From assembly GCA_963766735.1 (NCBI GenBank), contig CAVYBU010000008.1:1-64000 (forward strand): a DNA stretch of 64,000 nt, given 5' to 3'. Below are positions 1-64,000 of this stretch, one piece after another; within the stretch, counting starts at the first letter, position 1, and each line of letters starts with the position of its first letter. This DNA comes from an uncultured Chloroflexia bacterium (GTDB lineage: Bacteria; Chloroflexota; Limnocylindria; Limnocylindrales; CSP1-4). The notes beneath the pieces were generated by a model, which did not search any database, had not been told where the DNA came from, and saw only the letters and a list, made by a program, of their open reading frames with translations. The position numbers were made by a program, and so were the translations under genes.

Positions 1-20
1 AAATCCTCTCGCCCCGACCA
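1..20 (+). tRNA. 3' end of tRNA-Pro (partial; rest lies upstream of window); attL of the island array
   Basis: AAATCCTCTCGCCCCGACCA is the end of the T-loop, the T-stem 3' strand, acceptor strand CGCCCCG, discriminator A and CCA. G72/A73 is typical of tRNA-Pro. Anticodon not visible. Confidence 0.8.
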
Positions 21-1108
21 GATCGACCAATCGAGATTGATTGGTCCCCAGCCCCGAAGGCTGCATCCCATCCGTGGGCCTTCGCGCTGGCGGTCAGCGT
101 GAACGAGAAGTCGTTCGCCCCCATCACGTCGATCCTCTCGAACACGGCTTCCGCGATCGCGTGCCGCCCGGCGTCTGAGGTCTTCGCCCACAGGTTCGGC
201 AGCGACTCGAGGTACGCCCGCGCTTCCGCGGCGGTCGGGATGCGTGACGGGCGGACCACCGCTGCCTGTGCCTCAGCGTCGAGCCGCGCCATGGTGGCCT
301 CGAGCTTCCCCAGGTCGCGATCCTTCGCGAACCGCAGGGCCGCCTGGTCACGCTCTCTGGTGATGCGGGCTTGGGCCAGGACGTCGCCGTTGTCGGGCTC
401 CGGTCGCCTGGCGAGCGCCACGGTGCTGGCCTTGAGCGTCGACGAGACGGCCACGTGCTCGAACGCGAGGCCGATCGCGTCCTCGTACACCTCGACCTTG
501 TAGGACTCGCCCTTGACGCGGTGGTCGAGGTTCGTCTTCGCATTGCGCCGGTGGCGGCGCGGGGCAGCCGCCCGAAACGCCTCGCAGGCGTCCAGATGGC
601 GGTAGCGGCCGACGTGGCCGGTCAGGCGGCGGCCGCAGGCCGCGCAGGCCAGGAGCCCGGCGAGGCCGTACTGGCGGCGGTGGACCGAGCCGCGGTGCCT
701 CCGGCTGTAGCGGGCGCGCATCGCCTGGACGTGCTCCCAGGTGCCGACGTCGACGAGCGCGCCCAGGGCGGACGGCTCGCCGGTCCGGAGGCGGCCGGCG
801 TAGAAGGGGTTGGTCAGCACCTCCGCGACGTGCGTCGGCGCGAGGCCCGTGGCCTTCCCGACCTCCCGATCGGTTCGCCCGCCTGCCGCGAGCTCGTAGG
901 CGCGGCGGACGAGCACCATCGCCTCCTCGTCGACGGTGATGGTCCGGCCCTCCCGCACCGTGCCCAGGGGCGCTCGGTTGCCGCCGGGGACGCCGAGCCG
1001 CCGGCGCTTGGCGGCGTAGCCCTCCCGGATGCGGTGATGGACGAGAGCGATGAGCGGTGCCGGGTGGCCGGCCATGAACTTCGGCGAGCCGACCCAGTAG
1101 ATCGTCAC
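1..1108 (-). pseudogene. Large serine recombinase lacking the N-terminal catalytic domain, fused in frame to an amidase-like N-terminus; frame runs into the tRNA (stop predicted just outside window)
   Basis: Manual translation from GTG 1108: MTIYWVGSPKFMAGHPAPLIALVHH|RIREGYAAKRRR..GGNRAPLG..VLTNPFYAG (recombinase domain)..GLLACAACGRRL (Zn ribbon)..coiled coil..AKAHGWDAAF..SGRGERI. No resolvase catalytic-Ser domain. Absent from the ORF track because there is no stop in the window. Confidence 0.85.
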
Positions 1109-1332
1109 CTCACGCCCCGCCAGAGGGCCGAGGCCTCGAGCCCCAGGAGCGCGAGGATCGCGCCGAGCAGGGGCAGGAGGATGCCCGGGCTGATGTCGTA
1201 GTCGGGGACGGCGACGTCGAGGACGAGGAGGACGACCAGGACGATCGTGAGCGCCGCAGCCGCGCCGATCCGGGCCGAGGAGTAGACGTCGGCCCGGCGC
1301 TGGTCCGCGTCGTCACCCCGTTCATCGCCCAT
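1105..1332 (-). CDS. Small two-TM membrane protein, holin-like
   Basis: 75 aa with two hydrophobic stretches; GTGA overlap with the amidase-like start. Confidence 0.55.
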   Translation of the reverse strand: MGDERGDDADQRRADVYSSARIGAAAALTIVLVVLLVLDVAVPDYDISPGILLPLLGAILALLGLEASALWRGVR

Positions 1333-1447
1333 GCCGGCGCAGTCGGTCGATCCACGCATCGACGAGGAACGGCAGCACAAACCGGTCGAGGGCGCCGCCC
1401 ATGACCACGCCGGCGAGGAATGCCGCGACGAGCTCGATCCCGCTCAT
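1322..1447 (-). CDS. Small membrane peptide (41 aa), probable phage remnant
   Basis: MSGIELVAAFLAGVVMGGALDRFVLPFLVDAWIDRLRRHGR; overlaps both neighbours (ATGA at 1444-1447). Confidence 0.5.
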   Translation of the reverse strand: MSGIELVAAFLAGVVMGGALDRFVLPFLVDAWIDRLRRHGR

Positions 1448-2126
1448 AAGGTCGTCGCGGGGTTGACGGCGCGGACGTACCCGGTGGGGGGAACCGGGAG
1501 TCGACCTGGATCGGACCAGCGCGCCGTCATGCACCAAGGGTGCGGGCGGCGGGCCGCGGTTTCTAGTTGGCCGATTGGGCCATGTCGTCCGGGCTCGGGC
1601 AGGCGCGAGGAGAGGGTCCACAGGAGCTTCGCCGTCGTCACCGCTCCGGCCCCGGACCGCGCCGCTCGACCGCCGCAACCGCGCCTCGCTCGACAACAAC
1701 GAGACGGACGCAGGTGCGGCTCTCGGGATTGCACGTCCGCTCCGTGAAGGCCAACCTTCGACGCCACGAGCATCTCAGCCCTGGAATCGCCGTCGGCCGA
1801 GCAGCATCGAGAAGGAGTAGTTCTACTCCCGGCTGATGCCTCCGGCACGATCGCCGTGGTCGTCGACTCGATCGACGGGGCCCAGCTTCGACGCCCTTCC
1901 TTCGCGCGCCTCGGAGATCCCTGCCACGGTCAAGTCCGACTGAGCGAACCCTGCTGCATGCGCGCGGCACCATTCGGGGACGCCAGTTCAGCCAGTGCCG
2001 CCGGTCGTCGTCATGGTGGCGCGACGTCGTGGTCCGACCGGAGGGCGTTGTCCGGGCCATGCCGCCGGCGATCAGTACCGGCGCGGGCTGGGCCGTGCCC
2101 TTGGTGGCGCGCTACCCGAAGCGACG

Positions 2127-3020
2127 TCAGCCCGATCGGGCCGGGCGCGTCGAGCGGAGCTGTTCCACGAGCGCCCGGGCGTGCTCCTCGACCGCCGGCG
2201 CGAACGACGTGCCGAGAGCGGCGCACGTCCGCCGTGAGACCTCCCCGAAGAGGTCCATCGTCGTCGAGAGCGCGGCCCAGACCTCGTCTTCGTCATAGCG
2301 GGCGAACGACGTCCGCAGGCCCTCAAGGGACACCGGATCCGCCCATTCCTCGAAGAACCGGCCCCGGAACCACGGGTCGCGACCCGCGGCGGCCGCATCC
2401 CACTCCAGGAGCCGGCGCAGTAGCTCCTTCATGTGGACATCGCAGGCGAGCTTCGCCCACCACAGCTCGCCGCGGCGGAGATGCTTCGCCGTCCAGACGG
2501 CGTGGTACCAGAAGTCGGACGCAACCTGCTCGAAGGCGGCAGCATCCGGCAGGGTCGCCGCCTCGGCCGCGATCGTCGGAGTCGCGTCCATCAGCCGCGC
2601 GGCCACGCCGTCCTTGTCGAGCAGGACGCGGAACCCGCGACCGAGGGCGGCCTGAGCGGCCCGGGGATCGGAAGTGAGTAGGGTCTCGATCTCGTCGATG
2701 GCGAAGAACGCGAAGTCGACGTCCGCGCCACCGGCGAACAGCACGCGCCGCTCGGATCCGTGGCCGGCGGCGGTCGGCTCGAGGAACGTGATCCACGGGT
2801 CACCGATCGCTGCCACCCAGCCTGGGTCCTGCACGTAGCGGGAGGGCCCGTCGGTCAGGACGAGGACGTCGAGGTCCGCCCATTCGTCGGCGGGATGGTC
2901 CAGGCGCGCCCGCGACCCGATGACCAGGGCGGCGCGGATGTCGTCCTCCGCCGCCGCCCACGCAGCGAACCGCTCCGCGATGCGATCGTATTCCCGTGCG
3001 GCCCAGCCGGGTTCCGCCAT
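2127..3020 (-). CDS. Aminoglycoside 6-adenylyltransferase-like nucleotidyltransferase
   Basis: GSRAR..ADEWADLD motif; FWYHAVWTAKHLRRGELW; GRFFEEWAD. Confidence 0.8.
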   Translation of the reverse strand: MAEPGWAAREYDRIAERFAAWAAAEDDIRAALVIGSRARLDHPADEWADLDVLVLTDGPSRYVQDPGWVAAIGDPWITFLEPTAAGHGSERRVLFAGGADVDFAFFAIDEIETLLTSDPRAAQAALGRGFRVLLDKDGVAARLMDATPTIAAEAATLPDAAAFEQVASDFWYHAVWTAKHLRRGELWWAKLACDVHMKELLRRLLEWDAAAAGRDPWFRGRFFEEWADPVSLEGLRTSFARYDEDEVWAALSTTMDLFGEVSRRTCAALGTSFAPAVEEHARALVEQLRSTRPARSG

Positions 3021-3037
3021 CGGCAATCGCGTCCGTG

Positions 3038-4528
3038 TTACGGGACGGCTCGCCGGCGGGCGACCGCCGCCCAGACGACGAGGACCAGGAAGCCGCCGAG
3101 GCAGACCCAGCCCAGCCAGCGCCCGAACGCTGTGTAGAGCGTATCCACGTGGGCGGTGGGCACCTGGGCGATCATCGTCCGGTCCGTCGAGCGGAAGAAG
3201 TCGGTCTGGGCGAGCTCCCTCCCGTAGGGGTCAACGGCCATCGACAGGCCCAGCTCAGTCTGGCGCACCAGCGAGTACCCGTTCTCAACAGCGCGGAACA
3301 CGGCCATCTGGGTGTGGACCGGGTCGATCTCGAACCAGTCCGCACTGGGGACCAGGAGCAGCCCGGTGCCGTTCTGCCCGCTCTGCTGGATCACCGCCGG
3401 GTAATCGGCGTCCCAGCAGATCACGCCCGAGAGCACGCCAAACGGCGTGTTCGCGGTCTGGAGCGTTCCGTCGCCGACCACGGTGCCCTCGAAGATGGCA
3501 CCGCCGTACTTGACGTGTTCGATCACGATCGATCCAGCCGGATCGATCACCAGGAGCTTGTTGTCGACCGGCACCAGCGTGTCCTCGGTCCAGGTCCACA
3601 GTGGCACGGCCAGGTAGATCGCCTGTTCCCGGGCCAGGTCCTGGGCGCGAGCGGTGTAGGCAGCCTCGTCCGAGTCGAAGATCACGCCCGCGGTCTCGGG
3701 CCACACAACCACCTCGGCGCCGGCCTGCGCCTCGCGCGCGGTCGCGCCTGCAAAGGCATCCCAATGGGTCTGGAACAGCTGACGACGAGCCGCCGTATCG
3801 GACAGCTGTGCCATCGGTTCTTTCAGGGCATGGGTCGAATCGGCGTTGATCCCCGCCACACGGATCGTGTCACCCGACGAGGCGGGAATCAGGCGCAGGA
3901 AGCCGAAGATGAAGACGAGCGCGAGCACCGTGCCGAAGACGGTCAGTCCCCGCCGGACCCCGGCACCGCGAACCCGGTTCTCCCAGGCCCAGTTGACGAC
4001 CGAGGCAAACCAGCCCATCAGGAAGGTGATCCCGATCATGCCGGTCACCGACGCGAGCTGCATGAGCGGCAGGTTCCCGTACTGGGTGAAGCCTGTCGCC
4101 GCCCAGGCACCGACCGGGTTGGCGTGGCCGTTAACGAATTCGATGGTCGTCGCCGCGAGCGGATAGACGAGCGTGCTCGGGAAGCCTCCGAGGCGGGGAC
4201 CGATGAGCCGGTCGGCGAGAAACGGCAGGCTCCACAGCAACCCGTACAGAACGGGGAGGGACACGACCAGTGGCAGGGGCCATCCCGACGACGTCCACAC
4301 GCTGCCGAAGCCGATGATGAAGGCCACAGCGAGGGCGATGAAGAGGAGGGCAAACCCCCGCCAGCCCCCATGGTCCCGCGCATAGCGCATCACCAGAACC
4401 GGCCCGATCCAGGCGGCGGGCGGAGCCAGCCAGTTCCCCATCGAGAACCCGATCAGCAGGGCTCCGGCAAGCAGGATCGCAAGGGAGGCGCCCCACCCGG
4501 ACACGCGGGCCGTCGCGGATGCAGTCAT
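3038..4528 (-). CDS. Membrane nitrilase-family protein, apolipoprotein N-acyltransferase-like
   Basis: Multi-TM N-half; WPE, K and ICWD catalytic motifs; RAVENG. Confidence 0.85.
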   Translation of the reverse strand: MTASATARVSGWGASLAILLAGALLIGFSMGNWLAPPAAWIGPVLVMRYARDHGGWRGFALLFIALAVAFIIGFGSVWTSSGWPLPLVVSLPVLYGLLWSLPFLADRLIGPRLGGFPSTLVYPLAATTIEFVNGHANPVGAWAATGFTQYGNLPLMQLASVTGMIGITFLMGWFASVVNWAWENRVRGAGVRRGLTVFGTVLALVFIFGFLRLIPASSGDTIRVAGINADSTHALKEPMAQLSDTAARRQLFQTHWDAFAGATAREAQAGAEVVVWPETAGVIFDSDEAAYTARAQDLAREQAIYLAVPLWTWTEDTLVPVDNKLLVIDPAGSIVIEHVKYGGAIFEGTVVGDGTLQTANTPFGVLSGVICWDADYPAVIQQSGQNGTGLLLVPSADWFEIDPVHTQMAVFRAVENGYSLVRQTELGLSMAVDPYGRELAQTDFFRSTDRTMIAQVPTAHVDTLYTAFGRWLGWVCLGGFLVLVVWAAVARRRAVP

Positions 4529-4598
4529 CGGTCGACCTCCTTCTGGGATATGCCCGGCATGGCCATGGATCGAGCGGCGCTGGCGACCCGCACCGGCC

Positions 4599-5120
4599 CT
4601 AGGCTCGAGTGCGTGACTCGGCCCAGGCTCGCCAGAGCACGATCAGGCCGATGACGATGATCGCGACGCCCCAGTAGTCGAGCAGGTTGACTGCCTGGCC
4701 CCCGATCAGCAGGGCAGCGCCGATCACGGCCAGGATGCCGCCCGGGATGATCGGCCACCAGTGGTGCCTGTCGACGTGCGCGATCGCGCCGATCACCCAG
4801 ATCGACACGAACCCGAGACCGAGGCCCAGGACCACGACGCCGCCGGTCTGCTCGTCCGTCGCCGCGAGGTTCTCCGAGGCGATGATCCCGGCGCCCAGAC
4901 CGGTCATGATCCCGCCCGGGACCAGGTAGCCGTACTGGCGCGTGAACACGAACGCCACCAGGAACCCCACCCCGATGAGCATGACGATCCAGCCACCCAT
5001 GTTGGCCGTGAGGTCAAACACCTGGGCGGCCAGCCCGACCACGCCGACCACGATCAGGATGACGGCGACAGCCATCCGGTCGCGCGAACTCGCGCCCACT
5101 TTCGGAGCCACTTCAGACAT
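4599..5120 (-). CDS. Hypothetical multi-pass membrane protein
   Basis: Hydrophobic ORF with repeated xPGGI motif; RBS GGAAGG. Confidence 0.7.
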   Translation of the reverse strand: MSEVAPKVGASSRDRMAVAVILIVVGVVGLAAQVFDLTANMGGWIVMLIGVGFLVAFVFTRQYGYLVPGGIMTGLGAGIIASENLAATDEQTGGVVVLGLGLGFVSIWVIGAIAHVDRHHWWPIIPGGILAVIGAALLIGGQAVNLLDYWGVAIIVIGLIVLWRAWAESRTRA

Positions 5121-5377
5121 CCCCTTGCCTCCTTCCCGCGCGCCGGGCGACCCACAGTCGACCCCGGGACGCGGCGGCTCCACTTGGTCAATGGACAAGC
5201 GGGTCAAAGATCCGGATAAGTGCCATTCAGCCCCCTGCGGATGATCCGCTTGGCCTGTGGGGCGAATCGGCGGCCACGGACAACGAGCCCCGCCGCAATC
5301 CATTCCGGCACGACGATCCGTGGTGTCGAACCCGGCGGCTCATGTCCCGTAGCGACACGACCGCGTCCAGTAGACCG

Positions 5378-5632
5378 CTACTCGTCCGCCTGCACTCCGC
5401 CCTCGGGCTCGGGCAGCCGCGGGGCCAGGATCCACACGAGCTGCGCCGTCGTCGTCACCCCCACCTTGGACCGGGCGTTCGCCAGGTGGTGCTTGACGGT
5501 CGAGTGCGACAGGCCGAGTCGATGGGCGGCCGCCTTCTCCGACCCGGCGACAAGGACCGCGGCCACGACGCCGACCTCGCGGTCCGTCGCGCGATTGGCG
5601 AATGCCCAAGTTCTCCGACCCGGTCGGGCCAC
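5378..5632 (-). CDS. LuxR/GerE-type small HTH protein, copy A (N-terminus replaced)
   Basis: ATDREVGVVAAVLVAGSEKAAAHRLGLSHSTVKHHLANARSKVGVTTTAQLVWIL. Confidence 0.75.
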   Translation of the reverse strand: MARPGRRTWAFANRATDREVGVVAAVLVAGSEKAAAHRLGLSHSTVKHHLANARSKVGVTTTAQLVWILAPRLPEPEGGVQADE

Positions 5633-5660
5633 CGGCTACCCGGTCAAGCATGAAGCCTGC

Positions 5661-5701
5661 GTGGCAAGCAAGTACTTGACAACTCGCCAAGTACTTGCCA
5701 C
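5661..5701 (+). promoter_or_regulatory. Promoter/operator with nested palindromes
   Basis: CAAGTACTTG at 5669-5678 and 5688-5697; outer IR GTGGCAAG/CTTGCCAC; TTGACA at 5676. Confidence 0.65.
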
Positions 5702-5737
5702 ACTGGCGCAATTACACCGCAGCAGAGGTTCAAGATC

Positions 5738-6214
5738 GTGACGAACGCAATGGATCCAGGTGAGGCCCGGGAGGCGCTCGCCGAGACGGAGCGGCGTAGA
5801 GAGCAGGTCATCGAAGGGACGCTCGTCCCGAGCTGGTACTGGTGGGTCGTGGGGATCCTGGCTGTGGGCCTGGGGGTCGGCGTGGACGCGCGCGACCCGG
5901 CGATCACCGGGGCCACCGCTGGCATCTTCGCGGTGGGTGTGTCGGTGCTCACCGTGTGGATCGCGTTCGGTGGCCGCCGCCACGTGAAGGTCCACGATCG
6001 GCTCCTTGGCGCACGCGGCGCCGGCCTCATCGTTGGCTTCGTGTGGCTCGTGGTTGGTGGCACCCTTGGGCTGGCGTTCGCCCTCCAGGCGGCGAGCGTT
6101 GGACCCGCGGGGACGCTCTCGACCATCGCCTGCGCGATCGCGCTCATCGTGGGAGGACCGGTGCTGATGCGGCGGCTGCGCGAGATGATGCGGCGTCAGA
6201 CGGAGGTGGGTTGA
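5738..6214 (+). CDS. Hypothetical four-TM membrane protein
   Basis: Hydrophobic ORF; TGATG-coupled to the downstream regulator. Confidence 0.75.
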   Translation: MTNAMDPGEAREALAETERRREQVIEGTLVPSWYWWVVGILAVGLGVGVDARDPAITGATAGIFAVGVSVLTVWIAFGGRRHVKVHDRLLGARGAGLIVGFVWLVVGGTLGLAFALQAASVGPAGTLSTIACAIALIVGGPVLMRRLREMMRRQTEVG

Positions 6215-6516
6215 TGGCCACGCCACGGTTCGACGAGCTGATCCATGCCCGGACCCGGCTCTCGATCGTCTCGCTGCTGGCCGCCTCGGACTGGGCTGAG
6301 TTCAGGTTCCTCCGCGAGTCCCTCGGCCTGTCCGACTCGGTCCTCTCGAAGCAGCTCACTCTGCTCGAGAAGGCCGGCTACGTGACGATCCGAAAGGCGT
6401 TCGTCGGCAAGCGACCCCGCACGTCGGTGAAGCTCAGTCAGGTCGGGCGTCTCGCGTTCGAGGGCCACGTCCTGATGCTCCAGGAGCTCGCCTCGCAGGG
6501 CGGGATCACGGGTTGA
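6214..6516 (+). CDS. Winged-HTH transcriptional regulator (ArsR/MarR-like)
   Basis: FDELIHARTRLSIVSLL..LGLSDSVLSKQLTLLEKAGYV..GKRPRT. Confidence 0.85.
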   Translation: MATPRFDELIHARTRLSIVSLLAASDWAEFRFLRESLGLSDSVLSKQLTLLEKAGYVTIRKAFVGKRPRTSVKLSQVGRLAFEGHVLMLQELASQGGITG

Positions 6517-6829
6517 AGTCCGGTGGGTCGGAACCACAATGACATGTGCGGGCCCCGACGTACCAGTCGCGGCGAGCCGACCGCTCGTCGTCCTTCCGGA
6601 CCGTCACCTCAGGCTCCGGCAGCCGCGGCGCCAGGATCCAGACGAGCTGCGCCGTCGTCGTCGCCCCCACCTTGGACCGGGCTTTCGCCAGGTGGTGCTT
6701 GACGGTCGAGTGCGACAGGCCGAGGCGGTGGGCGGCGGCCTTCTCCGACCCGGCGACCAGGACGGCGGCGACCACGCCGACCTCGCGGTCAGTGGCGCGT
6801 TCGACGTGGTGGCTCGACCGTCGCGTCAT
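6506..6829 (-). CDS. LuxR/GerE-type small HTH protein, copy B
   Basis: Same core as copy A; start overlaps the LSR-tail stop (ATGA 6826-6829). Confidence 0.8.
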   Translation of the reverse strand: MTRRSSHHVERATDREVGVVAAVLVAGSEKAAAHRLGLSHSTVKHHLAKARSKVGATTTAQLVWILAPRLPEPEVTVRKDDERSARRDWYVGARTCHCGSDPPDFNP

Positions 6830-7030
6830 GCGCTCCGCAGCCAGTCGAAGGGCTCCGGCGGCTCGGCGAGGCGCATCGTGACGGAGCTCGGAAGGTCGTT
6901 GGTGGCGGGGCTATCCCTCTCGCCCCGACCAGTCTTACGCACTTCCACCCTGAACTCGCCGGTCATTGCGGCTGCCCAGTCACGTGCCTCGGCTTCGACG
7001 CTCGGGTGGAGCCAGACCTCGTTCGGCCCA
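6826..7030 (-). pseudogene. LSR C-terminal remnant reading through att junction 1
   Basis: GPNEVWLHPSVEAEARDWAAAMTGEFRVEVRKTGRGER|DSPATNDL..FDWLRSA*, similar to the end of the 1-1108 LSR. Confidence 0.7.
6916..6932 (+). repeat. att core, copy of tRNA-Pro 3' end (junction 1)
   Basis: CCTCTCGCCCCGACCAG identical to 5-21. Confidence 0.9.
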
Positions 7031-7162
7031 CTCAAGCGTCCTCGCCATGGAGCCTGAGGAGTACGCGCGGCGGCTCCAGGCCACCCAGCTCCGCGCTGGA
7101 CAGGCCCCCCACCGGGCCGTCGGACCCATGCAACATGTCGCGGGACGGAGCGTCCTATCCCC

Positions 7163-8548
7163 GTGGACACCAGCATCCCGCCGCTCGAGCCGGTCGCGAC
7201 CGCCGCCCCCGCCGTCCGACTGGTGCCAGTCGTCGCACTGCTGGTCCTGCTCGCGCTCGGATCGACAACGATCGGCTGCGAGATGGTCCGTGGACCGCAG
7301 CAGGACGACCCATCCGTCGTGGTGCCGGTCTCCCCGGTCGCGGCGCCCTCGTCCACTCCAACGCCCAGCGCCACTCCCGGGGCCGTTCCGACGCCGTCTC
7401 CCGAAGTCGCCGGCGTGGACCTGACGTGGACCGCGGCGCCGGTGACGGCATCGATGAGGAACGCAGAGATGTTGGCCGTTGCGGTCGGGCACGACCTGTA
7501 CGTCGCCGTCGGGTGCACTGGGTTGGACAAGTCCAGCACGACGGGTGCGGCATGGACGTCCCCGGACGGCGAGATCTGGACGTCCGTCAACGTCAGGAAC
7601 GCGAAGCGCGCCTGCCTCTATGGTGTGATCTCCTCGCCGGACGGGTACCTCGCGTGGGGACACGACGCCGACGGCGCAGCATTCTGGCGCTCCGAGGACG
7701 GCGACCAGTGGTCCCGGGCGCGTTCCCTGGCGTCGTTCGCGAACCAGCACGTCGCCGATGTCGTCCGCTTCGGCGACCAGTACATCGCCTTCAGTGCATG
7801 GGGTCCCGAGGAACCTGAGCCAAAGCCCCGGATCTGGGCCTCGCCCAACGGGGTGCGCTGGTCCGACCAGCCCGACTCCATTGGTTGCGACGGCGGGCAG
7901 ACGAGCGACCCGGAAAGCCTCCCCTACATCCGCTCCGTGTTCGTGGACGGGATCGAGATCGTGGCCATCGGCGTCACCCTAACCGAGTACCACGGACCCG
8001 TGGCCGGTTCCGATCCGGCCACCGGGGGAGAGCTGCGGGTGATGGGAAGGTCCCAGGACGCACGGTGTTGGACCGTGACCTACACCCCAACAGACAGCTC
8101 GACGTGGCAGTCCGTCCTGACCCCGGACGGGATCGTCGGGGTCGGCCACCAGGCCACCAATGGGGCGACCGTCCCACTGATCACCGCGTCGACCTCCGTC
8201 GACGGCTCCGCCTGGTCGCCATCGACCTTCAGCCCGGGTGCCCTGGAGGGCACGCTCGAACGGCTCGCGTCGGGAGACCGTGGCCTGCTCGCGATCGGCC
8301 CGGTTCGCAGCGGCGAGCCCATCGAGGACCTCGGTGACGCCTACGAGCCCCCCGAAGACCTCCCCCCTCGCGGTACCGACCCCTCGGCATGGTGGTCCGC
8401 AGACGGACGTACGTGGCGGCGGACGGCGGCGCCTGACGCCCCCACCACGTTGTTCAGTGATCTGGTCGCGATCCCGGGCGGCTTCATGGCCGTCGGCCGC
8501 AAAACCACACCGTCCGGCTGGGTCGCCGAGGTCTGGATCGCGCGGTAG
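7163..8548 (+). CDS. Exported protein with repeated WxSxDGxxW (BNR/Asp-box-like) motifs
   Basis: Hydrophobic N-terminus, PT linker, motifs WTSPDG, WRSEDG, WASPNG, WWSADG. Confidence 0.75.
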   Translation: MDTSIPPLEPVATAAPAVRLVPVVALLVLLALGSTTIGCEMVRGPQQDDPSVVVPVSPVAAPSSTPTPSATPGAVPTPSPEVAGVDLTWTAAPVTASMRNAEMLAVAVGHDLYVAVGCTGLDKSSTTGAAWTSPDGEIWTSVNVRNAKRACLYGVISSPDGYLAWGHDADGAAFWRSEDGDQWSRARSLASFANQHVADVVRFGDQYIAFSAWGPEEPEPKPRIWASPNGVRWSDQPDSIGCDGGQTSDPESLPYIRSVFVDGIEIVAIGVTLTEYHGPVAGSDPATGGELRVMGRSQDARCWTVTYTPTDSSTWQSVLTPDGIVGVGHQATNGATVPLITASTSVDGSAWSPSTFSPGALEGTLERLASGDRGLLAIGPVRSGEPIEDLGDAYEPPEDLPPRGTDPSAWWSADGRTWRRTAAPDAPTTLFSDLVAIPGGFMAVGRKTTPSGWVAEVWIAR

Positions 8549-8683
8549 GTGGCGCGTCGCGCGTCGGGTGGCGCCGGGCATGGGCGCAAACCGTCAGAAG
8601 AGGCCGGCCAGGTCCGCGAACCGCGTCAGATCGACCAAGTCGGTCTGGCGTGCCGGGGCGATCCCAACAGCCCCACGACGTCA

Positions 8684-8941
8684 TCAAGCAGACCGCTGCT
8701 CGTCCGTCCGAGTCCAGCCCTCTGGCTCGGGCAGCCGCTCCGCCAGGATCCACACCAACTGCGCCGTCGTCGCGGCGCCGACCTTCGACTGCGCGTTCGC
8801 CAGGTGGTGCTTGACGGTCGAGTGCGACAGCCCGAGTCGGTGGGCGGCCGCCTTCTCCGACCCGGCAACGAGGACCGCGGCGACCACGCCGACCTCGCGG
8901 TCAGTGGCGCGTTCGACGTGGTGGCTCGACCGTCGCGTCAT
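8684..8941 (-). CDS. LuxR/GerE-type small HTH protein, copy C
   Basis: Near-identical to copy B; ATGA overlap at 8938-8941. Confidence 0.8.
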   Translation of the reverse strand: MTRRSSHHVERATDREVGVVAAVLVAGSEKAAAHRLGLSHSTVKHHLANAQSKVGAATTAQLVWILAERLPEPEGWTRTDEQRSA

Positions 8942-9130
8942 GCGCTCCGCAGCCAGTCGAAGGGCTCCGGTGGCTCTGCGAGCCGCATCGCGATGGGAAG
9001 GTCGTTGGTGGCGGGGCTATCCCTCTCGCCCCGACCAGTCCTACGCACTTCCACCCTGAACTCGCCGGTCATTGCGGCTGCCCAGCCGCGAGCCTCGGCT
9101 TCGACGCTCGGGTGAAGGCAGACCTCGCTC
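8938..9130 (-). pseudogene. LSR C-terminal remnant reading through att junction 2
   Basis: EVCLHPSVEAEARGWAAAMTGEFRVEVRRTGRGER|DSPATNDLPIAMRLAEPPEPFDWLRSA*. Confidence 0.7.
9022..9038 (+). repeat. att core, copy of tRNA-Pro 3' end (junction 2)
   Basis: CCTCTCGCCCCGACCAG identical to 5-21. Confidence 0.9.
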
Positions 9131-9149
9131 CAACCGAGTCGGGTTGCCC

Positions 9150-9298
9150 CAATCGGTCGACGCGCCCTTCGTCGAGTTGCACGACCGACAGAGCACCGCG
9201 GTGCAGGCGATGTCGAACGGCGCGCCGCCAGCGGCGAGCGGGGTGACGTGATCAACGGTCAGGTCGGCGGCCGGGTGAGCAGAGCGTTGGTAGCCCGG
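9150..9298 (-). pseudogene. Phage-type HNH endonuclease C-terminal fragment
   Basis: Manual translation: PGYQRSAHPAADLTVDHVTPLAAGGAPFDIACTAVLCRSCNSTKG. Confidence 0.7.
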
Positions 9299-9322
9299 AT
9301 CCGTGCGCGTCTTCCGCAGCGC

Positions 9323-9778
9323 TCAGCGTCCCGTCGGCTCGATCCGGAAGACCGGGTGGTCGGCCGGGTCGGGCAGCAGCTCCATGGAGCGCCGGCAGTT
9401 GCAGGTGATCGTGCTCGCGTAGGTCTTCACGACCGCATCGCGCTCCGCGTCTTGGAGTTCGACCACGCGGACGTGCTCGAGGACACGGCGCGAGCGCAGG
9501 TCCGCCTCACCGGCCGCGCGCAGGTTCCGCGCCCAGTGCGTCTCGCCGCGGGGCGAGACGAGGTAGCGGGTCCCGTTCCACTCGAAGGGCGGATCCATCG
9601 GCACCTTGAGGCGCTTCCCGCTGTTCCGCCCCCGCACGATGAGGACGGTCTTCCGGCCGAGGGCGACCGTGATCGGGTTCAAGATCTTGTTCAGGAATGC
9701 GCTGGGACGGACGTACGCCCTCGGACGGCTCTCGGCCGCGCCGCGGGGGTTGGTCTCCAAGTGCCCGTCGATGGCCAT
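9323..9778 (-). CDS. Deazaflavin(F420)-dependent nitroreductase-family oxidoreductase
   Basis: LIVRGRNSGK..YLVSPRGETHWARNLRAAG..DHPVFRI; RBS GGAGG. Confidence 0.8.
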   Translation of the reverse strand: MAIDGHLETNPRGAAESRPRAYVRPSAFLNKILNPITVALGRKTVLIVRGRNSGKRLKVPMDPPFEWNGTRYLVSPRGETHWARNLRAAGEADLRSRRVLEHVRVVELQDAERDAVVKTYASTITCNCRRSMELLPDPADHPVFRIEPTGR

Positions 9779-9993
9779 CGCCGGCCTCCTTCCCCTCGTC
9801 CGGGAGAGGCACCTGGGGACGCGCGGGCGCCCGGTTCGAGCCGACAGTACGCCGGCGCCCCGCGCTGGTCGAGGGCCATCCTTCCCCGTCTGCTCGGCCC
9901 GCTTGAACGGGCGCGCGGGGCGTCCGTGGCCGTTCAGTTCCAAAGCCTCTTGGCAGCGACCTCGCGCCCCTGCGACGGTCTTTGGCGTGCACG

Positions 9994-10066
9994 CGAGAGG
10001 CTCTGACGCGCGGCCCACGCCACGGCCGGCGGGACCGCGCCGAGCCACTGGCGAGACCGACCCACT
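9994..10066 (+). promoter_or_regulatory. c-di-GMP-II-like riboswitch, degenerate copy
   Basis: GAGGCTCTGACGCGCGG..GGGACCGCGCCGAGCCACTGGCGAGACCGACCC; 30 bp identical to the copy at 11150; closing stem eroded. Confidence 0.5.
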
Positions 10067-10092
10067 GTGAGCGTCCCCGGGAGGCAGACGCG

Positions 10093-11088
10093 ATGCGTCA
10101 TCGAACCACGCTTGCTCTCATCGCCGGCGGGACGCTGGCCGCCGTCGCGGCTGGCGCGGTGGCGCGGTCCAGGCTGCGGGCGCGCCAGCTCGCGATCCCG
10201 GAACCCGTGACCGGCATCTTTCCGAACGGGATGGCGTACTTCCGGTGGGGCACCGGTCCGAAGACCCTGCTGCAGATCCCGGGAGGCCCCGGCAACACCG
10301 TCCCGTCCGGAGGGATGGCGCTGAGGATGGCCCGGTCCCAGTTCCGCGCGTTCGTCGAGGACGGGTACACGGTCTTCGGTGTCGCAAGGAAGCAGAACAT
10401 GCCGGTGGGCCACACGATGGCCGACATCGCCGACGACTACGCGGGGCTGATCGACGATCAGTTTGCTGGCAAGGTCGACCTGGTCGTCGGCGTCTCCTAC
10501 GGCGGGATGGTCGGGTTCTATCTCGGCGCCCGTCACCCCGATCGATTCGGGCATCTCGCCATCTGCGTCGCCGGCTACGAGGTGAGCGAGCGCGGCAAGG
10601 CCCTCGACTACGAGTTCGCCCGGCTGCAGAGCGAGGGCAGGAACGCCGACGCTGCTGCCCTGATGCTCCAAGATCTCGGCCCAGCTATCGGCGTGCCAGG
10701 CGTTACCCGGGTTCTCGGCGCGCTGATGGGCCGGTTCATGTTCGGCGCCACGCACCCGTACTTCGCGAGCGACGTCATGGTCGAGGCAGACGCTGAGGTG
10801 GCCTGTGATGCCCGGGACGTCCTGCCCGACATCTCCGTCCCCGTGCTGCTCGCGTGCGGCGACGAGGACATCTACTTCCCGAAGGACGTCTACGAGGAGA
10901 CCGCGCGGCTCATCCCCGACTGCACCCTCCGGATGTACGAGGGGGTCGGGCATGTGGGGACGGTCATGGACAAGCGGTTCCCGACGGACGTCCTCGACTT
11001 CGTCCGGCAGCGGCCCGCGACGCCGCGGGAGCGCGGCGAGGAGCAGCAGCCCATCCTCGGCGAGCTTGTCGGCACCGCCGCGGACTGA
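10093..11088 (+). CDS. Alpha/beta hydrolase with MRxRTTLAL leader
   Basis: GVSYGG nucleophile elbow; GDEDIYF; GVGH. Confidence 0.85.
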   Translation: MRHRTTLALIAGGTLAAVAAGAVARSRLRARQLAIPEPVTGIFPNGMAYFRWGTGPKTLLQIPGGPGNTVPSGGMALRMARSQFRAFVEDGYTVFGVARKQNMPVGHTMADIADDYAGLIDDQFAGKVDLVVGVSYGGMVGFYLGARHPDRFGHLAICVAGYEVSERGKALDYEFARLQSEGRNADAAALMLQDLGPAIGVPGVTRVLGALMGRFMFGATHPYFASDVMVEADAEVACDARDVLPDISVPVLLACGDEDIYFPKDVYEETARLIPDCTLRMYEGVGHVGTVMDKRFPTDVLDFVRQRPATPRERGEEQQPILGELVGTAAD

Positions 11089-11149
11089 CGGTCGAATGGG
11101 CTGTTGGCCTCTGGTCCGGAGTTTGTCCGGCGCCTAGGCTGTGCAGTTG

Positions 11150-11222
11150 GCGGGAGGCTCTGACGCGCGGTCCGAACACTGGCCGCCGGGACCGCGCCGA
11201 GCCACTGGCGAGACCGGCCCGC
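11150..11222 (+). promoter_or_regulatory. c-di-GMP-II-like riboswitch
   Basis: GCGGG/CCCGC closing stem, TGA..GAG kink-turn-like loop, GCGCGGTCC/GGACCGCGC stem, loop CGCC able to pseudoknot with GGCG in TGGCGAGACCG. Compared by eye with the class II consensus. Confidence 0.65.
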
Positions 11223-11249
11223 GCTGGGCGTCCTCGGGAGGTTCTCGCC

Positions 11250-12080
11250 ATGCGCCGCCGCACCACGCTCGCCCTCGTCGCCGGCGGCGCCGCGGCCGCC
11301 GCGGCAGGTGGCGCCATCGTCGGCGGCCGCCTCCGCAACTACCGACCGGAGCACGATGCGTCGAACCCGGAGGGTCGGACCATGGAAGCCGAGAGCTGGT
11401 ATCTCCAGAACAAGCCCAAGATCATGCGACAGGTGAGGTTCGCCCTCCCGCACTACAGACGGCACTTCGCCGAGGCCTACGGCAAGGAGGAAGGGGAGGC
11501 CATCGCCAGCGAGACGATGCAGCGCTTCGAGGTCCTGCTGCCCGACCTCCCATACATCGGTGGTGCTGAGAACCCCAACACGAGGTCGCTCTACTGGACG
11601 GGTGCCTGGCTGGCGATGTACCGCTCGCTCCAGGCGCGAGGGGCATCGGCCGAGGAGGCCGCCCGCCTCATCTACCTGGGGACAGCCGACTTCTACAACA
11701 GCTTCCCGATGCGCTGGCTTATGCGCTGGCAGGGCCGACGCTACCTCAGCCGGAAGCGTATGGATCGAGGGAGGCGTGCTGCCGCGATGAGCCAGCAGCG
11801 CCGCTACCCGGACGACTGGGTGTTCGAGGTCGTCGAGGGCGACGGGCAGGGCTTCGCGTTCGGGGTGGACTACACCGAGTGCGGGGTCGTGAAGTACCTC
11901 GCCCGTGAAGGTGCCCCGGAGCTTGCCCCGTACCTGTGCTGGGTCGACTACCCGCTGACCGCCGCGATGCACGTGAGGCTCGACCGAACCGAGACCCTCG
12001 CCCAGGGCGGTCAGCGGTGCGACTTCCGGATGAGCCGTGCAAAGCCCGTGCAGGTCGAGCCAGAGTTCCTGCACGCCTGA
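11250..12080 (+). CDS. L-2-amino-thiazoline-4-carboxylate hydrolase-like protein with MRRRTTLAL leader
   Basis: LPDLPYIGG..N; DYTECGVVKY..LCWVD..RTETLAQGGQRCDF. Confidence 0.75.
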   Translation: MRRRTTLALVAGGAAAAAAGGAIVGGRLRNYRPEHDASNPEGRTMEAESWYLQNKPKIMRQVRFALPHYRRHFAEAYGKEEGEAIASETMQRFEVLLPDLPYIGGAENPNTRSLYWTGAWLAMYRSLQARGASAEEAARLIYLGTADFYNSFPMRWLMRWQGRRYLSRKRMDRGRRAAAMSQQRRYPDDWVFEVVEGDGQGFAFGVDYTECGVVKYLAREGAPELAPYLCWVDYPLTAAMHVRLDRTETLAQGGQRCDFRMSRAKPVQVEPEFLHA

Positions 12081-12146
12081 GCGGATCACCGCCGCCTGAA
12101 GTCGACTTTCGGCGCGACCCGAAGCTGCAACGAGGAGGTACCCACC

Positions 12147-13157
12147 ATGCGCCGCCGCACCACGCTCACCCTCGTCGCCGGAGGGGCGCTTGCCGTCGCC
12201 GCGGTCGCGGCGTTCGCCTCCGGGGTCCTGATCATCCCCCTCGAGAAGCTCTCCAGCCGGCTGCGCGGGAGAGCACCCGAGGAATCCGCGCCGTCGGGCG
12301 CGGACTCGCAGTTCACCCTGTATGCGCCGGGTGGGCGCTGGGGCTTCATGTTCAACGGGCCGATCGGCCGGGCGTCCACGAGGTACATGCCGGTCATGCA
12401 GGCCGGGATGTACCAGCTCGTCGCCGACATCCTGGACCTGCAGCCGGAGGACGAGCTGCTCGACATCGGCTGCGGGCCCGGGGCGTTCCTCGCCAGCAAG
12501 GGGCGGCACGTTCGCCGGGTCGCCGGCATCGACGCCTCAGCGGTGATGATCCACGACGCGGAGCGGCGGCTGGCGGACCGGCTCGCCGCGGGCACCGCTC
12601 GGCTGGTGCTCGGCAGCGCCGACACGCTTCCCTTCGCGGACGGCGAGTTCTCGGCGGTCAGCATCATCTCTGCGCCGGCGGACCCGGCCGAGGTGTTCCG
12701 GGTCCTGCGCCCGGGCGGACGGGTCGTGGGCGTCTTCGAGATCGTCCCCGACCCGAGGACGCCCGATCCCGCCCGGACGACCGTCGGGCCGGGCTGGGAC
12801 GAGGAGGACACGCGACGGGTCCTCGAGGAGGCCGGGTTCGTCGTGGAGGCCGTCCGCTACAAGAGCTACTCGTTCCTCGGTGCGGAGCGGATCGTGAGCG
12901 CCCGCAAGCCGGCCCTGGTGCCGTCGAGCGCAGCCGCCGAGGGAGGGAGGCCGTTGCCGTCGGCTGACAGCGGAGGCCGAGCGGCGACCACGTGCGCGCG
13001 AATGACCAACCGCGCGCATGAGTCGAAAGGACGCGCAGGGTGGACAAGAGGATCCTCGTGGTCCATGCCGGACGGTATGGATCAACCGCAGAGGTTGCGG
13101 AGGTCGTGGCGGAGGAACTGCGCCGGTGTGGCGCGACGGTGGACACAACGCCCGTGA
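12147..13157 (+). CDS. Class I SAM-dependent methyltransferase with MRRRTTLTL leader (true end probably ~12967 after an indel)
   Basis: LLDIGCGPG, LPFADGEF, RVLRPGG; tail overlaps the next gene by >100 nt. Confidence 0.8.
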   Translation: MRRRTTLTLVAGGALAVAAVAAFASGVLIIPLEKLSSRLRGRAPEESAPSGADSQFTLYAPGGRWGFMFNGPIGRASTRYMPVMQAGMYQLVADILDLQPEDELLDIGCGPGAFLASKGRHVRRVAGIDASAVMIHDAERRLADRLAAGTARLVLGSADTLPFADGEFSAVSIISAPADPAEVFRVLRPGGRVVGVFEIVPDPRTPDPARTTVGPGWDEEDTRRVLEEAGFVVEAVRYKSYSFLGAERIVSARKPALVPSSAAAEGGRPLPSADSGGRAATTCARMTNRAHESKGRAGWTRGSSWSMPDGMDQPQRLRRSWRRNCAGVARRWTQRP

Positions 13158-13660
13158 CCGAAGGCATCGGGCTCGATGCCTACGATGCGATCGTCGTTGG
13201 GAGCGCCATCTACTGGGAGCACGTGCTGCCGGAGGTGGCAAGGTTCATCGAGCAGAACCATGAGGTCCTCGGACGCAAGCGCGTGGCCTGCTTCCTGCTC
13301 TGCATGGAGCTGACACGGGTCACCGACGGTCCTGGCCTAGGGGTCCCCGTCACCATCGACCCCCGCCTGGGGGCACCACCCCGCGTCCAGGGGAAGCTTG
13401 GCTACTGGGAGCGGACGCACCTCCTGTCGGCCATCCTCGGTCCGGTGCTGGACGCCGCGCCAGAGGTCCACCCGGTCAGCGTGGGTGTCTTCCGCGGCCG
13501 GGTCGACTACCGCAGGCTGCGCTTCGTGCACTTCGTGCTCCTGAAGTCGACCTGGCTGCTCTTCAGGAGAGCGCCCGAGGGGGACTTCCGGAACTGGGAG
13601 GCCATCCGCTCGTGGGCCTGGAGCCTGTGCCCGATGCTGCTTCCTGAGGAGTCCGCCTAG
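13040..13660 (+). CDS. Flavodoxin-domain protein (HemG-like)
   Basis: RYGSTAEVAE..YDAIVVGSAIY..GDFRNWEAIRSWA. Confidence 0.85.
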   Translation: MDKRILVVHAGRYGSTAEVAEVVAEELRRCGATVDTTPVTEGIGLDAYDAIVVGSAIYWEHVLPEVARFIEQNHEVLGRKRVACFLLCMELTRVTDGPGLGVPVTIDPRLGAPPRVQGKLGYWERTHLLSAILGPVLDAAPEVHPVSVGVFRGRVDYRRLRFVHFVLLKSTWLLFRRAPEGDFRNWEAIRSWAWSLCPMLLPEESA

Positions 13661-13779
13661 CGGGGCTCCAGACTCGGCACCTCGAGCCAGCCCTCAGCTC
13701 GTCGTGCAGCAGGTCGCACTAGACTCCGGACATCGTGGTCGGCCGTGCTGGGGCCGGCGCTTCAACTGGAGGCTGGGAC

Positions 13780-14170
13780 GTGGATCGACCGAAGGTGGTC
13801 AGGAAGGGCGAACTCCGCGGGGAGCCGACGCCGAACACCTGGCGTCACGCGCTTCGAGGCGTTCGCGGGCGAGCGCGTCTGGGTAGGGCGCATCGAGAAT
13901 GCCCCGCACCAGGAGTCGGACTGGCACGCCCATCCCGGTCACGACACGTATGGGCACGTCACCCGGGGCCGGTTCTTCGTGGACTTCGGCCCCGGCGGGT
14001 CCGAGCGGGTTGAGATCGAGCCAGGGGATTTCGTGTTGATCCCGAAGGGCGTCGTCCACCGCGAGGGCAACGCCGGCGCCGAGCCCAACGATGGTGTCAT
14101 CGTCCGCATCGGAGAGGGGCCGGTGACCGTCAATCTCGACGGCCCGGAGGCCCAGCTACGACACAAATCT
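13780..14170 (+). pseudogene. Cupin-domain protein, frameshifted near 13835, stop lost
   Basis: MDRPKVVRKGEL../PGVTRFEAF..SDWHAHPGHDTYGHV..PGDFVLIPKGVVHREGN. Confidence 0.65.
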
Positions 14171-14529
14171 GCGGTCAACCGGGGCCGGTTCGGCGTCACT
14201 CAGCCCGGCGCGTCCGAGCGGGTTGGATCGAGCAGGGGATGTCGTGTTCATCCGGGAGGGCCCGTGCCTACGCGAGGGTATCGGGCCGGCGACGGCTCCA
14301 GGATGGTCCATTCCCCGTTAACCAGCAGGGTCGGCGAGGGCGCCCGTTCGGCGACGGCGACGAGTTCTCCCAGGATCGCCTCAAGTTCCGCGAGGCGATC
14401 CGCGCGGGCGGGGTCTTCGTGCACCATTCCAGTGTGTCGCTTTCGATCGCGCCACGCCTGCGGTCGGGCCCGGGCCACGCGAACACGGGGTCGAGCTTCG
14501 GCCGATCCATCCGTCTCGGCCGCGCCCGC

Positions 14530-14637
14530 CGGCCCGGGCAGCCGAGGGCCGAGGATCCACGAGTTGCGCGGTCGTCCCTGAGCCCACCTTCGACCGCGCG
14601 TTCGCCAGATGGTGCTTCACCGTCGAGTGCGACGGCA
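14530..14637 (-). pseudogene. LuxR/GerE-type HTH, copy D (truncated, 2-bp deletion)
   Basis: SHSTVKHHLANARSKVGSGTTAQLV, then a shifted ILGPRLPGP. Confidence 0.75.
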
Positions 14638-14674
14638 GCGAGGGATGCTCATCCGAGGCGTTGCTTCGGTCGGT

Positions 14675-15313
14675 ATGCTCGATGCCGTGCGCAAGGCGAC
14701 GGCGGCGCTGTGGGTGGAACAGGACCGACATCCTGGCGATCGACACCGGTTGTTCCGGACGGTGGCCGATGCGGTCGATTGCGACACGGCCCTGGACCCG
14801 AGGCCATGGTGCGATGTCGCAGGGTCGTCCGAGTGGCCCTCGGTAACGTACGTCGACGCTGATCGGCGAGCGGCTCGGTTCTTCGACGACACCGATGGGG
14901 TGCGGGAGATCGTCGCCGCGCAATGCGCTTCGGCGATTGATCCCGAACTCCGATTCCTTCACGCCGACTACACCGACCCCCTGCCGCTCGAAGCCGAGAG
15001 CTTCGACGTGCTCGTGTCGCTCTTTGCCGGCCCGGTGTCGCGCCACTGCACGGGGTACCTGCGCGTCGGCGGGGTGCTACTGGCGAACCCGAGCCATGGT
15101 GATGTGGCCCTGGCGTCGATCGATCCTCGCTACGAGCTCGCTGGCATCATCCGCTCCCGAGACGGTGGATACCGCTACGCGAGCGGCGAGCTCGAGTCCT
15201 ACCTGGTCCCGAAGACGCCGGTCGAGGACATCGCCGAGCTGGTCGAACGCACGGGGCGTGGCATCGCATACACGAGGTCCGCGTACGCCTACCTCTTCCG
15301 CCGCGTGCGTTGA
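14675..15313 (+). CDS. Methyltransferase-like conserved hypothetical protein
   Basis: VTYVDADRRAARFF..ADYTDPL..FDVLVSLFAG..LRVGGVLLANPSHGD. Confidence 0.65.
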   Translation: MLDAVRKATAALWVEQDRHPGDRHRLFRTVADAVDCDTALDPRPWCDVAGSSEWPSVTYVDADRRAARFFDDTDGVREIVAAQCASAIDPELRFLHADYTDPLPLEAESFDVLVSLFAGPVSRHCTGYLRVGGVLLANPSHGDVALASIDPRYELAGIIRSRDGGYRYASGELESYLVPKTPVEDIAELVERTGRGIAYTRSAYAYLFRRVR

Positions 15314-15491
15314 CCGAGCCACCCCGATGGTCATCGCGGCACGCGGGCGCCCTGTCGCGCCGGTGTGAGCGCCCACGGACTGGGTGCCGCCCTCGCTGGC
15401 GTGGGCGGCGCGACAGGAGACGACGGTCCCCGCCGTGCGATCCCTCGCAGTCATCATCGGCGTGTCGCTGGGCGTACTGCCGTCGCTCGGG

Positions 15492-15755
15492 CTAGCGTCC
15501 GGCCGGGTCGTACTCGGTCACGAGGAATGCCGCAGTGCCCGCGGGCTCAGGCAGCCTCGGTGCCAGGATCCACACCAGCTGCGCGGTTGTGGTCGCGCCT
15601 ACCTTCGACCGCGCATTCGCCAGGTGGTGCTTGACGGTCGAGTGCGACAGCCCGAGCCAGTGTGCGGCCGCTTTCTCCGACCCGGCGACGAGGACCGCGG
15701 CCACGACGACCACCTCGCGGTCGGTGGCGCGTCCGGCGGGGCGGTGAGACGACCG
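15492..15755 (-). pseudogene. LuxR/GerE-type HTH, copy E (original start lost)
   Basis: RSSHRPAGRATDREVVVVAAVLVAGSEKAAAHWLGLSHSTVKHHLANARSKVG. Confidence 0.75.
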
Positions 15756-15759
15756 TCCC

Positions 15760-16151
15760 CCAATGATTGGCGTGACGCCTGGCGGCGGTTCGTCGCTCTC
15801 TGCGGGTTCGAGGTCACCTACTGCGAATCGATGGCGGATCAGGGCCTGGTCGAACCAATAACCGATACCGACGACTACGGCTGGCGCACGGGACCAGACC
15901 TGATCAGAGCGGCGGTAGAGATCGCCGCCGCCGCAGGCCCTTCAGACGCGATCGTTGTTACCGGTGCCGGTTGCCGCACTTCGCCAATCATCACAGAGGT
16001 CGAGCAGATCGCCGGGCGTCCCGTGATCGGCTCCGACACTGCCCTCTTCTGGTCACTGGCTCGAGCGGCCGGCCTGGGGCTCCGCCCGAACGCCCTGGGT
16101 GCTCTCACCCGCGGCGTGGCGTTGACCATCAGGAAGCTGAGCGATCGCTGA
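15760..16151 (+). pseudogene. Maleate isomerase / Asp-Glu racemase family, C-terminal fragment
   Basis: DAIVVTGAGCRT..IEVEQIAGRPVIGSDTALFW-like region; no N-terminal half. Confidence 0.6.
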
Positions 16152-16168
16152 GTTAGGGAGGGGCTACC

Positions 16169-16184
16169 CCTCTCGCCCCGACCA
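16169..16184 (+). repeat. att core, copy of tRNA-Pro 3' end (junction 3)
   Basis: CCTCTCGCCCCGACCA identical to 5-20; preceded by GGGGCTA as at junctions 1 and 2. Confidence 0.88.
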
Positions 16185-16290
16185 CTCCCACGCACTGCCA
16201 CCTTGAGCTCGCCGGTCATTGCGGCTGTCCAGCCGCGTGCCCAGGCTTCGACGCTCCGGTGGAGCCAGCCCTCGTTCACCGAGTCAGGTT
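16185..16290 (-). pseudogene. LSR C-terminal remnant at junction 3
   Basis: NEGWLHRSVEAWARGWTAAMTGELKVAVRGSGRGER. Confidence 0.7.
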
Positions 16291-16432
16291 GGTCTGTTCC
16301 GTGAACGGCACCACTGGTGGCAGAGCCTCGACACCCGGAATCTGCCGCGAGTCGGCACGCGCCGCATCGGGTCATACCCCCTCGCGCCCCGTCCAGTGAC
16401 CCCGACGAGCGGGCCCGCGATTCGATCTCGCG

Positions 16433-16798
16433 TCAGCCCACGAGGTCCCCGCCGAAGGCCTGGCGGCCGGCGCCAGCTGGCTCATACAGGACATGGACGT
16501 TCTCGTTCGCCCGATCGCATGCGCGTGCGACGGCCGCCGTCAAGGCCCGGGCCTCCTGACGGCGCAGGCCGTCCTCCGGCACGGTGCGACCGAGCAGGCG
16601 CACGAACACCGGCCGCAGCCCGGGTTCCGCGCCGCCGTTCTCCGCGTAGTCTTGTTCCGGCAGCACGCGGAGGCGCACCCACACGGAACCAGGCGGAGCA
16701 TCGAGTACGGCCGCGACCGCGTCGGCCAGTCGCTGCGCGGTCGCTGCTCGGGATTCCCCACTCGGCTCGCCCACCAGCTCGATCTCAAGTATCGGCAT
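16433..16798 (-). CDS. Tautomerase-family protein
   Basis: N-terminal Pro (MPILEIEL); two beta-alpha-beta-like units; ends AFGG. Confidence 0.7.
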   Translation of the reverse strand: MPILEIELVGEPSGESRAATAQRLADAVAAVLDAPPGSVWVRLRVLPEQDYAENGGAEPGLRPVFVRLLGRTVPEDGLRRQEARALTAAVARACDRANENVHVLYEPAGAGRQAFGGDLVG

Positions 16799-17131
16799 TC
16801 GCGTCTCTCCCGAGGTCGGCGTTCACCGCTGGCGCGGTCGTGTCGACCGCCGACCGTCGAAACTCGCGTCCGACGGTCAGGAGCCAGTCATGAGTCTAGG
16901 GCCGCCCATCAAGCCACATGAGCGTTCTGCCGGGCGCCTGATTCCGGTGCGAGCTTGACCACAGCGCCAACGTCAGACATGACGGCGCACACCGTCTCGT
17001 GGTGCCGTCGGTCGGCCCCGCCACGGAGCGCAGTTGACGCCCCGCCGTAGCGTTATCGGGATGCCCAGGCGGACGCCGGGTGCCGGGGGCTGTGATGAGC
17101 TCCACTTCGCCTACACAGGACCGAGGTACTG

Positions 17132-17596
17132 ATGGCACGGCACAGCGTGGAGATCCTCCGGCCCATCGAGGCTGTGTTCACCGTGCTGACCGATGTGACC
17201 CTGACCGGCCGTTGGTACCCGGCCAGGGTCGAGGAGTGGTGGACGACGCCGCCACCGCATGGCGTCGGGTCAATCCGGCGGGCGCGCGTCACAGCGATGG
17301 GACGAGCGACCGAGAACGACGCCGTCGTCACGGAGTACGAGCCGCCGCACCGCGCGGCAATGAAGGGCCTCTCCTCGACGGCTCCGTTCGAGGTCACGCT
17401 CGACTTCCGGTCAATCGCAGGCGGAACGCACGTGGTGGTCGACTCGACCTTCCAGTTCCGCGGCTGGATGCGGTTGGTTGGCCCCGCGTTCGCCGGCAGC
17501 TACGAGCGCGGATGGGATCGCGGCCTCGCGAACCTCAAGCGGATGATGGAGGCAGGCGAGCTCTGGGCGACGCCTGACGCCTCACGCAGACGGTAG
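17132..17596 (+). CDS. SRPBCC (polyketide cyclase-like) protein
   Basis: IxRPIEAVF..GVGS..VTEYEPP..LANLKRMME. Confidence 0.8.
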   Translation: MARHSVEILRPIEAVFTVLTDVTLTGRWYPARVEEWWTTPPPHGVGSIRRARVTAMGRATENDAVVTEYEPPHRAAMKGLSSTAPFEVTLDFRSIAGGTHVVVDSTFQFRGWMRLVGPAFAGSYERGWDRGLANLKRMMEAGELWATPDASRRR

Positions 17597-17675
17597 CGGT
17601 CGTCCGCCCACTCCATCCGGGACTCCGCCGGGCGGCATCAGCGATGTCGCCATGCACGCACGGACACGGCGCGCC

Positions 17676-18278
17676 CTACCCCGATCCGGGAGCATGACCG
17701 TCGGCACCGGGCGTCCTGTCGCGGGTGATCGCATCGACCAGCACGTTCACCCCGTAGCGATACGCCGCGTCAACGTCGCCGCCGAGCCGGAAGGCACCGG
17801 CGAGCTCCATCCCGATGAAGCCGTTGGCGAAGGCCGTGATCAGTCGAGCGGCCTCCAGTGCCCGCTCCGGACCGACGAGCCGCTCGGCCAGGGTCAGGAC
17901 CGGGGCGGTGGCCCGCGCCGTGTCCTCGACCGATGCCCGCCAGTCGAGCGGCAGGTTCATGGACAGCAGCTCGAAGGCGCGGGGATTGGCCCAGGCGAAG
18001 GCGCGATAGGCCAGGGCCAGCTCGCGGAGCCCGGCTGCCGCATCGGGTTCGTGGCTCAGCGGTGCGAGCCGTTGACCGAGCTCGTCCAGGGTCGCGGTCG
18101 CGATCGCCGCGATCAGCGCGCCGCGACTCGGGAAGCGTTTGTAGAGCGAGGGCGCCCGGACGCCGACCCGTGCCGCCACCGCCTGCATCGTGACCGCGCC
18201 GAGGCCGCCAGCCTCGAGCAACTCTCGGCCGGCGGCGACGATCTCGGCGTTGGAGGTATGAGCGGGCGCGGGGCTCAC
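17676..18278 (-). CDS. TetR-family regulator
   Basis: EIVAAGRELLE..VTMQAVAARVGVRAPSLYKRF; GTGA overlap with the upstream gene. Confidence 0.9.
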   Translation of the reverse strand: MSPAPAHTSNAEIVAAGRELLEAGGLGAVTMQAVAARVGVRAPSLYKRFPSRGALIAAIATATLDELGQRLAPLSHEPDAAAGLRELALAYRAFAWANPRAFELLSMNLPLDWRASVEDTARATAPVLTLAERLVGPERALEAARLITAFANGFIGMELAGAFRLGGDVDAAYRYGVNVLVDAITRDRTPGADGHAPGSG

Positions 18279-18715
18279 CTCGCGCTCTTGCCGATGTGCC
18301 CAAGATGGGTGTCGCCGAACGCGGTGGGCAACTTGAGGCCGTAGCCGAGGGTCCGATCCATGCCGACGTGGGCGAGGAGCACTCCGGCGACGAGCAGGAC
18401 GGTCGGGGAGTCCAGCCACAACCCGATGACGAGCGTGCCGAAGCCGAGCGCCCAGTTGTGGACGAGGTTGTACGTGGCCGCACCGACGCGAGGGCCGGCC
18501 AGGTAGCCGAGCATCGAGAGGTCCGGCAGGAGCAGCAACGGGAGGACGAAGAGCCAGTTCCCGCCGCTGAGCCCGAACAGGACGAGCCCGGCACCGAACG
18601 CGGCGAGGCCCTCCAGGCGGAGCCACGAGCGGACCTCGCCTTCGACCATCCCCCTCCCGGTGGCCTGGCCGGCCCCGACGGTGACCGGGTCGAACGATGT
18701 GTGCAAAGCGGTCAT
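18275..18715 (-). CDS. DUF4260-like membrane protein
   Basis: WLRLEG..LLLPDLSMLGYL..YNLVH..HVGMDRTLGYGLK..THLG. Confidence 0.8.
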   Translation of the reverse strand: MTALHTSFDPVTVGAGQATGRGMVEGEVRSWLRLEGLAAFGAGLVLFGLSGGNWLFVLPLLLLPDLSMLGYLAGPRVGAATYNLVHNWALGFGTLVIGLWLDSPTVLLVAGVLLAHVGMDRTLGYGLKLPTAFGDTHLGHIGKSAR

Positions 18716-18747
18716 GGCGCTTGCTCCCTGCTGCTGGTGCTGTCCGC

Positions 18748-18785
18748 TGATGGCTACACTATATAGCCATCATGGATAATGTCAA
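18748..18785 (-). promoter_or_regulatory. Sigma70-like promoter overlapped by a probable TetR operator
   Basis: IR TGATGGCTA-N7-TAGCCATCA (18748-18772); minus-strand TTGACA-16 nt-TATAGT. Confidence 0.7.
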
Positions 18786-19044
18786 TAGCCTTTCTGCGCT
18801 TGTCACATCACATCCGCCGATGCGCACGATCGCCACCGGGCGGAACCGCCCTTTCGACCGGCAACGTGGATCTGTGGGATGCTCCCCGCGTTCGGGAGGG
18901 CCTCCGCATGGGGAGGGCTACTCCACAGGGTGGCGGCCGCAGGGCGTCCAGCCCGCTGAATCGAGGTTGCGCCTACCCTTGTCCATTCACCACCGAGCGG
19001 ATTGCCAAGACCTGGCGATGCGCCGTCGACCCCGGAGGTGGCAC

Positions 19045-19689
19045 ATGAGCCAGTTGACAATGACGCGCTTGGCCGCGTTCACGGCGGTATTGGCAATCGG
19101 TTTGGCCGCGTGCGGCGGTTCGGCCTCGGATGCACCGGCGACGCAAGGCGCGAGCTCCGCTCCGCCCTCCTCGGATGCACCGGCGACCCAAGGCGCGAGC
19201 TCTGGCCCGCTCTCCTCGGAGGGGCCCGCGATCCCGACGGCGGATGCACCGTCCTCGGCTGCCCCGAACCCGGGTGGCGGCCAGCTGAATACCGCTGTCG
19301 TCACGATCGGCACCGAGCGCTACGAGTTCAGCAACCTCAGATGCGACATCTTCACCGCCGGGTACATCCAGGCGGGCAACTACGGTGGTGACCCCGAGGT
19401 CGTCATCGTGCTCCCGCCTCCCGGCTGGGAAGCCCAGGGCGACGTCTTCAGCCCGCCGAGCGTTCAGGTCTCGCTCGGTTCGGGGCTGGACGAGCAGGTG
19501 TGGTTCGCGGGCGACGACCCGCCGACCGTCACCTCGATCCCCGACGGCTCCACGCAACTCGACTACAGCGTGCCCGACGGCCGGCCGGTGACCGCGACCG
19601 GGACGGGGTCGTTCGTCGACGTCCAGGCGATCAACTTCGGTCGGGAATGGTCCAGCGTCGCCGGCTCGTTCGAGGTCACCTGCCCATAG
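19045..19689 (+). CDS. Lipoprotein, hypothetical
   Basis: LAAC lipobox; duplicated SDAPATQGASS linker; RBS GGAGG. Confidence 0.75.
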   Translation: MSQLTMTRLAAFTAVLAIGLAACGGSASDAPATQGASSAPPSSDAPATQGASSGPLSSEGPAIPTADAPSSAAPNPGGGQLNTAVVTIGTERYEFSNLRCDIFTAGYIQAGNYGGDPEVVIVLPPPGWEAQGDVFSPPSVQVSLGSGLDEQVWFAGDDPPTVTSIPDGSTQLDYSVPDGRPVTATGTGSFVDVQAINFGREWSSVAGSFEVTCP

Positions 19690-20010
19690 CGTGGCCGATG
19701 CTGACCAGACCCGAGCAGGTCGGGAGTATTCGTGTTCTGGGATGCGAGCTGAAGGCAGAATCAACAAGAGGATCAGGATCGCAGTCGAGGACGCAAGAGG
19801 TTCAACGTTCTGGCTGACCCGATCCTCTGCCTCAGCGATGCTGGTAGACGTGATGCGGAAGCGGCCCCGCGGGGCCAGCATCACACGAGCTGCGCCGTCG
19901 CCACCGCCCCTACCCTGGTGCGCGTGTTCGCCAGACGCAAGCGTTGCCGGAGCGCCCATAATCGGGCTGGGTCGAGAGATCCGCGACCGTGAATCGATGA
20001 GCGTCCACCC

Positions 20011-22002
20011 ATGATCGAGACCCTCCAGGCCGGCCGGGATGCCTTCGACCGCCACGATTGGGCGGCGGCTGTGGAGACGCTGAACTCGGTCGACCGCGAG
20101 ATGCGACTCGCGGCCGAGGACCTCGAGCGGCTCGGCTCGGCGCGCTGGTGGGTCGGACAGCTCGACGAGGCTACCGACGCGTTCGAGCGGGCGTTCGCCG
20201 CCTACCAGCAGGCGGGCCGCCCGACCGATGCCGCGCGCACCGCCCTCGAGCTTGCGTATCGGGCGTTCCGGGGTCTCGCCTCGCCCATCGCCGCTGGCTG
20301 GCTCGCGCAGGCCGGCCGGCTGCTCGCCGGCGCACCGGAGTCCGGCTCGCACGCGTGGCTTGGCGTGTTCAACACGATCGGTGCATTTGAGGCCCAGGAC
20401 ATCGACCAGGCCATCGCGTCTGCCGATGAGGCCATGGCTATCGCCCGTCGGCAGGACGAGCCCGGCGCGCTGTACGTGGCCATGAGCTTCAAGGGCTCCG
20501 CTCAGCTGCACAAGGGGGATGTCGAGGCCGGCCTCGCCCTGATCGACGAGGCGGCGGCGTCGGTCTCCTCCGGGCGGCTCGACGTCCGGGTTGCCAGCGA
20601 CATCTACTGCAATACCATCGCGGCCTGCCGCAACATCGGCGACCTCGAACGGTCGGCGCAGTGGTCGGCCGAGGGCGAGCGCTGGATGCAGCGGAACGGC
20701 GTCGCGGCCTACCCGGGCGTGTGCCGCCTCCATCGAGCCGAACTCAAGATGCTCCACGGGAACTGGTCCGAGGCCGAGCAGGAGGCGCGCCTGGCCTGTC
20801 AGGAGCTCGAGCGTTATCGACTGCTCGACGTTGTCGGATACGGCCACTACCAGGTCGGCGAGGTCCGCCTGCGGATGGGCGACCTCGACGGCGCGGCGGC
20901 GGCGTTCGATCGTGCGTACGAGTACGGACACGACGCCCAACCCGGGCTTGCGCTGCTGCAGCTCGCCCGTGGCGACGTACAGGATGCCCGGCGCTCGATC
21001 GACCGGGCCCTTGCCGCGGCGGCCGGGAGCGCGGGTGTCGCCGACCGGGTGACCCGCGGCCGACTGCTGCCGGCGCGGATCGAGATCGCCCTGGCTTCCG
21101 GCGACCTGGAGGCCGCGCGCGAGGCAGTCGACGAGTTGGAGTCCGTTGCCGTTGCGTATGCCCGACCGCTGTTCCGTGCCGGGGCGATGACGGCGCGCGG
21201 CGAGCTCCTGCTGGGCGAGGACAAGGCGTCGGAGGCGTCACCGGTCCTGGGCCAGTCGTGGCGGCTCTGGCAGGCGTCGGACCTCCCGTACGAGAGCGCC
21301 CGGGCACGCCTGCACTACGGCGAGGCGCTCGCCGCCGAGGGCGACGAGGCGATGGCCCGGCGAGACCTGCAGGCCGCCCGCGGGGTCTTCGAGCGACTCG
21401 GCGCGACGCTGGATCTGGAGCGGGTGGATGCCCTGCTGCGTGCGGGCGGCACGGCAGCGGGGGCGGTGCCAGGGGTGTCGGGCGGCTCCAATTCCGGCGC
21501 CCGCGTGGCCAGGACCTTCATGTTCACCGACATCGTCACCTCGACGGACCTCGTCGGGGTGATCGGCGACGAGGCCTGGAGCGATGTCCTGGGCTGGCAC
21601 GACCGCGAGCTCCGATCGGCCTTCGTCACGCACAGCGGTGAGGAGGTCACGCACACCGGCGACGGATTCTTCGTGGCCTTCGAGCGCGCCGGCGACGCGA
21701 TCGCCTGCGCCGTCGACGTCCAGCGGCGGCTCGCGCGCCACCGTCGCGAGCACGGCTTCGCGCCGTGGATTCGCATCGGACTGCACGCCGCCGAGGCGAC
21801 GCGCAAGGGCGCGAACTTCACCGGCGCCGGGGTCCACGTTGCCGCCCGGATCGGCGCGGCCGCCGGCAAGGATGAGATCCTCGTGTCGGGTTCGGTCCTT
21901 GGGGCGGCCGGGTCGACCAGGTTCACCCTGTCCGAACCGCGATCGGTGACGCTCAAGGGCGTGCGCGAGCCCGTCGAGGTGCGGGCGGTCGATTGGCGCT
22001 AG
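20011..22002 (+). CDS. TPR-like helical region fused to class III adenylate/guanylate cyclase
   Basis: C-terminal FMFTDIVTST..GDGF..RIGLH..VHVAARI..LKG. Confidence 0.85.
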   Translation: MIETLQAGRDAFDRHDWAAAVETLNSVDREMRLAAEDLERLGSARWWVGQLDEATDAFERAFAAYQQAGRPTDAARTALELAYRAFRGLASPIAAGWLAQAGRLLAGAPESGSHAWLGVFNTIGAFEAQDIDQAIASADEAMAIARRQDEPGALYVAMSFKGSAQLHKGDVEAGLALIDEAAASVSSGRLDVRVASDIYCNTIAACRNIGDLERSAQWSAEGERWMQRNGVAAYPGVCRLHRAELKMLHGNWSEAEQEARLACQELERYRLLDVVGYGHYQVGEVRLRMGDLDGAAAAFDRAYEYGHDAQPGLALLQLARGDVQDARRSIDRALAAAAGSAGVADRVTRGRLLPARIEIALASGDLEAAREAVDELESVAVAYARPLFRAGAMTARGELLLGEDKASEASPVLGQSWRLWQASDLPYESARARLHYGEALAAEGDEAMARRDLQAARGVFERLGATLDLERVDALLRAGGTAAGAVPGVSGGSNSGARVARTFMFTDIVTSTDLVGVIGDEAWSDVLGWHDRELRSAFVTHSGEEVTHTGDGFFVAFERAGDAIACAVDVQRRLARHRREHGFAPWIRIGLHAAEATRKGANFTGAGVHVAARIGAAAGKDEILVSGSVLGAAGSTRFTLSEPRSVTLKGVREPVEVRAVDWR

Positions 22003-22355
22003 CCGGCTGAGCATGCCGGGCGTGCCCTGGTGTGCCTGGGAGTGCCGGGATGCGCCTGGCGCGCTTGCCCACCTGCGCAATGGTCTTGTGCGCGTGCCAA
22101 GGTTGGCGGGCGAATGTATAGCCCCGACCACTCGACGGGCGTTGCCCGTCCGGTTTGGCCTGGGGGTTTCAGCAAGCGGAGAGGGCTCAGGTTCAGCCCG
22201 ATCGCCAAAGCTCTCCGCCGCGCTGAGCGCCGCCCATACGTGATGGACGCCATGTCGGTGGCCGGGCACCGGTTGTCCACGCGCCTCAGTCACGCGCCGC
22301 GGCGGGCGGCGGTGAGCGCCGCGACGCCTTCCCGACCCGTGCGATCCTAGAGCGC

Positions 22356-22739
22356 GTGACCGATCCCGGTGCCACCGACGCGACGCGCATCGATCGCTGG
22401 CTGTGCGCGGTGCGCCTCGTGAAGACCCGCCCGCTTGCGACGCGGTTGTGCGACGGCGGCCATGTCCTTGTGAATGCATCGCCGGCGAAGCCGTCAACGA
22501 AGGTTCGCGCGGGCGATCGGGTGGAGGCGGTCATCGCCGATCGCAAGCGCATCGTCGAGGTCGTGCGGCCAATCGAGTCGCGGGTCGGAGCACCCGTCGC
22601 CGCGACCTGCTACGTGGACCACAGCCCCCCGGTCGTGCCGGAGGCCGGGCCCCAGATCAGGCCCATGCGTGGGGAGGGCCGGCCCGGCAAGCGACTCCGG
22701 CGCGAGCTCGAGCGCCTGCGTCGGGCCACCGACGCCTGA
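22356..22739 (+). CDS. S4-domain RNA-binding protein (Hsp15/HslR-like)
   Basis: RIDRWLCAVRLVKTR..GGHV..KPS..GRPGKRLRRELER. Confidence 0.85.
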   Translation: MTDPGATDATRIDRWLCAVRLVKTRPLATRLCDGGHVLVNASPAKPSTKVRAGDRVEAVIADRKRIVEVVRPIESRVGAPVAATCYVDHSPPVVPEAGPQIRPMRGEGRPGKRLRRELERLRRATDA

Positions 22740-23035
22740 GCCCGACCGGAGCAGCCTGGCGCTCTCAAACGCGAGCAGGTGCACCGCGACGATCTCGGAG
22801 CCGTCCACGTCGGCCGGGTCGAGGATCTCGCGCAGGGTCTCCTCGACCGGGCGCGGGGTGTGGCGAGGCTGGGCCCGATGCCAGCTCTCACCCGATCCCG
22901 CCCCCGTACGAGCCCTCACTCAACGGTCAACCGGCCAACGTCTCCGGGCAGCGTCTGCGGGTCGTCCGCCTCTCGACGGCTGGCCGCGCTGCGCCCATCC
23001 TGACCGCGACCACGAAGTGCCGGAGGTGGCAGGAC

Positions 23036-23560
23036 ATGCAGGACGCCGATCTGTTCCTATCGCTTGCCGGGATTGCCGGCGTGTTCGTCGGTTTCGGGGC
23101 GCTCATCGCCGCCCGGAGCGGTGGCCCGAGCGATCCGCTCGAGGTCGCGCCGATGCGCATGGTGGTGTCGATCGGGATGCTGACGATCGTGGCGGCCCTC
23201 GCTCCGGTGGCCCTCGACCGTTACGACCTCACCGACCACCAGGTCTGGGCGCTGAGCAGCGCGCTGGCCCTGGCCGGCTGGCTCCTCATCGGCGCCGTGA
23301 GCGCCCGGACGCCCGAGTACCGTACGGGCTGGGCGATGAGCATCGCGGCAACCAGGCTCACGCTTGGCGACGTCGTCGGATGGGCGTTCTATGCGCTCTA
23401 CATGATCGTGCTGGTGGTTGCGCCGGTCATCATCGTGCTGGGAGTGGCACCGGAGCTTGAGGCTGCGCTCTACTTCACGTATCTCGTGCTGATCCTGGTG
23501 ACGGCCGGGTGGACCCTTCTCATGCTCGTCTTCGCGCAGCGACTCCCCGCGAGCGCCTGA
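23036..23560 (+). CDS. Hypothetical membrane protein
   Basis: About five TM segments; RBS GGAGG. Confidence 0.7.
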   Translation: MQDADLFLSLAGIAGVFVGFGALIAARSGGPSDPLEVAPMRMVVSIGMLTIVAALAPVALDRYDLTDHQVWALSSALALAGWLLIGAVSARTPEYRTGWAMSIAATRLTLGDVVGWAFYALYMIVLVVAPVIIVLGVAPELEAALYFTYLVLILVTAGWTLLMLVFAQRLPASA

Positions 23561-23658
23561 CGATCATCGCGGCCCCGCCACTCCCGCCACTTCATGACGG
23601 CACGAACTTGACAGCATGAGCCCCAAGCCTTCGCGACAGCCCTCAAAGGAGGCATTGC

Positions 23659-24285
23659 ATGAGTGAACTCGCACCCCTCACCGCGGCGGTGGAGCGCGGC
23701 GACCGCAAGGAGGCGATCGCGCTGACCCAGGCGGCGATCGATGCGCACGCCGACCCGGCGGCGATCCTGGGCGCCATGACGGGCGCGATGGACACGGTTG
23801 GCGCCGCCTTCCAGCGCGGCGAGCTCTACGTGCCCGAGATGCTGATCGCCGCCCGGGCGATGAAGGGCGGCATGGAGCTGCTCGAGCCGCTCCTCGTCCA
23901 GGCCGGCGTCAAGCCCGACCACACCGCCGTCGTCGGCACCGTCGAGGGCGACCTCCACGACATCGGCAAGAACCTGGTCGGGATGATGTGGAAGGGCGCC
24001 AACTTCGCGGTCGTCGACCTTGGCGTCAACGTCACGGCGGACGCGTTCGTGGCCGCGGTCAGGGAGCACAACGCCGAGCTCGTCGGGCTCTCCGCGCTGC
24101 TCACCACCACGATGCCCAACATGCGCGCGATCGTGGAGGCCGTCCGTGCCGCGGCGCCCGGGGTGAAGGTCGTCGTCGGCGGCGCGCCGCTGACCCCGGA
24201 GTACGCGGCCCAGATCGGCGCCGACGGCTATGCCCCCGACGCGGGTGCGGCGGTGGACCTCGCCAAGGCGGTGCTGGCCGGGTAG
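23659..24285 (+). CDS. Corrinoid (B12-binding) methyltransferase cognate protein
   Basis: GTVEGDLHDIGKNLV (DxHxxG); SALLTTT; GGAP. Confidence 0.92.
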   Translation: MSELAPLTAAVERGDRKEAIALTQAAIDAHADPAAILGAMTGAMDTVGAAFQRGELYVPEMLIAARAMKGGMELLEPLLVQAGVKPDHTAVVGTVEGDLHDIGKNLVGMMWKGANFAVVDLGVNVTADAFVAAVREHNAELVGLSALLTTTMPNMRAIVEAVRAAAPGVKVVVGGAPLTPEYAAQIGADGYAPDAGAAVDLAKAVLAG

Positions 24286-24357
24286 CGGCGGGGCATGAGG
24301 TCGACCCGGCGCCTGGTCGCGGGCGGAGGCCGATACGGATGGTCGCGGCTGCGCGTC

Positions 24358-24942
24358 CTAGGGCGAGCCGGGATCGCCTCTCCGCAGGGCTTCGTACCGG
24401 AGGCAGACCACGCCGGAATCGAAGGTCCGGGTCTCGAGCAGCGTCAGCGCGATGCGATCGTCGAGTGGCGGGAAGAACCGCGTGCCCGCGCCCAGGACCA
24501 CCGGGTGGACGAAGAGTCGAACCTCGTCGATGAGACCCGCCTGCATCAACGTCCCGGCGAGGGCCGAACCGCCGACGCCCATGTCATACCCGGGCTGTTC
24601 CTTGAGCCTCGCGACCTCCAGCGCCGCGTCATCGTGGACGAGGCGGCTGTTCCAGCCGACCTCCCCGAGCGTCCCGGAGAACACGACCTTCGGCTTGTCA
24701 CGCCAGATGCGCGCAAACTCACGCATGGCGGGCGTCGCCGACGGATCCGCCTCGGCCGTTGGCCAGTAGCCGGCCATGAGCTGGTACATCCGCCGCCCGT
24801 ACAGGAACGCGGACATGGCGCGCGCCTCGTCGTTGAAGACCGAGTGCAGCTCCTCGTCAATCAGCACCCAGTCGAGCGAGCGGGTCGGCGTCTCGACGAA
24901 GCCGTCCAGAGACACCGACAACGAGTAGATGAGCCTGCCCAT
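24358..24942 (-). CDS. Dihydrofolate reductase / RibD C-terminal family protein
   Basis: SVSLDGF..YGRRMY..GGSALA..LIDE..HPVVLGAG. Confidence 0.88.
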   Translation of the reverse strand: MGRLIYSLSVSLDGFVETPTRSLDWVLIDEELHSVFNDEARAMSAFLYGRRMYQLMAGYWPTAEADPSATPAMREFARIWRDKPKVVFSGTLGEVGWNSRLVHDDAALEVARLKEQPGYDMGVGGSALAGTLMQAGLIDEVRLFVHPVVLGAGTRFFPPLDDRIALTLLETRTFDSGVVCLRYEALRRGDPGSP

Positions 24943-25103
24943 GCGCGAAGCCTACCCGTGCTGGCCGTCGTGGCCCCGGTGAGATCGGTTCCGCGGGATC
25001 GTCATCGGGCTGGCTCCCGGTCATCGTCACTGGCCGCCGCTCTTGTTGCCGCTCGCCGGAGCCCGACGCCCGCGACCGCTGCCCGGGACCGTATGCTGCG
25101 GCC

Positions 25104-25856
25104 ATGGGCGTGATCGCGGTCCCGTACTTCGTCGGCGCGGCGATGCCTCGGCTGGCGATGCCCCAGGCGGACCTGGAGCTCTCGCCGCCGCTTCCCGACG
25201 GTTCCCCGCAGGAGCGGATGGCCATCCTCTACCGGCACCTTGCCGACTGGGTCGCCGCCGATACGAGCCCGGTGGTCTACGCCGGGGACTGCCTTGCCTC
25301 GATCGGCGTGCTCGCCGGCCTGCAACGAACCGGCATCGACCCCACCCTGATCTGGTTCGATGCCCACGGCGACTTCCACACCTGGCAGACGACCCGGTCA
25401 GGCTTCCTGGGCGGGATGCCGTTGGCCATGATCGTGGGCAGGGGTGAGCAGACCATCGTCGAAGGGGTCGGGCTGGTTCCGCTCGACGAGAGACGCGTGG
25501 TCCTGGTGGATGCGCGCGACCTCGACCCGGGCGAGGACGAGGCGGTGGCGTCTTCCGCCTTGACCGTGCTCTCGACGGCGGACGTGATCCGGCAGGAACC
25601 GCCTCCTGGTGCGCTCCACGTCCATGTCGATCTCGATGTCGTTGACCCGCGGGAGATGCCCGCCCACAACTACCCGGCTCCCGGCGGCCCATCTGTGCGT
25701 GACATGCAGGCCGCTCTGGCACGCCTGGCCGCCACGGGCCGGGTCGCCGCCGTCTCCTTCTCGACCTGGAACCCGGCCCTGCCCGGAGCGGATCGAGCGG
25801 CTGCGGCCACTGAACTGCTGGCGGCCGCAATCCTGGGTAGGGGACCCGACGGCTGA
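25104..25856 (+). CDS. Arginase-family protein
   Basis: GDC, WFDAHGDF, HVDLDVVD; leaderless TATGCT-N6-ATG. Confidence 0.88.
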   Translation: MGVIAVPYFVGAAMPRLAMPQADLELSPPLPDGSPQERMAILYRHLADWVAADTSPVVYAGDCLASIGVLAGLQRTGIDPTLIWFDAHGDFHTWQTTRSGFLGGMPLAMIVGRGEQTIVEGVGLVPLDERRVVLVDARDLDPGEDEAVASSALTVLSTADVIRQEPPPGALHVHVDLDVVDPREMPAHNYPAPGGPSVRDMQAALARLAATGRVAAVSFSTWNPALPGADRAAAATELLAAAILGRGPDG

Positions 25857-26014
25857 GAGAGAACCCTGCAAGCCCCAAGCGACGGTCGCGCTGCAGGGCG
25901 AGCTCGTCTGATCTCGACCTGACCGACCTGCCCCAGCCCCGTGAACCGCGGCGCCTGTCGAATCCGACTAGAGTCCATCCGCGGGCGCCGGGAACACCAC
26001 GGAGGAAGGGCATC

Positions 26015-26338
26015 ATGATGTATGGGTGGGACATGGACGGCGATGGCTGGCTTGGGTCGCTGCTCGTCCTCATCCTCGTCGCCGTGGTCGTCTTCTTCGT
26101 CTCGAGGGAGGTGACGCTCCGTCGTCTGAGGCATCGACCCACGGCACCGCCGCCTCGCGCGCCCGTGGTGCCCGTGATCCCCCCGCCCGCTCGTCCCGAG
26201 CCACTCGACATCCTGCGCGAGAGGTTCGCCCGTGGTGACATCACGGAGGACGAGTTCCTGGCCGCGAAACGCGCCCTCGGCTACCCGGACGGACCGACGC
26301 CACCGCCAGATCGACCGGGCGTGACGCCGAGCGGGTAG
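26015..26338 (+). CDS. SHOCT-domain membrane protein
   Basis: One TM plus LDILRERFARGDITEDEF. Confidence 0.8.
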   Translation: MMYGWDMDGDGWLGSLLVLILVAVVVFFVSREVTLRRLRHRPTAPPPRAPVVPVIPPPARPEPLDILRERFARGDITEDEFLAAKRALGYPDGPTPPPDRPGVTPSG

Positions 26339-26394
26339 CCTCGCGCCGACCAGAACTCACCCCATCGCCCCGGACAGCGCCTGGAGCCGAGGTC

Positions 26395-27639
26395 GTGCCC
26401 AGCACCACACTGCATCGCAGGCGGCCGCTCCTGCTGCTCGAGACGGCCAACGTCGCATCGGGTGTCGGGAACGCGATCGTCATGATCGCGATCCCGTGGC
26501 TCGTCCTGGAAGAGACCGGGTCGGCAGCCGCGGCCGGCGTGGTCGCGGCGGCCAGCGGGCTCCCCGCGATCCTCGCTGCACCGGTCGCCGGTCTGCTCGT
26601 GGACCGGTTCGGCCGGCGGGTCGTCAGCGTCGCGTCTGACGTTCTCTCGGCGGTCTCGGTCGCACTGATCCCGATCGTCGCATCTGCAGGTGAGCTCACG
26701 CTCCCGGTGATCGCCGGCCTCGCGGTGCTCGGCGCGACGTTCGACCCGGCCGGCTACACCGCGCGCCGCTCGCTCCTCCCCGACGTCGCGGAGGCCGTCG
26801 GCATGGGAGTCGAACGTCTGAACGGGATCCACGAGGGGATCTTCGCGATGGGGTGGACGATCGGACCTCTCATCGGTGCGGCGTTGATCGCCCTGGCCGG
26901 CGCGTCCGCTGCCTTCTGGCTGCCGTTCGTGCTGTTCCTTGTCGCGGCCTTCTGCCTCGGGGTGATGCGGGTCGGCGATGCGGGTCAGCGAGCACGTGCC
27001 GAGGCCACCGAGCGGGGCGAACGGCTGAGTGCCCGGGACGGAGCCGTCCGCGGGTTCACGGCCCTCTGGCGGGACCGCCCGATCCGGCTGATCACCTTCG
27101 CCGTGGTGATCCTGGCCGCCGTCTACATTCCGACCGAGGCCGTCATCCTTCCCGTGTACTTCGAAGGCCTTGGCGACCCCGGGGGTCTGGGGATTGTCAT
27201 CGCGGCCCTGGCGGCCGGCTCCGTGATTGGCGCCTTCTCGTATGGCTGGCTGAGCCTGCGACTCCCGCGATCCACCATCGCCCGGCTGATCCTGAGCGGG
27301 ACGGTGCTCTCGGTCCTGCCGATGGCGCTCCTGCTGCCGCTCCCGATCCTCGCCGCCGCCGCGTTCGCGCTCGGGCTTTCCTGGGGTCCCGCGGACCCGC
27401 TCATGACGACGCTCGTCCAGCGTCGGATCCGGCCCGACGAGCAGGGCCGCGTCATCGGCGTCCAGCTGTCGCTGTTCTCTGCCGCCCCGCCCGTCGCACT
27501 GCTCGTGGTCGGCCTGCTCGTCGAGGCCATCGGCGTTGGCCCGGCCTACCTGGTGATGGCGGGCCTGCTCGCGGTGGTCTCGGTCGCGATGATCCTCACC
27601 CCGGCGATCGGTGAGCTCGACCACGATCTGCCGCGCTGA
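26395..27639 (+). CDS. MFS transporter
   Basis: About 12 TM; GLLVDRFGRR motif A. Confidence 0.9.
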   Translation: MPSTTLHRRRPLLLLETANVASGVGNAIVMIAIPWLVLEETGSAAAAGVVAAASGLPAILAAPVAGLLVDRFGRRVVSVASDVLSAVSVALIPIVASAGELTLPVIAGLAVLGATFDPAGYTARRSLLPDVAEAVGMGVERLNGIHEGIFAMGWTIGPLIGAALIALAGASAAFWLPFVLFLVAAFCLGVMRVGDAGQRARAEATERGERLSARDGAVRGFTALWRDRPIRLITFAVVILAAVYIPTEAVILPVYFEGLGDPGGLGIVIAALAAGSVIGAFSYGWLSLRLPRSTIARLILSGTVLSVLPMALLLPLPILAAAAFALGLSWGPADPLMTTLVQRRIRPDEQGRVIGVQLSLFSAAPPVALLVVGLLVEAIGVGPAYLVMAGLLAVVSVAMILTPAIGELDHDLPR

Positions 27640-27787
27640 CCCCGCCCCGCGCCCGCTGGTGATCGAGGCGTGGGGCTGATCTCGTCCGCGCTGACCGCCG
27701 CCTGACCGGGCGGGCCGGCGGCGCGAGCCGGGCAGAACCAGGTCGCAGGCGGCGGTCCCTCCGACATCGGGGCATACTGCTCGGACC

Positions 27788-28645
27788 ATGCCTCGTTGCG
27801 TCCCGGCGATGCTCCTGGTCCTCTCGGTCGTTGCCGCGTGCACCCCGGCGACCGCGGGAGAGCCTCGTCTCGAACCGGTCCCGTCGATGACGCCGTTGGC
27901 GGCCGTCGCAACCCCGACCCCCGCCCCGACGGGCCGGCCGTCGCCGCTACCCACGGCGAGCCCGGTGGCTCGCGAGGCGCCGGACTCTCCCGGCGCGACC
28001 GGGACGCCGTGGCCATCCGCCACGCGCGCTCCCGAGCCGGCCGCCACGACGGACGCTGGGCCATACGCTCTCGACCTGGCGCAGGTGGCGGACTTCGTCC
28101 CTCAGTACACGTTCGAGTGGTGTGTCGGCGCGAGCGTCCAGATGGCGAGGTCGATCATCACCGGCGACCGTGACGAATCGCGAACCTCGCAGCGCCAGCT
28201 GTGGGAGAAGGCCCGTGACCTCACTGTCGGCAGCCCGTACGGCGGCGCCAACCCGGCAGGCTGGGCGGCTGCGCTCAACGACCTGGGGCTGGGACCCTAC
28301 CGGCTCGTCAGCCTGCCGGCGTTCGACACGGCCGTCAGGCAGGCGGCCCGTGCCCTCTCGGATACCGGTCGGCCAGTCGGGCTCGTCATGTGGGCTGGCC
28401 GTCACGCGTGGGTGATGACCGGGTTCAAGTCGACGGCAGATCTGCGCACCGACCAGGACGCGAGGGTGACGCATGTTCGAGTGATGGACCCGCTGTACCC
28501 GCACGGGTCGAGGTGGGGTCCGAGCCCCGCCCCCAACCGTCTCATCCGGCTCGAGACGCTCGCGAGCCAGTTCGTCAAGCGCGACCGGCCCGACTACGAC
28601 TTTGGCGTCGATCCCGGATGGCTGCTGGTGCTCCCGGTCGACTGA
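27788..28645 (+). CDS. Lipoprotein, possibly C39-like cysteine peptidase fold
   Basis: VAAC lipobox, PT linker, QYTFEWC..GRHAWV..VMDP. Confidence 0.55.
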   Translation: MPRCVPAMLLVLSVVAACTPATAGEPRLEPVPSMTPLAAVATPTPAPTGRPSPLPTASPVAREAPDSPGATGTPWPSATRAPEPAATTDAGPYALDLAQVADFVPQYTFEWCVGASVQMARSIITGDRDESRTSQRQLWEKARDLTVGSPYGGANPAGWAAALNDLGLGPYRLVSLPAFDTAVRQAARALSDTGRPVGLVMWAGRHAWVMTGFKSTADLRTDQDARVTHVRVMDPLYPHGSRWGPSPAPNRLIRLETLASQFVKRDRPDYDFGVDPGWLLVLPVD

Positions 28646-28677
28646 CGACGGCGTCGGCGACGAACGCTTGGCGGGAG

Positions 28678-28935
28678 TCAGGCCTGCCGCGATCCAAGGC
28701 GCTCTCGCCACAGGTCCGCGAGCACGTCGAGGTCGGCCTGCATTGACGCGATGGTCGTGCCTGGCTCGACGGGACCACCTCCAGCACCTCGAGCTCCAGG
28801 CCGTCGATGCCGTGGAGCCGTGCGTCTGCCGCCAAGCCGGGATCGAACGCACCGAGGGTCCCGGTCGTGACGCAGAACGCGAAGCGGTTCCGGGCGGCAG
28901 CGAGGTTGACGGCGGTCGACACCACCGCGTGGCCG
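28678..28935 (-). pseudogene. GIY-YIG-like protein C-terminal fragment, frameshifted
   Basis: NLAAARNRFAF..LAADARLHG..LEVLEVV/..ADLDVLADLWRERL. Confidence 0.45.
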
Positions 28936-28969
28936 GTGGCCTGATGCCAGGGAACCGTATGCTGCGGCC

Positions 28970-29125
28970 ATGGGCGTGATCGCAGTCCCGAGTCTCGCCG
29001 AGACGGGTCGGGTCGCCGCCGTCTCGTTCTCGACCTGGAACCCGTCGCTGCCCGGAGCGGACCGGGCGGCCGCGTCCACGGAACTGCTGGCGGCCGCGAT
29101 CCTCGGTAGGTCATCCGGCGGGTGA
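28970..29125 (+). pseudogene. Internally deleted second arginase copy (51-aa in-frame mini-ORF)
   Basis: Shares ACCGTATGCTGCGGCCATGGGCGTGATCGC with the start of the 25104 gene, fused to a diverged copy of its last ~130 bp. Confidence 0.8.
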
Positions 29126-29132
29126 GCGTCGC

Positions 29133-30312
29133 TCACTCGCGGCGTCGAGTCGCCCGACCGAAGGCCACCAGCGCGAGCACAGACGACGAGCGCCAGCAGC
29201 GCGTTCCCGAACATGGCGACCGTCAGGCCGACGGTGACGGACAGGAAGCCCATCGCGGGCGGGTAGATCGTCGAACCGACGACGGCCATCCCGGCGAGCG
29301 ACCCGCCGACGGCGGCCGAGCGCTGCGGGTAGCGGTCTCCGCCGATCGCGACGATCATCGGGAAGACCGGACCCGATGCCACGCCGGCGGCGGCGAAGGC
29401 GGCGATCGAGAGCGGCAGCGAGGGCACGAGGACTGCTACGGCGACCAGAACCGCCATCGCCAGCGTGCACGCGATGGTGAACCGCAGGTGGTCGAAGCGG
29501 TCCGCGATGACCGACGAGAGGAGGCGGCCGACGGTCAGTCCCGCCCAGTACAGCGACAACGCCAGCGTTGCCGTGGTCAGCGGCGCCTGATCAAGGAAAC
29601 GCACGATCCAGTTCGAGACGCCGACCTCGCACGCGACGTACGTCGAGATCGCGAGGCCCAGCAGCAGCAGCGGGCCTGCCAGCAGCGTCCGGCCGTCGCG
29701 GTCGCCCGTGGGACCCGGCAAGCGCCCACCCGCCCCATCTGCTGCCCTTCGTCCGCTGGGCATGGGAACGAGGACGTATGCCACCGCCAGGATCGACACG
29801 ACCGTGCCAGTGCCCACGGCGACGGCCTCCCACGGGACGCCGCCCCCCACGAGCACGCCCAGGATGAGCGGCGCGGCGAGGGCCCCAACGCTGAACGACA
29901 CGTGCAACAGGCTCATGGCTCGCCCGCGGCCTTCGCGGTAGACGTCGAGGACGAGGCCATTCGCGCCGCCGTCCAGGCAGCCGGAGCCGGCACCCATCGT
30001 CAGCGCCGCCAGCACGAACGCGAGCCATGTGGGTGCAAGGCCGAGACCGGCCGCGCCGAGCCCGGTGACGAGAACGGCGCCGCCGAGGACGAGGCGACGG
30101 CCAAGGCGCTCGGTCAGGGCACCACCGGCGAACGACCCCGACGCGTAGGCCAGGGCGTACACCAGGTAGGCGATGCCGATCCCCGCATCGTCCTGTCCGA
30201 AGGTCGCCTCGATCGAGCGGATGAGCGACGGGATGAGCAGCCCGGTCCAGCCGCAGGCGAGGAGGGTGAGGCACGCGATAAGGCCTGCCGCCAGCCGCGC
30301 ATGCTGGCTCAC
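29133..30312 (-). CDS. MFS transporter (indel near 3' end)
   Basis: GALTERLGRR; about 12 TM; natural end VLALVAFGRATRRRE* lies in a shifted frame. Confidence 0.8.
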
Positions 30313-30577
30313 GGGCGCCCGAGAGATTGTGGAGCCCGCAATGCCGCTGTCCGCCAAGATCACCTCCGGGCCGGCGCTGCGAGGGTCCAAGACTTTCTCT
30401 TCGGGCGCGTGCTCGTCCGTGGCCGGGACGTCAATGGTAGAGGCGACGCAGACGACCACGACCGCCTGTCTCGCAGCCTCTGCCCTTCTGCCCGCGCGCT
30501 GAACTGGGGACGGCCATGCCGGGGCGCCGATTGCCTATGCTTGCCGCTCGGCGTCACACTCGGACTGGGAGGTACAC

Positions 30578-31378
30578 ATGAACTTGGCCGACAAGGTTGT
30601 GGTCGTTACCGGAGCTGGCAGCGGCATGGGGCGCGAGGTCGCGCTCGAGCTGCTCAGGCGACGGGCACGGGTCGCCGCGGTGGACATCAACGAGACGACG
30701 CTGCAGGAGACTGCCACCCTGGCGCCAGGTGCCCCGGAGGCCATCGCGACGTTCGTCGTGAACATAACGGACCGGGCCGCAGTCGAGGCGCTGCCCCAGG
30801 CGGTGCTTGACCGCTTCGGCGCGGTGGACGGGATCATCAACTGCGCCGGGATCATCCAGCCGTTTGTGCGCCTGAACGACCTCGACTACGCGGCCATCGA
30901 TCGCGTCATGGACGTGAACTTCCGCGGCACGCTGTACATGACGAAGACGTTCCTGCCGTGGCTCCTCAAGCGGCACGAGGCGCACATCGTCAACGTCTCG
31001 AGCATGGGCGGCTTCATGCCGGTGCCTGGCCAGACCATCTACGGAGCGTCCAAGGCCGCCGTCAAGCTGATGACCGAGGGGCTCCACTCGGAGCTCAGGG
31101 ACACACCCGTGCGGGTCAGCGTCGTGTTCCCGGGGGCCGTCGCGACGAACATCACGGCGAACTCCGGCGTGGAGACGCCGGCGGCCGCCCCAGGGGCCAA
31201 GGAGTACAAGACCCTCGCCGCGGACAAGGCGGCCCGGATCATCCTGGACGGCATGGCCAAGAACCACTACCGCATCCTCGTCGGCAGCGACGCGAAGATG
31301 CTCGACCGGCTCTACCGCCTGCACCCGCGCCGCGCCGCAGGCTTCCTCGCGAACCAGATGAAGGATCTCCTGGGGTAG
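30578..31378 (+). CDS. SDR-family oxidoreductase
   Basis: TGAGSGMG, NCAG, YGASK. Confidence 0.92.
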   Translation: MNLADKVVVVTGAGSGMGREVALELLRRRARVAAVDINETTLQETATLAPGAPEAIATFVVNITDRAAVEALPQAVLDRFGAVDGIINCAGIIQPFVRLNDLDYAAIDRVMDVNFRGTLYMTKTFLPWLLKRHEAHIVNVSSMGGFMPVPGQTIYGASKAAVKLMTEGLHSELRDTPVRVSVVFPGAVATNITANSGVETPAAAPGAKEYKTLAADKAARIILDGMAKNHYRILVGSDAKMLDRLYRLHPRRAAGFLANQMKDLLG

Positions 31379-31695
31379 TCGGGCTCCGCAATCCTGGACG
31401 CGGGGCGTCTGGGGCAGGGGGCGCGGTCATCGGAGCTGGGGCGCATTCTTCGATGCCGCGCCTCGGGACTCTTGCCGAGCGCGGCACGCTCCCTGCCCTC
31501 GCCCCGCGATCCCGTTTACCGAGATCGACGGCGCATTCGCCAGGGACGCCAATCCCGAGGCGTGAGCGCGCCGGCCCCGGCCACCCGTGCTCGAAATGCG
31601 GCCAGCGGGGTACGATCACACCCCCAGGACGATCATCGGCATGCGGGCAGCGGCTCCATCGGAGCGCCCCCGTAGCCGCCAGGAGGCTTCTCCAC

Positions 31696-32652
31696 GTGTC
31701 TGCCAATTCAGGTCATCGCGGTCGCGCCACGGGCGTCTTCGCGCTCGCGATCGCTGCAGCCCTGACGCTCGGGGCGTGCGATGGAACGGTGCCCCTGCCT
31801 TCGATCGAGCTCCCTTCGATCGAGCTCCCCTCGATCGAGATCCCGACGAGGCCTCCCAAGCCGACCGCCGAACCAACCGCCGAGCCGGAGCCCACGGCCG
31901 AGCCGGAGCCGACGGCCGAGCCGGAGCCGACCGCCGAGCCGGAGCCCACAGCGGAGCCAACGGCCGAGCCGACGGCCGAGCCGGAGCCGACCCCGGAACC
32001 CACGGCGAAACCGACGGCAGAGCCGACGCCAGCGCCCACAGCGGAGCCCACGGCGAAACCGACGGCCAAGCCCACGGCGGAGCCGACGCCAGAGCCTACG
32101 GCCGAGCCGACCGCCGAGCCCACCCTGGAGCCGACGCCAGAGCCCACAGCGGAGCCGACCGCCGAGCCGACCCCGACCGCGAGTCCCGCGCCGGGCTCGG
32201 GTGCGGGCGACACCGGCGACGACGGGCCCAGCCTCCTGCTGCTTGTCCTCCTCGCGGTGGTCGGCGGCGGACTCGCTGTCTACGCATGGATGCGCTCCCG
32301 CGGAGGGACCCCGCCGACCGACCTCCCGCCGACCGACCTCCCGCCGACCGGTGCCCCGCCTGCCGGTCAGGCGCCGCCCCCGCCCCCACCGCCCGGCGCT
32401 GGCCCCCTGGCGCCGCCGCCCCCGCCCGGTGCCGGGACGGAAACGCAGGCGATCACGCCGGTGCCCGCGACGTCAGCAGGGTTGCCGACAGCGGCCGGCG
32501 TGGCCGCTGCAGCCGGGGCTCCCGGGACGGGCGCCGCGCCCGGTGAGTCAGCCGAGACCATCGACCGAGGCGATCCCGGGGATCCCGACGGGCTGGGTTC
32601 GCTGATCCCGCCGGCAAACGATCCCGCTCCCACGGAGCCACCGCCCGCCTGA
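31696..32652 (+). CDS. PT(A/P)E-repeat membrane-anchored protein
   Basis: AGGAGG RBS, LGAC lipobox, long PTAEP(E) repeat stalk, TM helix, Pro-rich tail. Confidence 0.7.
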   Translation: MSANSGHRGRATGVFALAIAAALTLGACDGTVPLPSIELPSIELPSIEIPTRPPKPTAEPTAEPEPTAEPEPTAEPEPTAEPEPTAEPTAEPTAEPEPTPEPTAKPTAEPTPAPTAEPTAKPTAKPTAEPTPEPTAEPTAEPTLEPTPEPTAEPTAEPTPTASPAPGSGAGDTGDDGPSLLLLVLLAVVGGGLAVYAWMRSRGGTPPTDLPPTDLPPTGAPPAGQAPPPPPPPGAGPLAPPPPPGAGTETQAITPVPATSAGLPTAAGVAAAAGAPGTGAAPGESAETIDRGDPGDPDGLGSLIPPANDPAPTEPPPA

Positions 32653-32704
32653 TTGTGGGGGCACGGACCGGACCGGCAGCGGGTCTCGGGCTCGTCCTGA
32701 TGGT

Positions 32705-33049
32705 CTACTTCGGCGTCTTGGGCGGCAGGGCCGCGACGTGCGCCAGTGCTGCCGCAACCCAGCGCGTGCCGTCCGGCCCACCGATCAGATCGGGTGGCAA
32801 GGTGACGTAGCCGCCCATCGGTCTCTCCGCGGGCCCAAACGGCCCGGAACCGTCGATCGCCCGCAGCGCCTCGGCATCCGCGGGAGCCAGCTTCACACCG
32901 ATGTCGGCGCCGAACAGGCCCATGAACATGTTGCCCTGCACGAAGGCGCCGAGATTGCCGAACATCGGCTTGACCACGACCCGCGGGTCGCCGGGCACGA
33001 TCGACCGGAACCGAACCTTGTCGGCCTCGGTCGGCTTGGGGATCTGCAC
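32705..33049 (-). CDS. TfoX/Sxy N-terminal domain protein
   Basis: KPMFG..FVQGNMF..RPMGGYV..LPPK. Confidence 0.82.
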   Translation of the reverse strand: MQIPKPTEADKVRFRSIVPGDPRVVVKPMFGNLGAFVQGNMFMGLFGADIGVKLAPADAEALRAIDGSGPFGPAERPMGGYVTLPPDLIGGPDGTRWVAAALAHVAALPPKTPK

Positions 33050-33089
33050 GGGACGCCTCCTTGTGTCGCTGCTTCTCAGCGCCCGCAGC

Positions 33090-33518
33090 TCACCCCGCGG
33101 CCTCGGCGCCAGGGACGGCCTTCCGGGAGTGCTCTCGTGGGATGACGGTCGCTCCGATCGCGCGGCAGGTGACGATCGGCTCGGCCAGGACGTCTGCTGC
33201 CGACGGCCCCAGGTCGTAGCGGCTGGCGATCACCTTGCGCGCCTCGAACCTCACAGTCCGGCTGGTGTTGCCGATCCGGGTCACGGTGCCCGTCACCTCG
33301 AGGAAGTCGCCCGCGTAGACCGGGGCCAGGAACTCGATCTCCTGGTAGCCGACGAACAGGCCCTCGTCCCCGTCGGTGATGACCGCGATCTCGGTGATCA
33401 CGTCGCCGAACAGGGCGAGCGTGCGGGCTCCGGCAACGAGGTTGCCCCCGTAGTGGGCGTCCTCCTGGCCCATCCGGACCCTGAGGGTGCTGCTGATCGG
33501 CGCGTTCGACTCGCTCAC
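33090..33518 (-). CDS. kal: 3-aminobutyryl-CoA ammonia-lyase-like hotdog protein
   Basis: RVRM..DAHYGGNLVAGA..FGDV..DGDEGLF..FLAPVYAGD. Confidence 0.8.
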   Translation of the reverse strand: MSESNAPISSTLRVRMGQEDAHYGGNLVAGARTLALFGDVITEIAVITDGDEGLFVGYQEIEFLAPVYAGDFLEVTGTVTRIGNTSRTVRFEARKVIASRYDLGPSAADVLAEPIVTCRAIGATVIPREHSRKAVPGAEAAG

Positions 33519-35666
33519 AGGTTCAGAACCTCCCTGGTGGCCCGCGCGAGGGCCGGCTCGGTGGTCGGTCGGCCGCGTCCGAGGTCTGCGGGCGGGGCGT
33601 CGGCCCGGACGACCAGTGCGTCGACCGCCACCGTCCGCTCGCGACCGACCAGGATCGGGTTGAGGTCCGCTTCAGCGATCTCCGGGTGGTCGTCGCCGAG
33701 CGCCGCGAGCCCGACGATCGCGGCCACGATGCCATCGTCGGGGATCGACCCGCCGCGGGCAGTCCGGAGCATCCGTCCGACGATGGTGTCGTCGAGCATC
33801 CGGCGCGCCTCGTCGGGGCCGATCCGGCCGATCCGGACAGCGACCTGGTCGAAGTGCTCCGCCCAGATCCCGCCGAGGCCCACCAGGACCGCCACCCCGA
33901 ACTGGTCGTCACGCCGGAAGCCGGCGATCACCTCGAGCTCCGCCCGGACGTGCTCCGCGACGATGAACGTGACCGTGAGACCGGCCCGGGCAGCGTTCTC
34001 TGAAATCGCCGCGGCGGCCCGCCGGACCTCTTCGGGGGATCCCAGACCGACCCGTACCAGGCCCAGGTCTGTCTTGTGGCTGATGCCACTCGCCACGCCC
34101 TTGAGGACGACCGGATAGCCGATCCGGTCCGCCACCTCGACCGCCGCATCGGCGTCCGGCGCGACACCCAGGCGCGGCGTCGGGATGCCATACCGGTTGA
34201 CGATCGCAAGTGAGGCGAGCTCATCGAGGGTTCCGGCCGCGGCCAGCTCCGGGAGCGCGACCGGCGGGCCATCGGCGGCGACCCGCCCGTCGCCCGCCCA
34301 TTCGGTTCGCCTGCGCGACCTTGGCCAGCGCGTCCAGCGCCACCCATGCGCCACGCAGGAGAGGGATTCGCTCGGTCAGGCAGTAGTTGAGCAGTTCCGG
34401 ACTCGGATCCTGGCTCGAGGGTGAGAGGAAGACCGGTGTCTTCTTCGACCGCGCTGCCTCGCCCGCCAGGTACGACGCCAGGTCACGCCCGAGCTGGAGC
34501 TCGTACGAGCCGCATGTCGTCTGCTGGTCGAGGCTCACGACGAGCAGGTCACCCGGCTCATCGGCCAGCGTCCGGAGGGCTCGGGGGTAGATGGCCTTGT
34601 AGTCGTCCGTGCCCCACGGATCCATCGGGTTGCGGGGGTGGAAGTTCGGCCAGGTTGCCGTGAGCGCGGCGGCGCCCGCCTCGCTCAGCGGCGGCAGCTC
34701 GATCCCGACGTCCTCGGCCAGGTCGGAGAGCAGGTTCGCCTCACCCCCGGAGTTGGTGACGATGTGCGCCCGCCGGCCCATCTGCGTCCGACCCGCGCCG
34801 AAGATCTCGCCGATCGTGGTCAGCTCGTCGAGATCGGCGCACAGGATCGCTCCGGCCTGCCGCAGCGCGGCTGCCCCGACCCGGGCGTTGCCGGCCAGCT
34901 TCCCGGAGTGGGCGACGATCCCGGCCTGGGCCGCCGACGATCGGCCGACCTTGCACACCGCCAGCGGCTTGCCGGCCTCCGCCATGGCTCGGGCGGCGGC
35001 CAGGAACCCGGTCGCATCGCCGAACCCCTCGACGAAGGCCAGGACGGCGTCCGTCCGCTCGTCGTCGGCGAAGAAGGCCAGGTATTCGGCCAGCCCGGTT
35101 CCCGCCTCCGACCCGCACGAGACGATGGTCGACAGCGGGACGCGCCCGCCGTTGTTCACGAACGCCTCCACGATCGCGCCGCTCTGGGCGACCACCCCGA
35201 CCCGTCCCCGCCGGACCTGCATCGGGACGGTCCCGATGTACGGGGCCGCCCCGGTCACGAGATCGACGAAGCCCATGCAGTTGGTCCCGACCACCGCGAT
35301 GCCCCGCTCAGAGGCGAGCGTCCGCAGCTCGGCCGCCAGCTCCAGCGCCGCCTCGCCGGAATCCGTGTAGCCGGCACCCGGGATCACGAAGCTCCGGGCG
35401 CCAATCGCCACGCCCTCCCGGACAGCCTCCAGGATGCGATCGGTCCCCAGCTGGACGAGGACGACGTCGGGCGCCTCCGGAAGATCGGAGAGTGACGGCA
35501 CGGCAGGCAGGCCGCCGATCTCCTGGTACTTCGGATTGACCGGGTAGAGGTTGCCCTGGTAGCCCAGCGCGCGGCTGTTCTCAAGGGCGACCCGCCCCAC
35601 GAACGAGCGCGGGCTGGCGCCCACGATCGCGATCGAGCCGGGACGGAGAATCGGGGTGAGATCCAT
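33515..35666 (-). CDS. ADP-forming acetate/acyl-CoA ligase family (frameshift ~34300)
   Basis: PGSIAIVGAS, QSGA, AHSGKLAG, NSGG; ATP-grasp GYPVVLK..HKTD..DLNP in a second frame. Confidence 0.85.
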
Positions 35667-35806
35667 GATGATCGGAGCGTACGAGCCCGCGGCGCCGGAG
35701 GGAAGTGCGTTCCGTCGGGCGGGCGCAGGCGCGCCGGCCCGACATCAGGTGGTCGAGTCACGGATCCGATGTCGGTGTCTGCGGCCCCGATCTCCGAAGG
35801 CGCCTG

Positions 35807-36727
35807 CTACCCGGCCGCCTCGATCTGTGCCCGGAGCAGCACGCGTCCGGGCTCGACACGGTATCCGTGCCTGGTGTTCAGGCGGCGGATGGGCTCGTTT
35901 CGCTCCTCGTTCGCCGTGACGAGCCGCAGGTAGCCCTGCTCCTTCGCCCACCTGATCTGCGCCCGCTTCAGCGCCCCCCCGATCCCGCGCCTGCGCCAGG
36001 CCCGCTTGACCCCCGCCAGATCGTGGAATGCCTGCCCGGTCCACAGGGACGGCACCGACAGCTTCGCGTAACCGACAACCTCGCTCCCCGCCAGCGCCAC
36101 GAACACGGCCTCGGGTCGATCCGAGACGCCCCGCATGTCGTTCTCGAGCCACTGCTCGAACGGCGCGATCTCGTTGCCCTCTTCGCCGGGAATGTCCGGC
36201 TCGGCCTCGAGGTAGACCTCGTACAGGTCCCGCTCGATGCCCGGCCGCTCCGACCACATGACGATCTCGATCCCGTCGGGCGGCTCTGTCGCCGGAGCCT
36301 CGATCGAATCGAGCTCGAGCACGAGCCGCGAATCGCGCCCGACCTCGACGAAGCCTCGCCGACCGGCCCACCCGAGGCTGGCCTGGTCGTCCTCGGCCAC
36401 GGGCATCTCAACTGCGGTGCACCCGCGCTCGGTGCTCCAGCGGATGAGCTCTGCAAGGAGGGCAGAGCCGACGCCACGACCGCGGGCCTCGGGAAGGGTC
36501 CACTCCTCGACGAATGCCGTCTGCGGCCGCGCGTGCCAGCCGAGGACTCCGACTCCCGCTCCCGCGTCCTCGCCGTCGGCGACCGCGATCAGCCAGACCA
36601 TGTCCTCGGCCTGCCGCCTCCAGTCGAGGAACTCCTCGGCGGCGGCCGGGTCGTCCGCGCGAACCGCATTGTGGACGGCGAGCAGGCGCTCGAGCTCCGG
36701 GGCATCGACGACCACGATCTGGACCAC
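35807..36727 (-). CDS. Tandem GNAT acetyltransferase
   Basis: PEARGRGVG and WRRRGIG motifs. Confidence 0.85.
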   Translation of the reverse strand: MVQIVVVDAPELERLLAVHNAVRADDPAAAEEFLDWRRQAEDMVWLIAVADGEDAGAGVGVLGWHARPQTAFVEEWTLPEARGRGVGSALLAELIRWSTERGCTAVEMPVAEDDQASLGWAGRRGFVEVGRDSRLVLELDSIEAPATEPPDGIEIVMWSERPGIERDLYEVYLEAEPDIPGEEGNEIAPFEQWLENDMRGVSDRPEAVFVALAGSEVVGYAKLSVPSLWTGQAFHDLAGVKRAWRRRGIGGALKRAQIRWAKEQGYLRLVTANEERNEPIRRLNTRHGYRVEPGRVLLRAQIEAAG

Positions 36728-36881
36728 GGGACGAGTGTAGAGCGCGCCGGTGCAACCGGAGGATGCCGACGGGGTCGGGGCCATCATCATGGCCGAGGGG
36801 CTCGGCCACGTGTAGGCCCGCGGTCCGACGACGTCCAGCGGGACCACGCCGGCCACGCCGCGGCCCGGCTATGCTGCCGCG

Positions 36882-37151
36882 ATGAACGAGCAGACCCTGC
36901 CTCCCATCGTCGTCCTCGGGCGCGACACCTGTGCCGACACCGTCCGGTCTCGCGCCCTGCTCGCTCAGCGCCGGATCCCGTTCACCTACCTGAAGGTGGA
37001 CGAGGACGCGGCCGCCGATGCGTGGATCCGTCGCCTGAACGACGGCGCGTGGCGCACCCCGACGATCCTCATCGGCGACCCGGACCGGCCCGACCTGATC
37101 CTGCGCGAGCCGTCTGACGAGGAGCTCCTGGCGGCCCTTGGCCTCACCTGA
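36882..37151 (+). CDS. Glutaredoxin-like protein
   Basis: CADT; TPTI; LREPS. Confidence 0.75.
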   Translation: MNEQTLPPIVVLGRDTCADTVRSRALLAQRRIPFTYLKVDEDAAADAWIRRLNDGAWRTPTILIGDPDRPDLILREPSDEELLAALGLT

Positions 37152-37196
37152 TCGAGGGCAGGACACGCCGCCCACCTTGGCACGGGCGCTCGTCGA

Positions 37197-37703
37197 TCAG
37201 GTTGCCGGCGCCTCGAGACCGAGCACCGTTGCCAGCTCCAGCAACGCGGCCCGTTCCGCGTCGTTGACCATCACGCCGCCGCGGCCGAGGAACCCCTGGT
37301 CCTCCTTGCCGGCCTTCGCCACCACCGTTGCGATCTCGAGCAACCAGGCCCTGTAGGCGGCCGCCTCGTCGGCGGTTGCCCCGGCGTCGGCCACCGCCAC
37401 GGCCGACCGCACGACGCCCAGGGCCCGGTCACGCGCACCGGGCGCCGTCACGACCTTGACGTAGTCCGGAAACGATCCGCCGGAGGCCGCCCTGTCGCTG
37501 AGCGCCGCCAGGATCGACATGATGAGCGGGTGGGAAATCTCGTCACGCGCGCTGTCAAGCACGTGGCTGGCCATCGCGAACCCCTCGCTCGCCGTCTCCT
37601 CCTTGCGGCCGGGGCTCGCCGTCGAGATCAGCACCGCGGCGGCCTCAAGGGCAACCACGAGCAGTCGCTGGTCGTCCGGATCGAAGTCGTCGAGCAGGGT
37701 CAT
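37197..37703 (-). CDS. Hypothetical protein
   Basis: Coding-like ORF; KEDQGFLGRGG..ERAAL; RBS GGAGG. Confidence 0.7.
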   Translation of the reverse strand: MTLLDDFDPDDQRLLVVALEAAAVLISTASPGRKEETASEGFAMASHVLDSARDEISHPLIMSILAALSDRAASGGSFPDYVKVVTAPGARDRALGVVRSAVAVADAGATADEAAAYRAWLLEIATVVAKAGKEDQGFLGRGGVMVNDAERAALLELATVLGLEAPAT

Positions 37704-37825
37704 GTCACCACCTCCATGCACCGGCGAGTGGAAGCGGTGCATGCAATCGACAATACCGTGCCTCGGCTCCTGGCCCGGGGGGCCAGCGACGAACTGGTGC
37801 CGGGCGTAGAATTCGACCGACGCCC

Positions 37826-38848
37826 GTGTCGATCTCCCCTCCCGCCGAGGAACCGCTCGGCACCCTCGCCCGTCGCAACGACCGCTTCATGGTGGCCGGC
37901 GTGCTCGCGTACGCCGTCCTCGTGGTCTTCCTGATGATCGTCGGCGGCGTTGCGCTCACGCCCGATGTGCTCGCGGTCTCCTTCGGCCTCGTCGCGCTGC
38001 TGCTCGGACGCGGTCGCCTCTTCTTCCGGGACTGGATCCCGTTCATCGTCCTGCTTCTCGCCTACGAGCTCATGCGCGGCATCGCCGACGACGCCGGCCT
38101 GCCGCTCCACGCCGGCGACCTGCTCGTGGCCGAGCGGCTCATCGCGTTCGGCACCGTGCCGACCCAGGTCCTCCAGGACGCGCTCCGCCCGGCGAGCGGC
38201 CCCGATCCGATCGCCCTGGGAGCGACCGTGGTCTACATGCTCCACTTCGTCCTGCCGCTGGCGACGGCCTTCGTCCTCTGGCTCTGGCGGCGCCCGCAGT
38301 TCTACGACTTCGTGGCGTCGCTGATCCTCCTGTCCGTCGCCGGCTTCATCACCTACCTGCTCTTCCCGGCGGCGCCGCCGTGGTACGTCGCCCGCGATGG
38401 CCTCTTGAACGGACCCGATGGGCAGCCCGTCATCGCCTACCTGAAACCGGGAGCCTTCGAGGAGCTGGCCGCGGCGCTGGGCTTCGACGGCCGATATCTC
38501 TATTCCCTGGCTTTCGGAAGCGTGAACCCGAACCCGGTCGCCGCCTTTCCCTCGCTGCACGTGGCCTACCCGGTCCTGACCTTCCTCGTGCTGCGGCGGG
38601 CGTTCGGGCGGATCGGGTGGCTCGCCCTGGGGTACGCGGGGATCGTCGCCTTCTCGGTCGTCTACACGGCCGACCACTGGGTGCTGGATGTCATCGCCGG
38701 CGCGGCCTACGCGTACGTGGCGTACTACGCGGTCCTGCACCTGCCGGACCGGAAGCGAGCGTGGGGTGCCATGGTGCCTCTCGGCCGCCGTCGGTCAGCG
38801 TGGGCGAGTCGCCCGGATCCCGCCCCCGACCAGGATGAGGGGAGCTGA
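37826..38848 (+). CDS. PAP2-superfamily membrane protein (AUR1/IPC-synthase-like)
   Basis: PAAPPW, AAFPSLH, HWVLD. Confidence 0.88.
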   Translation: MSISPPAEEPLGTLARRNDRFMVAGVLAYAVLVVFLMIVGGVALTPDVLAVSFGLVALLLGRGRLFFRDWIPFIVLLLAYELMRGIADDAGLPLHAGDLLVAERLIAFGTVPTQVLQDALRPASGPDPIALGATVVYMLHFVLPLATAFVLWLWRRPQFYDFVASLILLSVAGFITYLLFPAAPPWYVARDGLLNGPDGQPVIAYLKPGAFEELAAALGFDGRYLYSLAFGSVNPNPVAAFPSLHVAYPVLTFLVLRRAFGRIGWLALGYAGIVAFSVVYTADHWVLDVIAGAAYAYVAYYAVLHLPDRKRAWGAMVPLGRRRSAWASRPDPAPDQDEGS

Positions 38849-38925
38849 CGCGCCGGAGATCCGACAGGATCACCGGGCGGTGAGGCCCTGTCTGCGAGCA
38901 CCCCCGCTCCCGTACGATTGCGGTG

Positions 38926-40390
38926 ATGGCCCTCCCGATTGCCCGCCGGGCGACACGCGTCTCACTCCCGCTCGTGGGTGCGTTCGTCGTGGGCGCGATC
39001 GCCTACGGCGGCCTCTACACGTTCCCTGCCCTGTCGGTTGCGTTCGCGGCGGAGTTCGGGATCAGCCGGACGCTGGCGGTTGCCCCGTGGACGATGTTCC
39101 TGGTGGTGACGGCCATCGCGAGCCCGCTCCTGGGCCGGGCCTACGACGAGTGGGCGGACCGGGACCTCCTGACGGCGTCGATGGTCCTGCTGGCGGCCGG
39201 CTGGCTCGCGGTCTACCTCGCCCAGGAGATCTCGCTCCTCATCCTCGCCTACGCGGTGTTCATGGCGCTGGGCCTCCAGCTCTCGTTCATCGGGACGTCC
39301 ACCGCGATTGCCCGCCGGTACGAGGGGGTGTCCGGGCTCGCCCTGGGGATCGCCTATGCGGGTCCGGGGATCGGGGTGGCGATCGCCCTCCCGGTCGCAG
39401 CCGGCCTGATCGCCACCGCCGGCTGGCGCTCGACATCCCTCGTCTTCCTTGCCACGTGCCTCGTCGGCGTGGTGTTCGTCTGGCTCATGACGAGCGGCCC
39501 GGCCATCGTCGTGCCGACGCGCAGGACGGACAGGCGGCGCACGACGGCCCCCTCCGACGTGATGGGTGCCGCACCACCGGCCGCCCCCACCGTCGCAGGC
39601 CCATCGCACTCGGCCCAGCCGCCCGTCGCTGGCGATCGGGGAGCCCATGAGCGCAGGCCAGCTCGACGTCCGGGAAACCGAGGCGGTGCAGGCCGCCCAC
39701 GCCTTGGGTCTCCACGAGACGTCGGCACCGGGGGCCGTGTCGGCCGCCCGCGAGGTCCTGCCCGTGGGCAGCGGCGAGCACCGCCACGGCATCCGGCGCG
39801 TCGTCCGGACCCGGCGCTTCTGGATCCTGTTCGCAGGCGCGGCCGCGATCGGGATCTTCGACGAGGGCGTCCTCCAGGCATTCATCCCGAGCGCCGTCCA
39901 GAGCGGACTCGGTGCCGGCTGGGCGGCCACCGCGCTCGGGCTCCAGTCGCTCGCCTACGTCGGCGGCCAGATCGTCGGCGGCTGGCTGTCCGACCACGTG
40001 GACCGGCGGATCGTCGGCGTCACCGCGGCGGCGGCCATCGGCGGCGGCGTCGTGGCGGCCCTCGGCGTCGTCGGGTCCGTGCCCACGCTCGCGGTCGCCG
40101 GGATCATCGTTCACGGGATCGGGACCGGGGCGACGATCGCCGTCCGGTCGGCTGCATTCGGGGACGTGTTCGGCGGCCCCAACTTCGGGACGATCTTCGG
40201 CCTGCTCAGCGTCGCCTACCCGATCGGCGGGACGTTCGCGGTCTACTTCGGCGCGATCGCGCTCGATGCGACCGGGTCGTACGCGCCGCTCATCCCGGTG
40301 GTCGTCGCCGCGCTCGTCGTGTGGTCGGTCGCCCTCTGGATCGCGGGTCCGCGGCGGGCCCGCGGGCCGGCACGCGGGTCGCCGGCCTGA
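38926..40390 (+). CDS. MFS transporter (frameshift ~39600)
   Basis: Two 6-TM halves in different frames; GWLSDHVDRR. Confidence 0.78.
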
Positions 40391-40432
40391 CGGCCCGGCC
40401 CCGATGGGGCTGCGAGCGCTGGGCGGAGCGCG

Positions 40433-43150
40433 TCATCCGGGAACGCGGGCGTCGGCCCGGTCTCTGGCGACACGCGAGGACCGACGGCGCAGGAACCACT
40501 TCTCGATCTCCACGCCGATGAACGCCGCCGGTGACGCCGCGAGCATCACGCCCAACTCGACCGGAGACAGCGCCTCCGTCTCGAAGATTGCCTGGAACGG
40601 CGGCACGTAGATGATCGCAAGCTGGACCACCACGATCGCTGCGACCGCCGCGAGAAGCGGCTTGTTCGTCCGCCAGCCGAGCCGGAAGGTGCTCTCCCGC
40701 TCTGAGCGTACCGCGAGCGCATGCCCGAGCTGGAGGAACGCGAGCGTTGTGAACACCATCGTCTGCCAGTGCCAGCCGACGCTGATCGAGAAGGCCTGGA
40801 TGGCCAGCGTGACCCCGCCCATGAGCAAGCCGACCCACAGCGCGTGCTGCCACAGCCCACGCGCGAAGATCGACTCCGACTGCGGGCGCGGAGGCCGCCG
40901 CATCGTGTCAGGTTCGACCGGCTCGACGCCGAGGGCAAGCGCAGGCGGGCCGTCGGTCACGAGGTTGATCCACAGGATGTGGATCGGCAGCAGCGGTATC
41001 GGGAGGCCGGCGAACGGGGCGAGGAACATCACCCAGATCTCGGCCGAATTGGTCGTCAGCAGGTAGCGGATGAAGCGCCGGATGTTGTCGTAGATTCGGC
41101 GACCTTCCTCGATGGCAGCCACGATCGTCGCGAAGTTGTCATCGGCGAGGACCATGTCGGCCGCTTCCTTGCTGACCTCGGTCCCGGTGATCCCCATTGC
41201 GATACCGATGTCGGCGAGCTTGAGAGCCGGCGCGTCATTGACGCCGTCGCCGGTCATGGCAACGACGGCTCCGCGCGACTTCCAGGCCTTGACGATCCGA
41301 AGCTTCTGCTCGGGGTTGGTCCGTGCGTAGACCGCGACCTCGTCCACGACGCGGTCGAACGCCGCATCGTCCATCTCCTCGAGCTCGGCGCCGGTCATGA
41401 CCTTCGCATCGCCCGCGAGGATGTCCAGCCGACGGGCGATCGCAACGGCGGTCAGGGCATGGTCACCGGTGATCATGATCGGCGTGATTCCCGCGCCACG
41501 AGCGGCCGCGACCGCATCCACGACCTCGGGCCGCGGCGGGTCGGCCATGGCCACGATGCCCAGCAGGGAGAGCCGCTCCTCTGCCAATTCGACCGTGCTC
41601 GGGATTGCGTCGAGGGTCCGCTCGGCGATCGCGAGCACGCGGTAGCCATTGGCCGCGTGCCGCTCGGCAACGTCGCGCGCGCTGGCCCAGATCCCCTCAG
41701 CCTCAGGGCCTGCCAGGGGCGCCAGCGCCTCGACGGCGCCCTTCACGGCAACCCAGATGTGGTCGCCGTCCCGGTGGAGCGTCGACATCCGTCGCCGGCT
41801 GCTGTCGAACGCGACCTCGGCCACGCGAGGGTGGTCCGATTCGAATTCGCCCCGGAACACGCCGAGCTTGCCGGCGAACGCGAGCAAGGCCCCCTCGGTC
41901 GGGTCGCCCGCGAGCGTCCACGGGTCGCCGTGGTGCGCCGGAGCGCGGAGGCTGGCGTCGTTGCAGGCTGCGGCAGCGCGCGCGAGCCGCGGCAGGTAGG
42001 GGTCGGTGGCGGGATCGGTATCGCCCACGATGTCGCCGGCCGGTTCGTAGCCGGAACCCGAGACCTGGTACTCCGCGGCGGGCGTCCAGACCCGCTCCAC
42101 GAGCATGCGGTTCTGGGTGAGGGTGCCCGTCTTGTCCGAGCAGATGACGTTGACCGAACCAAGCGTCTCGACCGCCGGCAGCTTGCGGGCAAGGGCGCGT
42201 CGCCGGGCCATGCGATGGGCGCCCAGGGCGAGGGAGATCGTCACGATAGCCGGGAGTCCCTCCGGGATCGCTGCCACGGCCAGGCTCACGGCCGTGAGGA
42301 ACATCAGCTCGACCAATTCGCCGCGCGCGACGCCGGCGGCGAACACGATGGCGCACACGATCAGGGCGGCCACGCCCAGCCGCTTGCCGAGCGTCGAGAG
42401 CCGGCGCTGGAGGGGCGTCGGGCCGGCGGAGTGTTCCTGGAGCAGATCGGCGATCCGTCCCAGCGCGGTCGCCATCCCGGTCCCGGTGACGATGCCCGTC
42501 CCCCGGCCGTAGGTGACCGCCGTGCCTTTGAAGGCCATGTTCCGCTGGTCGGCCAGCAGCGCGTCCGAGACGTTCGGCAGGGCGGCGACCGTCTTGGAGG
42601 CAGGCTCCGATTCGCCGGTGAGCGCCGCCTCGTTGATGCGCAGCGCGATCGCTTCGATCAACCGCAGATCCGCCGCCACGATGTCACCGGTCTCCAGCCG
42701 CACGACGTCACCGGGCACAAGGTCGCCTGCCGTGATCACGTCGATCTGGCCGTCGCGGAGGACTCGGGCACCGGGACTCGTCATCTGCTTGAGAGCGGCC
42801 ATGGCCCGCTCGGCACGGTACTCCTGGATGAACCCGATGATGCCGTTGAGGAAGACGATCGCCATGATGACGACGGTGTCCTTGAGGTCGCCGATGAGCG
42901 CGGTGACGAGCGCCGCGATCATGAGCACGACGATCATCGTGTTCGTGAACTGCTCCGCGAACAGGCGCCAGGTCGGCTTGCGGTCGCGTTCGATGAGCTC
43001 GTTCGGACCGAAGCGGGCAAGCCGGCTGGCCGCCTCGGCGGCGTCGAGTCCAGTGTCCAGGTTCGACCCCAGCGCCTCTGTCACGAGCGCGGGCTCCTCG
43101 GTCCACGGCCTGAACGGCGTCGCGGCTGCAATGCTCGTCGGAACGGTCAA
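40433..43150 (-). CDS. Cation-transporting P-type ATPase (type II, Ca2+-like)
   Basis: LTGES, IPEGL, DKTGT, TGDGVND. Confidence 0.95.
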
Positions 43151-44178
43151 GTCGATGCCCTCCAGAGCGCGCCGAGCAGGAACACGTACGTCACGAGGAC
43201 GAGGATCGCGTCGGGCTCGAGTCGGCGGATCCGCGTGCGGGTGCCGTGAACCACGGCGGCAAGAGCGATGGCCATCAGCAGGATTGCGCCGACTCCGGCG
43301 ATGACCTGGGAAGGGTCAACCGCGGCCAGGATGGGACCCGGCACATAGGCCACGTCGGCGGCGAACAGGACCGTCACGTTGAAGGCATTGCTGCCGAACA
43401 GGTTGCCGACGGCCAGGTCGTAGGCGCCGATCCGAACGGCGGCGACGGAGGCCACGAGCTCGGGCAGCGACGTAGCCGCCGCGAGCAGGAGTGCGCCGAC
43501 GAAGGTCTGGCCCACGCCCGTCTGATCGGCGATCCCCTTGCCCGACACCGCGAGCAACGGGGCCGCGATCAGGATGATCAGGGCTGCAACGGCGAACCGT
43601 CCGACCTCGTAGCGCAGGCTGTGCCCGGCCTCCCCCTCACGCCCCCAGCCGGTGGGCGCCACAATTTCTGCGGTCGGTCGCGCAGCCGGCGCGCCCTCAC
43701 CGCGGGAGCGATGCATCCAGGTGGCCGCGGCGACATAGGCGACCACGATGAGAACCGTCTCGATCCCTACCCAGCCGATCGCCACGCCGGACGGACTGAG
43801 GATCGCGAGCACGGCGAACGACGTGAGACCGACTGCGATCGCCGCCAGTCGGGCGTGGCCGAGGCCGACGCCGGGCCACACGCGGCCGCGGTGCGCGAGG
43901 TCGATGATCGCGAGGATGGCCATGTTCGCCATGCTGCTCCCGAACAGGTCCCCGACCGCTAGGTCGGGCGCGTTCGCGAGCGCCGCGCTGATGTCCGTTG
44001 CGAGCTCGGGGAGTGAGGTGGCCCCGGCGAGCAACAGCATGCCCACCAGCAACCCGCCGAGACCCGTCCGGGTGGCGATCTCGTCGCCCGCGCGCGCGAG
44101 CAGCGTGCCTGCGCCGACGACGAACACGCCGGACAGCGCGAACAGCGCGACCCACTGCCAGAGAAGGAGAGGCCCCAC
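43147..44178 (-). CDS. Na+/Ca2+ antiporter (CaCA family)
   Basis: Two ATSLPEL..GxLFGS alpha repeats. Confidence 0.9.
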   Translation of the reverse strand: MGPLLLWQWVALFALSGVFVVGAGTLLARAGDEIATRTGLGGLLVGMLLLAGATSLPELATDISAALANAPDLAVGDLFGSSMANMAILAIIDLAHRGRVWPGVGLGHARLAAIAVGLTSFAVLAILSPSGVAIGWVGIETVLIVVAYVAAATWMHRSRGEGAPAARPTAEIVAPTGWGREGEAGHSLRYEVGRFAVAALIILIAAPLLAVSGKGIADQTGVGQTFVGALLLAAATSLPELVASVAAVRIGAYDLAVGNLFGSNAFNVTVLFAADVAYVPGPILAAVDPSQVIAGVGAILLMAIALAAVVHGTRTRIRRLEPDAILVLVTYVFLLGALWRAST

Positions 44179-45114
44179 TCACTGGTCTCCGTGCGATATC
44201 AGTGGGTGCGGGACGATGAGGACCGAGGTCGGCGCGTACCGGGCGACCTTCTCGGCGAACGGGTCCTGGCCTCGCCGTCGGGGCGGTCGAGCAGCGACGA
44301 TCAGGTCGGGAGCGAGCCGCTCGGCTGCCTGAAGCGTGCCCTCCAGGGGATGACCGAGCTCCATCTCGGTCGTGACCGCGATGGCCTGGCCCCGGAGGCG
44401 CTCTGCGAGCCGATCGAGCGCCGCCATGACATCGGTCCGCAGGAGCCCGGTCACCTCCGTCGCGAGCTCGGGTCGGCCGGTCTCGACACCTGCCGCGACG
44501 CCGAACAGACCGAGAAGCGTCACCTTCGCCGTCCTGACCCAGCCGGCCGCAATCAACCAGTCGATCGCGGACTCCACCGCGAGCGACCCGTCGACGAGGA
44601 CGAGCAAGTGCCCCGGCAGTGATCCCTCGCCATCGGGGGGTCTTCGTGCGACGAGAACGGGTCCGGCCGCCTCGGCGATGATCTGCCGCGAGACGCTGCC
44701 CAGGAGGAGTTGTGCGAGTCCCGACCGGCCGCGGTGCCCCAGCACCAAGAGGTCCGGTCGCTCGGTGGTGACGGCGGCTTCGATCTCGTCGGCCGGATCG
44801 CCCTGGCGCGCCCAGACGTGAACGGTGAGACCGGGGCCCTGGAGACGTTCACCGACTTCGTTGGCGACCCGCTCAGCCGCGAGCAGCTCGCTCTGGCGCA
44901 TCTGTTGGACCGCCTGGCGGACGGCAGTCCGGTACGTCTGCATCCCCCAGCCGAGACGAGTGAGGCCTTCGCCGGCGACGCACAGAACGTCGACGACACA
45001 GGGCCGCGACCAGCGCAGCCGGGCCACCCAGGCCTCGGCACTCCGGGCGGAATCAGAATCGTCGGTCGCAAGCAGGACCCGATAGGCCGTGCTGATCGCC
45101 GTATCCATGGTCAA
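44179..45114 (-). CDS. Universal stress protein (tandem USP)
   Basis: VLLATDDS..GHRGRSG..LLGSVS. Confidence 0.85.
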   Translation of the reverse strand: MTMDTAISTAYRVLLATDDSDSARSAEAWVARLRWSRPCVVDVLCVAGEGLTRLGWGMQTYRTAVRQAVQQMRQSELLAAERVANEVGERLQGPGLTVHVWARQGDPADEIEAAVTTERPDLLVLGHRGRSGLAQLLLGSVSRQIIAEAAGPVLVARRPPDGEGSLPGHLLVLVDGSLAVESAIDWLIAAGWVRTAKVTLLGLFGVAAGVETGRPELATEVTGLLRTDVMAALDRLAERLRGQAIAVTTEMELGHPLEGTLQAAERLAPDLIVAARPPRRRGQDPFAEKVARYAPTSVLIVPHPLISHGDQ

Positions 45115-46019
45115 CCTCCGATTCTTCGTGCGACGAGGACGCTCGTCGGCGGCTGCGTCACGAGGGCGGCGCTCGTGCTGCCCAGGAAGAATCGCTGGAT
45201 CGCCGAGAGGCCCCGCGAGCCCACGACCAGGAGATCGGCGGACAGCTCGCTGGCGACGACGGCCAGCTGCTCATGTGCTGGGCCACACGCCGTCCGCTGC
45301 GTCGTTGCTGCGCCCCGCTCGCGGAGCCGCCCCGCGGCGACCACGGCCATCGCCTCCGCGGCCTCGCGCGCCCAGCGCAGGCTGTCGGTGTAGGCGGCGT
45401 GGACCTGGCCCACCATCGTCGGCGCCAGTCCGGAGCTCAGCGGCCGAACGACATCGTAGGTGGAGCACACGGTCAGCATCGTCTCCTCGCGGAAGGGCAA
45501 CCTGGCCACGAGCTCGAGTGCCTCGTCCGCGTCGGGGGACGCGTCGTAGCCGAGGAGGACCGAGCGGATCGGGCCTGCAGACCGCGCGACCAGGACCGGG
45601 GTCTGCGCGTACCTGGCGACCTTCCCGGAGACCGTGCCGACGACGTGCGCACGCAGCCCGCCGAGACCCCGGGTGCCGAGGACGATCAGGTCGGACTCAA
45701 CGGCGATGGCACGGGTCACGATCGTCTCGGCCGGGTGACCCTCGGAGATCGTCTCGAACGTCTCGAACCCGGCGGACCGCAGTTGCTCCGCCGCTCCATG
45801 AACGCGTCGCTCCGCCTCGTCCCCGCGGCGCCGCTCCAGCAGTGCGAGTGGAGCCCGTGCGGATCCGGCATCCGGCTCGCCGCCACCCCGGGGGGTCACC
45901 GAAATCACCTCCACGGTGGTCCCGGCAGGCTGGAAGCTCGATACAAGCATCTGCAGGGCCTGTCCCGCCCCGGTCGAGCCATCGGTCGCGAACAGGATGC
46001 GCAAGGCGGCCATCGTCAC
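45111..46019 (-). CDS. Universal stress protein (tandem USP)
   Basis: ILFATDGS..GTRGLGG..GSRGLS..FLGSTS. Confidence 0.88.
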   Translation of the reverse strand: MTMAALRILFATDGSTGAGQALQMLVSSFQPAGTTVEVISVTPRGGGEPDAGSARAPLALLERRRGDEAERRVHGAAEQLRSAGFETFETISEGHPAETIVTRAIAVESDLIVLGTRGLGGLRAHVVGTVSGKVARYAQTPVLVARSAGPIRSVLLGYDASPDADEALELVARLPFREETMLTVCSTYDVVRPLSSGLAPTMVGQVHAAYTDSLRWAREAAEAMAVVAAGRLRERGAATTQRTACGPAHEQLAVVASELSADLLVVGSRGLSAIQRFFLGSTSAALVTQPPTSVLVARRIGG

Positions 46020-46372
46020 GAGCCTCGGAGCTCGTCGTTGCCGGCCCGGTCATCTCCCCGCGAACGAGGTCGAGACCGGACGAGGACAGACCGCGGGCAG
46101 ACAGGAACCCGATGGGATGCGTCGCCCGAGCGACAGGCGATGCCTTCGGGCGGAGTGGTCATGCGGATGTCTCCGACGCGACTCTTCCGTCCGAAAGTCT
46201 CCCCGGCTCGCCATCGCGGACCGGCGCCGGCGGGCCATGTGGCCGAGATGTCGCCGGGTGCCTGGCGGGTACTCCCCTTCGGTACTGACCAGATTATCGG
46301 GACTCTTGTGTCATGTCAACAAGATCTGTACGCTGGGTGGATCCACTGGATTCATGGCTGCGAGGTAGATAG

Positions 46373-46699
46373 ATGGAGGAATTGGAAGACCACGCGGACG
46401 GCTCGTGGACCTTCCTCACGAACCATGCTCACGTTCTGGTCTGTCTGAGCATCGATCCGACGCTCCGCGTGCGGGACCTGGCGGATCGAGTCGGCATCAC
46501 CGAGCGCGCCGCGCATCGGATCCTGACCGGGCTGGCCCGAGCCGGATACCTGGCGAAGGAGCGTCAGGGTCGACGCACTCGATATCGCCTGAACCTCGAC
46601 CACCCGATGCGCCACCCGCTCGAGCGGTCGAGGCCCGTGGGCGCGCTCCTCGAAGCGCTGGCTATTGTGGACAAGGCAGGGGAGGGTCCTCCGGGGTGA
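46373..46699 (+). CDS. Winged-HTH regulator
   Basis: WTFLTNHAHVL..RDLADRVGITERA..GRRTRY..MRHPLE. Confidence 0.85.
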   Translation: MEELEDHADGSWTFLTNHAHVLVCLSIDPTLRVRDLADRVGITERAAHRILTGLARAGYLAKERQGRRTRYRLNLDHPMRHPLERSRPVGALLEALAIVDKAGEGPPG

Positions 46700-46848
46700 C
46701 CCCAAGAGGCGACCGATCGCCGCCGGTCCGAGAGCGCAGTTCCGACGGCCGAGACCGTGCCATCCAGCGACACATCCGGAGCGCGACGAGTGGGTATGCT
46801 GGGGATCCCAAGAGGCGATCGCCTCGACACACCGGACTGAGGCAGGAC

Positions 46849-48747
46849 ATGTCGAGCGAGTTCACCGGCCGAATCCTTCACGTGAACCTCACAACCGGGT
46901 CGATTGAGATCGAGACCCCGCCCGAGTCGTTCTATCGGACGTATCTCGGCGGCTCCGCGATGGGCCTGTATTACATCCTGCGTGACGTGCCCGCCGGGAC
47001 GGATGGCCTGGATCCGGCCAACGTCCTGACGATGATGGACAGCGTGCTTACCGGGGCGCCCATCGCCGGCCAGAGCCGGATGACGATCAGCGCCCGCTCC
47101 CCCCTCACGGACGGCATCGGCGACAGCCAGGGCGGTGGCTTCTTCCCGGCCGAGCTGCGGTTCGCGGGGTTCACGGGGATCGTGATCAAGGGGCGGTCTC
47201 CGGAGCCCGTGTACCTGTGGGTCCACGACGGCGAGGCCGAGCTGCGACCGGCCGGTCACCTGTGGGGAACGACGACGTCGCAGGTGACCGACTCCTCAAG
47301 GCAGAGCTCGACGACGCCAAGGATCGAGGTCGCCGCGATCGGTCCGGCCGGCGAGAAGGTCGTCCCGCCTGGCCGCGATCATGAGCATGGGCAACCGGGC
47401 CAACGGCCGGACGGGCATGGGTGCCGTGATGGGGTCCAAGAACCTCAAGGCGGTGGCCGTCCGCGGCCACGACACGCAAGGTCCCGATGGCGGACACCGC
47501 GGCGTTCGGCAGGCTCGCGAAGTGGGGCGCCAAGGAGATCCCGAACAACGGCGACGTGCTCGACCTCCGGATCAACGGGACCGAGGGTGTCCTCGAGGGG
47601 CAGCACGCCGCGGGCGGCCTGCCGACCTTCAACTACGGCGCCGGCCAGTTCGAGGGCAACGAGGCCATCGGTGGCGCGACGATGACGGCGACGATCCTCA
47701 AGAACCGGGAGACCTGCTACTCGTGTGCCGTGCGCTGCAAGCGGGCGGTCGAGACGGAGTGGGAGGGACGTCCGGTCGAGGAGCGGCACGGCGGCCCGGA
47801 GTACGAGACGGCCGCCGTCTTCGGTTCCTACTGCGGCGTCGACGACCTCCATGCCATCTCGCTGGCCAACAAGATCTGCAACGAGAACGGTCTCGACACC
47901 ATCGGGACGGGGGCGACCATCGCCTGGGTGATGGACTGCTTCACCCACGGGGTGCTGTCGGAGGCCGAGATCGGCTTTCCTGCGCCGTTCGGGGACGCGA
48001 AGGCCATGATCCGCCTTCTGGAGATGGTCGTGGACCGGGAGGGCATCGGCGACATCCTCGCCAATGGTTCCCGGCGCGCCGCGGGCCTGCTGGGCAAGGG
48101 TGATGACCTCCTGATCACGGTCAAGGGCGCCGAGGCGCCCGCCCACATGCCGCAGGCGAAGCGGTCCCTGGGCGTGATCTACGCCGTGAACCCGTTCGGT
48201 GCCGACCACCAGTCGTCCGAGCACGACGGCAGCATCGAGGAGGGTGCCTCTGACCTCGCGATGGAGCGGCAGGCACTGCTCGGCTTCACGGAGACGGTCC
48301 CGTACGACTCGCTGGGAGCGGAGAAGGTCCGCTACGCGCTCAAGACGCAGCAGCTCTACTCGTTCCTGGACACCGCCGACCTGTGCCAGTTCGTGTGGGG
48401 GCCCGCGTGGTCCCTGTTCGGGCCCCAGGATGCCATCGACACCGTGAAGGCCGTGACCGGCTGGACGGACTTCGACGTGGACGAGCTGATCGAGATCGGC
48501 GAGCGGCGGCTGAACATGCTCCGAGCGTTCAACGCCCGCGAGGGCATCGACCGCAAGGACGACCGGCTGTCCGGCCAAGTTCTTCAGGCCGCTGACCGGG
48601 ACCGGCCCCACCAGGGCGTGGCACTCGATCCCGGCGGTGATCGAGGGGGCCCTGGACGAGTACTACCGTCTCGCAGGCTGGGACGGCCAGACCGGCAACC
48701 CGACGCCCGAGACGCTGGCACGGCTGGGGCTCGACTGGGTCTCGTAG
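46849..48747 (+). CDS. Tungsten aldehyde:ferredoxin oxidoreductase family, copy 1 (several frameshifts)
   Basis: GRILHVNLT, RSPLT, GRTGMGAVMGSKNLKA, CYSCAVRC, GPEYET, spread over several frames. Confidence 0.85.
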
Positions 48748-48828
48748 CCCAGGACGGGCGGTCCACCCGGTGATCGTGGGCGGCTGCGACCCTGTCGCGG
48801 CCACCCACATGCATGCCAGGAGCCGGGA

Positions 48829-49789
48829 ATGCAAGACGGGGATGGAGTACGCGCGCACCCCGCCAGGCGCGTTCGGCGCCTCGGCATCGTCATCGTCGCG
48901 GTGCTGCTCGCCGCCTGTGCCGGCACCGCCGCGTCACCGGCCTCGACCAGCGGCCCGCGGCCACCCCCGCGGCCCCCGCCACCACCGCGCCCACGAGCGC
49001 CCCGTCGCCGCGGCCTCGCGCGACATCATTCTCGCGACCACCACCTCGACCCAGGATTCCGGGTCTCCTCGACGTCCTCGTCCCGGCCTTCGAGCAGGCG
49101 ACCGGCTACAACGTGAAGACCGTCGCCGTCGGCAGCGGGGCGGCGCTCAAGCTGGGCGACGGAGGGCAACGCCGACGTGCTGCTGGTCCACTCGCCGGCA
49201 GCCGAGAAGACGTTCATGGAGGCCGGCTTCGGCATCAACCGCCAGCTCGTCATGCACAACACGTTCCTGATTGTCGGTGCACCGCACCGATCCCGCCGGG
49301 ATCATGGGCATGACCTCCGCCGCGGACGCGTTCACCAGGATCGCCGGACACGAAGTCCACCTTCGTCTCGCGCGGTGACGGCTCGGGACCGAGGCCAAGG
49401 AGCAAGGCCACTGGAAGGAAGCCGGCATCACGCCCGAGGGGACTGGTACGTCGCAGTCCGGCCAGGGGATGGGCGCGACGCTGCAGATCGCGTCCGAGAA
49501 GGAGGCTACACCCTGACCGACATGGCAACGTGGCTCGCCACGAGGACGAACCTGGACCTGCGAGGCGATGGTGGAGGCGGATCCCATCCTGCTCAACATC
49601 TACCACATGATCGGCGTGAACCCGGACAAGTGGCCGCAGGTCAACGCCGCCGGTGCCGCCGCGTTCCGCAGTTCGTCCTCTCCGCCGGAGGGACAGACGA
49701 TCATCGGCGAGTTCGGCGTGGACATGTACGGGGAGCAGCTCTTCGTCCCGGATGCCGGTAAGGACGAGGCCACCCTGACGACGTCCTGA
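48829..49789 (+). CDS. tupA: Tungstate ABC transporter substrate-binding lipoprotein (frameshifted)
   Basis: LAAC; ILATTTSTQDSG; VAVGSGAALKLG; DVLLVHSP. Confidence 0.8.
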
Positions 49790-49846
49790 TAGCGGCGGAC
49801 ACGCGCCCGCGTACCCCGACGCGAGCGACGTGACCTCGACCGTGCC

Positions 49847-50494
49847 ATGAGCAGTGACCTCGTCGAGATCACGCTGCTGTCCCTCGCCGTGTCGGGGGCC
49901 GCCACCCTGATCAGCCTGCTGATCGGGCTGCCCATCGGTACCTGGCTCGCGCTGTACCGGTTCCGGTCGCGTCACGTCGTGCTCAGCGTCGTCAACACCG
50001 GGATGGCCCTGCCGCCGGTGGTCGCCGGCCTGTTCATCGCGCTGCTCCTGTGGCGCAGCGGCATCCTCGGCGGGCTCGGCCTGATGTACACGCCCGGCGC
50101 GATGGTGATCGCCGAGGTCGTGATCGCCGCCCCGGTCGTGATGGGCCTGACCGTCGCGGGGCTGGGCCAGCTCGACCCGCGTCTCCATCTCCAGCTGCAG
50201 GGCCTTGGGGCGTCACGCTGGCAGACGGTCTGGTGGCTGTGGCGCGAGGCGCGCCTGCCGCTGCTCGCGGCCGTGATGGCGGCCTTCGGCAGCGTCATCT
50301 CCGAGGTTGGCGCCGCCATGATGGTCGGCGGCAACATCGCCCACGAGACCCGCGTGCTCACGACGGCGATCGTGCTCGAGACGGGGCGCGGCGAGTTCGG
50401 GAACGCCATCGTCCTGGGCCTCGTGCTGCTGGCCCTGGCATTCATGGTGAACGGCGTCCTCACCTGGGCCCAGCAGCGGGGCCCGCGGCGGTGA
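49847..50494 (+). CDS. tupB: Tungstate ABC transporter permease
   Basis: NTGMALPPVVAGL..SEVGAAMMVGGNI..TRVLTTAIVLET. Confidence 0.88.
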   Translation: MSSDLVEITLLSLAVSGAATLISLLIGLPIGTWLALYRFRSRHVVLSVVNTGMALPPVVAGLFIALLLWRSGILGGLGLMYTPGAMVIAEVVIAAPVVMGLTVAGLGQLDPRLHLQLQGLGASRWQTVWWLWREARLPLLAAVMAAFGSVISEVGAAMMVGGNIAHETRVLTTAIVLETGRGEFGNAIVLGLVLLALAFMVNGVLTWAQQRGPRR

Positions 50495-51471
50495 CGGCGA
50501 CACCCGCCGGCGCCGGCGACCCCGCAGACGGCCGCGACCGTCCCGTGTCCAGAGGCCCCGGATCCACGTTGCTCGAGGTCCAGGACCTCGTCGTCACGCG
50601 CGCGAACCGCCGGATCCTCGAGATCGATGAGCTCAGGATCCGCAGGGGCGAGACGCTCGCGATCGTCGGCCCCAATGGTGCCGGCAAGAGCACCCTGCTC
50701 CTGGTGCTCGCGGGTCTGTTGCGCCCGGATTGGGGCTCGATCCTCATCGACGGCGTCCCGGCGGTCCCGGCCTCAGACCTGGCCTACCGGCGACGAATCG
50801 GCCTCGTGTTCCCGGCGCCGCTCCTGCTGTCCACCTCGGTCTTCGGGAACGTCGCCGCGGGCCTGCGCTTCCGCGGGGTCGGCGCGGACGAGATTCGCGA
50901 GCGTGTCGACCACTGGCTGGAGCGGCTGGCGATCGCCCACCTGCGAGATCGTCCGGCCAGCCAGCTCTCGAGCGGAGAGGCCCAGCGGACGAGCCTCGCC
51001 CGCGCCCTGGTGCTGAACCCGCAGCTGCTCATGCTGGACGAGCCGTTCGTGGCGCTCGACAGCACGACCCGCGCCCAGCTTCTCGATGACTTCGAGCGGC
51101 TCGGGGCAGAGGCCGCCACGACACGCGTGCTCGTGACGCACCACCTGCACGAGGCCGTCCGGCTGGGTGACCGCCTGGCCATCCTGCTCGACGGGCGCAT
51201 CCGCCAGTGCGACGTCCCGGAGCGGGTGATGGCGTCTCCGGTCGACGAGGACGTGGCCGCGCTCGTGCAGATCGAGGCGCGGGTCCGTGGGCACGTCGTG
51301 GCCGAGGACGACGGCCTGGTCGTCGTCGACACGGGAACCGGGTCGGGGAGGGATGTCGAGGGACGTGCCCGGCGCCTCCTGGACGCGACACGCGAGACGG
51401 GACGCGCCACGACCGACGACGGCACCGGGACCACGGGCGATGACGGCACCGGGACCACGGGCGAGGCATGA
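50491..51471 (+). CDS. tupC: Tungstate ABC transporter ATP-binding protein
   Basis: GPNGAGKST, LSSGE, LDEP; operon context. Confidence 0.82.
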   Translation: MTATPAGAGDPADGRDRPVSRGPGSTLLEVQDLVVTRANRRILEIDELRIRRGETLAIVGPNGAGKSTLLLVLAGLLRPDWGSILIDGVPAVPASDLAYRRRIGLVFPAPLLLSTSVFGNVAAGLRFRGVGADEIRERVDHWLERLAIAHLRDRPASQLSSGEAQRTSLARALVLNPQLLMLDEPFVALDSTTRAQLLDDFERLGAEAATTRVLVTHHLHEAVRLGDRLAILLDGRIRQCDVPERVMASPVDEDVAALVQIEARVRGHVVAEDDGLVVVDTGTGSGRDVEGRARRLLDATRETGRATTDDGTGTTGDDGTGTTGEA

Positions 51472-51524
51472 TGTAGGCGGAGCCACTCGCCGCGTGTCGG
51501 CGAGGGCAGGCGCGGAGGGCTTCG

Positions 51525-53435
51525 ATGGCATTCGGCAGCAACGGGGCGATCCTCCGCGTCGATCTCACCCGCGGGACGACCACCGTCGAGACGTTCGACG
51601 AGGCCTTCTTCCGCCTCTACCCCGGTGGCAAGGGCCTGGCCGCGTACCACCTGCTCCGCGAGATGCCCGCCGGCGCGGACCCGTTGGGTCCCGACAACGT
51701 GCTGGTGCTCGCCGCGGGCCTCCTTGCCGGGGCGCCCCTCTCGACCGCGACGCGCTTCAACGCGATCGCCCGGTCGCCGCTCACCGGGGGATTCGGGGAG
51801 TCCGAGGCCGGCGGCTACTGGGGGCCCGAGCTCAAGATGGCGGGGTTCGACGCGATCATCCTCACGGGACGGTCGCCGGAGCCCGTCTGGCTGTGGGTCA
51901 AGGACGGCGCTGCCGAGATCCGCGACGGGCGCGCGCTCTGGGGCCAGGATCCGCCCTTCGTGCAGGCCGCCATCCGGGAGGACACCGGCGAGAAGCTTGC
52001 CCGGGTGCTCCAGATCGGACGGGCAGGGGAGAACCTCGTCCCCTACGCGATGATCATGAACGAGCTGCGCCACTACAACGGCCGCACCGGGATGGGTGCC
52101 GTGATGGGCTCCAAGAACGTGCGCGCCATCGGCGTCAAGGGATCCCGGCGCTACGCGGAGCTGGCCCACGACCCGCAGGTGCTGGGCGAGATCGGCAAGC
52201 GGATGGCGAAGACCGTCACCGAACACCCGCAGAGCTGGGACCTGCGCACCAAGGGAACGCCCGGGCTCACGGACGGCTTGAACGCGGCCGGGATCCTGCC
52301 CACGCGGAACTTCCGTCTGGGTTCGTTCGAGCAGGTCGAGGGGATCGGCTGGCAGGCATACGAGGCCATCCGGAGCGGCACCCGCTCCTGCTACGCGTGC
52401 GCCGTTCGCTGCAAGCCCGAGACCGCGTTCGAAGGTCGCTACCGCGTCACCGACACGTACGACGGCCCGGAGTACGAGGCGATCGCCGGGTTCGGGTCGA
52501 ACTGCGCGATCTTCGACATGGAGCTCGTCGCGCGCGCCAACGAGCTGTGCAACGAGCTCGGCCTCGACGTGATCTCCGCCGCGGGAACGGTGGCGTTCGT
52601 CATGGAGTGCGTTGAGCACGGCCTTCTCGGACCGGAGGATCTCGGCGGCGTGGACCTGCGCTTCGGCAACGGCGAGGCGCTGCTGGAGGTGATCCCGCTC
52701 ATCGCCGATCGGCAGGGGGCGGGCGAGCTGCTGGCGCTGGGTTCACGGAAGATCGCCGAGCGTGTCGGCGGCGGTTCCACGGCCTTTGCCATGCAGGTCA
52801 AGGGCCTGGAGCTGGCGATGCACGAGCCGCGCGGCAAGGTTGGCGTCGGGCTCGGCTATGCCACGAACGAGGCGGGTGCGGACCACCTGGTCGCCTTCCA
52901 CGACCCGATCTTCGTGAACCCGGAGTCCGTGGCGTTCAAGGGCGCGGTGCCCCTGGGCATCACGGAACCGACCGGAGTTCTGGACCTGGGCGAGAAGAAG
53001 GTGGGCCTCTGGTACACGGGCGAGCGCTGGAACAGCGCCGAGAAGGTCCTGGGACTCTGCTTCTTCGGCCCGGCGCCCCGGTCGTTCATGCAGGTCGAGG
53101 ATGTCCTGGCCGCCGTGCGCGCCGCGACCGGCTGGGACGTCACCGTGGACGAGCTGCTCGAGATCGGGGAGCGGGCCGTGAACCTCGCCCGGGTGTTCAA
53201 CGTCCGGGAGGGCTTCAACCGGACCGACGACCGGCTGCCTGACCGCCTCCACACCCCCCTCGAGGGCGGGCCGCTGATCGGGAACTCGATCGACCGGGAC
53301 GCGCTCGAGGAGGCGATCTCCGCGTTGTACACGCTCAAGGGCTGGGACCCGGCGACCGGTGCCCCGACGGCGGAGCGGCTTGACCGGCTCGGCCTCGAGT
53401 GGACCGCGGTGGGGTCGGGCAAGAGCGGCGGGTGA
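51525..53435 (+). CDS. Tungsten aldehyde:ferredoxin oxidoreductase family, copy 2 (intact)
   Basis: RSPLTGGFGES, GRTGMGAVMGSKN, CYACAVRC, GPEYE, DDRLP. Confidence 0.93.
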   Translation: MAFGSNGAILRVDLTRGTTTVETFDEAFFRLYPGGKGLAAYHLLREMPAGADPLGPDNVLVLAAGLLAGAPLSTATRFNAIARSPLTGGFGESEAGGYWGPELKMAGFDAIILTGRSPEPVWLWVKDGAAEIRDGRALWGQDPPFVQAAIREDTGEKLARVLQIGRAGENLVPYAMIMNELRHYNGRTGMGAVMGSKNVRAIGVKGSRRYAELAHDPQVLGEIGKRMAKTVTEHPQSWDLRTKGTPGLTDGLNAAGILPTRNFRLGSFEQVEGIGWQAYEAIRSGTRSCYACAVRCKPETAFEGRYRVTDTYDGPEYEAIAGFGSNCAIFDMELVARANELCNELGLDVISAAGTVAFVMECVEHGLLGPEDLGGVDLRFGNGEALLEVIPLIADRQGAGELLALGSRKIAERVGGGSTAFAMQVKGLELAMHEPRGKVGVGLGYATNEAGADHLVAFHDPIFVNPESVAFKGAVPLGITEPTGVLDLGEKKVGLWYTGERWNSAEKVLGLCFFGPAPRSFMQVEDVLAAVRAATGWDVTVDELLEIGERAVNLARVFNVREGFNRTDDRLPDRLHTPLEGGPLIGNSIDRDALEEAISALYTLKGWDPATGAPTAERLDRLGLEWTAVGSGKSGG

Positions 53436-53668
53436 GGGTCCACCTCTGGGGCGAGCTCGGCTTCTACGGACCGGGGAAGCAGAGCCGGTTCGAGTTCCCG
53501 ATCCGCGATGAGATGCCCGTCTCCGACGCCCTCCGCCTGATCGGGGTCCCGGAGGCGGACATCGCTGTGTTCGGTCTCAACGGCGTGGTGGTCCGGATCG
53601 GCGACCCGACGGTCACCGTGGCCGACCAGGACAGGATCGACTGCTTCCCGGCGACGAGCGGGGGCTGA
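53432..53668 (+). CDS. MoaD/ThiS-family sulfur carrier
   Basis: 78 aa ending in SGG; coupled to AOR. Confidence 0.8.
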   Translation: MRVHLWGELGFYGPGKQSRFEFPIRDEMPVSDALRLIGVPEADIAVFGLNGVVVRIGDPTVTVADQDRIDCFPATSGG

Positions 53669-53763
53669 GCCGGTCGGGACCCAGGCTGGGAACCCGTCCG
53701 GAAGCAGGTCGGGTCCGGCGAGACGCTGCCGGAGCCGATCCGGACGGCGGCCGGCGACCTGCC

Positions 53764-55038
53764 TCAGTCGTCGCGGCTGCGAAGCTCCCAGGCGACGACC
53801 TCTGCCCCCACGGGGAGGTCCGTGTCCGGAGGGATGAGGATCATTCCGTTCGCCGCCGCGAGCGAAGCGAGCATGTAGGAGTCCTGGCCGCCCGACGACC
53901 GGGCCAGCAGCCCGTCGGGGCGGTCCGGGTCCGGGACGAGGACGACACGGGTGATGTTCTGGCGGCCCGAGGCGCCCCGCATCGGCTGGGCGACGCGGAC
54001 GATCCGCTCGGGCCTGTCAAACGCCCGGACGTGTCCCGCGAGCCGGCGCAGCACGGGACGCACGAACAGCTCGAACGTCACGAACACGCTGACGGGGTTG
54101 CCGGGCAGCCCGAACAGGCGGACGTCGCGGTCGCCGACGATCGCGCGCGCGAATGCGAATGGACGCCCGGGCTTGATCGCGACCCGCCACAGGGCGAGGT
54201 CGCCCAGGGTCTCGAAGGCGGCCTTCACGTGATCGTGGGCGCCGACCGAGACGCCACCGCTCAGCACGACGACGTCTGCCCAGGCGACCGCCTCGCGGAG
54301 CAGGTCGAGCAGGTCGGCCAGGGTGTCCCGGGCGATGCCGAAGCGGCGAACCTCGGCCCCCGCCTCGGCCGCCTGAGCAGCGAGCGTGAGCGAGTTGGAG
54401 TCGTGGATCTGGCCCGGTCCGAGCGGCAGCCCCGGCGGGACCAGCTCGTCCCCCGTCGAGATCACCGCGACCCTCGGCCGGCGATGGACCGACACGGACG
54501 CGTGGCCGGTCGCGGCGAGGAGCGCGATAGCGGCCGCGTCACAGGCGCGGCCGGCGCCCAGGAGGTGCGCGCCCTCCTCCACGTCGCTCCCGGGGTGGCG
54601 GACGTGGTCGCCCGGCCGGACCGGGGCGAGGACCGCCACGGTCGCGGGGATGTCGGATGCACCGGCGGGTGCGTCCGTGTCCTCGACCGGGACGACGGTG
54701 TCGGCCCCGTCCGGCAGCATCGCACCGGTCATGATCCGGATCGCCGTGCCCGCAACAACCTCGCCTTCGGGTGGGCGGCCCGCGGCCACCTCGCCCAGGA
54801 CCCGGAGCACGACGGGGCTGCCGGCGGACGCGGCGGCGATGTCGGCCCCGCGGACGGCAAAGCCGTCCATCGCGCTGTTGATCCATGACGGCACCGTCAG
54901 GGCCGAGTGGACCGGCGCTGCGAGGACGAGTCCGGAGGCGTCGGCGATGTCCACGACCTCGGCAGGGAGTGCCGTGACGTCCTCGAGGACGCGGGCCTGT
55001 GCCTGATCGAGCGGGACGAGATCCGGAAGGTCAGCCAT
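53764..55038 (-). CDS. moeA: Molybdopterin molybdenum/tungsten transferase
   Basis: SAMDGFA, RIMTGA, STGDEL, SGGVSVG, GLPGNP. Confidence 0.93.
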   Translation of the reverse strand: MADLPDLVPLDQAQARVLEDVTALPAEVVDIADASGLVLAAPVHSALTVPSWINSAMDGFAVRGADIAAASAGSPVVLRVLGEVAAGRPPEGEVVAGTAIRIMTGAMLPDGADTVVPVEDTDAPAGASDIPATVAVLAPVRPGDHVRHPGSDVEEGAHLLGAGRACDAAAIALLAATGHASVSVHRRPRVAVISTGDELVPPGLPLGPGQIHDSNSLTLAAQAAEAGAEVRRFGIARDTLADLLDLLREAVAWADVVVLSGGVSVGAHDHVKAAFETLGDLALWRVAIKPGRPFAFARAIVGDRDVRLFGLPGNPVSVFVTFELFVRPVLRRLAGHVRAFDRPERIVRVAQPMRGASGRQNITRVVLVPDPDRPDGLLARSSGGQDSYMLASLAAANGMILIPPDTDLPVGAEVVAWELRSRDD

Positions 55039-55300
55039 GGGATGCTCCTGCCAGGTGGGGCGGCGGTGTGACGGAACGCCAGCATAGCGGCGGTCCAGCG
55101 GGATCGGCCGGCAACGCAACTCGCCCCGCTCCGCCTGCCCCGGTCGCGCGACGGGAGGCGTCCCACGTCGGCACCCGGGTGTATAACGAGATCAAGTCCC
55201 ATCGACCCGGTTCGGGCGAGGGCCGTCTCCGCGACAGGGCGGTACCCGGGATGACGGGAACGCCGTCGTTGTGCAGGCGGCTGGAGAGGAGGCACCGATC

Positions 55301-56245
55301 GTGACGTACTCCATCGTTGCGCGGGACAGCGCGACCGGCGACCTGGCCGTGGCGGTCCAGTCCAAGTTCCTGTCCGTCGGATCCGTGGTCCCGTGGGCAC
55401 GCGCGGGCGTCGGCGCGATCGCCACCCAGTCCTACGCCAACGTTGCCTACGGCCTCGACGGCCTGGCGCTCCTCGCCGGCGGGGCGGATGCGGTGGACAC
55501 GCTCGCGGCTCTCGTCGAGGCGGATCAACTCCGGACGCAGCGCCAGGTGGGAGCGGTGGACGCGCACGGTGGGTCGGCCACCTACACCGGACGCTCGTGC
55601 TTCGCGTGGGCCGGCGGACGGACCGGCCCCGGCTACGCGGCCCAGGGCAACATCCTGGCTGGCGCGGCGGTTGTCGATGGGCTGGCGGACACCTTCGAGG
55701 CGGGGGGCCTGCCGTTCCCGGAGCTGCTGGTCGCCTGTCTCGCGGCTGCGGATGCCGCCGGTGGTGATCGGCGCGGCCGGCAGTCGGCGGCGCTCCTGAT
55801 CGTCCGGGAGCGCGGCGGATACGGCGGTGGCAACGACCGCTGGATCGACCTCCGCGTGGACGACCACCCGGACCCGGTCACGGAGCTTGCGCGATTGCTC
55901 GAGCTCACGCATCTGTACCTGCAACGGCCGACGCCGGCCGAGCTCATCGCCCTGGATGATCAGCTGGCCCGTGAGGTCCGCGGGCATCTTCAAGACCTGG
56001 GCTGGGACCCCGCGACCGCGGGCAGCCCGCTCTACGTCCCGATGTGGCCCGACGAGGCCGAACCCGAGGACGAGCGGCCCCGCGTGGGCGATCCGCGGCC
56101 CCTTCCGGACGGCTGGGATCTCGCCTGGCAGGATCGTCTGCTGGCGTGGATGTCCGTCGAGAACCTGGAGGAGCGAACCGCTGCCCCGGGGTGGATCGAT
56201 CCGAAGGTGCTTGCCTACCTCCGCAACGCGGGCGGCAAGTCCTAG
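55301..56245 (+). CDS. DUF1028 (Ntn-hydrolase-like) protein
   Basis: TYSIVARD..GAIATQS..QGNIL..GGDRRGRQSAAL..DLRVDDH. Confidence 0.88.
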   Translation: MTYSIVARDSATGDLAVAVQSKFLSVGSVVPWARAGVGAIATQSYANVAYGLDGLALLAGGADAVDTLAALVEADQLRTQRQVGAVDAHGGSATYTGRSCFAWAGGRTGPGYAAQGNILAGAAVVDGLADTFEAGGLPFPELLVACLAAADAAGGDRRGRQSAALLIVRERGGYGGGNDRWIDLRVDDHPDPVTELARLLELTHLYLQRPTPAELIALDDQLAREVRGHLQDLGWDPATAGSPLYVPMWPDEAEPEDERPRVGDPRPLPDGWDLAWQDRLLAWMSVENLEERTAAPGWIDPKVLAYLRNAGGKS

Positions 56246-56805
56246 GCCACCGCGACCTGTTCCGCATCGTCGGTGACGGACTCCTCGGCCGGCTGCTCCT
56301 TGCCGGGGAACGCGCGCATGAGACGGCGCAGGAGGCTGTGGAGCTCCTCGCGCTCGGAGAGTTCGAGGACTGCCGCGATCTTCGCCTCGCGGCGCGCCTG
56401 CGTGCCGCTGGTCCTGTCCCACGTGGCGTTGCCCATCTCGGTCGGCTCGATGAGGGTTCCGCGCCGGTCGTTCGGGTCCGGGAGCCGGCGGATCAGGCCG
56501 GCGGCCTCCATGCGATCGAGACGGTTGGTCATCGCGCCGCTGGACAGGCGCATGTCCGTCGCAAGCTGGCCCGGGGAGCGGCGGTACGGCGGACCGTAGC
56601 TGCGCAGACGCCCGAGGAGGTGGTAGGACCGGTGATCCAGGCCAAACTCCGTCAACGTCTCCTCCAGCGACCGATCAAACGACTTCGCCAGGATCTGAAT
56701 GCGCTCGACGATCCCCTCGGTGAGCGAGTTGAGATCCGGGATCTCGCGCGCCCAGGCTCGGAGAGACTCGTCCAGGCAGTCGTGGGCCTCTTTGTCTTCG
56801 TTCAT
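56242..56805 (-). CDS. MarR-family regulator
   Basis: SSGAMTNRLDRME..RRLPDPNDRRG. Confidence 0.9.
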   Translation of the reverse strand: MNEDKEAHDCLDESLRAWAREIPDLNSLTEGIVERIQILAKSFDRSLEETLTEFGLDHRSYHLLGRLRSYGPPYRRSPGQLATDMRLSSGAMTNRLDRMEAAGLIRRLPDPNDRRGTLIEPTEMGNATWDRTSGTQARREAKIAAVLELSEREELHSLLRRLMRAFPGKEQPAEESVTDDAEQVAVA

Positions 56806-56831
56806 ATCTCGAGTATCCACCAATTGGACAC

Positions 56832-56928
56832 GATGTCAAGATTCTTTTGGTAATACCTCTTGACATCGAAGGAATATGCCGCTAGTCTGTCCCCAGATCG
56901 TTTGAGATCAAGAGTCTTGAGGTCAAGA
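56832..56928. promoter_or_regulatory. Cluster of TCTTGA-NN-TCAAGA-type operator sites
   Basis: GATGTCAAGA/TCTTGACATC IR (56832-56867), TTGAGATCAAGA (56902), TCTTGAGGTCAAGA (56915). Confidence 0.7.
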
Positions 56929-57195
56929 GCCGTTCGAACGGAACGGCGGAGGGACGACAGATGGTCGGGGCGAAGGCAGCAACGGGGAACGGGCTGATCG
57001 CGGACCTGCGCCGCGGTCGTATCGGATGGTCGATCCGTCGGCTTCGGGAGCAGGACGCGCGGACGCGCGCCGAGCATCTCGCCCGCATGACTCTGACGGA
57101 GGAGACGCGTCACGAGCGTGCCGAGCTGGGCGCTCCCTCCCGCGACAGCGGGGCGACTCCCCTCCGGTGGAACCGGCTCACCTGAGGTCACACGG

Positions 57196-57226
57196 GGCGG
57201 GCGGAGGCATCGAGCCTCCGCCCGCC
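57196..57226. terminator. Terminator-like GC hairpin
   Basis: GGCGGGCGGAGGC-N5-GCCTCCGCCCGCC, 13-bp perfect stem; weak U-tract. Confidence 0.55.
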
Positions 57227-57251
57227 TTCGACGTTGGGGGACAATGGGCGG

Positions 57252-57800
57252 ATGACGAGGTCGGCGCCCTGGGTACTACGACGGGCCACCGGCGCCGACG
57301 CCGTGGCGGTGGCCGCGATGCACGTCAGGGCGTGGCAGACGGCCTACCGGGGGATCGTCCCCGACCCCTTCCTCGACAGCCTCGACGTGGCGGCCCGCGC
57401 CGGCCGCTACTCCTTCGATCGCACGGCCCCAGGGGATCCGGAGACGTGGATCGCGGTCGACGGCGAGGACTTCGTGGGGATGGTGAGCATCAGCCCGAGC
57501 CGGGACGAGGACCTGCCCGGGCTCGGCGAGGTTCGCGCCCTGTACGTCGCGCCCGACCGGTGGCGGTCAGGCGCCGGTTCGGCGCTCCTGGCCACGGCGG
57601 AGCGACTGCTCGCGGACGCCGGGTACGCCGAGGCATTCCTATGGGTGCTCGAGGACAACGCACGGGGCCGCGGCTTCTACGAGGCCGCCAGATGGGATCC
57701 TGACGGCCACACCAAGACGGCGGAGATCGGGGGGCGCGAGCTCGTCGAGGTCCGGTACCGCAAGACGCTGACCGCCCCCACCCAGGACGTGCGGGACTGA
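57252..57800 (+). CDS. GNAT acetyltransferase
   Basis: ALYVAPDRWRSGAG..LWVLEDNARGRGFY. Confidence 0.88.
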   Translation: MTRSAPWVLRRATGADAVAVAAMHVRAWQTAYRGIVPDPFLDSLDVAARAGRYSFDRTAPGDPETWIAVDGEDFVGMVSISPSRDEDLPGLGEVRALYVAPDRWRSGAGSALLATAERLLADAGYAEAFLWVLEDNARGRGFYEAARWDPDGHTKTAEIGGRELVEVRYRKTLTAPTQDVRD

Positions 57801-57817
57801 ACGGTATCCTCGCCGCG

Positions 57818-58393
57818 ATGCAGGACCACTCACCGTCCGTCGCCGCGATCCGCACCGAGCGGGTGGAGCTCGTCTCGATGTCGCTCCCGTTCATGCGGGC
57901 GCTCAAGGCCGGCCACCAGGACGCGGCGGCCCGCGAGTTGGGCGCCGCCCTGCCACCGGGCATGCGCGAGGACCTCTCCAACTTCCTGAGGTACCGGATC
58001 CCGGCCCTCGAGGCGGACCCCGCGAGCCAGCCGTGGCTGGGCCGCGCCATCGTCGCGACCCACCCCGATGGGCGGCGGGAGGTGATCGGCACGATCGGCT
58101 TCCACGCGCCCCCGGACGAGACCGGACGGGTCGAGATCGGCTACCGCGTGGAGGCAGCCTTCCGGCGCCGTGGGTTTGCGACGGAGTGCATCCGGGCGCT
58201 GCTTGCCTGGGCGCAGGCCCGGGGGACGTACCGCTTCCGCGCCTCGGTTGCACCGGACAACGTCGCCTCGCTGGCGATCATCCACGCCTTCGGCTTCGAG
58301 CAGGTGGGCGTCCAGATGGACGAGGTCGATGGCGAGGAGCTCGTGTTCCACCTGGACCGGCCGCCCGCCGAGGGGACCAGCCAGGCCGGCTGA
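57818..58393 (+). CDS. GNAT acetyltransferase (RimJ/RimL-like)
   Basis: VEIGY..RRRGFATE..DNVAS. Confidence 0.88.
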   Translation: MQDHSPSVAAIRTERVELVSMSLPFMRALKAGHQDAAARELGAALPPGMREDLSNFLRYRIPALEADPASQPWLGRAIVATHPDGRREVIGTIGFHAPPDETGRVEIGYRVEAAFRRRGFATECIRALLAWAQARGTYRFRASVAPDNVASLAIIHAFGFEQVGVQMDEVDGEELVFHLDRPPAEGTSQAG

Positions 58394-58453
58394 CGGCCAC
58401 GGGCGATGTGGCCGCGCCCAAGCGGCCCGCGCCCAAGCGGCTGCGCTCTTGAC

Positions 58454-59248
58454 TCAGGGGTGTTCGTCGGTCACACGCCGGAGGCGCCAGATCATCTCGG
58501 CCGGCCAGCGCCGTGCCCAGGCCAGCGTCTCGGCCGAGCGATACGTGCTGGTTGCCTGGGGCTCGGGGCGCGGCTCGAGGCAGTCCTCGATCACGAAGCC
58601 GTTGGCGCGAAACAGCCGGATCCACTCGCCGAACGGCAACTGGAAGCTGGTGTTCTCGCCGTCATCGATGGCGTGCATCCCGAAGTAATCGACCACCAGG
58701 CGGTCGCCGACCTCGTCGGCGTCGAGCGGCCAGCAGATCGTCGCGATCGGGGACTCCTGGCTGAACGCGAACAGCCCGCCGGGCCGCAGCAGGCGGGCGG
58801 CCTCTGGGACGGTCCGGTAGGGGTCGGCGAAGGTCATCGCACCGAAGTCGCAGAAGACGATGTCGAACGACGCATCAGGGAGCGGCACTGCCTCCGCGCT
58901 CGCGTGGACGAGCGGGAAGTCGACGCCTGCCTCCGCCATCAGGCGCCGGGCGTGCTCCAGCTGGCGCTCGGACAGGTCGAGCCCCACCGGGCGAGCGCCG
59001 CGCAGCGCCAGCGCGATCGACCATTGGGCCGCGCCGCACCCAAACTCGAGGATGTCCCGGCCGGCGACCTCACCCAGGACATGCAGCTCCGCCTCGGGGA
59101 TCTGTGTGGTCCCCCATGCGAGCCCGCCGCTGTCCGCGAGCTGGCCACCGTGGAGTTCCTGGTATTCGTCGCTGGACGCGTTCCACGCAGCCCGGTTTCG
59201 GGCGGCGTGTGCGGTCAGGTCCGAGGGTATTGCGCGTTCATCGGTCAT
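58454..59248 (-). CDS. Class I SAM-dependent methyltransferase
   Basis: ILEFGCGAA, SFDIVF, RLLRPGG. Confidence 0.9.
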   Translation of the reverse strand: MTDERAIPSDLTAHAARNRAAWNASSDEYQELHGGQLADSGGLAWGTTQIPEAELHVLGEVAGRDILEFGCGAAQWSIALALRGARPVGLDLSERQLEHARRLMAEAGVDFPLVHASAEAVPLPDASFDIVFCDFGAMTFADPYRTVPEAARLLRPGGLFAFSQESPIATICWPLDADEVGDRLVVDYFGMHAIDDGENTSFQLPFGEWIRLFRANGFVIEDCLEPRPEPQATSTYRSAETLAWARRWPAEMIWRLRRVTDEHP

Positions 59249-59295
59249 CCTCGCAGTGTATGGAGTCCGCTCCACACCTGCCCTACCAGGGCATC

Positions 59296-60171
59296 TCAGC
59301 CGGCCGCGCCGAACCGGTACAGGTCGACGTCCGAGACGGGCTCGTACCCGATCCGCTGGTAGACCGAGTTCGACGTCGGGTTCGCGAGGTTGGTGAGCAG
59401 GAAGCAGAAGCGCGCCCCGCGATCGAGCTGATCCTGACTTGCGGCCGCCGTCAGCGCACTTGCATACCCACGACCGCGCTCGTCCGGCGGTGTGTAGACG
59501 GGGCCGAACCGCCGCCCGTTCGGCGTCCGCGCGCCGGCGGCGGCCAGCGACACGACCCGCCCGTCGACTTCCCACAGGTACGCGAATCGATCGTCCCGCC
59601 GGACCCACCGCTCGACCATCTCATCGATCTCGCCACGTGCCGATCCTGGCGGCAGGGCCTCCTCGTGGAATGCGATCAACCAGTCGCGCAGGAGCGCTCG
59701 GTCGCGCTGGTCGGCAAGCCGCCAGGAACCGGATGTCGGCCGCGGCGCGATGACGCGCGACAGCCGGTAGATCCGCTCGGCAATCTCCAGGCGAGCGGGA
59801 CGCCCGGTCACCTTTGACCACGCCCGGGCAAACGGCACGACGGTCGATTGCGGCCCGAGGACGGTCGGCAGGTCGGGCGAGACTGCGTGGAGGTCGGCGA
59901 CCAGGGCCTCGACCGCGAGGGGCACCCGGTCGTCCGGAACGCCGGGCTCCGAGAGCACGGGGCCGAATGGCGGTGTGCGGATCGCGACGAGCGCGATGCG
60001 GCCGGCGTCCCATACCGTCGCCAGGTACGGCGGTTCGAGGTAGGTCCCGGGCTGGTCCCGGAGCGTGGAGAGGATGCCAAGCGGGAGGTTGTTCTGGGCC
60101 TCACGCGCGACGAGGTAGTCACCGGCTGTTTCGAGCAGCGCGACGGCGGTCTCGTGACGAGTCACATCCAT
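59296..60171 (-). CDS. GNAT acetyltransferase
   Basis: GPVYTPPDERGRGYA..NPTSNSVYQRIGY. Confidence 0.88.
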   Translation of the reverse strand: MDVTRHETAVALLETAGDYLVAREAQNNLPLGILSTLRDQPGTYLEPPYLATVWDAGRIALVAIRTPPFGPVLSEPGVPDDRVPLAVEALVADLHAVSPDLPTVLGPQSTVVPFARAWSKVTGRPARLEIAERIYRLSRVIAPRPTSGSWRLADQRDRALLRDWLIAFHEEALPPGSARGEIDEMVERWVRRDDRFAYLWEVDGRVVSLAAAGARTPNGRRFGPVYTPPDERGRGYASALTAAASQDQLDRGARFCFLLTNLANPTSNSVYQRIGYEPVSDVDLYRFGAAG

Positions 60172-60451
60172 CCTGAGACTGTAGCCCTCGTGTCATCGGT
60201 ACGCGCGCGAGGCGGCGCCTTGACGCCGGCCGCAGCGTATCGCCGGTACCGGCGGTGCCGGATGTCAACACTCTTCTCCAAGTTGGGACTATCGGCTCTA
60301 CAGGCCGCCATTAGAAGAGCCCACGCTCCGGCAATGCATGCCACCCGGGCGTGCTCGATGCGCGTCGGACACCCCCCCTGATCGCCCGCCGAGTGACTCT
60401 GTCCGCGCACGTCCACGCCACCAGTCCGGGGATCATTGAGGAGGGACATCG

Positions 60452-62703
60452 ATGATGACCGCCAGGGCAGCACGCCGACTGATGCTGCCCCTTGCGATAG
60501 CCACCCTGGTCACGGCAGCAGCCGCGCCCGCGGTGGGCGCATCGCCGCCGCGAGACGGGATCGCGCCGAACGGCCAGGCCGTGCAAGCCAAGACCGACAA
60601 CAGGCCGGACCCGCTCAGCGCCAAGCAGGCCGAGCTCAAGAAGATGGCCATCGAGGCCAAGATGAACGGCAAGGCGCCGGACAAGGTCAAGGAAGTTGCC
60701 AAGGGCCAGTACGTCGAGCTCGAACGGGAGGGTGAGGGCGCGCTGTGGACCGTCCTCGGCGAGTTCGCCGATCTGCAGCACAACACGATGCCGGAGCCGG
60801 ACCGGACCGTGGACAACACCAACATCTGGGTCCCGGACTTCAGCCGCGACTACTTCATGGACCTGCTGTTCGACGAGACCCCCGGCGCCAACTCGATGCG
60901 GAACTTCTACATCGAGCAGTCCTCGAACCGCTACACGGTCCACGGTGACGTGACGGACTGGATCCCTGTCCCGGGCGACGCGGCGTCGTACGACGACGAC
61001 TTCGCCAGCCCGCTGGGCGGGAACCAGGTCTGGTACTTCCTCAAGGATTCCGTCAACGGCTGGTACGACGCGCAGATCGCGGCCGGCAAGACACCGGCGG
61101 AGATCAACGACTACCTCGCGCCAGTTCGACGTCTGGGATCGCTACGACTACGACGCCGACGGCAACTTCGACGAGCCGGACGGCTACATCGACACCTTCC
61201 AGTCTGTCCACGCCGGGATGGGCAACGAATCCTGCTCCCCGACCTGCGACGACTGGGCCATCTGGAGCCACAGCTGGTACGCGTTCTCAAGCCTGATCGG
61301 CATCGCCGGCCCGGACTTCAACATGCTCGGCGGCATCCAGATCGGCGACAGCGACTTCTGGGTCGGCAAGTACACCATCCAGCCGGAGAACGGCGGCGTG
61401 GGCGTCTTCGTTCACGAGTATGGCCACGACCTGGGCCTGCCCGACCTGTACGACACGTCGGGCGGTGAGAACGGGACCGCCTTCTGGACGTTGATGTCCT
61501 CCGGATCCTGGCTCGACGACGGCAAGGACACGATCGGCAACAAGTCCAGCCACATGGGGGCCTGGGAGAAGTTCCAGCTCGGCTGGCTGAACTACGAGGT
61601 CGCGCGTGCCGGCGTGAAGTCCGTGCACAAGCTTGGCCCGATGGAGTTCAACACGAAGCAGGCCCAGGGCCTGTTCGTGGTCCTGCCGCAGAAGGAAGTC
61701 GTCTCGAACATCGGCGACCCGTACGCCGGCGACTACTACTACTACAGCGGCGCAGGCGACTACCTGGACAACTTCATGACCAAGTCGTTCAACCTGCGCC
61801 GCGGCGCCAACGCTGACGGCCAAGGTCAAGTACAACATCGAGCTCGACTGGGACTACGCGTACGTCGTCTACTCGACGGACGGCGGGTCGACGTGGATCC
61901 CGATCGAGACCAACCTCTCGACCACGACGGATCCGAACGGCCAGAACTTCGGCTACGGGATCACCGGTGTGCTCCGGCGGCGCTGGGTCGACCTGACCGC
62001 GGACCTGCCGGACGGGGAACGTCCTGCTCGGCTTCCGCTACTGGACCGACGCCGAACACCGGCGGCTTCGGCTTCATGGTGGACGACATCGACGATCACC
62101 GGCTCCGCGCTCGACGGCGCAGAGGCTGATGCCGGCTGGACCTTCGATGGCTTCAAGGTGACGAGCGGGACCGAGTCGGCGCTGTTCAGCCACTACTACG
62201 TGGCCGAGTACCGCACGTACAAGGGCTACGACTCCACCCTCAAGGTCGGACCGTACAACTTCGGCTTCCTGGACAACCCGTTGCTCGGCGACTGGGTGGA
62301 GCATTTCCCCTACCAGGACGGCCTGTTGATCAACTACTGGGACACGTCGCAGAAGAACAACAACGTCCGGCGGCACCCGGGCCAGGGCCTGCTCCTGCCC
62401 ATCGACGCTCACCCGACGGCGATGATCCGCGCGGACGGTGGCGTCTGGCGCAACCGGATTCAGACCTACGACTCCACGTTCACGCTGGCTCCCACGGACG
62501 CACTCACGCTCCACTGGCGGAGCCAGCCGTCGTACCACCCCAGCCTGCCGGCTGCGAAGGTGTTCGACGATCGCAACAGCTACTACGACCCGGTCAACCC
62601 GTGGGGCAGCGTGATCGTGCCGAACACGGGGACGCAGATCGGGATCAAGAGCATCAGCGCCCAAGGCAGCTTCATGCAGGTCGAGGTGCGCCCCGCCAAG
62701 TAG
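60452..62703 (+). CDS. Immune inhibitor A (M6) secreted metalloprotease (frameshifts ~61120 and 61800-62090)
   Basis: Signal peptide; EQSSNRY; HEYGHDLGLPDLYD; WTLMSSGSW. Confidence 0.88.
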
Positions 62704-62727
62704 ACGGACGCACCCTCGCAATTACCA

Positions 62728-62753
62728 GAGGCCCCCGGCTCGCCGGGGGCCTC
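62728..62753 (+). terminator. Terminator-like hairpin after the protease gene
   Basis: GAGGCCCCCGG-CTCG-CCGGGGGCCTC; no U-tract. Confidence 0.6.
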
Positions 62754-62864
62754 ACAGCGCCCGGACCGAACGTGGGTCGGCCCATGGCGACAGCCGCGTG
62801 CCGTAGTCTGTGCCAGCAACGGGCCTCAGCACACTCGGGGGCTCTTGGGGTCGGAGGGCCGCAA

Positions 62865-63785
62865 ATGACAGACGCGCCGTATCGGCGGGTGCACGTGGTG
62901 ATCAACCCGGCATCCGGCAAGGACGAGCCGATCCTCAACACCCTCAACGAGGTCTTCGGGACCCATGGCGTGGCCTGGGACGTGAGCGTGACCCACAAGT
63001 ACGGTGACGCGACCGAGCAGGCGATGGCCGCCATCGCTGACGGCGTGGACCTGGTCGTGGGTTATGGCGGGGACGGCACCCAGCACGAGATCGCCAACGC
63101 GGTCCTGCGTGCCGCAGGGGTGAGCGGGAAGCAGACGACGATGGGCATCCTGCCCGGCGGCACGGGCAACGGCTTCGCCCGCGAGATGGGCGTGCCCGGC
63201 AAGCTCCGCCCGGCCGTCGAGGTGCTGTGCACCAGCACGAAGACCCGTTCGATCGACGTCGGCCGCCTGGTCAGCGTCGCGCAGCCCCAGGCCCACGACC
63301 GCTACTTCATCCAGCGGATGTACGTGGGGATCGAGCCCGAGGAGCAGACGAGCCGCGCGATGAAGGACAAGTACGGCGTCTTCGCGTATGCCGTGAACAG
63401 GGCCAGCCGCGCGAAGAATGGCAAGTACTTCCAGTACCGGGCCGACGTCGATGGCGAGCTCCTCGAGTTCGGAGGCACCAAGATCTACGTCGTGAACTCC
63501 GGGATGATGGGCACAGGCCTCCGGATCACCCACGCCTATGCCATCGACGACGGGCTGCTGGACTGCTTCGTGATCGACCCGCACCACCGGAGCACCTTCA
63601 CCGCGGCCGCGGAGCGGTTCCTCAACGTCGGGGGCGCGAAGGCGATGCGGTACTACCGGCAGGCGCGCGCGGTGACGCTGGCGGCCGAGCCGGACCAGCC
63701 GGTGTGGACGGACGGCGAGTACGTCGGTCGGACGCCGGTCACGGTCGATGTCGTGCCCCGGGCATTGACCATTGTCGTCCCCTGA
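62865..63785 (+). CDS. Diacylglycerol/lipid kinase family protein
   Basis: [23 protein letters not shown]. Confidence 0.9.
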
Positions 63786-64000
63786 ACCGCCCCAGCAGCT
63801 CAGCCTGTTCCATCGCGGTTTCGACAGGCTGTACCCCGCGATCCGGTTCACCTACGAGAGGCTCATGGGGCACGTCTGGTTCAGCCAGATCACGCCCACG
63901 CTATGGCTGGGGGGCGCACCGACGTATGAGCGGGACTTCGACGCCGTCCTGACGCTGGGGATCACGGCGGTGGTCGACATGCGTGCCGAGCGAACGTCGG
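63772..64000 (+). CDS. Dual-specificity phosphatase-like protein (partial)
   Basis: Manual translation from TTG 63772: ..[25 protein letters not shown]; runs off the window before any CX5R motif. Confidence 0.6.

Follow-up and report, generated by a model that had tools for sequence, protein, structure and literature searches.

One conserved gene receives SCC and SCCmec elements at its 3′ end through large serine recombinases (LSRs); the site is regenerated, elements stack in tandem, and ccr-less pseudo-SCC elements flanked by repeats are movable by enzymes acting in trans. In Dehalococcoides, serine-recombinase islands arranged in tandem at the ssrA 3′ end were described in 2011, in a report that also summarises the role of CcrB in SCC (PMC3146451). 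According to its account of island structure, the integration module comprises six genes, including a second small serine recombinase, DsiA, and 15 of the 31 islands lack it and were proposed to be cis-mobilisable elements. For stacked elements in general, the standard model is accretion of cis-mobilisable elements (CIMEs), in which a tandem can excise in parts or as a whole (Pavlovic, 2004; Bellanger, 2011; reviewed in PMC5704250). In the Islander/TIGER surveys of tRNA and tmRNA islands, the tallies given for tandems list three or more members in only 4 of 3919 islands; as the current pipeline is described, it needs an integrase gene and discards islands below 2 kb, so that units like those treated here would be missed (PMC4383910, PMC12424338).

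The window analysed here is the first 64,000 nucleotides of contig C8 in a Chloroflexota metagenome-assembled genome (MAG; 94% complete, contamination 4.2%), and its repeat region is very likely the tRNA-distal part of a tandem array built by phage-type LSRs that use the tRNA-Pro(CGG) 3′ end as attB. The 16-nt core of the tRNA-Pro 3′ end, CCTCTCGCCCCGACCA, occurs exactly on the forward strand at 5-20, 6916-6931, 9022-9037 and 16169-16184, the four starts listed in an earlier note on this DNA; a fifth match, with 2 mismatches and no arms, lies at 16380. Shuffled windows contain a mean of 0.25 matches, and none of 100 reaches five. Units of about 6.9, 2.1 and 7.1 kb with an open fourth, as that note had them, are confirmed at 6911, 2106 and 7147 nt (Table 1). 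No junction was found beyond core 4 in 16277..28600; the segment 18944-22040 is common to the closest relative, and genus-wide synteny picks up again near 28.6 kb.

ARAGORN finds no tRNA in the window itself; the genuine tRNA-Pro(CGG) lies on contig C3 (380099-380175), followed by a fourth copy of the integrase stub. Since AAAT fits the end of a tRNA T-loop and none of the P-left arms seen in the genome, the first 20 nt read as an attL-type junction, tRNA side plus Y1 arm. Further junctions are found on C19 and C26 (exact) and on C9 and C24 (one mismatch). Counting against the explanation favoured here, the C19 junction sits 2 kb from a tRNA-Arg beside housekeeping-type genes, and the MAG holds two haplotypes at this locus, the contigs ending at repeats and C3, C8, C9/C24 and C19/C26 being separate. 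Together with the contamination and with base 1 of the window, which is the start of C8 and thus a contig break inside the repeat, the haplotypes also speak for an artefact of assembly or binning, that is, repeats collapsed or made chimeric in a strain-mixed MAG. Such an origin is highly improbable, given that cores 2-4 lie within a 384-kb contig between unique sequence, that core 4 is also contained in a contig from an independent public run (16131-16940), and that the architecture recurs in ten other genomes on contigs of 0.6-4.2 Mb, all of which speaks against the misassembly that the earlier note had allowed for.

Table 1. Coordinates of the features of the window.
Positions	Strand	Feature	Basis or remark
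1..20	+	core 1 region, last 20 nt of tRNA-Pro-like 3′ end (AAAT + core 1)	contig start
2..1033	-	Y1-type LSR, C-terminal 344 residues, without catalytic domain	tblastn
1028..1108	-	Amidase_2 endolysin gene, first 27 codons, fused in frame to LSR fragment	93% to C3:384470-384550
1105..1380	-	small lysis-cluster-remnant gene	homologues beside amidase gene on C3 and C9; no family match
2127..5303	-	unit 1 cargo: Adenyl_transf (PF04439), apolipoprotein N-acyltransferase-like (PF00795 + PF20154), 234-aa gene without family match	
5372..5632	-	LuxR/GerE HTH paralogue, no adjoining junction	paralogue similarity at 5372-5617
5738..6516	+	158-aa gene without family match, then HTH_34 winged-helix regulator (6217-6516)	
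6506..6829	-	LuxR/GerE HTH gene, junction 2	PF00196
6830..6915	+	A-type left arm (P-left), junction 2	
6916..6931	+	core 2	exact core match
6932..7029	-	X-type LSR tail stub, junction 2, ~37 aa	74% to residues 605-641 of L068 LSR
7163..8548	+	unit 2 cargo: 461-aa protein, hydrophobic N-terminal stretch	no family match
8684..8941	-	LuxR/GerE HTH gene, junction 3	PF00196
8942..9021	+	A-type left arm, junction 3	
9022..9037	+	core 3	exact core match
9038..9298	-	X-type stub, junction 3	~38 aa LSR-derived, up to 9138
9323..14581	+	unit 3 cargo: alpha/beta hydrolase, ATC_hydrolase, methyltransferase, flavodoxin, cupin genes	
14509..14632	-	frameshifted HTH paralogue fragment	marks lost junction
15492..15755	-	HTH paralogue, 410 nt left of core 4, no adjoining A-type arm	paralogue similarity at 15537-15755
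16135..16168	+	D-type left arm, junction 4	also in four other genomes
16169..16184	+	core 4	exact core match
16185..16276	-	X-type stub, junction 4, ~36 aa	58% to L068 LSR, E 6.7e-4; nucleotide similarity
16277..28600	.	open fourth unit and rest of variable region	SRPBCC, DUF4260, adenylate-cyclase-domain genes

The arms, HTH genes and ~110-nt integrase stubs that had been proposed for the junctions are supported by repeats, profile matches and LSR alignments. Left arm and HTH gene form a 300-nt repeat (6575-6874 vs 8687-8986, 88%), and a 135-nt repeat runs across the core (6890-7024; 8996-9130, 95%; 16143-16277, 81%). The replaced arm noticed previously at one junction is real, the left arm at core 16169 being different from those at junctions 2 and 3. 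The junction HTH genes are of the GerE/LuxR type (PF00196, E 1e-6 to 2e-5), and at junction 2 the ATG overlaps the TGA of the core-spanning frame (ATGA, 6826-6829). With 58-74% identity, the stubs (6916-7029, 9022-9138, 16169-16276) correspond to residues 604-641 of a full-length LSR; at junction 3, similarity to the stub behind the real tRNA on C3 extends to 9298 (92%). All X-type stubs measure about 36-40 aa, and this equal size, which counts against the explanation favoured here, is better accounted for by copies of a single old stub than by independent truncation at random. The window contains at least six HTH right-end genes vs three internal junctions only. The gene at 5372..5632 is interpreted here as the right-hand end of an earlier unit that has since lost its junction, and a further paralogue fragment away from the cores is found at 1591-1662. 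The HTH gene, which had been taken as part of a shared junction layout, is not a general junction feature; in relatives only A- and D-type arms carry one. Regarding cargo, the best match of the unit-2 protein among 69 genus genomes has 38% identity over partial length, and unit 3 also holds one unassigned reverse-strand gene and two c-di-GMP-II-GAG riboswitches.

Besides the stubs, ORF 2-1108 (-) is a large LSR fragment whose catalytic domain is missing. Its LSR part (2..1033) retains the recombinase domain, a Cys-rich motif, a coiled-coil region and a tail, ...GRGER, read across the core; it is 81-83% identical to residues 155-498 of full-length LSRs (tblastn; 81% to a 494-aa relative), and its PF07508 match is weak (17.8 bits, 22.6 with neighbours). 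The amidase gene on C3 is PF01510 (E 1.1e-7), and the amidase-LSR fusion is a deletion scar. As stated before, the window has no catalytically complete integrase, and the same holds for the assembled part of the MAG: a search for the PF00239 resolvase catalytic domain across this 94%-complete assembly gave no match, though an LSR may lie on unassembled DNA. The array is therefore probably frozen in this organism, that is, immobile unless an incoming element brings the enzyme.

Full-length LSRs with the same ...GRGER end adjoin genuine tRNA-Pro(CGG) in relatives, and full-length LSRs of both tail types exist beside tRNA-Pro, so that the search for such an enzyme proposed in the earlier note does not refute its reading. 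Among 26 LSR loci examined in named MAGs, eight end at a genuine tRNA-Pro, reading GRGERI*. The 494-aa LSR of locus L047 matches PF00239 (4.9e-12, spanning the RESTAGQ serine motif) and phrog_95 ‘integrase’ (1.4e-38), while that of L068 matches PF00239 and PF07508. In IMG/VR contigs with LSR relatives, the exact core lies at the LSR 3′ end in 14 of 24, with a non-tRNA left arm in 12 of these 14. On the phage contigs the core, as attP, falls within the 3′ end of the LSR gene, with recombination genes to one side and terminase genes to the other; for instance, in L106 the LSR-core-arm block is flanked by Bet/RusA-like genes and by small and large terminase genes (phrog_9, 2.5e-76). These LSR tails, the tRNA-adjacent enzymes and the arrays of relatives bear out the view that the repeats are LSR att junctions stacked at tRNA-Pro.

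Identity to a tRNA 3′ end over a 16-nt block is also the classic signature of ordinary islands inserted by tyrosine integrases, as outlined in PMC4383910, in which case the serine recombinase genes would be passengers; a tyrosine recombinase gene does adjoin another tRNA-Pro (GGG) on C2. It is, however, scarcely credible that the array arose in this way: none of 26 PF00589 matches falls in five arrays, the island contigs of the MAG are likewise free of them, and LSR genes meet the core in a fixed frame in both genomes and phage contigs. Moreover, a dyad symmetry of ~56 bp around the core edge seems to fit LSR sites. Core bases 1 and 2 flank the best dyad centre in 8 of 12 viral attP sites, which represent at least four arm families, five of the eight belonging to one family, and A-left plus Y2 junctions have the same best centre (16-17 of 26 positions matching). 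Single sites score 14-17 out of 28, hardly above the null for the best of all centres (mean 13.9, SD 1.2), and the case for a putative crossover centre rests on the recurrence of one centre rather than on these scores.

The LSR gene of a free element runs into attP, the 16-nt core serving as its final codons (...GRGER). Past the core there is a short left arm, which mimics the T-arm region of the tRNA with ~6 additional bases. Full-length LSR genes of integrated elements terminate in ...GRGERI* within the tRNA. The attP halves appear to be symmetric around CC, the two bases that open the core. Crossover at CC would rebuild the tRNA from element DNA and displace the former 3′ end to the opposite side of the element, and with attB half-sites almost wholly within the tRNA the site would be regenerated. 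Each newcomer would insert beside the tRNA and older elements would move outward and decay, their LSR genes eroded from the 5′ ends, their junctions deleted and their units merged. The window, with one LSR fragment devoid of the catalytic domain and three ~37-aa stubs, would correspond to a late state of this process.

In the genus (Limnocylindrales-like Chloroflexota), 46 of 70 genomes have at least three cores, with a maximum of 26. In all seven fetched arrays that include the tRNA, this gene comes first and the cores are oriented as it is. Comparison of cargo does not refute the array either: the closest relative keeps the distal segment at 92-95% identity and has different units upstream. 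At the 89 junctions examined, 4 full LSRs, 22 C-terminal fragments (18-368 aa) and 63 cases without detectable LSR were counted. This broad range of lengths, always C-terminal, favours a pure graveyard, in which every unit came with its own LSR, later lost it and never moves again; the lost junctions and fusion scar of the window, the absence of a catalytic LSR from the MAG search and a unit-2 cargo unique to this genome among 70 point the same way. For shared units in different order, this reading invokes independent arrival of complete elements followed by parallel deletion. However, whole units of 0.8-1.9 kb have the same limits in 2-3 genomes, to which parallel deletions are unlikely to lead; one array contains two copies of an 846-nt unit (868 of 878 bases identical), with identity ending at the cores, unrelated flanks and no LSR remnant within the unit; and left arms are discrete and short (25-60 nt), conserved while the sequence beyond is at background identity. 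A graveyard alone is thus a possible but rather doubtful account.

The opposite reading is an active integron-like system, in which one- or two-gene modules are captured, shuffled and excised at the tRNA by the LSRs of visiting phages, the module sites being a 22-60-nt left arm plus core and the array a reservoir of toxin-antitoxin and accessory genes. The size of the units (median ~2.4 kb, 47 of 96 between 0.5 and 2.5 kb), their cargo (Fic, AAA_14/DUF4143, Phd-PIN, YoeB/ParE and AbiE-like pairs), the permuted unit order between genomes with one unit duplicated, the discrete left arms, and two metagenomes in which arm/HTH/LSR-fragment bins reach ~10-40x the depth of cargo bins all agree with it. 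Against it, the array has neither a resident integrase nor a common promoter, cargo orientation is only mildly biased (29 of 47 units mostly forward, 13 mostly reverse, 5 neither), a point that also counts against the LSR-built array, and junctions fold no better than shuffles (z -0.4, -2.3, +0.3, -0.7). In addition, among 82 right arms without an LSR, similarity to LSR-type arms over 30 nt is seen in just 18 (0 of 81 in the control). Most right arms are thus unassigned and may stem from something else, which, like the 63 junctions without LSR remnant, also counts against the LSR-built array. The window's own units, moreover, show decay rather than turnover. We regard this reading, too, as tentative and on the unlikely side.

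Within the LSR-built array favoured here, units that keep both arms are substrates resembling cis-mobilisable elements. Integrase-less units of 0.8-2 kb (toxin-antitoxin pairs, Fic and others) recur between unrelated neighbours, with eight whole-unit homologue pairs of this kind; together with the core-to-core duplicate, this makes mobilisation in trans plausible, on evidence from relatives rather than from the window. In relatives such units have been moved or copied at cores, probably by LSRs in trans, the chances being about even for any given unit. The proposal of non-autonomous cassettes moved in trans thus gains partial support from the relatives and their discrete arms; the units of the window itself look like decaying remnants, with junctions lost and a unit-2 cargo that has no close homologue in 69 genus genomes. 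Recombination itself was not seen, the joints in Logan contigs being ambiguous: 6766->2, present in two runs, fits the junction of a relative as well as a circle.

Like integrons, and chromosomal super-integrons in particular, the array consists of ordered small, mostly one-function modules between recombination sites, toxin-antitoxin pairs are common, and new entries are expected at one end. Unlike integrons, it has no IntI, attI, Pc or folded single-stranded attC sites, its recombinase belongs to another superfamily and is not resident, and its units are larger, with their own signals. SCC differs in its protein-coding target, rlmH (orfX), in its use of two recombinases (CcrA/CcrB) or CcrC, in its short stacks of few elements, which are not phage-borne, and in its Firmicute host. 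With tRNA/tmRNA islands as presented in PMC4383910 and PMC12424338, the locus shares a tRNA 3′-end copy that restores the gene and a displaced fragment that marks the far end; those islands depend on tyrosine integrases. The CIME model, as reviewed in PMC5704250, shares the path from integration through decay to an attL/attR element without integrase, with a newcomer beside it, but concerns ICE/IME of streptococci, tyrosine integrases and two or three members vs ten to twenty-six here. The Dehalococcoides islands belong to the same phylum and, in the description of PMC3146451, likewise follow in tandem a gene for a small stable RNA, each island being delimited by direct repeats of that gene's 3′ end (20 bp vs 16 here), with a ~540-aa serine recombinase gene on the reverse strand adjoining attL and more than a dozen repeats within 100 kb. 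The target there is tmRNA instead of tRNA-Pro, and the part of that report on island content records no duplicate islands within a strain, whereas a duplicate exists in one relative here; in this genus, too, units are as small as 0.8 kb and the LSR frame runs through the core. The earlier note knew of no description of this architecture; the ssrA islands (PMC3146451) and the accretion/CIME model (PMC5704250) provide such descriptions. The architecture is not new, with close precedents in the Dehalococcoides ssrA islands, SCC elements and cis-mobilisable elements; stacks of this kind are known from a related bacterial group, but the arrays here are unusually long and their units unusually small.

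The 16-nt core CCTCTCGCCCCGACCA is found without mismatch at four positions of the window; shuffled sequences hold 0.25 matches on average, and none of 100 shuffles reaches five. It corresponds to the T-stem 3' strand, the acceptor 3' strand, the discriminator base and the CCA of the genome's tRNA-Pro(CGG). No tRNA was detected in the window by ARAGORN. In this metagenome-assembled genome (MAG; 35 contigs, 3.6 Mb, 94% complete) the genuine tRNA-Pro(CGG) lies on contig C3, 9.4 kb from the contig end; after it comes the right arm of cores 2-4, in a fourth copy. The arms and small genes are indeed located where the earlier note placed them: the 300 nt to the left of cores 2 and 3 are 88% alike and bear a small minus-strand gene for a GerE/LuxR-type HTH protein, cores 2, 3 and 4 share about 110 nt on their right side at 81-95% similarity, and the left arm of junction 4 is short and unlike those of junctions 2 and 3. 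No tRNA-like match was obtained at the junctions with Rfam, and no promoter or terminator in a scan of 6400-9400.

Coordinates of cores and selected features in the window
Feature	Position	Strand	Evidence or remark
Core 1	5	+	exact
Core 2	6916	+	exact
Core 3	9022	+	exact
Core 4	16169	+	exact
Streptomycin adenylyltransferase family gene, 299 aa	2127-3026	-	PF04439, E 1.5e-38; unit 1
LSR/HTH gene overlap	6826-6829		ATGA
LSR/HTH gene overlap	8938-8941		ATGA
c-di-GMP-II-GAG riboswitch aptamer	9987-10070	+	RF03169, 59.6 bits; unit 3
c-di-GMP-II-GAG riboswitch aptamer	11144-11228	+	RF03169, 73.9 bits; unit 3

Further junctions of the MAG are present on contigs C19 and C26 (exact core) and on C9 and C24 (one mismatch). 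Several of these contigs are alternative versions of each other or of contig C8, whose first 64 kb are the window (C24/C9, 98%; C26/C19, 96%; C26/C8:17704-18811, 99.5%), which indicates that the MAG carries two strain haplotypes in the variable region. In one haplotype, the stretch to the left of 17704 is swapped for another junction and two membrane-protein genes.

On the minus strand the core translates as GRGER, and the frame through core 1 stays open for 369 codons. Residues 26-369 of this ORF match large serine recombinases (LSRs) of relatives at up to 95% and correspond, at 81%, to residues 155-498 of a 494-aa LSR. The recombinase-domain motif LTNPFY is present, and a putative Cys-rich motif (CAACGRRL...H..AC) with a charged helical stretch can be recognised by eye. 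The match to PF07508 is weak (17.8 bits, cut-off 21.1), rises to 22.6 bits with the in-frame neighbours, and is the only one in the MAG. The resolvase catalytic domain is missing from this fragment, which begins at residue 155; the earlier statement that the window holds no catalytically complete integrase is supported, and it extends to the whole MAG, in which PF00239 has no match. The ORF starts with 27 codons of an Amidase_2 gene, which is present intact beside a holin-like gene on C3. This ORF is thus a deletion scar that connects a lysis cassette to an LSR lacking its catalytic domain. For the 335-aa C3 protein, Pfam Amidase_2 supports the endolysin label; there is no PHROG match. An IS110-family transposase (PF01548 and PF02371) is inserted in the lysis-cassette remnant at C3:385106-386400, and the paralogous stretch at 1029-1584 of the window lacks it.

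The stubs of cores 2-4, like the one that follows the C3 tRNA, correspond to residues 604-641 of a second full-length LSR, whose tail is EVWLYPTVEAQARGWAAAMEGEFRVESTNGRGERI. The earlier note had proposed to look for a full-length cognate LSR by its tail, and such proteins exist in relatives. No recombinase domain was found in units 2 and 3. Both are bounded by exact cores whose right and left arms can be recognised, predicted to be attL and attR sites. At A-type junctions (named after their left-arm class), the LSR frame continues 27-29 codons beyond GRGER, to a TGA that shares bases with the ATG of the HTH gene. Given this overlap, the two genes would make up one coupled unit solely in the attP or junction form.

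The full-length relatives carry a resolvase domain that includes RESTAGQ (PF00239, 4.9e-12 and 1.6e-9) and a PF07508 match (3.9e-6). In the LSR of locus L047, the PF00239 match of 4.9e-12 spans RESTAGQ, and phrog_95, annotated as 'integrase', matches at 1.4e-38; that of L068 matches PF00239 and, with 27.5 bits, PF07508. A PDB sequence search with one full-length relative returned a single marginal hit, a conjugative-transposon recombinase (E 0.048). The LSR loci of relatives are labelled as Chloroflexota, mostly as Candidatus Limnocylindrales and CSP1-4-type MAGs. Among viral contigs, a scan with the single L047 protein gave nothing; an alignment of seven full-length LSRs was needed, and with it IMG/VR yielded 25 contigs with relatives, of which 24 were analysed. 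The exact core is located at the LSR 3' end in 14 of the 24; two of these are tRNA junctions, and the other 12 have a non-tRNA left arm past the core. In contig L106, the LSR, core and arm have Bet-like and RusA-like genes on one flank and, on the other, the small and large terminase genes (phrog_83, 1.9e-18; phrog_9, 2.5e-76); judged by sequence, this is a phage attP inside the integrase 3' end. A tRNA-Met gene (L106:7879-7953) lies about 430 nt past the core on this phage contig.

The structure of these sites agrees with that of LSR substrates. Eight of the 12 viral attP sites, from at least four arm families, have the best of about 88 candidate dyad centres between the first and second core bases. 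The same centre is shared by junctions that combine an A-type left with a Y2-type right arm (16-17 of 26 positions); their outer motifs, AAGGTCG and CGACCTT, each lie 17 nt from it. In sequence, the predicted attP thus has the imperfect symmetry of about 50 bp around a 2-bp crossover that is expected of LSR sites. The common left arm is tRNA-like from the anticodon loop on, with about six extra bases between GGTCGG and AGGTT. According to Rutherford and Van Duyne, LSR attP half-sites reportedly have their outer motif about 5 bp farther from the centre than attB half-sites do, a spacing rule that the extra bases of the putative half-site match. The crossover would take place at the CC that opens the core; this would account for the observed start of identity at precisely that point, and for the tRNA plus core staying a usable attB whatever comes after it.

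Arrays of this type are widespread in the genus. The exact core is present in 60 of 70 genomes (10 have none); 46 have at least three copies and 11 have one, and the highest counts per genome are 26, 19, 14, 13 and 12, and a single contig can carry at least 14 junctions. In all seven fetched arrays that include the tRNA, the tRNA comes first and every core is co-oriented with it. A census of eleven arrays, allowing one mismatch in the core, comprised 89 junctions. A full-length LSR is found at four and a C-terminal fragment of 18-368 aa at 22, and no LSR remnant was detectable at the other 63 (E 1e-5, eight queries). Intact LSRs occur in 1-2 of 8 tRNA-proximal and 3 of 81 distal units, cases too few to be used. 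The 96 units measure between 3 nt and 24 kb (median about 2.4 kb). No unoccupied tRNA-Pro site was found: all 10 fetched junctions from one- or two-core genomes are followed by element-type arms. A 21-kb tRNA-proximal unit of another genome (G060) was considered as an intact prophage and rejected, since no capsid or terminase gene is among its scanned genes and its LSR is split.

Other tRNA genes appear around these elements. At C19:126901-129998 and on C26, an A-type junction (HTH gene, left arm and core) lies just 2 kb downstream of tRNA-Arg(CCG) and housekeeping-type genes; in the genome G068 a tRNA-Arg(CCG) is called inside the array, and on viral contig L126 a related LSR ends beside a tRNA-Arg. 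This may reflect relocation of part of the array, or a sister LSR clade with tRNA-Arg as its target. On C2, a tyrosine recombinase gene (350185-350913) directly adjoins a different proline tRNA (GGG), so that both integrase superfamilies each use a tRNA-Pro gene in one genome.

The evidence on whether integrase-less units move comes from relatives. In eight unit pairs, homology covers at least 70% of each member. The upstream neighbours could be compared in seven pairs, six without a match and one with just 10-18% coverage; the downstream neighbours in three, two without a match and one with 2-6% coverage. The order of the Fic unit and a VapBC unit is reversed between two genomes. In G063, an 846-nt unit is present twice, 12 kb apart, with 868 of 878 bases identical from core to core and unrelated flanks, and the fetched 77 kb contain only LSR fragments. 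Left-arm identity, 0.5-0.9 in the 25-60 nt next to the core, falls to a background of about 0.3 further out, so that the left arms are discrete; the arm classes were picked by pattern, so that solely this drop is informative. Right arms are uncorrelated with the left arms of the same junctions. The small units carry Fic, AAA_14/DUF4143, Phd-PIN, PIN_3 and YoeB/ParE genes and, by reading of the sequence, AbiE-like pairs, a glycosidase-like protein and an SRPBCC protein. The unit pairs and the G063 duplicate, all from relatives, give only indirect support for a putative mobilisation of integrase-less units by a helper element.

A bolder and rather doubtful reading is that in this genus the tRNA-Pro(CGG) locus is a cassette platform without its own recombinase, in which serine integrases brought by temperate phages capture, copy and reorder modules of 0.8-2 kb, always entering beside the tRNA. 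Such modules would end in short dedicated sites, a tRNA-mimicking left arm of 22-60 nt plus the 16-nt core. If true, the platform would be a functional analogue of the integron that works by double-strand serine-recombinase chemistry with an enzyme supplied by visitors. Against a tidy cassette system count that only 18 of the 82 LSR-less junctions have an LSR-like right arm, that the bias in cargo orientation is mild (29 vs 13), and that the junctions fold no better than shuffles in three of four cases (z = -0.36, -2.28, +0.28 and -0.70).

In the window itself the picture is one of decay, not of turnover: three internal junctions stand against six HTH genes or fragments, and coding quality is low at 13.7-16.2 kb. 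No further junction was found past 16.3 kb, and synteny across the genus picks up again near 28.6 kb. In the closest relative, 18944-22040 is shared at 92-95% identity, with five other junctions and other cargo upstream; the content at the cores has therefore been altered since the lineages split, and the comparison that the earlier note proposed yields differing content, not identical order and cargo. No close homologue of the unit-2 cargo was found in the other 69 genomes of the genus. The window has, relative to the closest relative, a 244-nt insertion at 19698-19940 with a fragment resembling the HTH gene family. The adenylyltransferase gene of unit 1 adjoins an apolipoprotein N-acyltransferase-like gene. 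The two riboswitches of unit 3 lie upstream of hydrolase genes, about 20 similar stretches exist elsewhere in the genome, and these aptamers account for the repeat family that a repeat finder had flagged there.

In four public runs (X1-X4) from four studies the region is present in parts, as short Logan contigs. Of the words sampled from 6501-16400, public runs contain a fraction of 0.36 at the most, and low depth over a part of the region in these runs is not evidence of absence. In two runs, bins with arms, HTH genes, LSR fragments or riboswitches have about 10-40 times the depth of cargo bins. One contig spans core 4. Several joints were seen (6766->2 in X3 and X4, 18811->5404 in X1, and several skips; short sides of 21-39 nt). 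They fit junctions of other strains as well as circles and no inference is drawn from them, save for 18811->5404, which agrees with the C26 haplotype. The window array is late-stage and probably frozen.

These observations have several implications. They provide a clear case of a phage serine-integrase clade aimed at a tRNA gene, with attP within its own 3' end. With attB, attP and the crossover site predicted, the system is testable in vitro, and tRNA-targeting serine integrases with defined short sites could serve genome engineering.

As regards known systems, stacking by serine recombinases is also a feature of SCC elements, the other stack built by such enzymes. The nearest precedent is that of the Dehalococcoides ssrA islands; there, a CcrB-like serine recombinase gene adjoins attL on the reverse strand, and the integration module is absent from 15 of 31 islands, which are proposed to be cis-mobilisable (PMC3146451). 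The genus arrays likewise have a reverse-strand LSR gene adjoining attL and tandem islands with direct repeats. The target there is the ssrA 3' end, whereas here it is tRNA-Pro(CGG), and the six-gene integration module described there includes a second small serine recombinase (DsiA). Among the scanned proteins of the fetched elements, no second PF00239 gene was found. In the accretion scheme of cis-mobilisable elements (CIMEs), as reviewed (PMC5704250), units 2 and 3 would fit as elements that lack integration and transfer genes and appear to keep attL and attR. Unlike an integron, the array has no PF00589 (IntI-type) match in the window, on the island contigs of the MAG or in five arrays of relatives (0 of 26), and its junctions lack attC-like folding in three of four cases; unlike Islander-type tRNA islands, no tyrosine integrase gene was found inside it. 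A standard 2015 reference on tRNA islands states that serine recombinases were not known to target tRNA genes, and it found only 4 tandems of three or more among 3919 islands (PMC4383910). By title or abstract, no earlier paper was found that describes tRNA genes as targets of serine integrases or reports Limnocylindrales islands. The arrays of the genus are unusually long and their units unusually small. Finders that require an integrase gene and a minimum size would overlook them, and a 2025 resource demands an integrase gene and drops islands below 2 kb (PMC12424338); the accessory genome of these common soil and sediment bacteria is thus probably under-described. The earlier note was right that the array is real and had largely read it well; its proposal of a new kind of system gives way to the Dehalococcoides, CIME and SCC precedents. 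The Dehalococcoides picture of tandem islands and CIMEs reaches another Chloroflexota lineage, with units down to single toxin-antitoxin pairs, and the array is a tRNA-targeting, phage-borne serine-integrase version of that architecture.

Follow-up and report, generated by a model that had tools for sequence, protein, structure and literature searches.

In a family of diverged large serine recombinases (LSRs) that is common in one order of Chloroflexota, the att core lies within the last codons of the recombinase gene itself. The form joined to a tRNA gene is short, and the form joined to the other arm of the element is long and stops in most cases on the start of the gene that follows. This architecture is supported because the relatives provide two C-terminal forms, an xSA landmark at the end of the long tails, a low pN/pS in the tail, and one intact element.

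The analysed stretch of DNA, called the window, was the first 64 kb of contig C8, from an assembly of 3.6 Mb with 35 contigs and 70% GC. As the best explanation of the whole, we give a probability of roughly 0.75 to the reading that the first ~16-20 kb of the window are a tandem array of decayed small integrative elements, and that the tail is a conserved part of the LSR reading frame under purifying selection.

Recombinase remnants and junctions in the window

The following features were recognised in the window, all on the minus strand.

2..1108, minus strand: LSR remnant (type A), matching residues 151-492 of full-length relatives and ending ..GRSGRGERI at the contig edge
5..21, minus strand: att core on the attL side, CTGGTCGGGGCGAGAGG, antisense of the tRNA-Pro(CGG) 3' end
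5378..5632, minus strand: orphan HTH paralogue with no tail or core upstream
6506..6829, minus strand: J1 HTH gene, 107 aa, LuxR/GerE type (Pfam GerE 24.6 bits, cutoff 23.5)
6826..6915, minus strand: J1 tail of 29 codons and a stop, DSPATNDLPSSVTMRLAEPPEPFDWLRSA, continuing the GRGER frame
6916..6932, minus strand: J1 core, 17-mer
6933..7030, minus strand: J1 LSR C-terminus fragment of another subfamily, ..VWLHPSVEAEARDWAAAMTGEFRVEVRKT (repeat D5)
8684..8941, minus strand: J2 HTH gene, 85 aa (Pfam GerE 28.6 bits)
8938..9021, minus strand: J2 tail, 27 codons plus stop, with ATGA at 8938-8941
9022..9138, minus strand: J2 core (9022-9038) and LSR C-terminal fragment
15492..15755, minus strand: orphan HTH paralogue
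16109..16291, minus strand: J3, with an LSR C-terminal fragment, the core at 16169-16185, and a broken SLTQ-family tail, GSPSLTQRSLSFLMVNATPR.., after which there is no HTH

The 17-mer core CTGGTCGGGGCGAGAGG was located at four sites, namely the contig start, J1, J2, and J3. The J3 copy (16109-16291) and further copies on contigs C3, C9/C24, C19, and C26 add to those listed in the first-pass annotation. The C19 and C26 sites may be genuine attR sites, or else junctions in which 10 nt of the LSR are retained, and a hypothetical empty site, assembled from the tRNA end and the C19/C26 flank, had no match in 31 genomes of the genus. The broken tail of J3 is comparable to those of P0079 and L038.

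At the contig start, the LSR remnant ends at positions 1-19 with ..SISIGRSGRGERI, and the core is followed by just 4 nt of a tRNA T-loop before the assembly edge. The tRNA is absent from the contig because C8 ends 4 nt past the core. ARAGORN found 0 tRNA genes in the window, where the Rfam matches were two riboswitches alone. The same 17-mer is the 3' end of tRNA-Pro(cgg) at C3:380099-380175 in the same genome, and there the core adjoins another LSR C-terminal fragment, read antisense. The array appears to adjoin a tRNA-Pro(CGG) gene. In the first-pass annotation, the LSR frame at attL was said to end ..SGRGERI in an antisense tRNA; this end was found at the contig edge and its core is the tRNA end on C3, but the tRNA itself lies outside the window.

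The recombinase at the contig start is truncated. A tblastn search with residues 151-492 of the relative P0001 matched C8:1033-5 with 91% identity, an in-frame stop lies just upstream of position 1108, and the N-terminal part was not found anywhere else in the genome. Therefore, 2..1108 is a recombinase remnant without a catalytic domain. The N-terminal resolvase-type domain is absent from this copy (residues 1-150 lost), which makes it a truncated pseudogene, and Pfam Recombinase was matched at E 0.004 only.

At J1, J2, and J3, LSR homology is kept over about 35-70 C-terminal codons, corresponding to P0001 residues 454-519 at J1 and 453-519 at J2. Upstream of the J1 and J2 cores, some 35-45 codons belong to the LSR C-terminus of another subfamily, ..HPSVEAEAR.WAAAMTGEFRVEVR.TGRGER. 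Every window copy is a relic, with C-terminal remnants at J1-J3 and a sole LSR body that lacks the catalytic domain, and the system is dead here. By the same evidence, J1 and J2 are junctions between decayed tandem neighbours and not the attP of a living element. The least decayed copy in the window is the one nearest to the contig start, which suggests that new elements insert beside the tRNA.

The J1 frame reads ..RVEVRKTGRGER and then DSPATNDLPSSVTMRLAEPPEPFDWLRSA to a stop at 6826-6828, which overlaps the HTH ATG at 6827-6829. The J2 frame reads ..RVEVRRTGRGER and then DSPATNDLPIAMRLAEPPEPFDWLRSA, with its stop in the ATGA at 8938-8941. When aligned, the two tails differ by a single 6-nt indel and, within RLAEPP, by three synonymous changes at third positions (CGC/CGG, GCC/GCA, and CCG/CCA). 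The translations, the coordinates, and the alignment thus bear out what the first-pass annotation had described at J1 and J2: a frame that reads through the core, a stop overlapping the HTH start, and an arm that differs by synonymous RLAEPP changes and an in-frame 6-bp indel. It had also taken this arm as a sign of selection at protein level. A coding signal was found in tails of the family, as given below, but the RLAEPP changes in the window would fit a short upstream ORF equally well, because a conserved in-frame ATG precedes all of them. Being homologous to each other, J1 and J2 do not count as independent cases.

As a chance control, 19,679 random frames of the source genome were examined. 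At least 27 codons were open in 75% of them, and the first stop was ATGA or GTGA in 42% and [AGT]TGA in 52%. The tail and ATGA at J1 and J2 alone are not above chance, because open frames and NTGA stops are common in a genome of 70% GC. Since the window alone is not significant, the argument rests on the relatives. A scan of 6300-9400, around J1 and J2, gave 0 promoters and 0 terminators.

Two C-terminal forms in the recombinase family

With a threshold of E <= 0.001, 395 relatives of the LSR remnant were found in the database. Those of full length have 493-554 aa and match Pfam Resolvase (PF00239) with 43-47 bits (cutoff 23.3), and the PHROG integrase phrog_95 covered residues 13-456 of a relative, not of the window copy, with E 1.4e-38. 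Despite Pfam Recombinase and Zn_ribbon_recom matches below the cutoffs (E 0.001-0.008), the Recombinase, zinc-ribbon, and coiled-coil region was recognised in the relatives by phrog_95 and by the AF2 fold. The AF2 model of P0001 had its best PDB matches in 9dxh_A (2e-13), Bxb1 9iu2_A (2e-11), and PhiC31 9rah_B (1e-9), which are full-length serine integrase-DNA complexes. Judged by these matches and by the predicted fold, the enzyme is a serine recombinase and not a tyrosine integrase.

The LSR was present in 112 of 301 sampled genomes of the order (Chloroflexota, Limnocylindrales-like MAGs), with 111/258 in family f1 and 0/42 in family f2. A pattern of the core plus the tail start, which picks tails beginning like DSP, matched in 101/301 genomes, and a reversed control pattern matched once. 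No relatives of P0001 were found in viral contigs, and a tblastn search of P0001 against 72,556 plasmid and 50,697 phage records at E <= 1e-5 gave no match.

Read antisense, the final 16-17 nt of the tRNA make up the core, which encodes an invariant G-R-G-E-R near the LSR end. In the relatives, GRGER is followed by ATT TGA AAC CTC C.., the antisense of the T-loop and T-stem; thus the short LSR takes its last codon and its stop from the tRNA. Among 80 metagenome loci, every GRGERI end abuts a tRNA T-arm.

Two forms were distinguished among 72 full-length proteins of at least 485 aa. Thirty were short and ended one residue after GRGER, and 42 were long, with 15-43 residues more. The long proteins ended in [RQLG][ST]A, the xSA landmark, in 28 cases, in another ..A in 6, and otherwise in 8; the xSA-ending tails (n = 28) comprised 23-31 residues. 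The 80 metagenome loci, 14 of them without the core, yielded 66 LSR-anchored ends: 24 short, 40 long, and 2 that run off the contig. The long ends stopped on an HTH start in 15 loci and on another NTGA in 14, and 11 had no overlap.

For 80 species-representative loci, the counts were 32 short, 33 long, 3 running off the contig, and 17 without an LSR-core. The 7 long forms in these genomes that the pattern counted as HTH-coupled all follow LSR ORFs of less than 470 aa, and all long forms found in chromosomes can possibly be tandem junctions. L272 is an intact HTH-coupled case that was missed by the pattern and counted under 'other'.

The long form, in which the LSR is joined to the other arm, mostly stops on the start codon of the next gene, which is usually a small LuxR-type HTH. 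A complete tail was available in 137 places among the relatives, of which 63 end in ATGA, 33 in GTGA, and 5 in TTGA, against a chance level of 52%. Recognisable downstream ORFs encode the LuxR-type HTH, a small HTH of one of three further types, or a ParB_N protein. The stop-start coupling is apparently general and not HTH-specific. The raw share of long ends with NTGA (53/73) is only modestly above chance, because 52% of random first stops read [AGT]TGA; raw NTGA frequency was dropped as an argument for coupling after the random-frame control.

The HTH proteins have 81-107 aa without a receiver or ligand domain, and their NCBIfam matches are confined to the C-terminal effector domain of response regulators. 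The window copies match the GerE domain (PF00196) with 24.6-29.2 bits, above the cutoff of 23.5.

An intact element was identified in genome G171 (locus L172). It measures 5.46 kb, with the HTH at one end and the short LSR and tRNA at the other. Following the flank, the core lies at 1477 and is succeeded by the tail HSPATNDLPITMRLAEPPEPHELDRSA with its stop, the ATGA, and the HTH gene at 1572-1817. The interior holds three unassigned ORFs together with an ECF sigma factor on the other strand. At the far end, the LSR (5471-6955, 494 aa, ending GRGERI) runs into tRNA-Pro(cgg) at c[6934,7010]. The attL and attR of this element have a common block of 17 nt, TTGGTCGGGGCGAGAGG, and therefore any crossover inside it would restore a continuous LSR-tail-HTH reading. 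These 17 nt would be the footprint of attP x attB recombination at short sites with a 2-bp crossover by an LSR of this family. Natural LSR-tail junctions exist in P0001, L176, L190, L194, and others, so that no artificial joining is needed.

One tandem case, metagenome contig L182, has a partial LSR that reads into a tail and an HTH, and an intact LSR 5.4 kb further on that ends in the tRNA. Thus, junctions of the J1/J2 type are the product of tandem insertion. They imply that an incoming attP probably recombined with a resident attL or attR.

The intact G171 element was present in 20 of 24 listed runs. Logan contigs of 4 of these runs, compared with L172, span attR and end within the tRNA; neither an attP joint nor an empty-site joint is listed among them, and contigs cannot show absence. 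A terminal overlap of 15-200 nt, as expected of a circular contig, was found in 0/80 metagenome loci. Locus L189 has an LSR C-terminal end at the contig start and LSR residues 1-407 at the contig end, which fits a circle or a tandem.

Across the family, a crossover site inside the coding sequence with two C-termini for the two joined states was found at the level of sequence. In this respect, the proposal of the first-pass annotation that the att core lies in the integrase frame and that integration swaps the C-terminus was borne out. The separation of the HTH on integration also agrees with the intact integrated element, in which the HTH lies 5.5 kb from the LSR at the opposite end. As to the check suggested there, a continuous int-tail-HTH operon in the attP of an intact relative, any crossover in the G171 block would restore that continuous reading. 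The circular form with a longer LSR and a coupled HTH is a more qualified case: the G171 att block would restore the frame, but no circle was seen in the 80 metagenome loci or in the contigs of 4 runs, and J1 and J2 are not a living attP.

Frame conservation, selection on the tail, and alternative explanations

To the 111 listed places of the core and tail-start pattern, 30 loci were added, which gave 153 junction-type cores among the matches listed. A frame-blind landmark was then used, namely the start of the gene that follows with its Shine-Dalgarno sequence (GGAGCGC[AG]TGAC, <=2 mismatches). Among the matches listed, 84 junctions carried this landmark, and in 74 of them the start codon lies at offset 2 of the GRGER frame, so that the conservation of frame and start overlap that the earlier switch model called for is seen in most of these homologous junctions.

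The in-frame distances from core to start were 92 (8 junctions), 95 (40), 98 (1), 101 (5), 104 (4), 107 (5), 110 (8), and 116 (3). The 10 out-of-frame junctions had distances of 72, 93, 94, 96, 97, and 111. Counted as length classes, 7 in-frame classes besides the modal 95 stand against 6 out-of-frame classes, which is a weak excess. Counted as surviving copies besides the mode, 34 in-frame stand against 10 out-of-frame, which is a strong excess.

Selection on the tail was assessed with 40 unique tails of modal length, among the matches listed. Non-consensus bases at codon positions 1/2/3 numbered 81/77/188, and pN/pS was 0.34 in the LSR frame versus 1.58 and 1.74 in the shifted frames; the selection on the arm that had been read from J1 and J2 is therefore found in the family. 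The HTH gene, as a positive control, had a pN/pS of 0.16. A second tail family, DSPSLTQRSLSFLMVNATPRE.. (n = 8), gave 0.55 versus 0.87 and 1.22 in shifted frames, a weaker coding signal. Furthermore, the tail motif [ST]..[DE][LIV]..[ILV]R[LV] is kept down to LSRs of about 55% identity.

The strongest alternative is that the tail is a leader ORF of 16 codons (MRLAEPPEP..RSA and stop), coupled to the HTH and combined with the recombinase-binding P arm of attP, and that the LSR read-through is an unselected by-product of the shared core. An ATG that shares the LSR frame occurs in nearly all DSPAT-type tails (..ITMRLAEPP..). Past this ATG, the coding signal reaches its maximum (pN/pS 0.32 and 0.31), and between the core and the conserved Met it is weak (0.47, counts 23/30/36). 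In addition, tails are intact at junctions without an LSR upstream, for example L040, L047, and L052, and the terminal xSA may be imposed by the GGAG Shine-Dalgarno sequence and the HTH ATG.

However, 13 of the 28 full-length LSRs with xSA tails have no Met in the tail and carry Leu, Ile, or Val there, where non-ATG starts are possible. The tails of 23-31 residues are all in phase with the LSR, and length variants before the Met are whole codons, with spacings of 10, 12, and 13 versus the usual 11, counted among in-frame tails only. The structure model also speaks against the leader ORF. In the AF2 model of the long form of P0001, tail residues 500-506 (LSITMRL) form a confident beta-strand, and the block 501-510 has a mean pLDDT of 87. 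We regard the leader ORF as decidedly unlikely compared with a tail that belongs to the LSR frame, although a leader ORF may also translate the HTH in the integrated state. The part of the tail before the internal Met coincides with what is presumed to be the arm bound by the recombinase.

Other parts of the tail models were less ordered. The GRGER segment of P0001 had a pLDDT below 50, and residues 481-524 of P0016, from another tail family, were at pLDDT 29-39 without a confident structure. When LSR residues 265-494 were modelled in complex with the HTH from their own element, the score was 0.01.

A second alternative holds that no architecture is selected, that J1 and J2 are insertion and deletion junk at a tRNA hotspot, and that the long proteins are read-through artefacts of gene calling in GC-rich DNA. 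In-frame fusion would then be automatic, because all members carry the same core in the same phase. It would accord with the LSR parts in the window, which are all fragments, with the open random frames (75% for at least 27 codons, and 42% of first stops ATGA/GTGA), with the lack of a circular form in the 80 metagenome loci and in the contigs of 4 runs, where contigs cannot show absence, and with the 10/84 landmark junctions that are out of frame. On the other hand, the third-position bias and the pN/pS of 0.34 against 1.6-1.7 in shifted frames, the survival of the tail motif to LSRs of ~55% identity, and the stop on the true start of a conserved gene in 74/84 junctions speak against it, and different downstream genes (four HTH types and ParB_N) are coupled alike. 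These observations make it quite improbable, and selection on the tail as part of the LSR frame is preferred.

Finally, assembly artefacts of a metagenome bin, with chimeric joins at the repeated core, are an extremely improbable source of the repeats and of the LSR at the contig edge. In favour of such artefacts, these repeats form the starts of C8 and C24, the start of C26 is a fragment of an HTH repeat, and there is duplicated sequence, of C9 in C24 and of parts of C19 and C8 in C26. Against them, J1, J2, and J3 sit 7-16 kb inside a 384-kb contig, the junction types recur in 101/301 other genomes, including the single-contig assemblies G095 and G123, and the common core is a mere 17-26 nt.

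Proposed mechanism and comparison with known systems

Serine integrases are valued as one-way tools for genome engineering, and the current view is that a separate RDF protein determines their direction. In the sequences of the family, the LSR frame joined to the tRNA, as at attL of the integrated element, ends one codon past the core, on the TGA of the antisense T-loop. Joined to the other arm, as at a tandem junction or in the attP of an excised circle, the frame continues for 15-43 residues and stops on the start codon (ATGA or GTGA) of whichever gene comes first beyond the core. This gene is usually an HTH of the LuxR/GerE type with ~81 aa and in some elements another small HTH or a ParB_N protein. 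In the mechanism proposed from this, integration would strip the tail from the enzyme and leave the HTH at the opposite end of the element, apart from the LSR transcript and its ribosomes. By tail loss and HTH displacement, the LSR form and the regulator dosage could therefore report the state of the element.

A functional switch between the integrated and free states would be a reasonable reading of this gene order. That the state-dependent LSR form and HTH dosage have a regulatory consequence is possible, but we consider it somewhat doubtful. A broader reading is put forward tentatively and is, on balance, unlikely. In it, the tail would be a working part of the enzyme, with its C-terminal strand completing the end of the LSR that binds DNA, tail loss and HTH uncoupling would set directionality or lock the element in place of or alongside an RDF, and orphan tail-HTH modules in genomes without an intact LSR would act as immunity or decoys against incoming relatives. 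A role as the RDF, which binds the integrase and reverses its directionality, would be a conceivable candidate function for the HTH.

If the mechanism is true, the recombination event itself rewrites the C-terminus of a serine integrase and disconnects a co-translated regulator, which would constitute a self-contained state sensor. The fossil arrays let attP be inferred without the free element being seen. Genetic tools are lacking for uncultured Limnocylindria-type Chloroflexota, so that an intact member whose att sites are defined would offer a practical way in.

Textbook large serine integrases have attP outside the int ORF, a separate RDF, and targets that are mostly protein-coding genes. 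The family described here is like Bxb1, PhiC31, and A118 in domain order and fold, in its short att sites, and in the small block of identity between attL and attR. It differs from them in targeting a tRNA 3' end and in having its last codons formed by the core. Full-text searches of the literature found no serine integrase whose gene contains its attP, and the supplements of LSR surveys may hold cases.

Splitting of an integrase gene is established for tyrosine recombinases. In archaeal systems of the SSV1 type, the integrase gene contains attP and is broken up when the element integrates into a tRNA gene. The SSV-type enzymes are tyrosine recombinases divided into two large parts, whereas here a short tail alone would be removed. 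The Int of myxophage Mx8 loses a long C-terminal segment on integration, and the primary papers on it are reportedly those of Tojo (1996) and Magrini (1999). Mx8 Int is a tyrosine recombinase and the Chloroflexota family is a serine recombinase. Unlike in Mx8, 15-43 residues would be exchanged for one in the Chloroflexota LSR, and the stop at the end of these residues overlaps the start of a regulator gene.

Mx8 IntP/IntX resemble the LSR family in having attP within the integrase coding sequence, so that the gene acquires a different 3' end on integration and the enzyme is changed (PMC6070905). In mycobacteriophages of the BPs type, attP is inside the repressor gene, the viral and prophage C-termini differ and form a genetic switch, and integration removes a C-terminal degradation tag (PMC3694055). 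The first-pass annotation had cited these phages as an attP-in-gene switch, which agrees with that source. BPs are like the LSR family in having attP in a gene and two C-terminal forms that depend on the state. They differ in that the repressor is split and the integrase is a tyrosine enzyme; here, the integrase would be split and the HTH left whole.

Mx8 IntP/IntX and BPs are the closest precedents, and SSV1, Mx8, and BPs all use tyrosine recombinases. State sensors of this kind have so far been documented for the tyrosine integrase of Mx8 and for the repressor of the BPs phages. In the present family, the serine integrase has a tRNA 3' end as its target and takes its stop codon from the antisense T-loop.

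Truncation and possible cargo of the recombinase remnant

The large serine recombinase (LSR) remnant at the start of the window has lost its N-terminal domain, and the point of loss lies in the same place as a segment of about 450 nt (window 1029-1481) that is repeated with 86-90% identity at C3:384471-384928 and C9:23820-24305. This segment codes for a small hydrophobic ORF. Because the truncation point coincides with a segment repeated on two other contigs of the assembly, recurrent rearrangement, not random decay, is suggested as the origin of the N-terminal loss.

One further ORF was located about 1 kb from the remnant:

2127-3026, minus strand, Adenyl_transf-family ORF (PF04439, 'streptomycin adenylyltransferase'), E = 1.5e-38

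This ORF may be cargo of the element that carried the recombinase remnant. Its host is an environmental Chloroflexota MAG.

Small HTH genes and the intact element

The window contains at least four apparently intact copies of the small HTH gene (5378-5632, 6506-6829, 8684-8941, and 15492-15755) and fragments of it near 1591-1662, 14471-14632, and 19867-19934, and further copies were found outside the window on C9, C19, and C26. No intact recombinase of the LSR family is left in the genome. Other genomes present a like case: G095, a related genome of the same order, displayed four junctions and no LSR matches. The orphan HTH regulators may have been kept for some reason.

The intact 5.5-kb element of the related genome G171 (locus L172, on G171:C2) encodes an ECF sigma factor in the region 3106-5441, minus strand (E about 1e-12 to 1e-14). 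After the sigma factor, the region contains a 512-aa ORF that matches no known family and is possibly the anti-sigma partner.

Flanks of the second junction and of the att core

Directly upstream of the recombinase fragment of the second junction (8684-9138), another frame (window 9140-9260, minus strand) reads like the putative end of an HNH nuclease (..DHVTPLAAGG..LCRSCNSTKG..). The same stretch also occurs after the tRNA on C3, at about 380270-380400. On the tail-bearing side, the core is surrounded by an imperfect inverted repeat, TGGTCGGGGC .. GCCCCGCCACCA (window 6905-6935 and 9011-9041, minus strand). Judged by its sequence, a putative dimer-binding attP would look like this, with its centre near the core/tail boundary.

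Riboswitches, repeats, and contig breaks

Two riboswitch aptamers and one periodic run were detected:

9987-10070, plus strand, c-di-GMP-II-GAG aptamer 1, 59.6 bits (gathering score 40)
11144-11228, plus strand, c-di-GMP-II-GAG aptamer 2, 73.9 bits (gathering score 40)
31843-32180, plus strand, 12-nt-periodic run of 16 overlapping copies (repeat family D1), inside ORF 30958-32652

Paralogous ORFs with the N-terminus MR.RTTL.L.AGG lie downstream of each aptamer (repeat families D6 and D7), and a third such ORF start was found at 12134. Both aptamers are located within the array of element relics.

Contigs break at element repeats (C8 start, C24 start, C26, and C19 end). Furthermore, C24:1-1180 duplicates C9:25700-26900, and C26:84-1196 matches window 17704-18817 in reverse orientation with 99.3% identity. 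Together, these breaks and duplications suggest strain variants of the array inside the bin.
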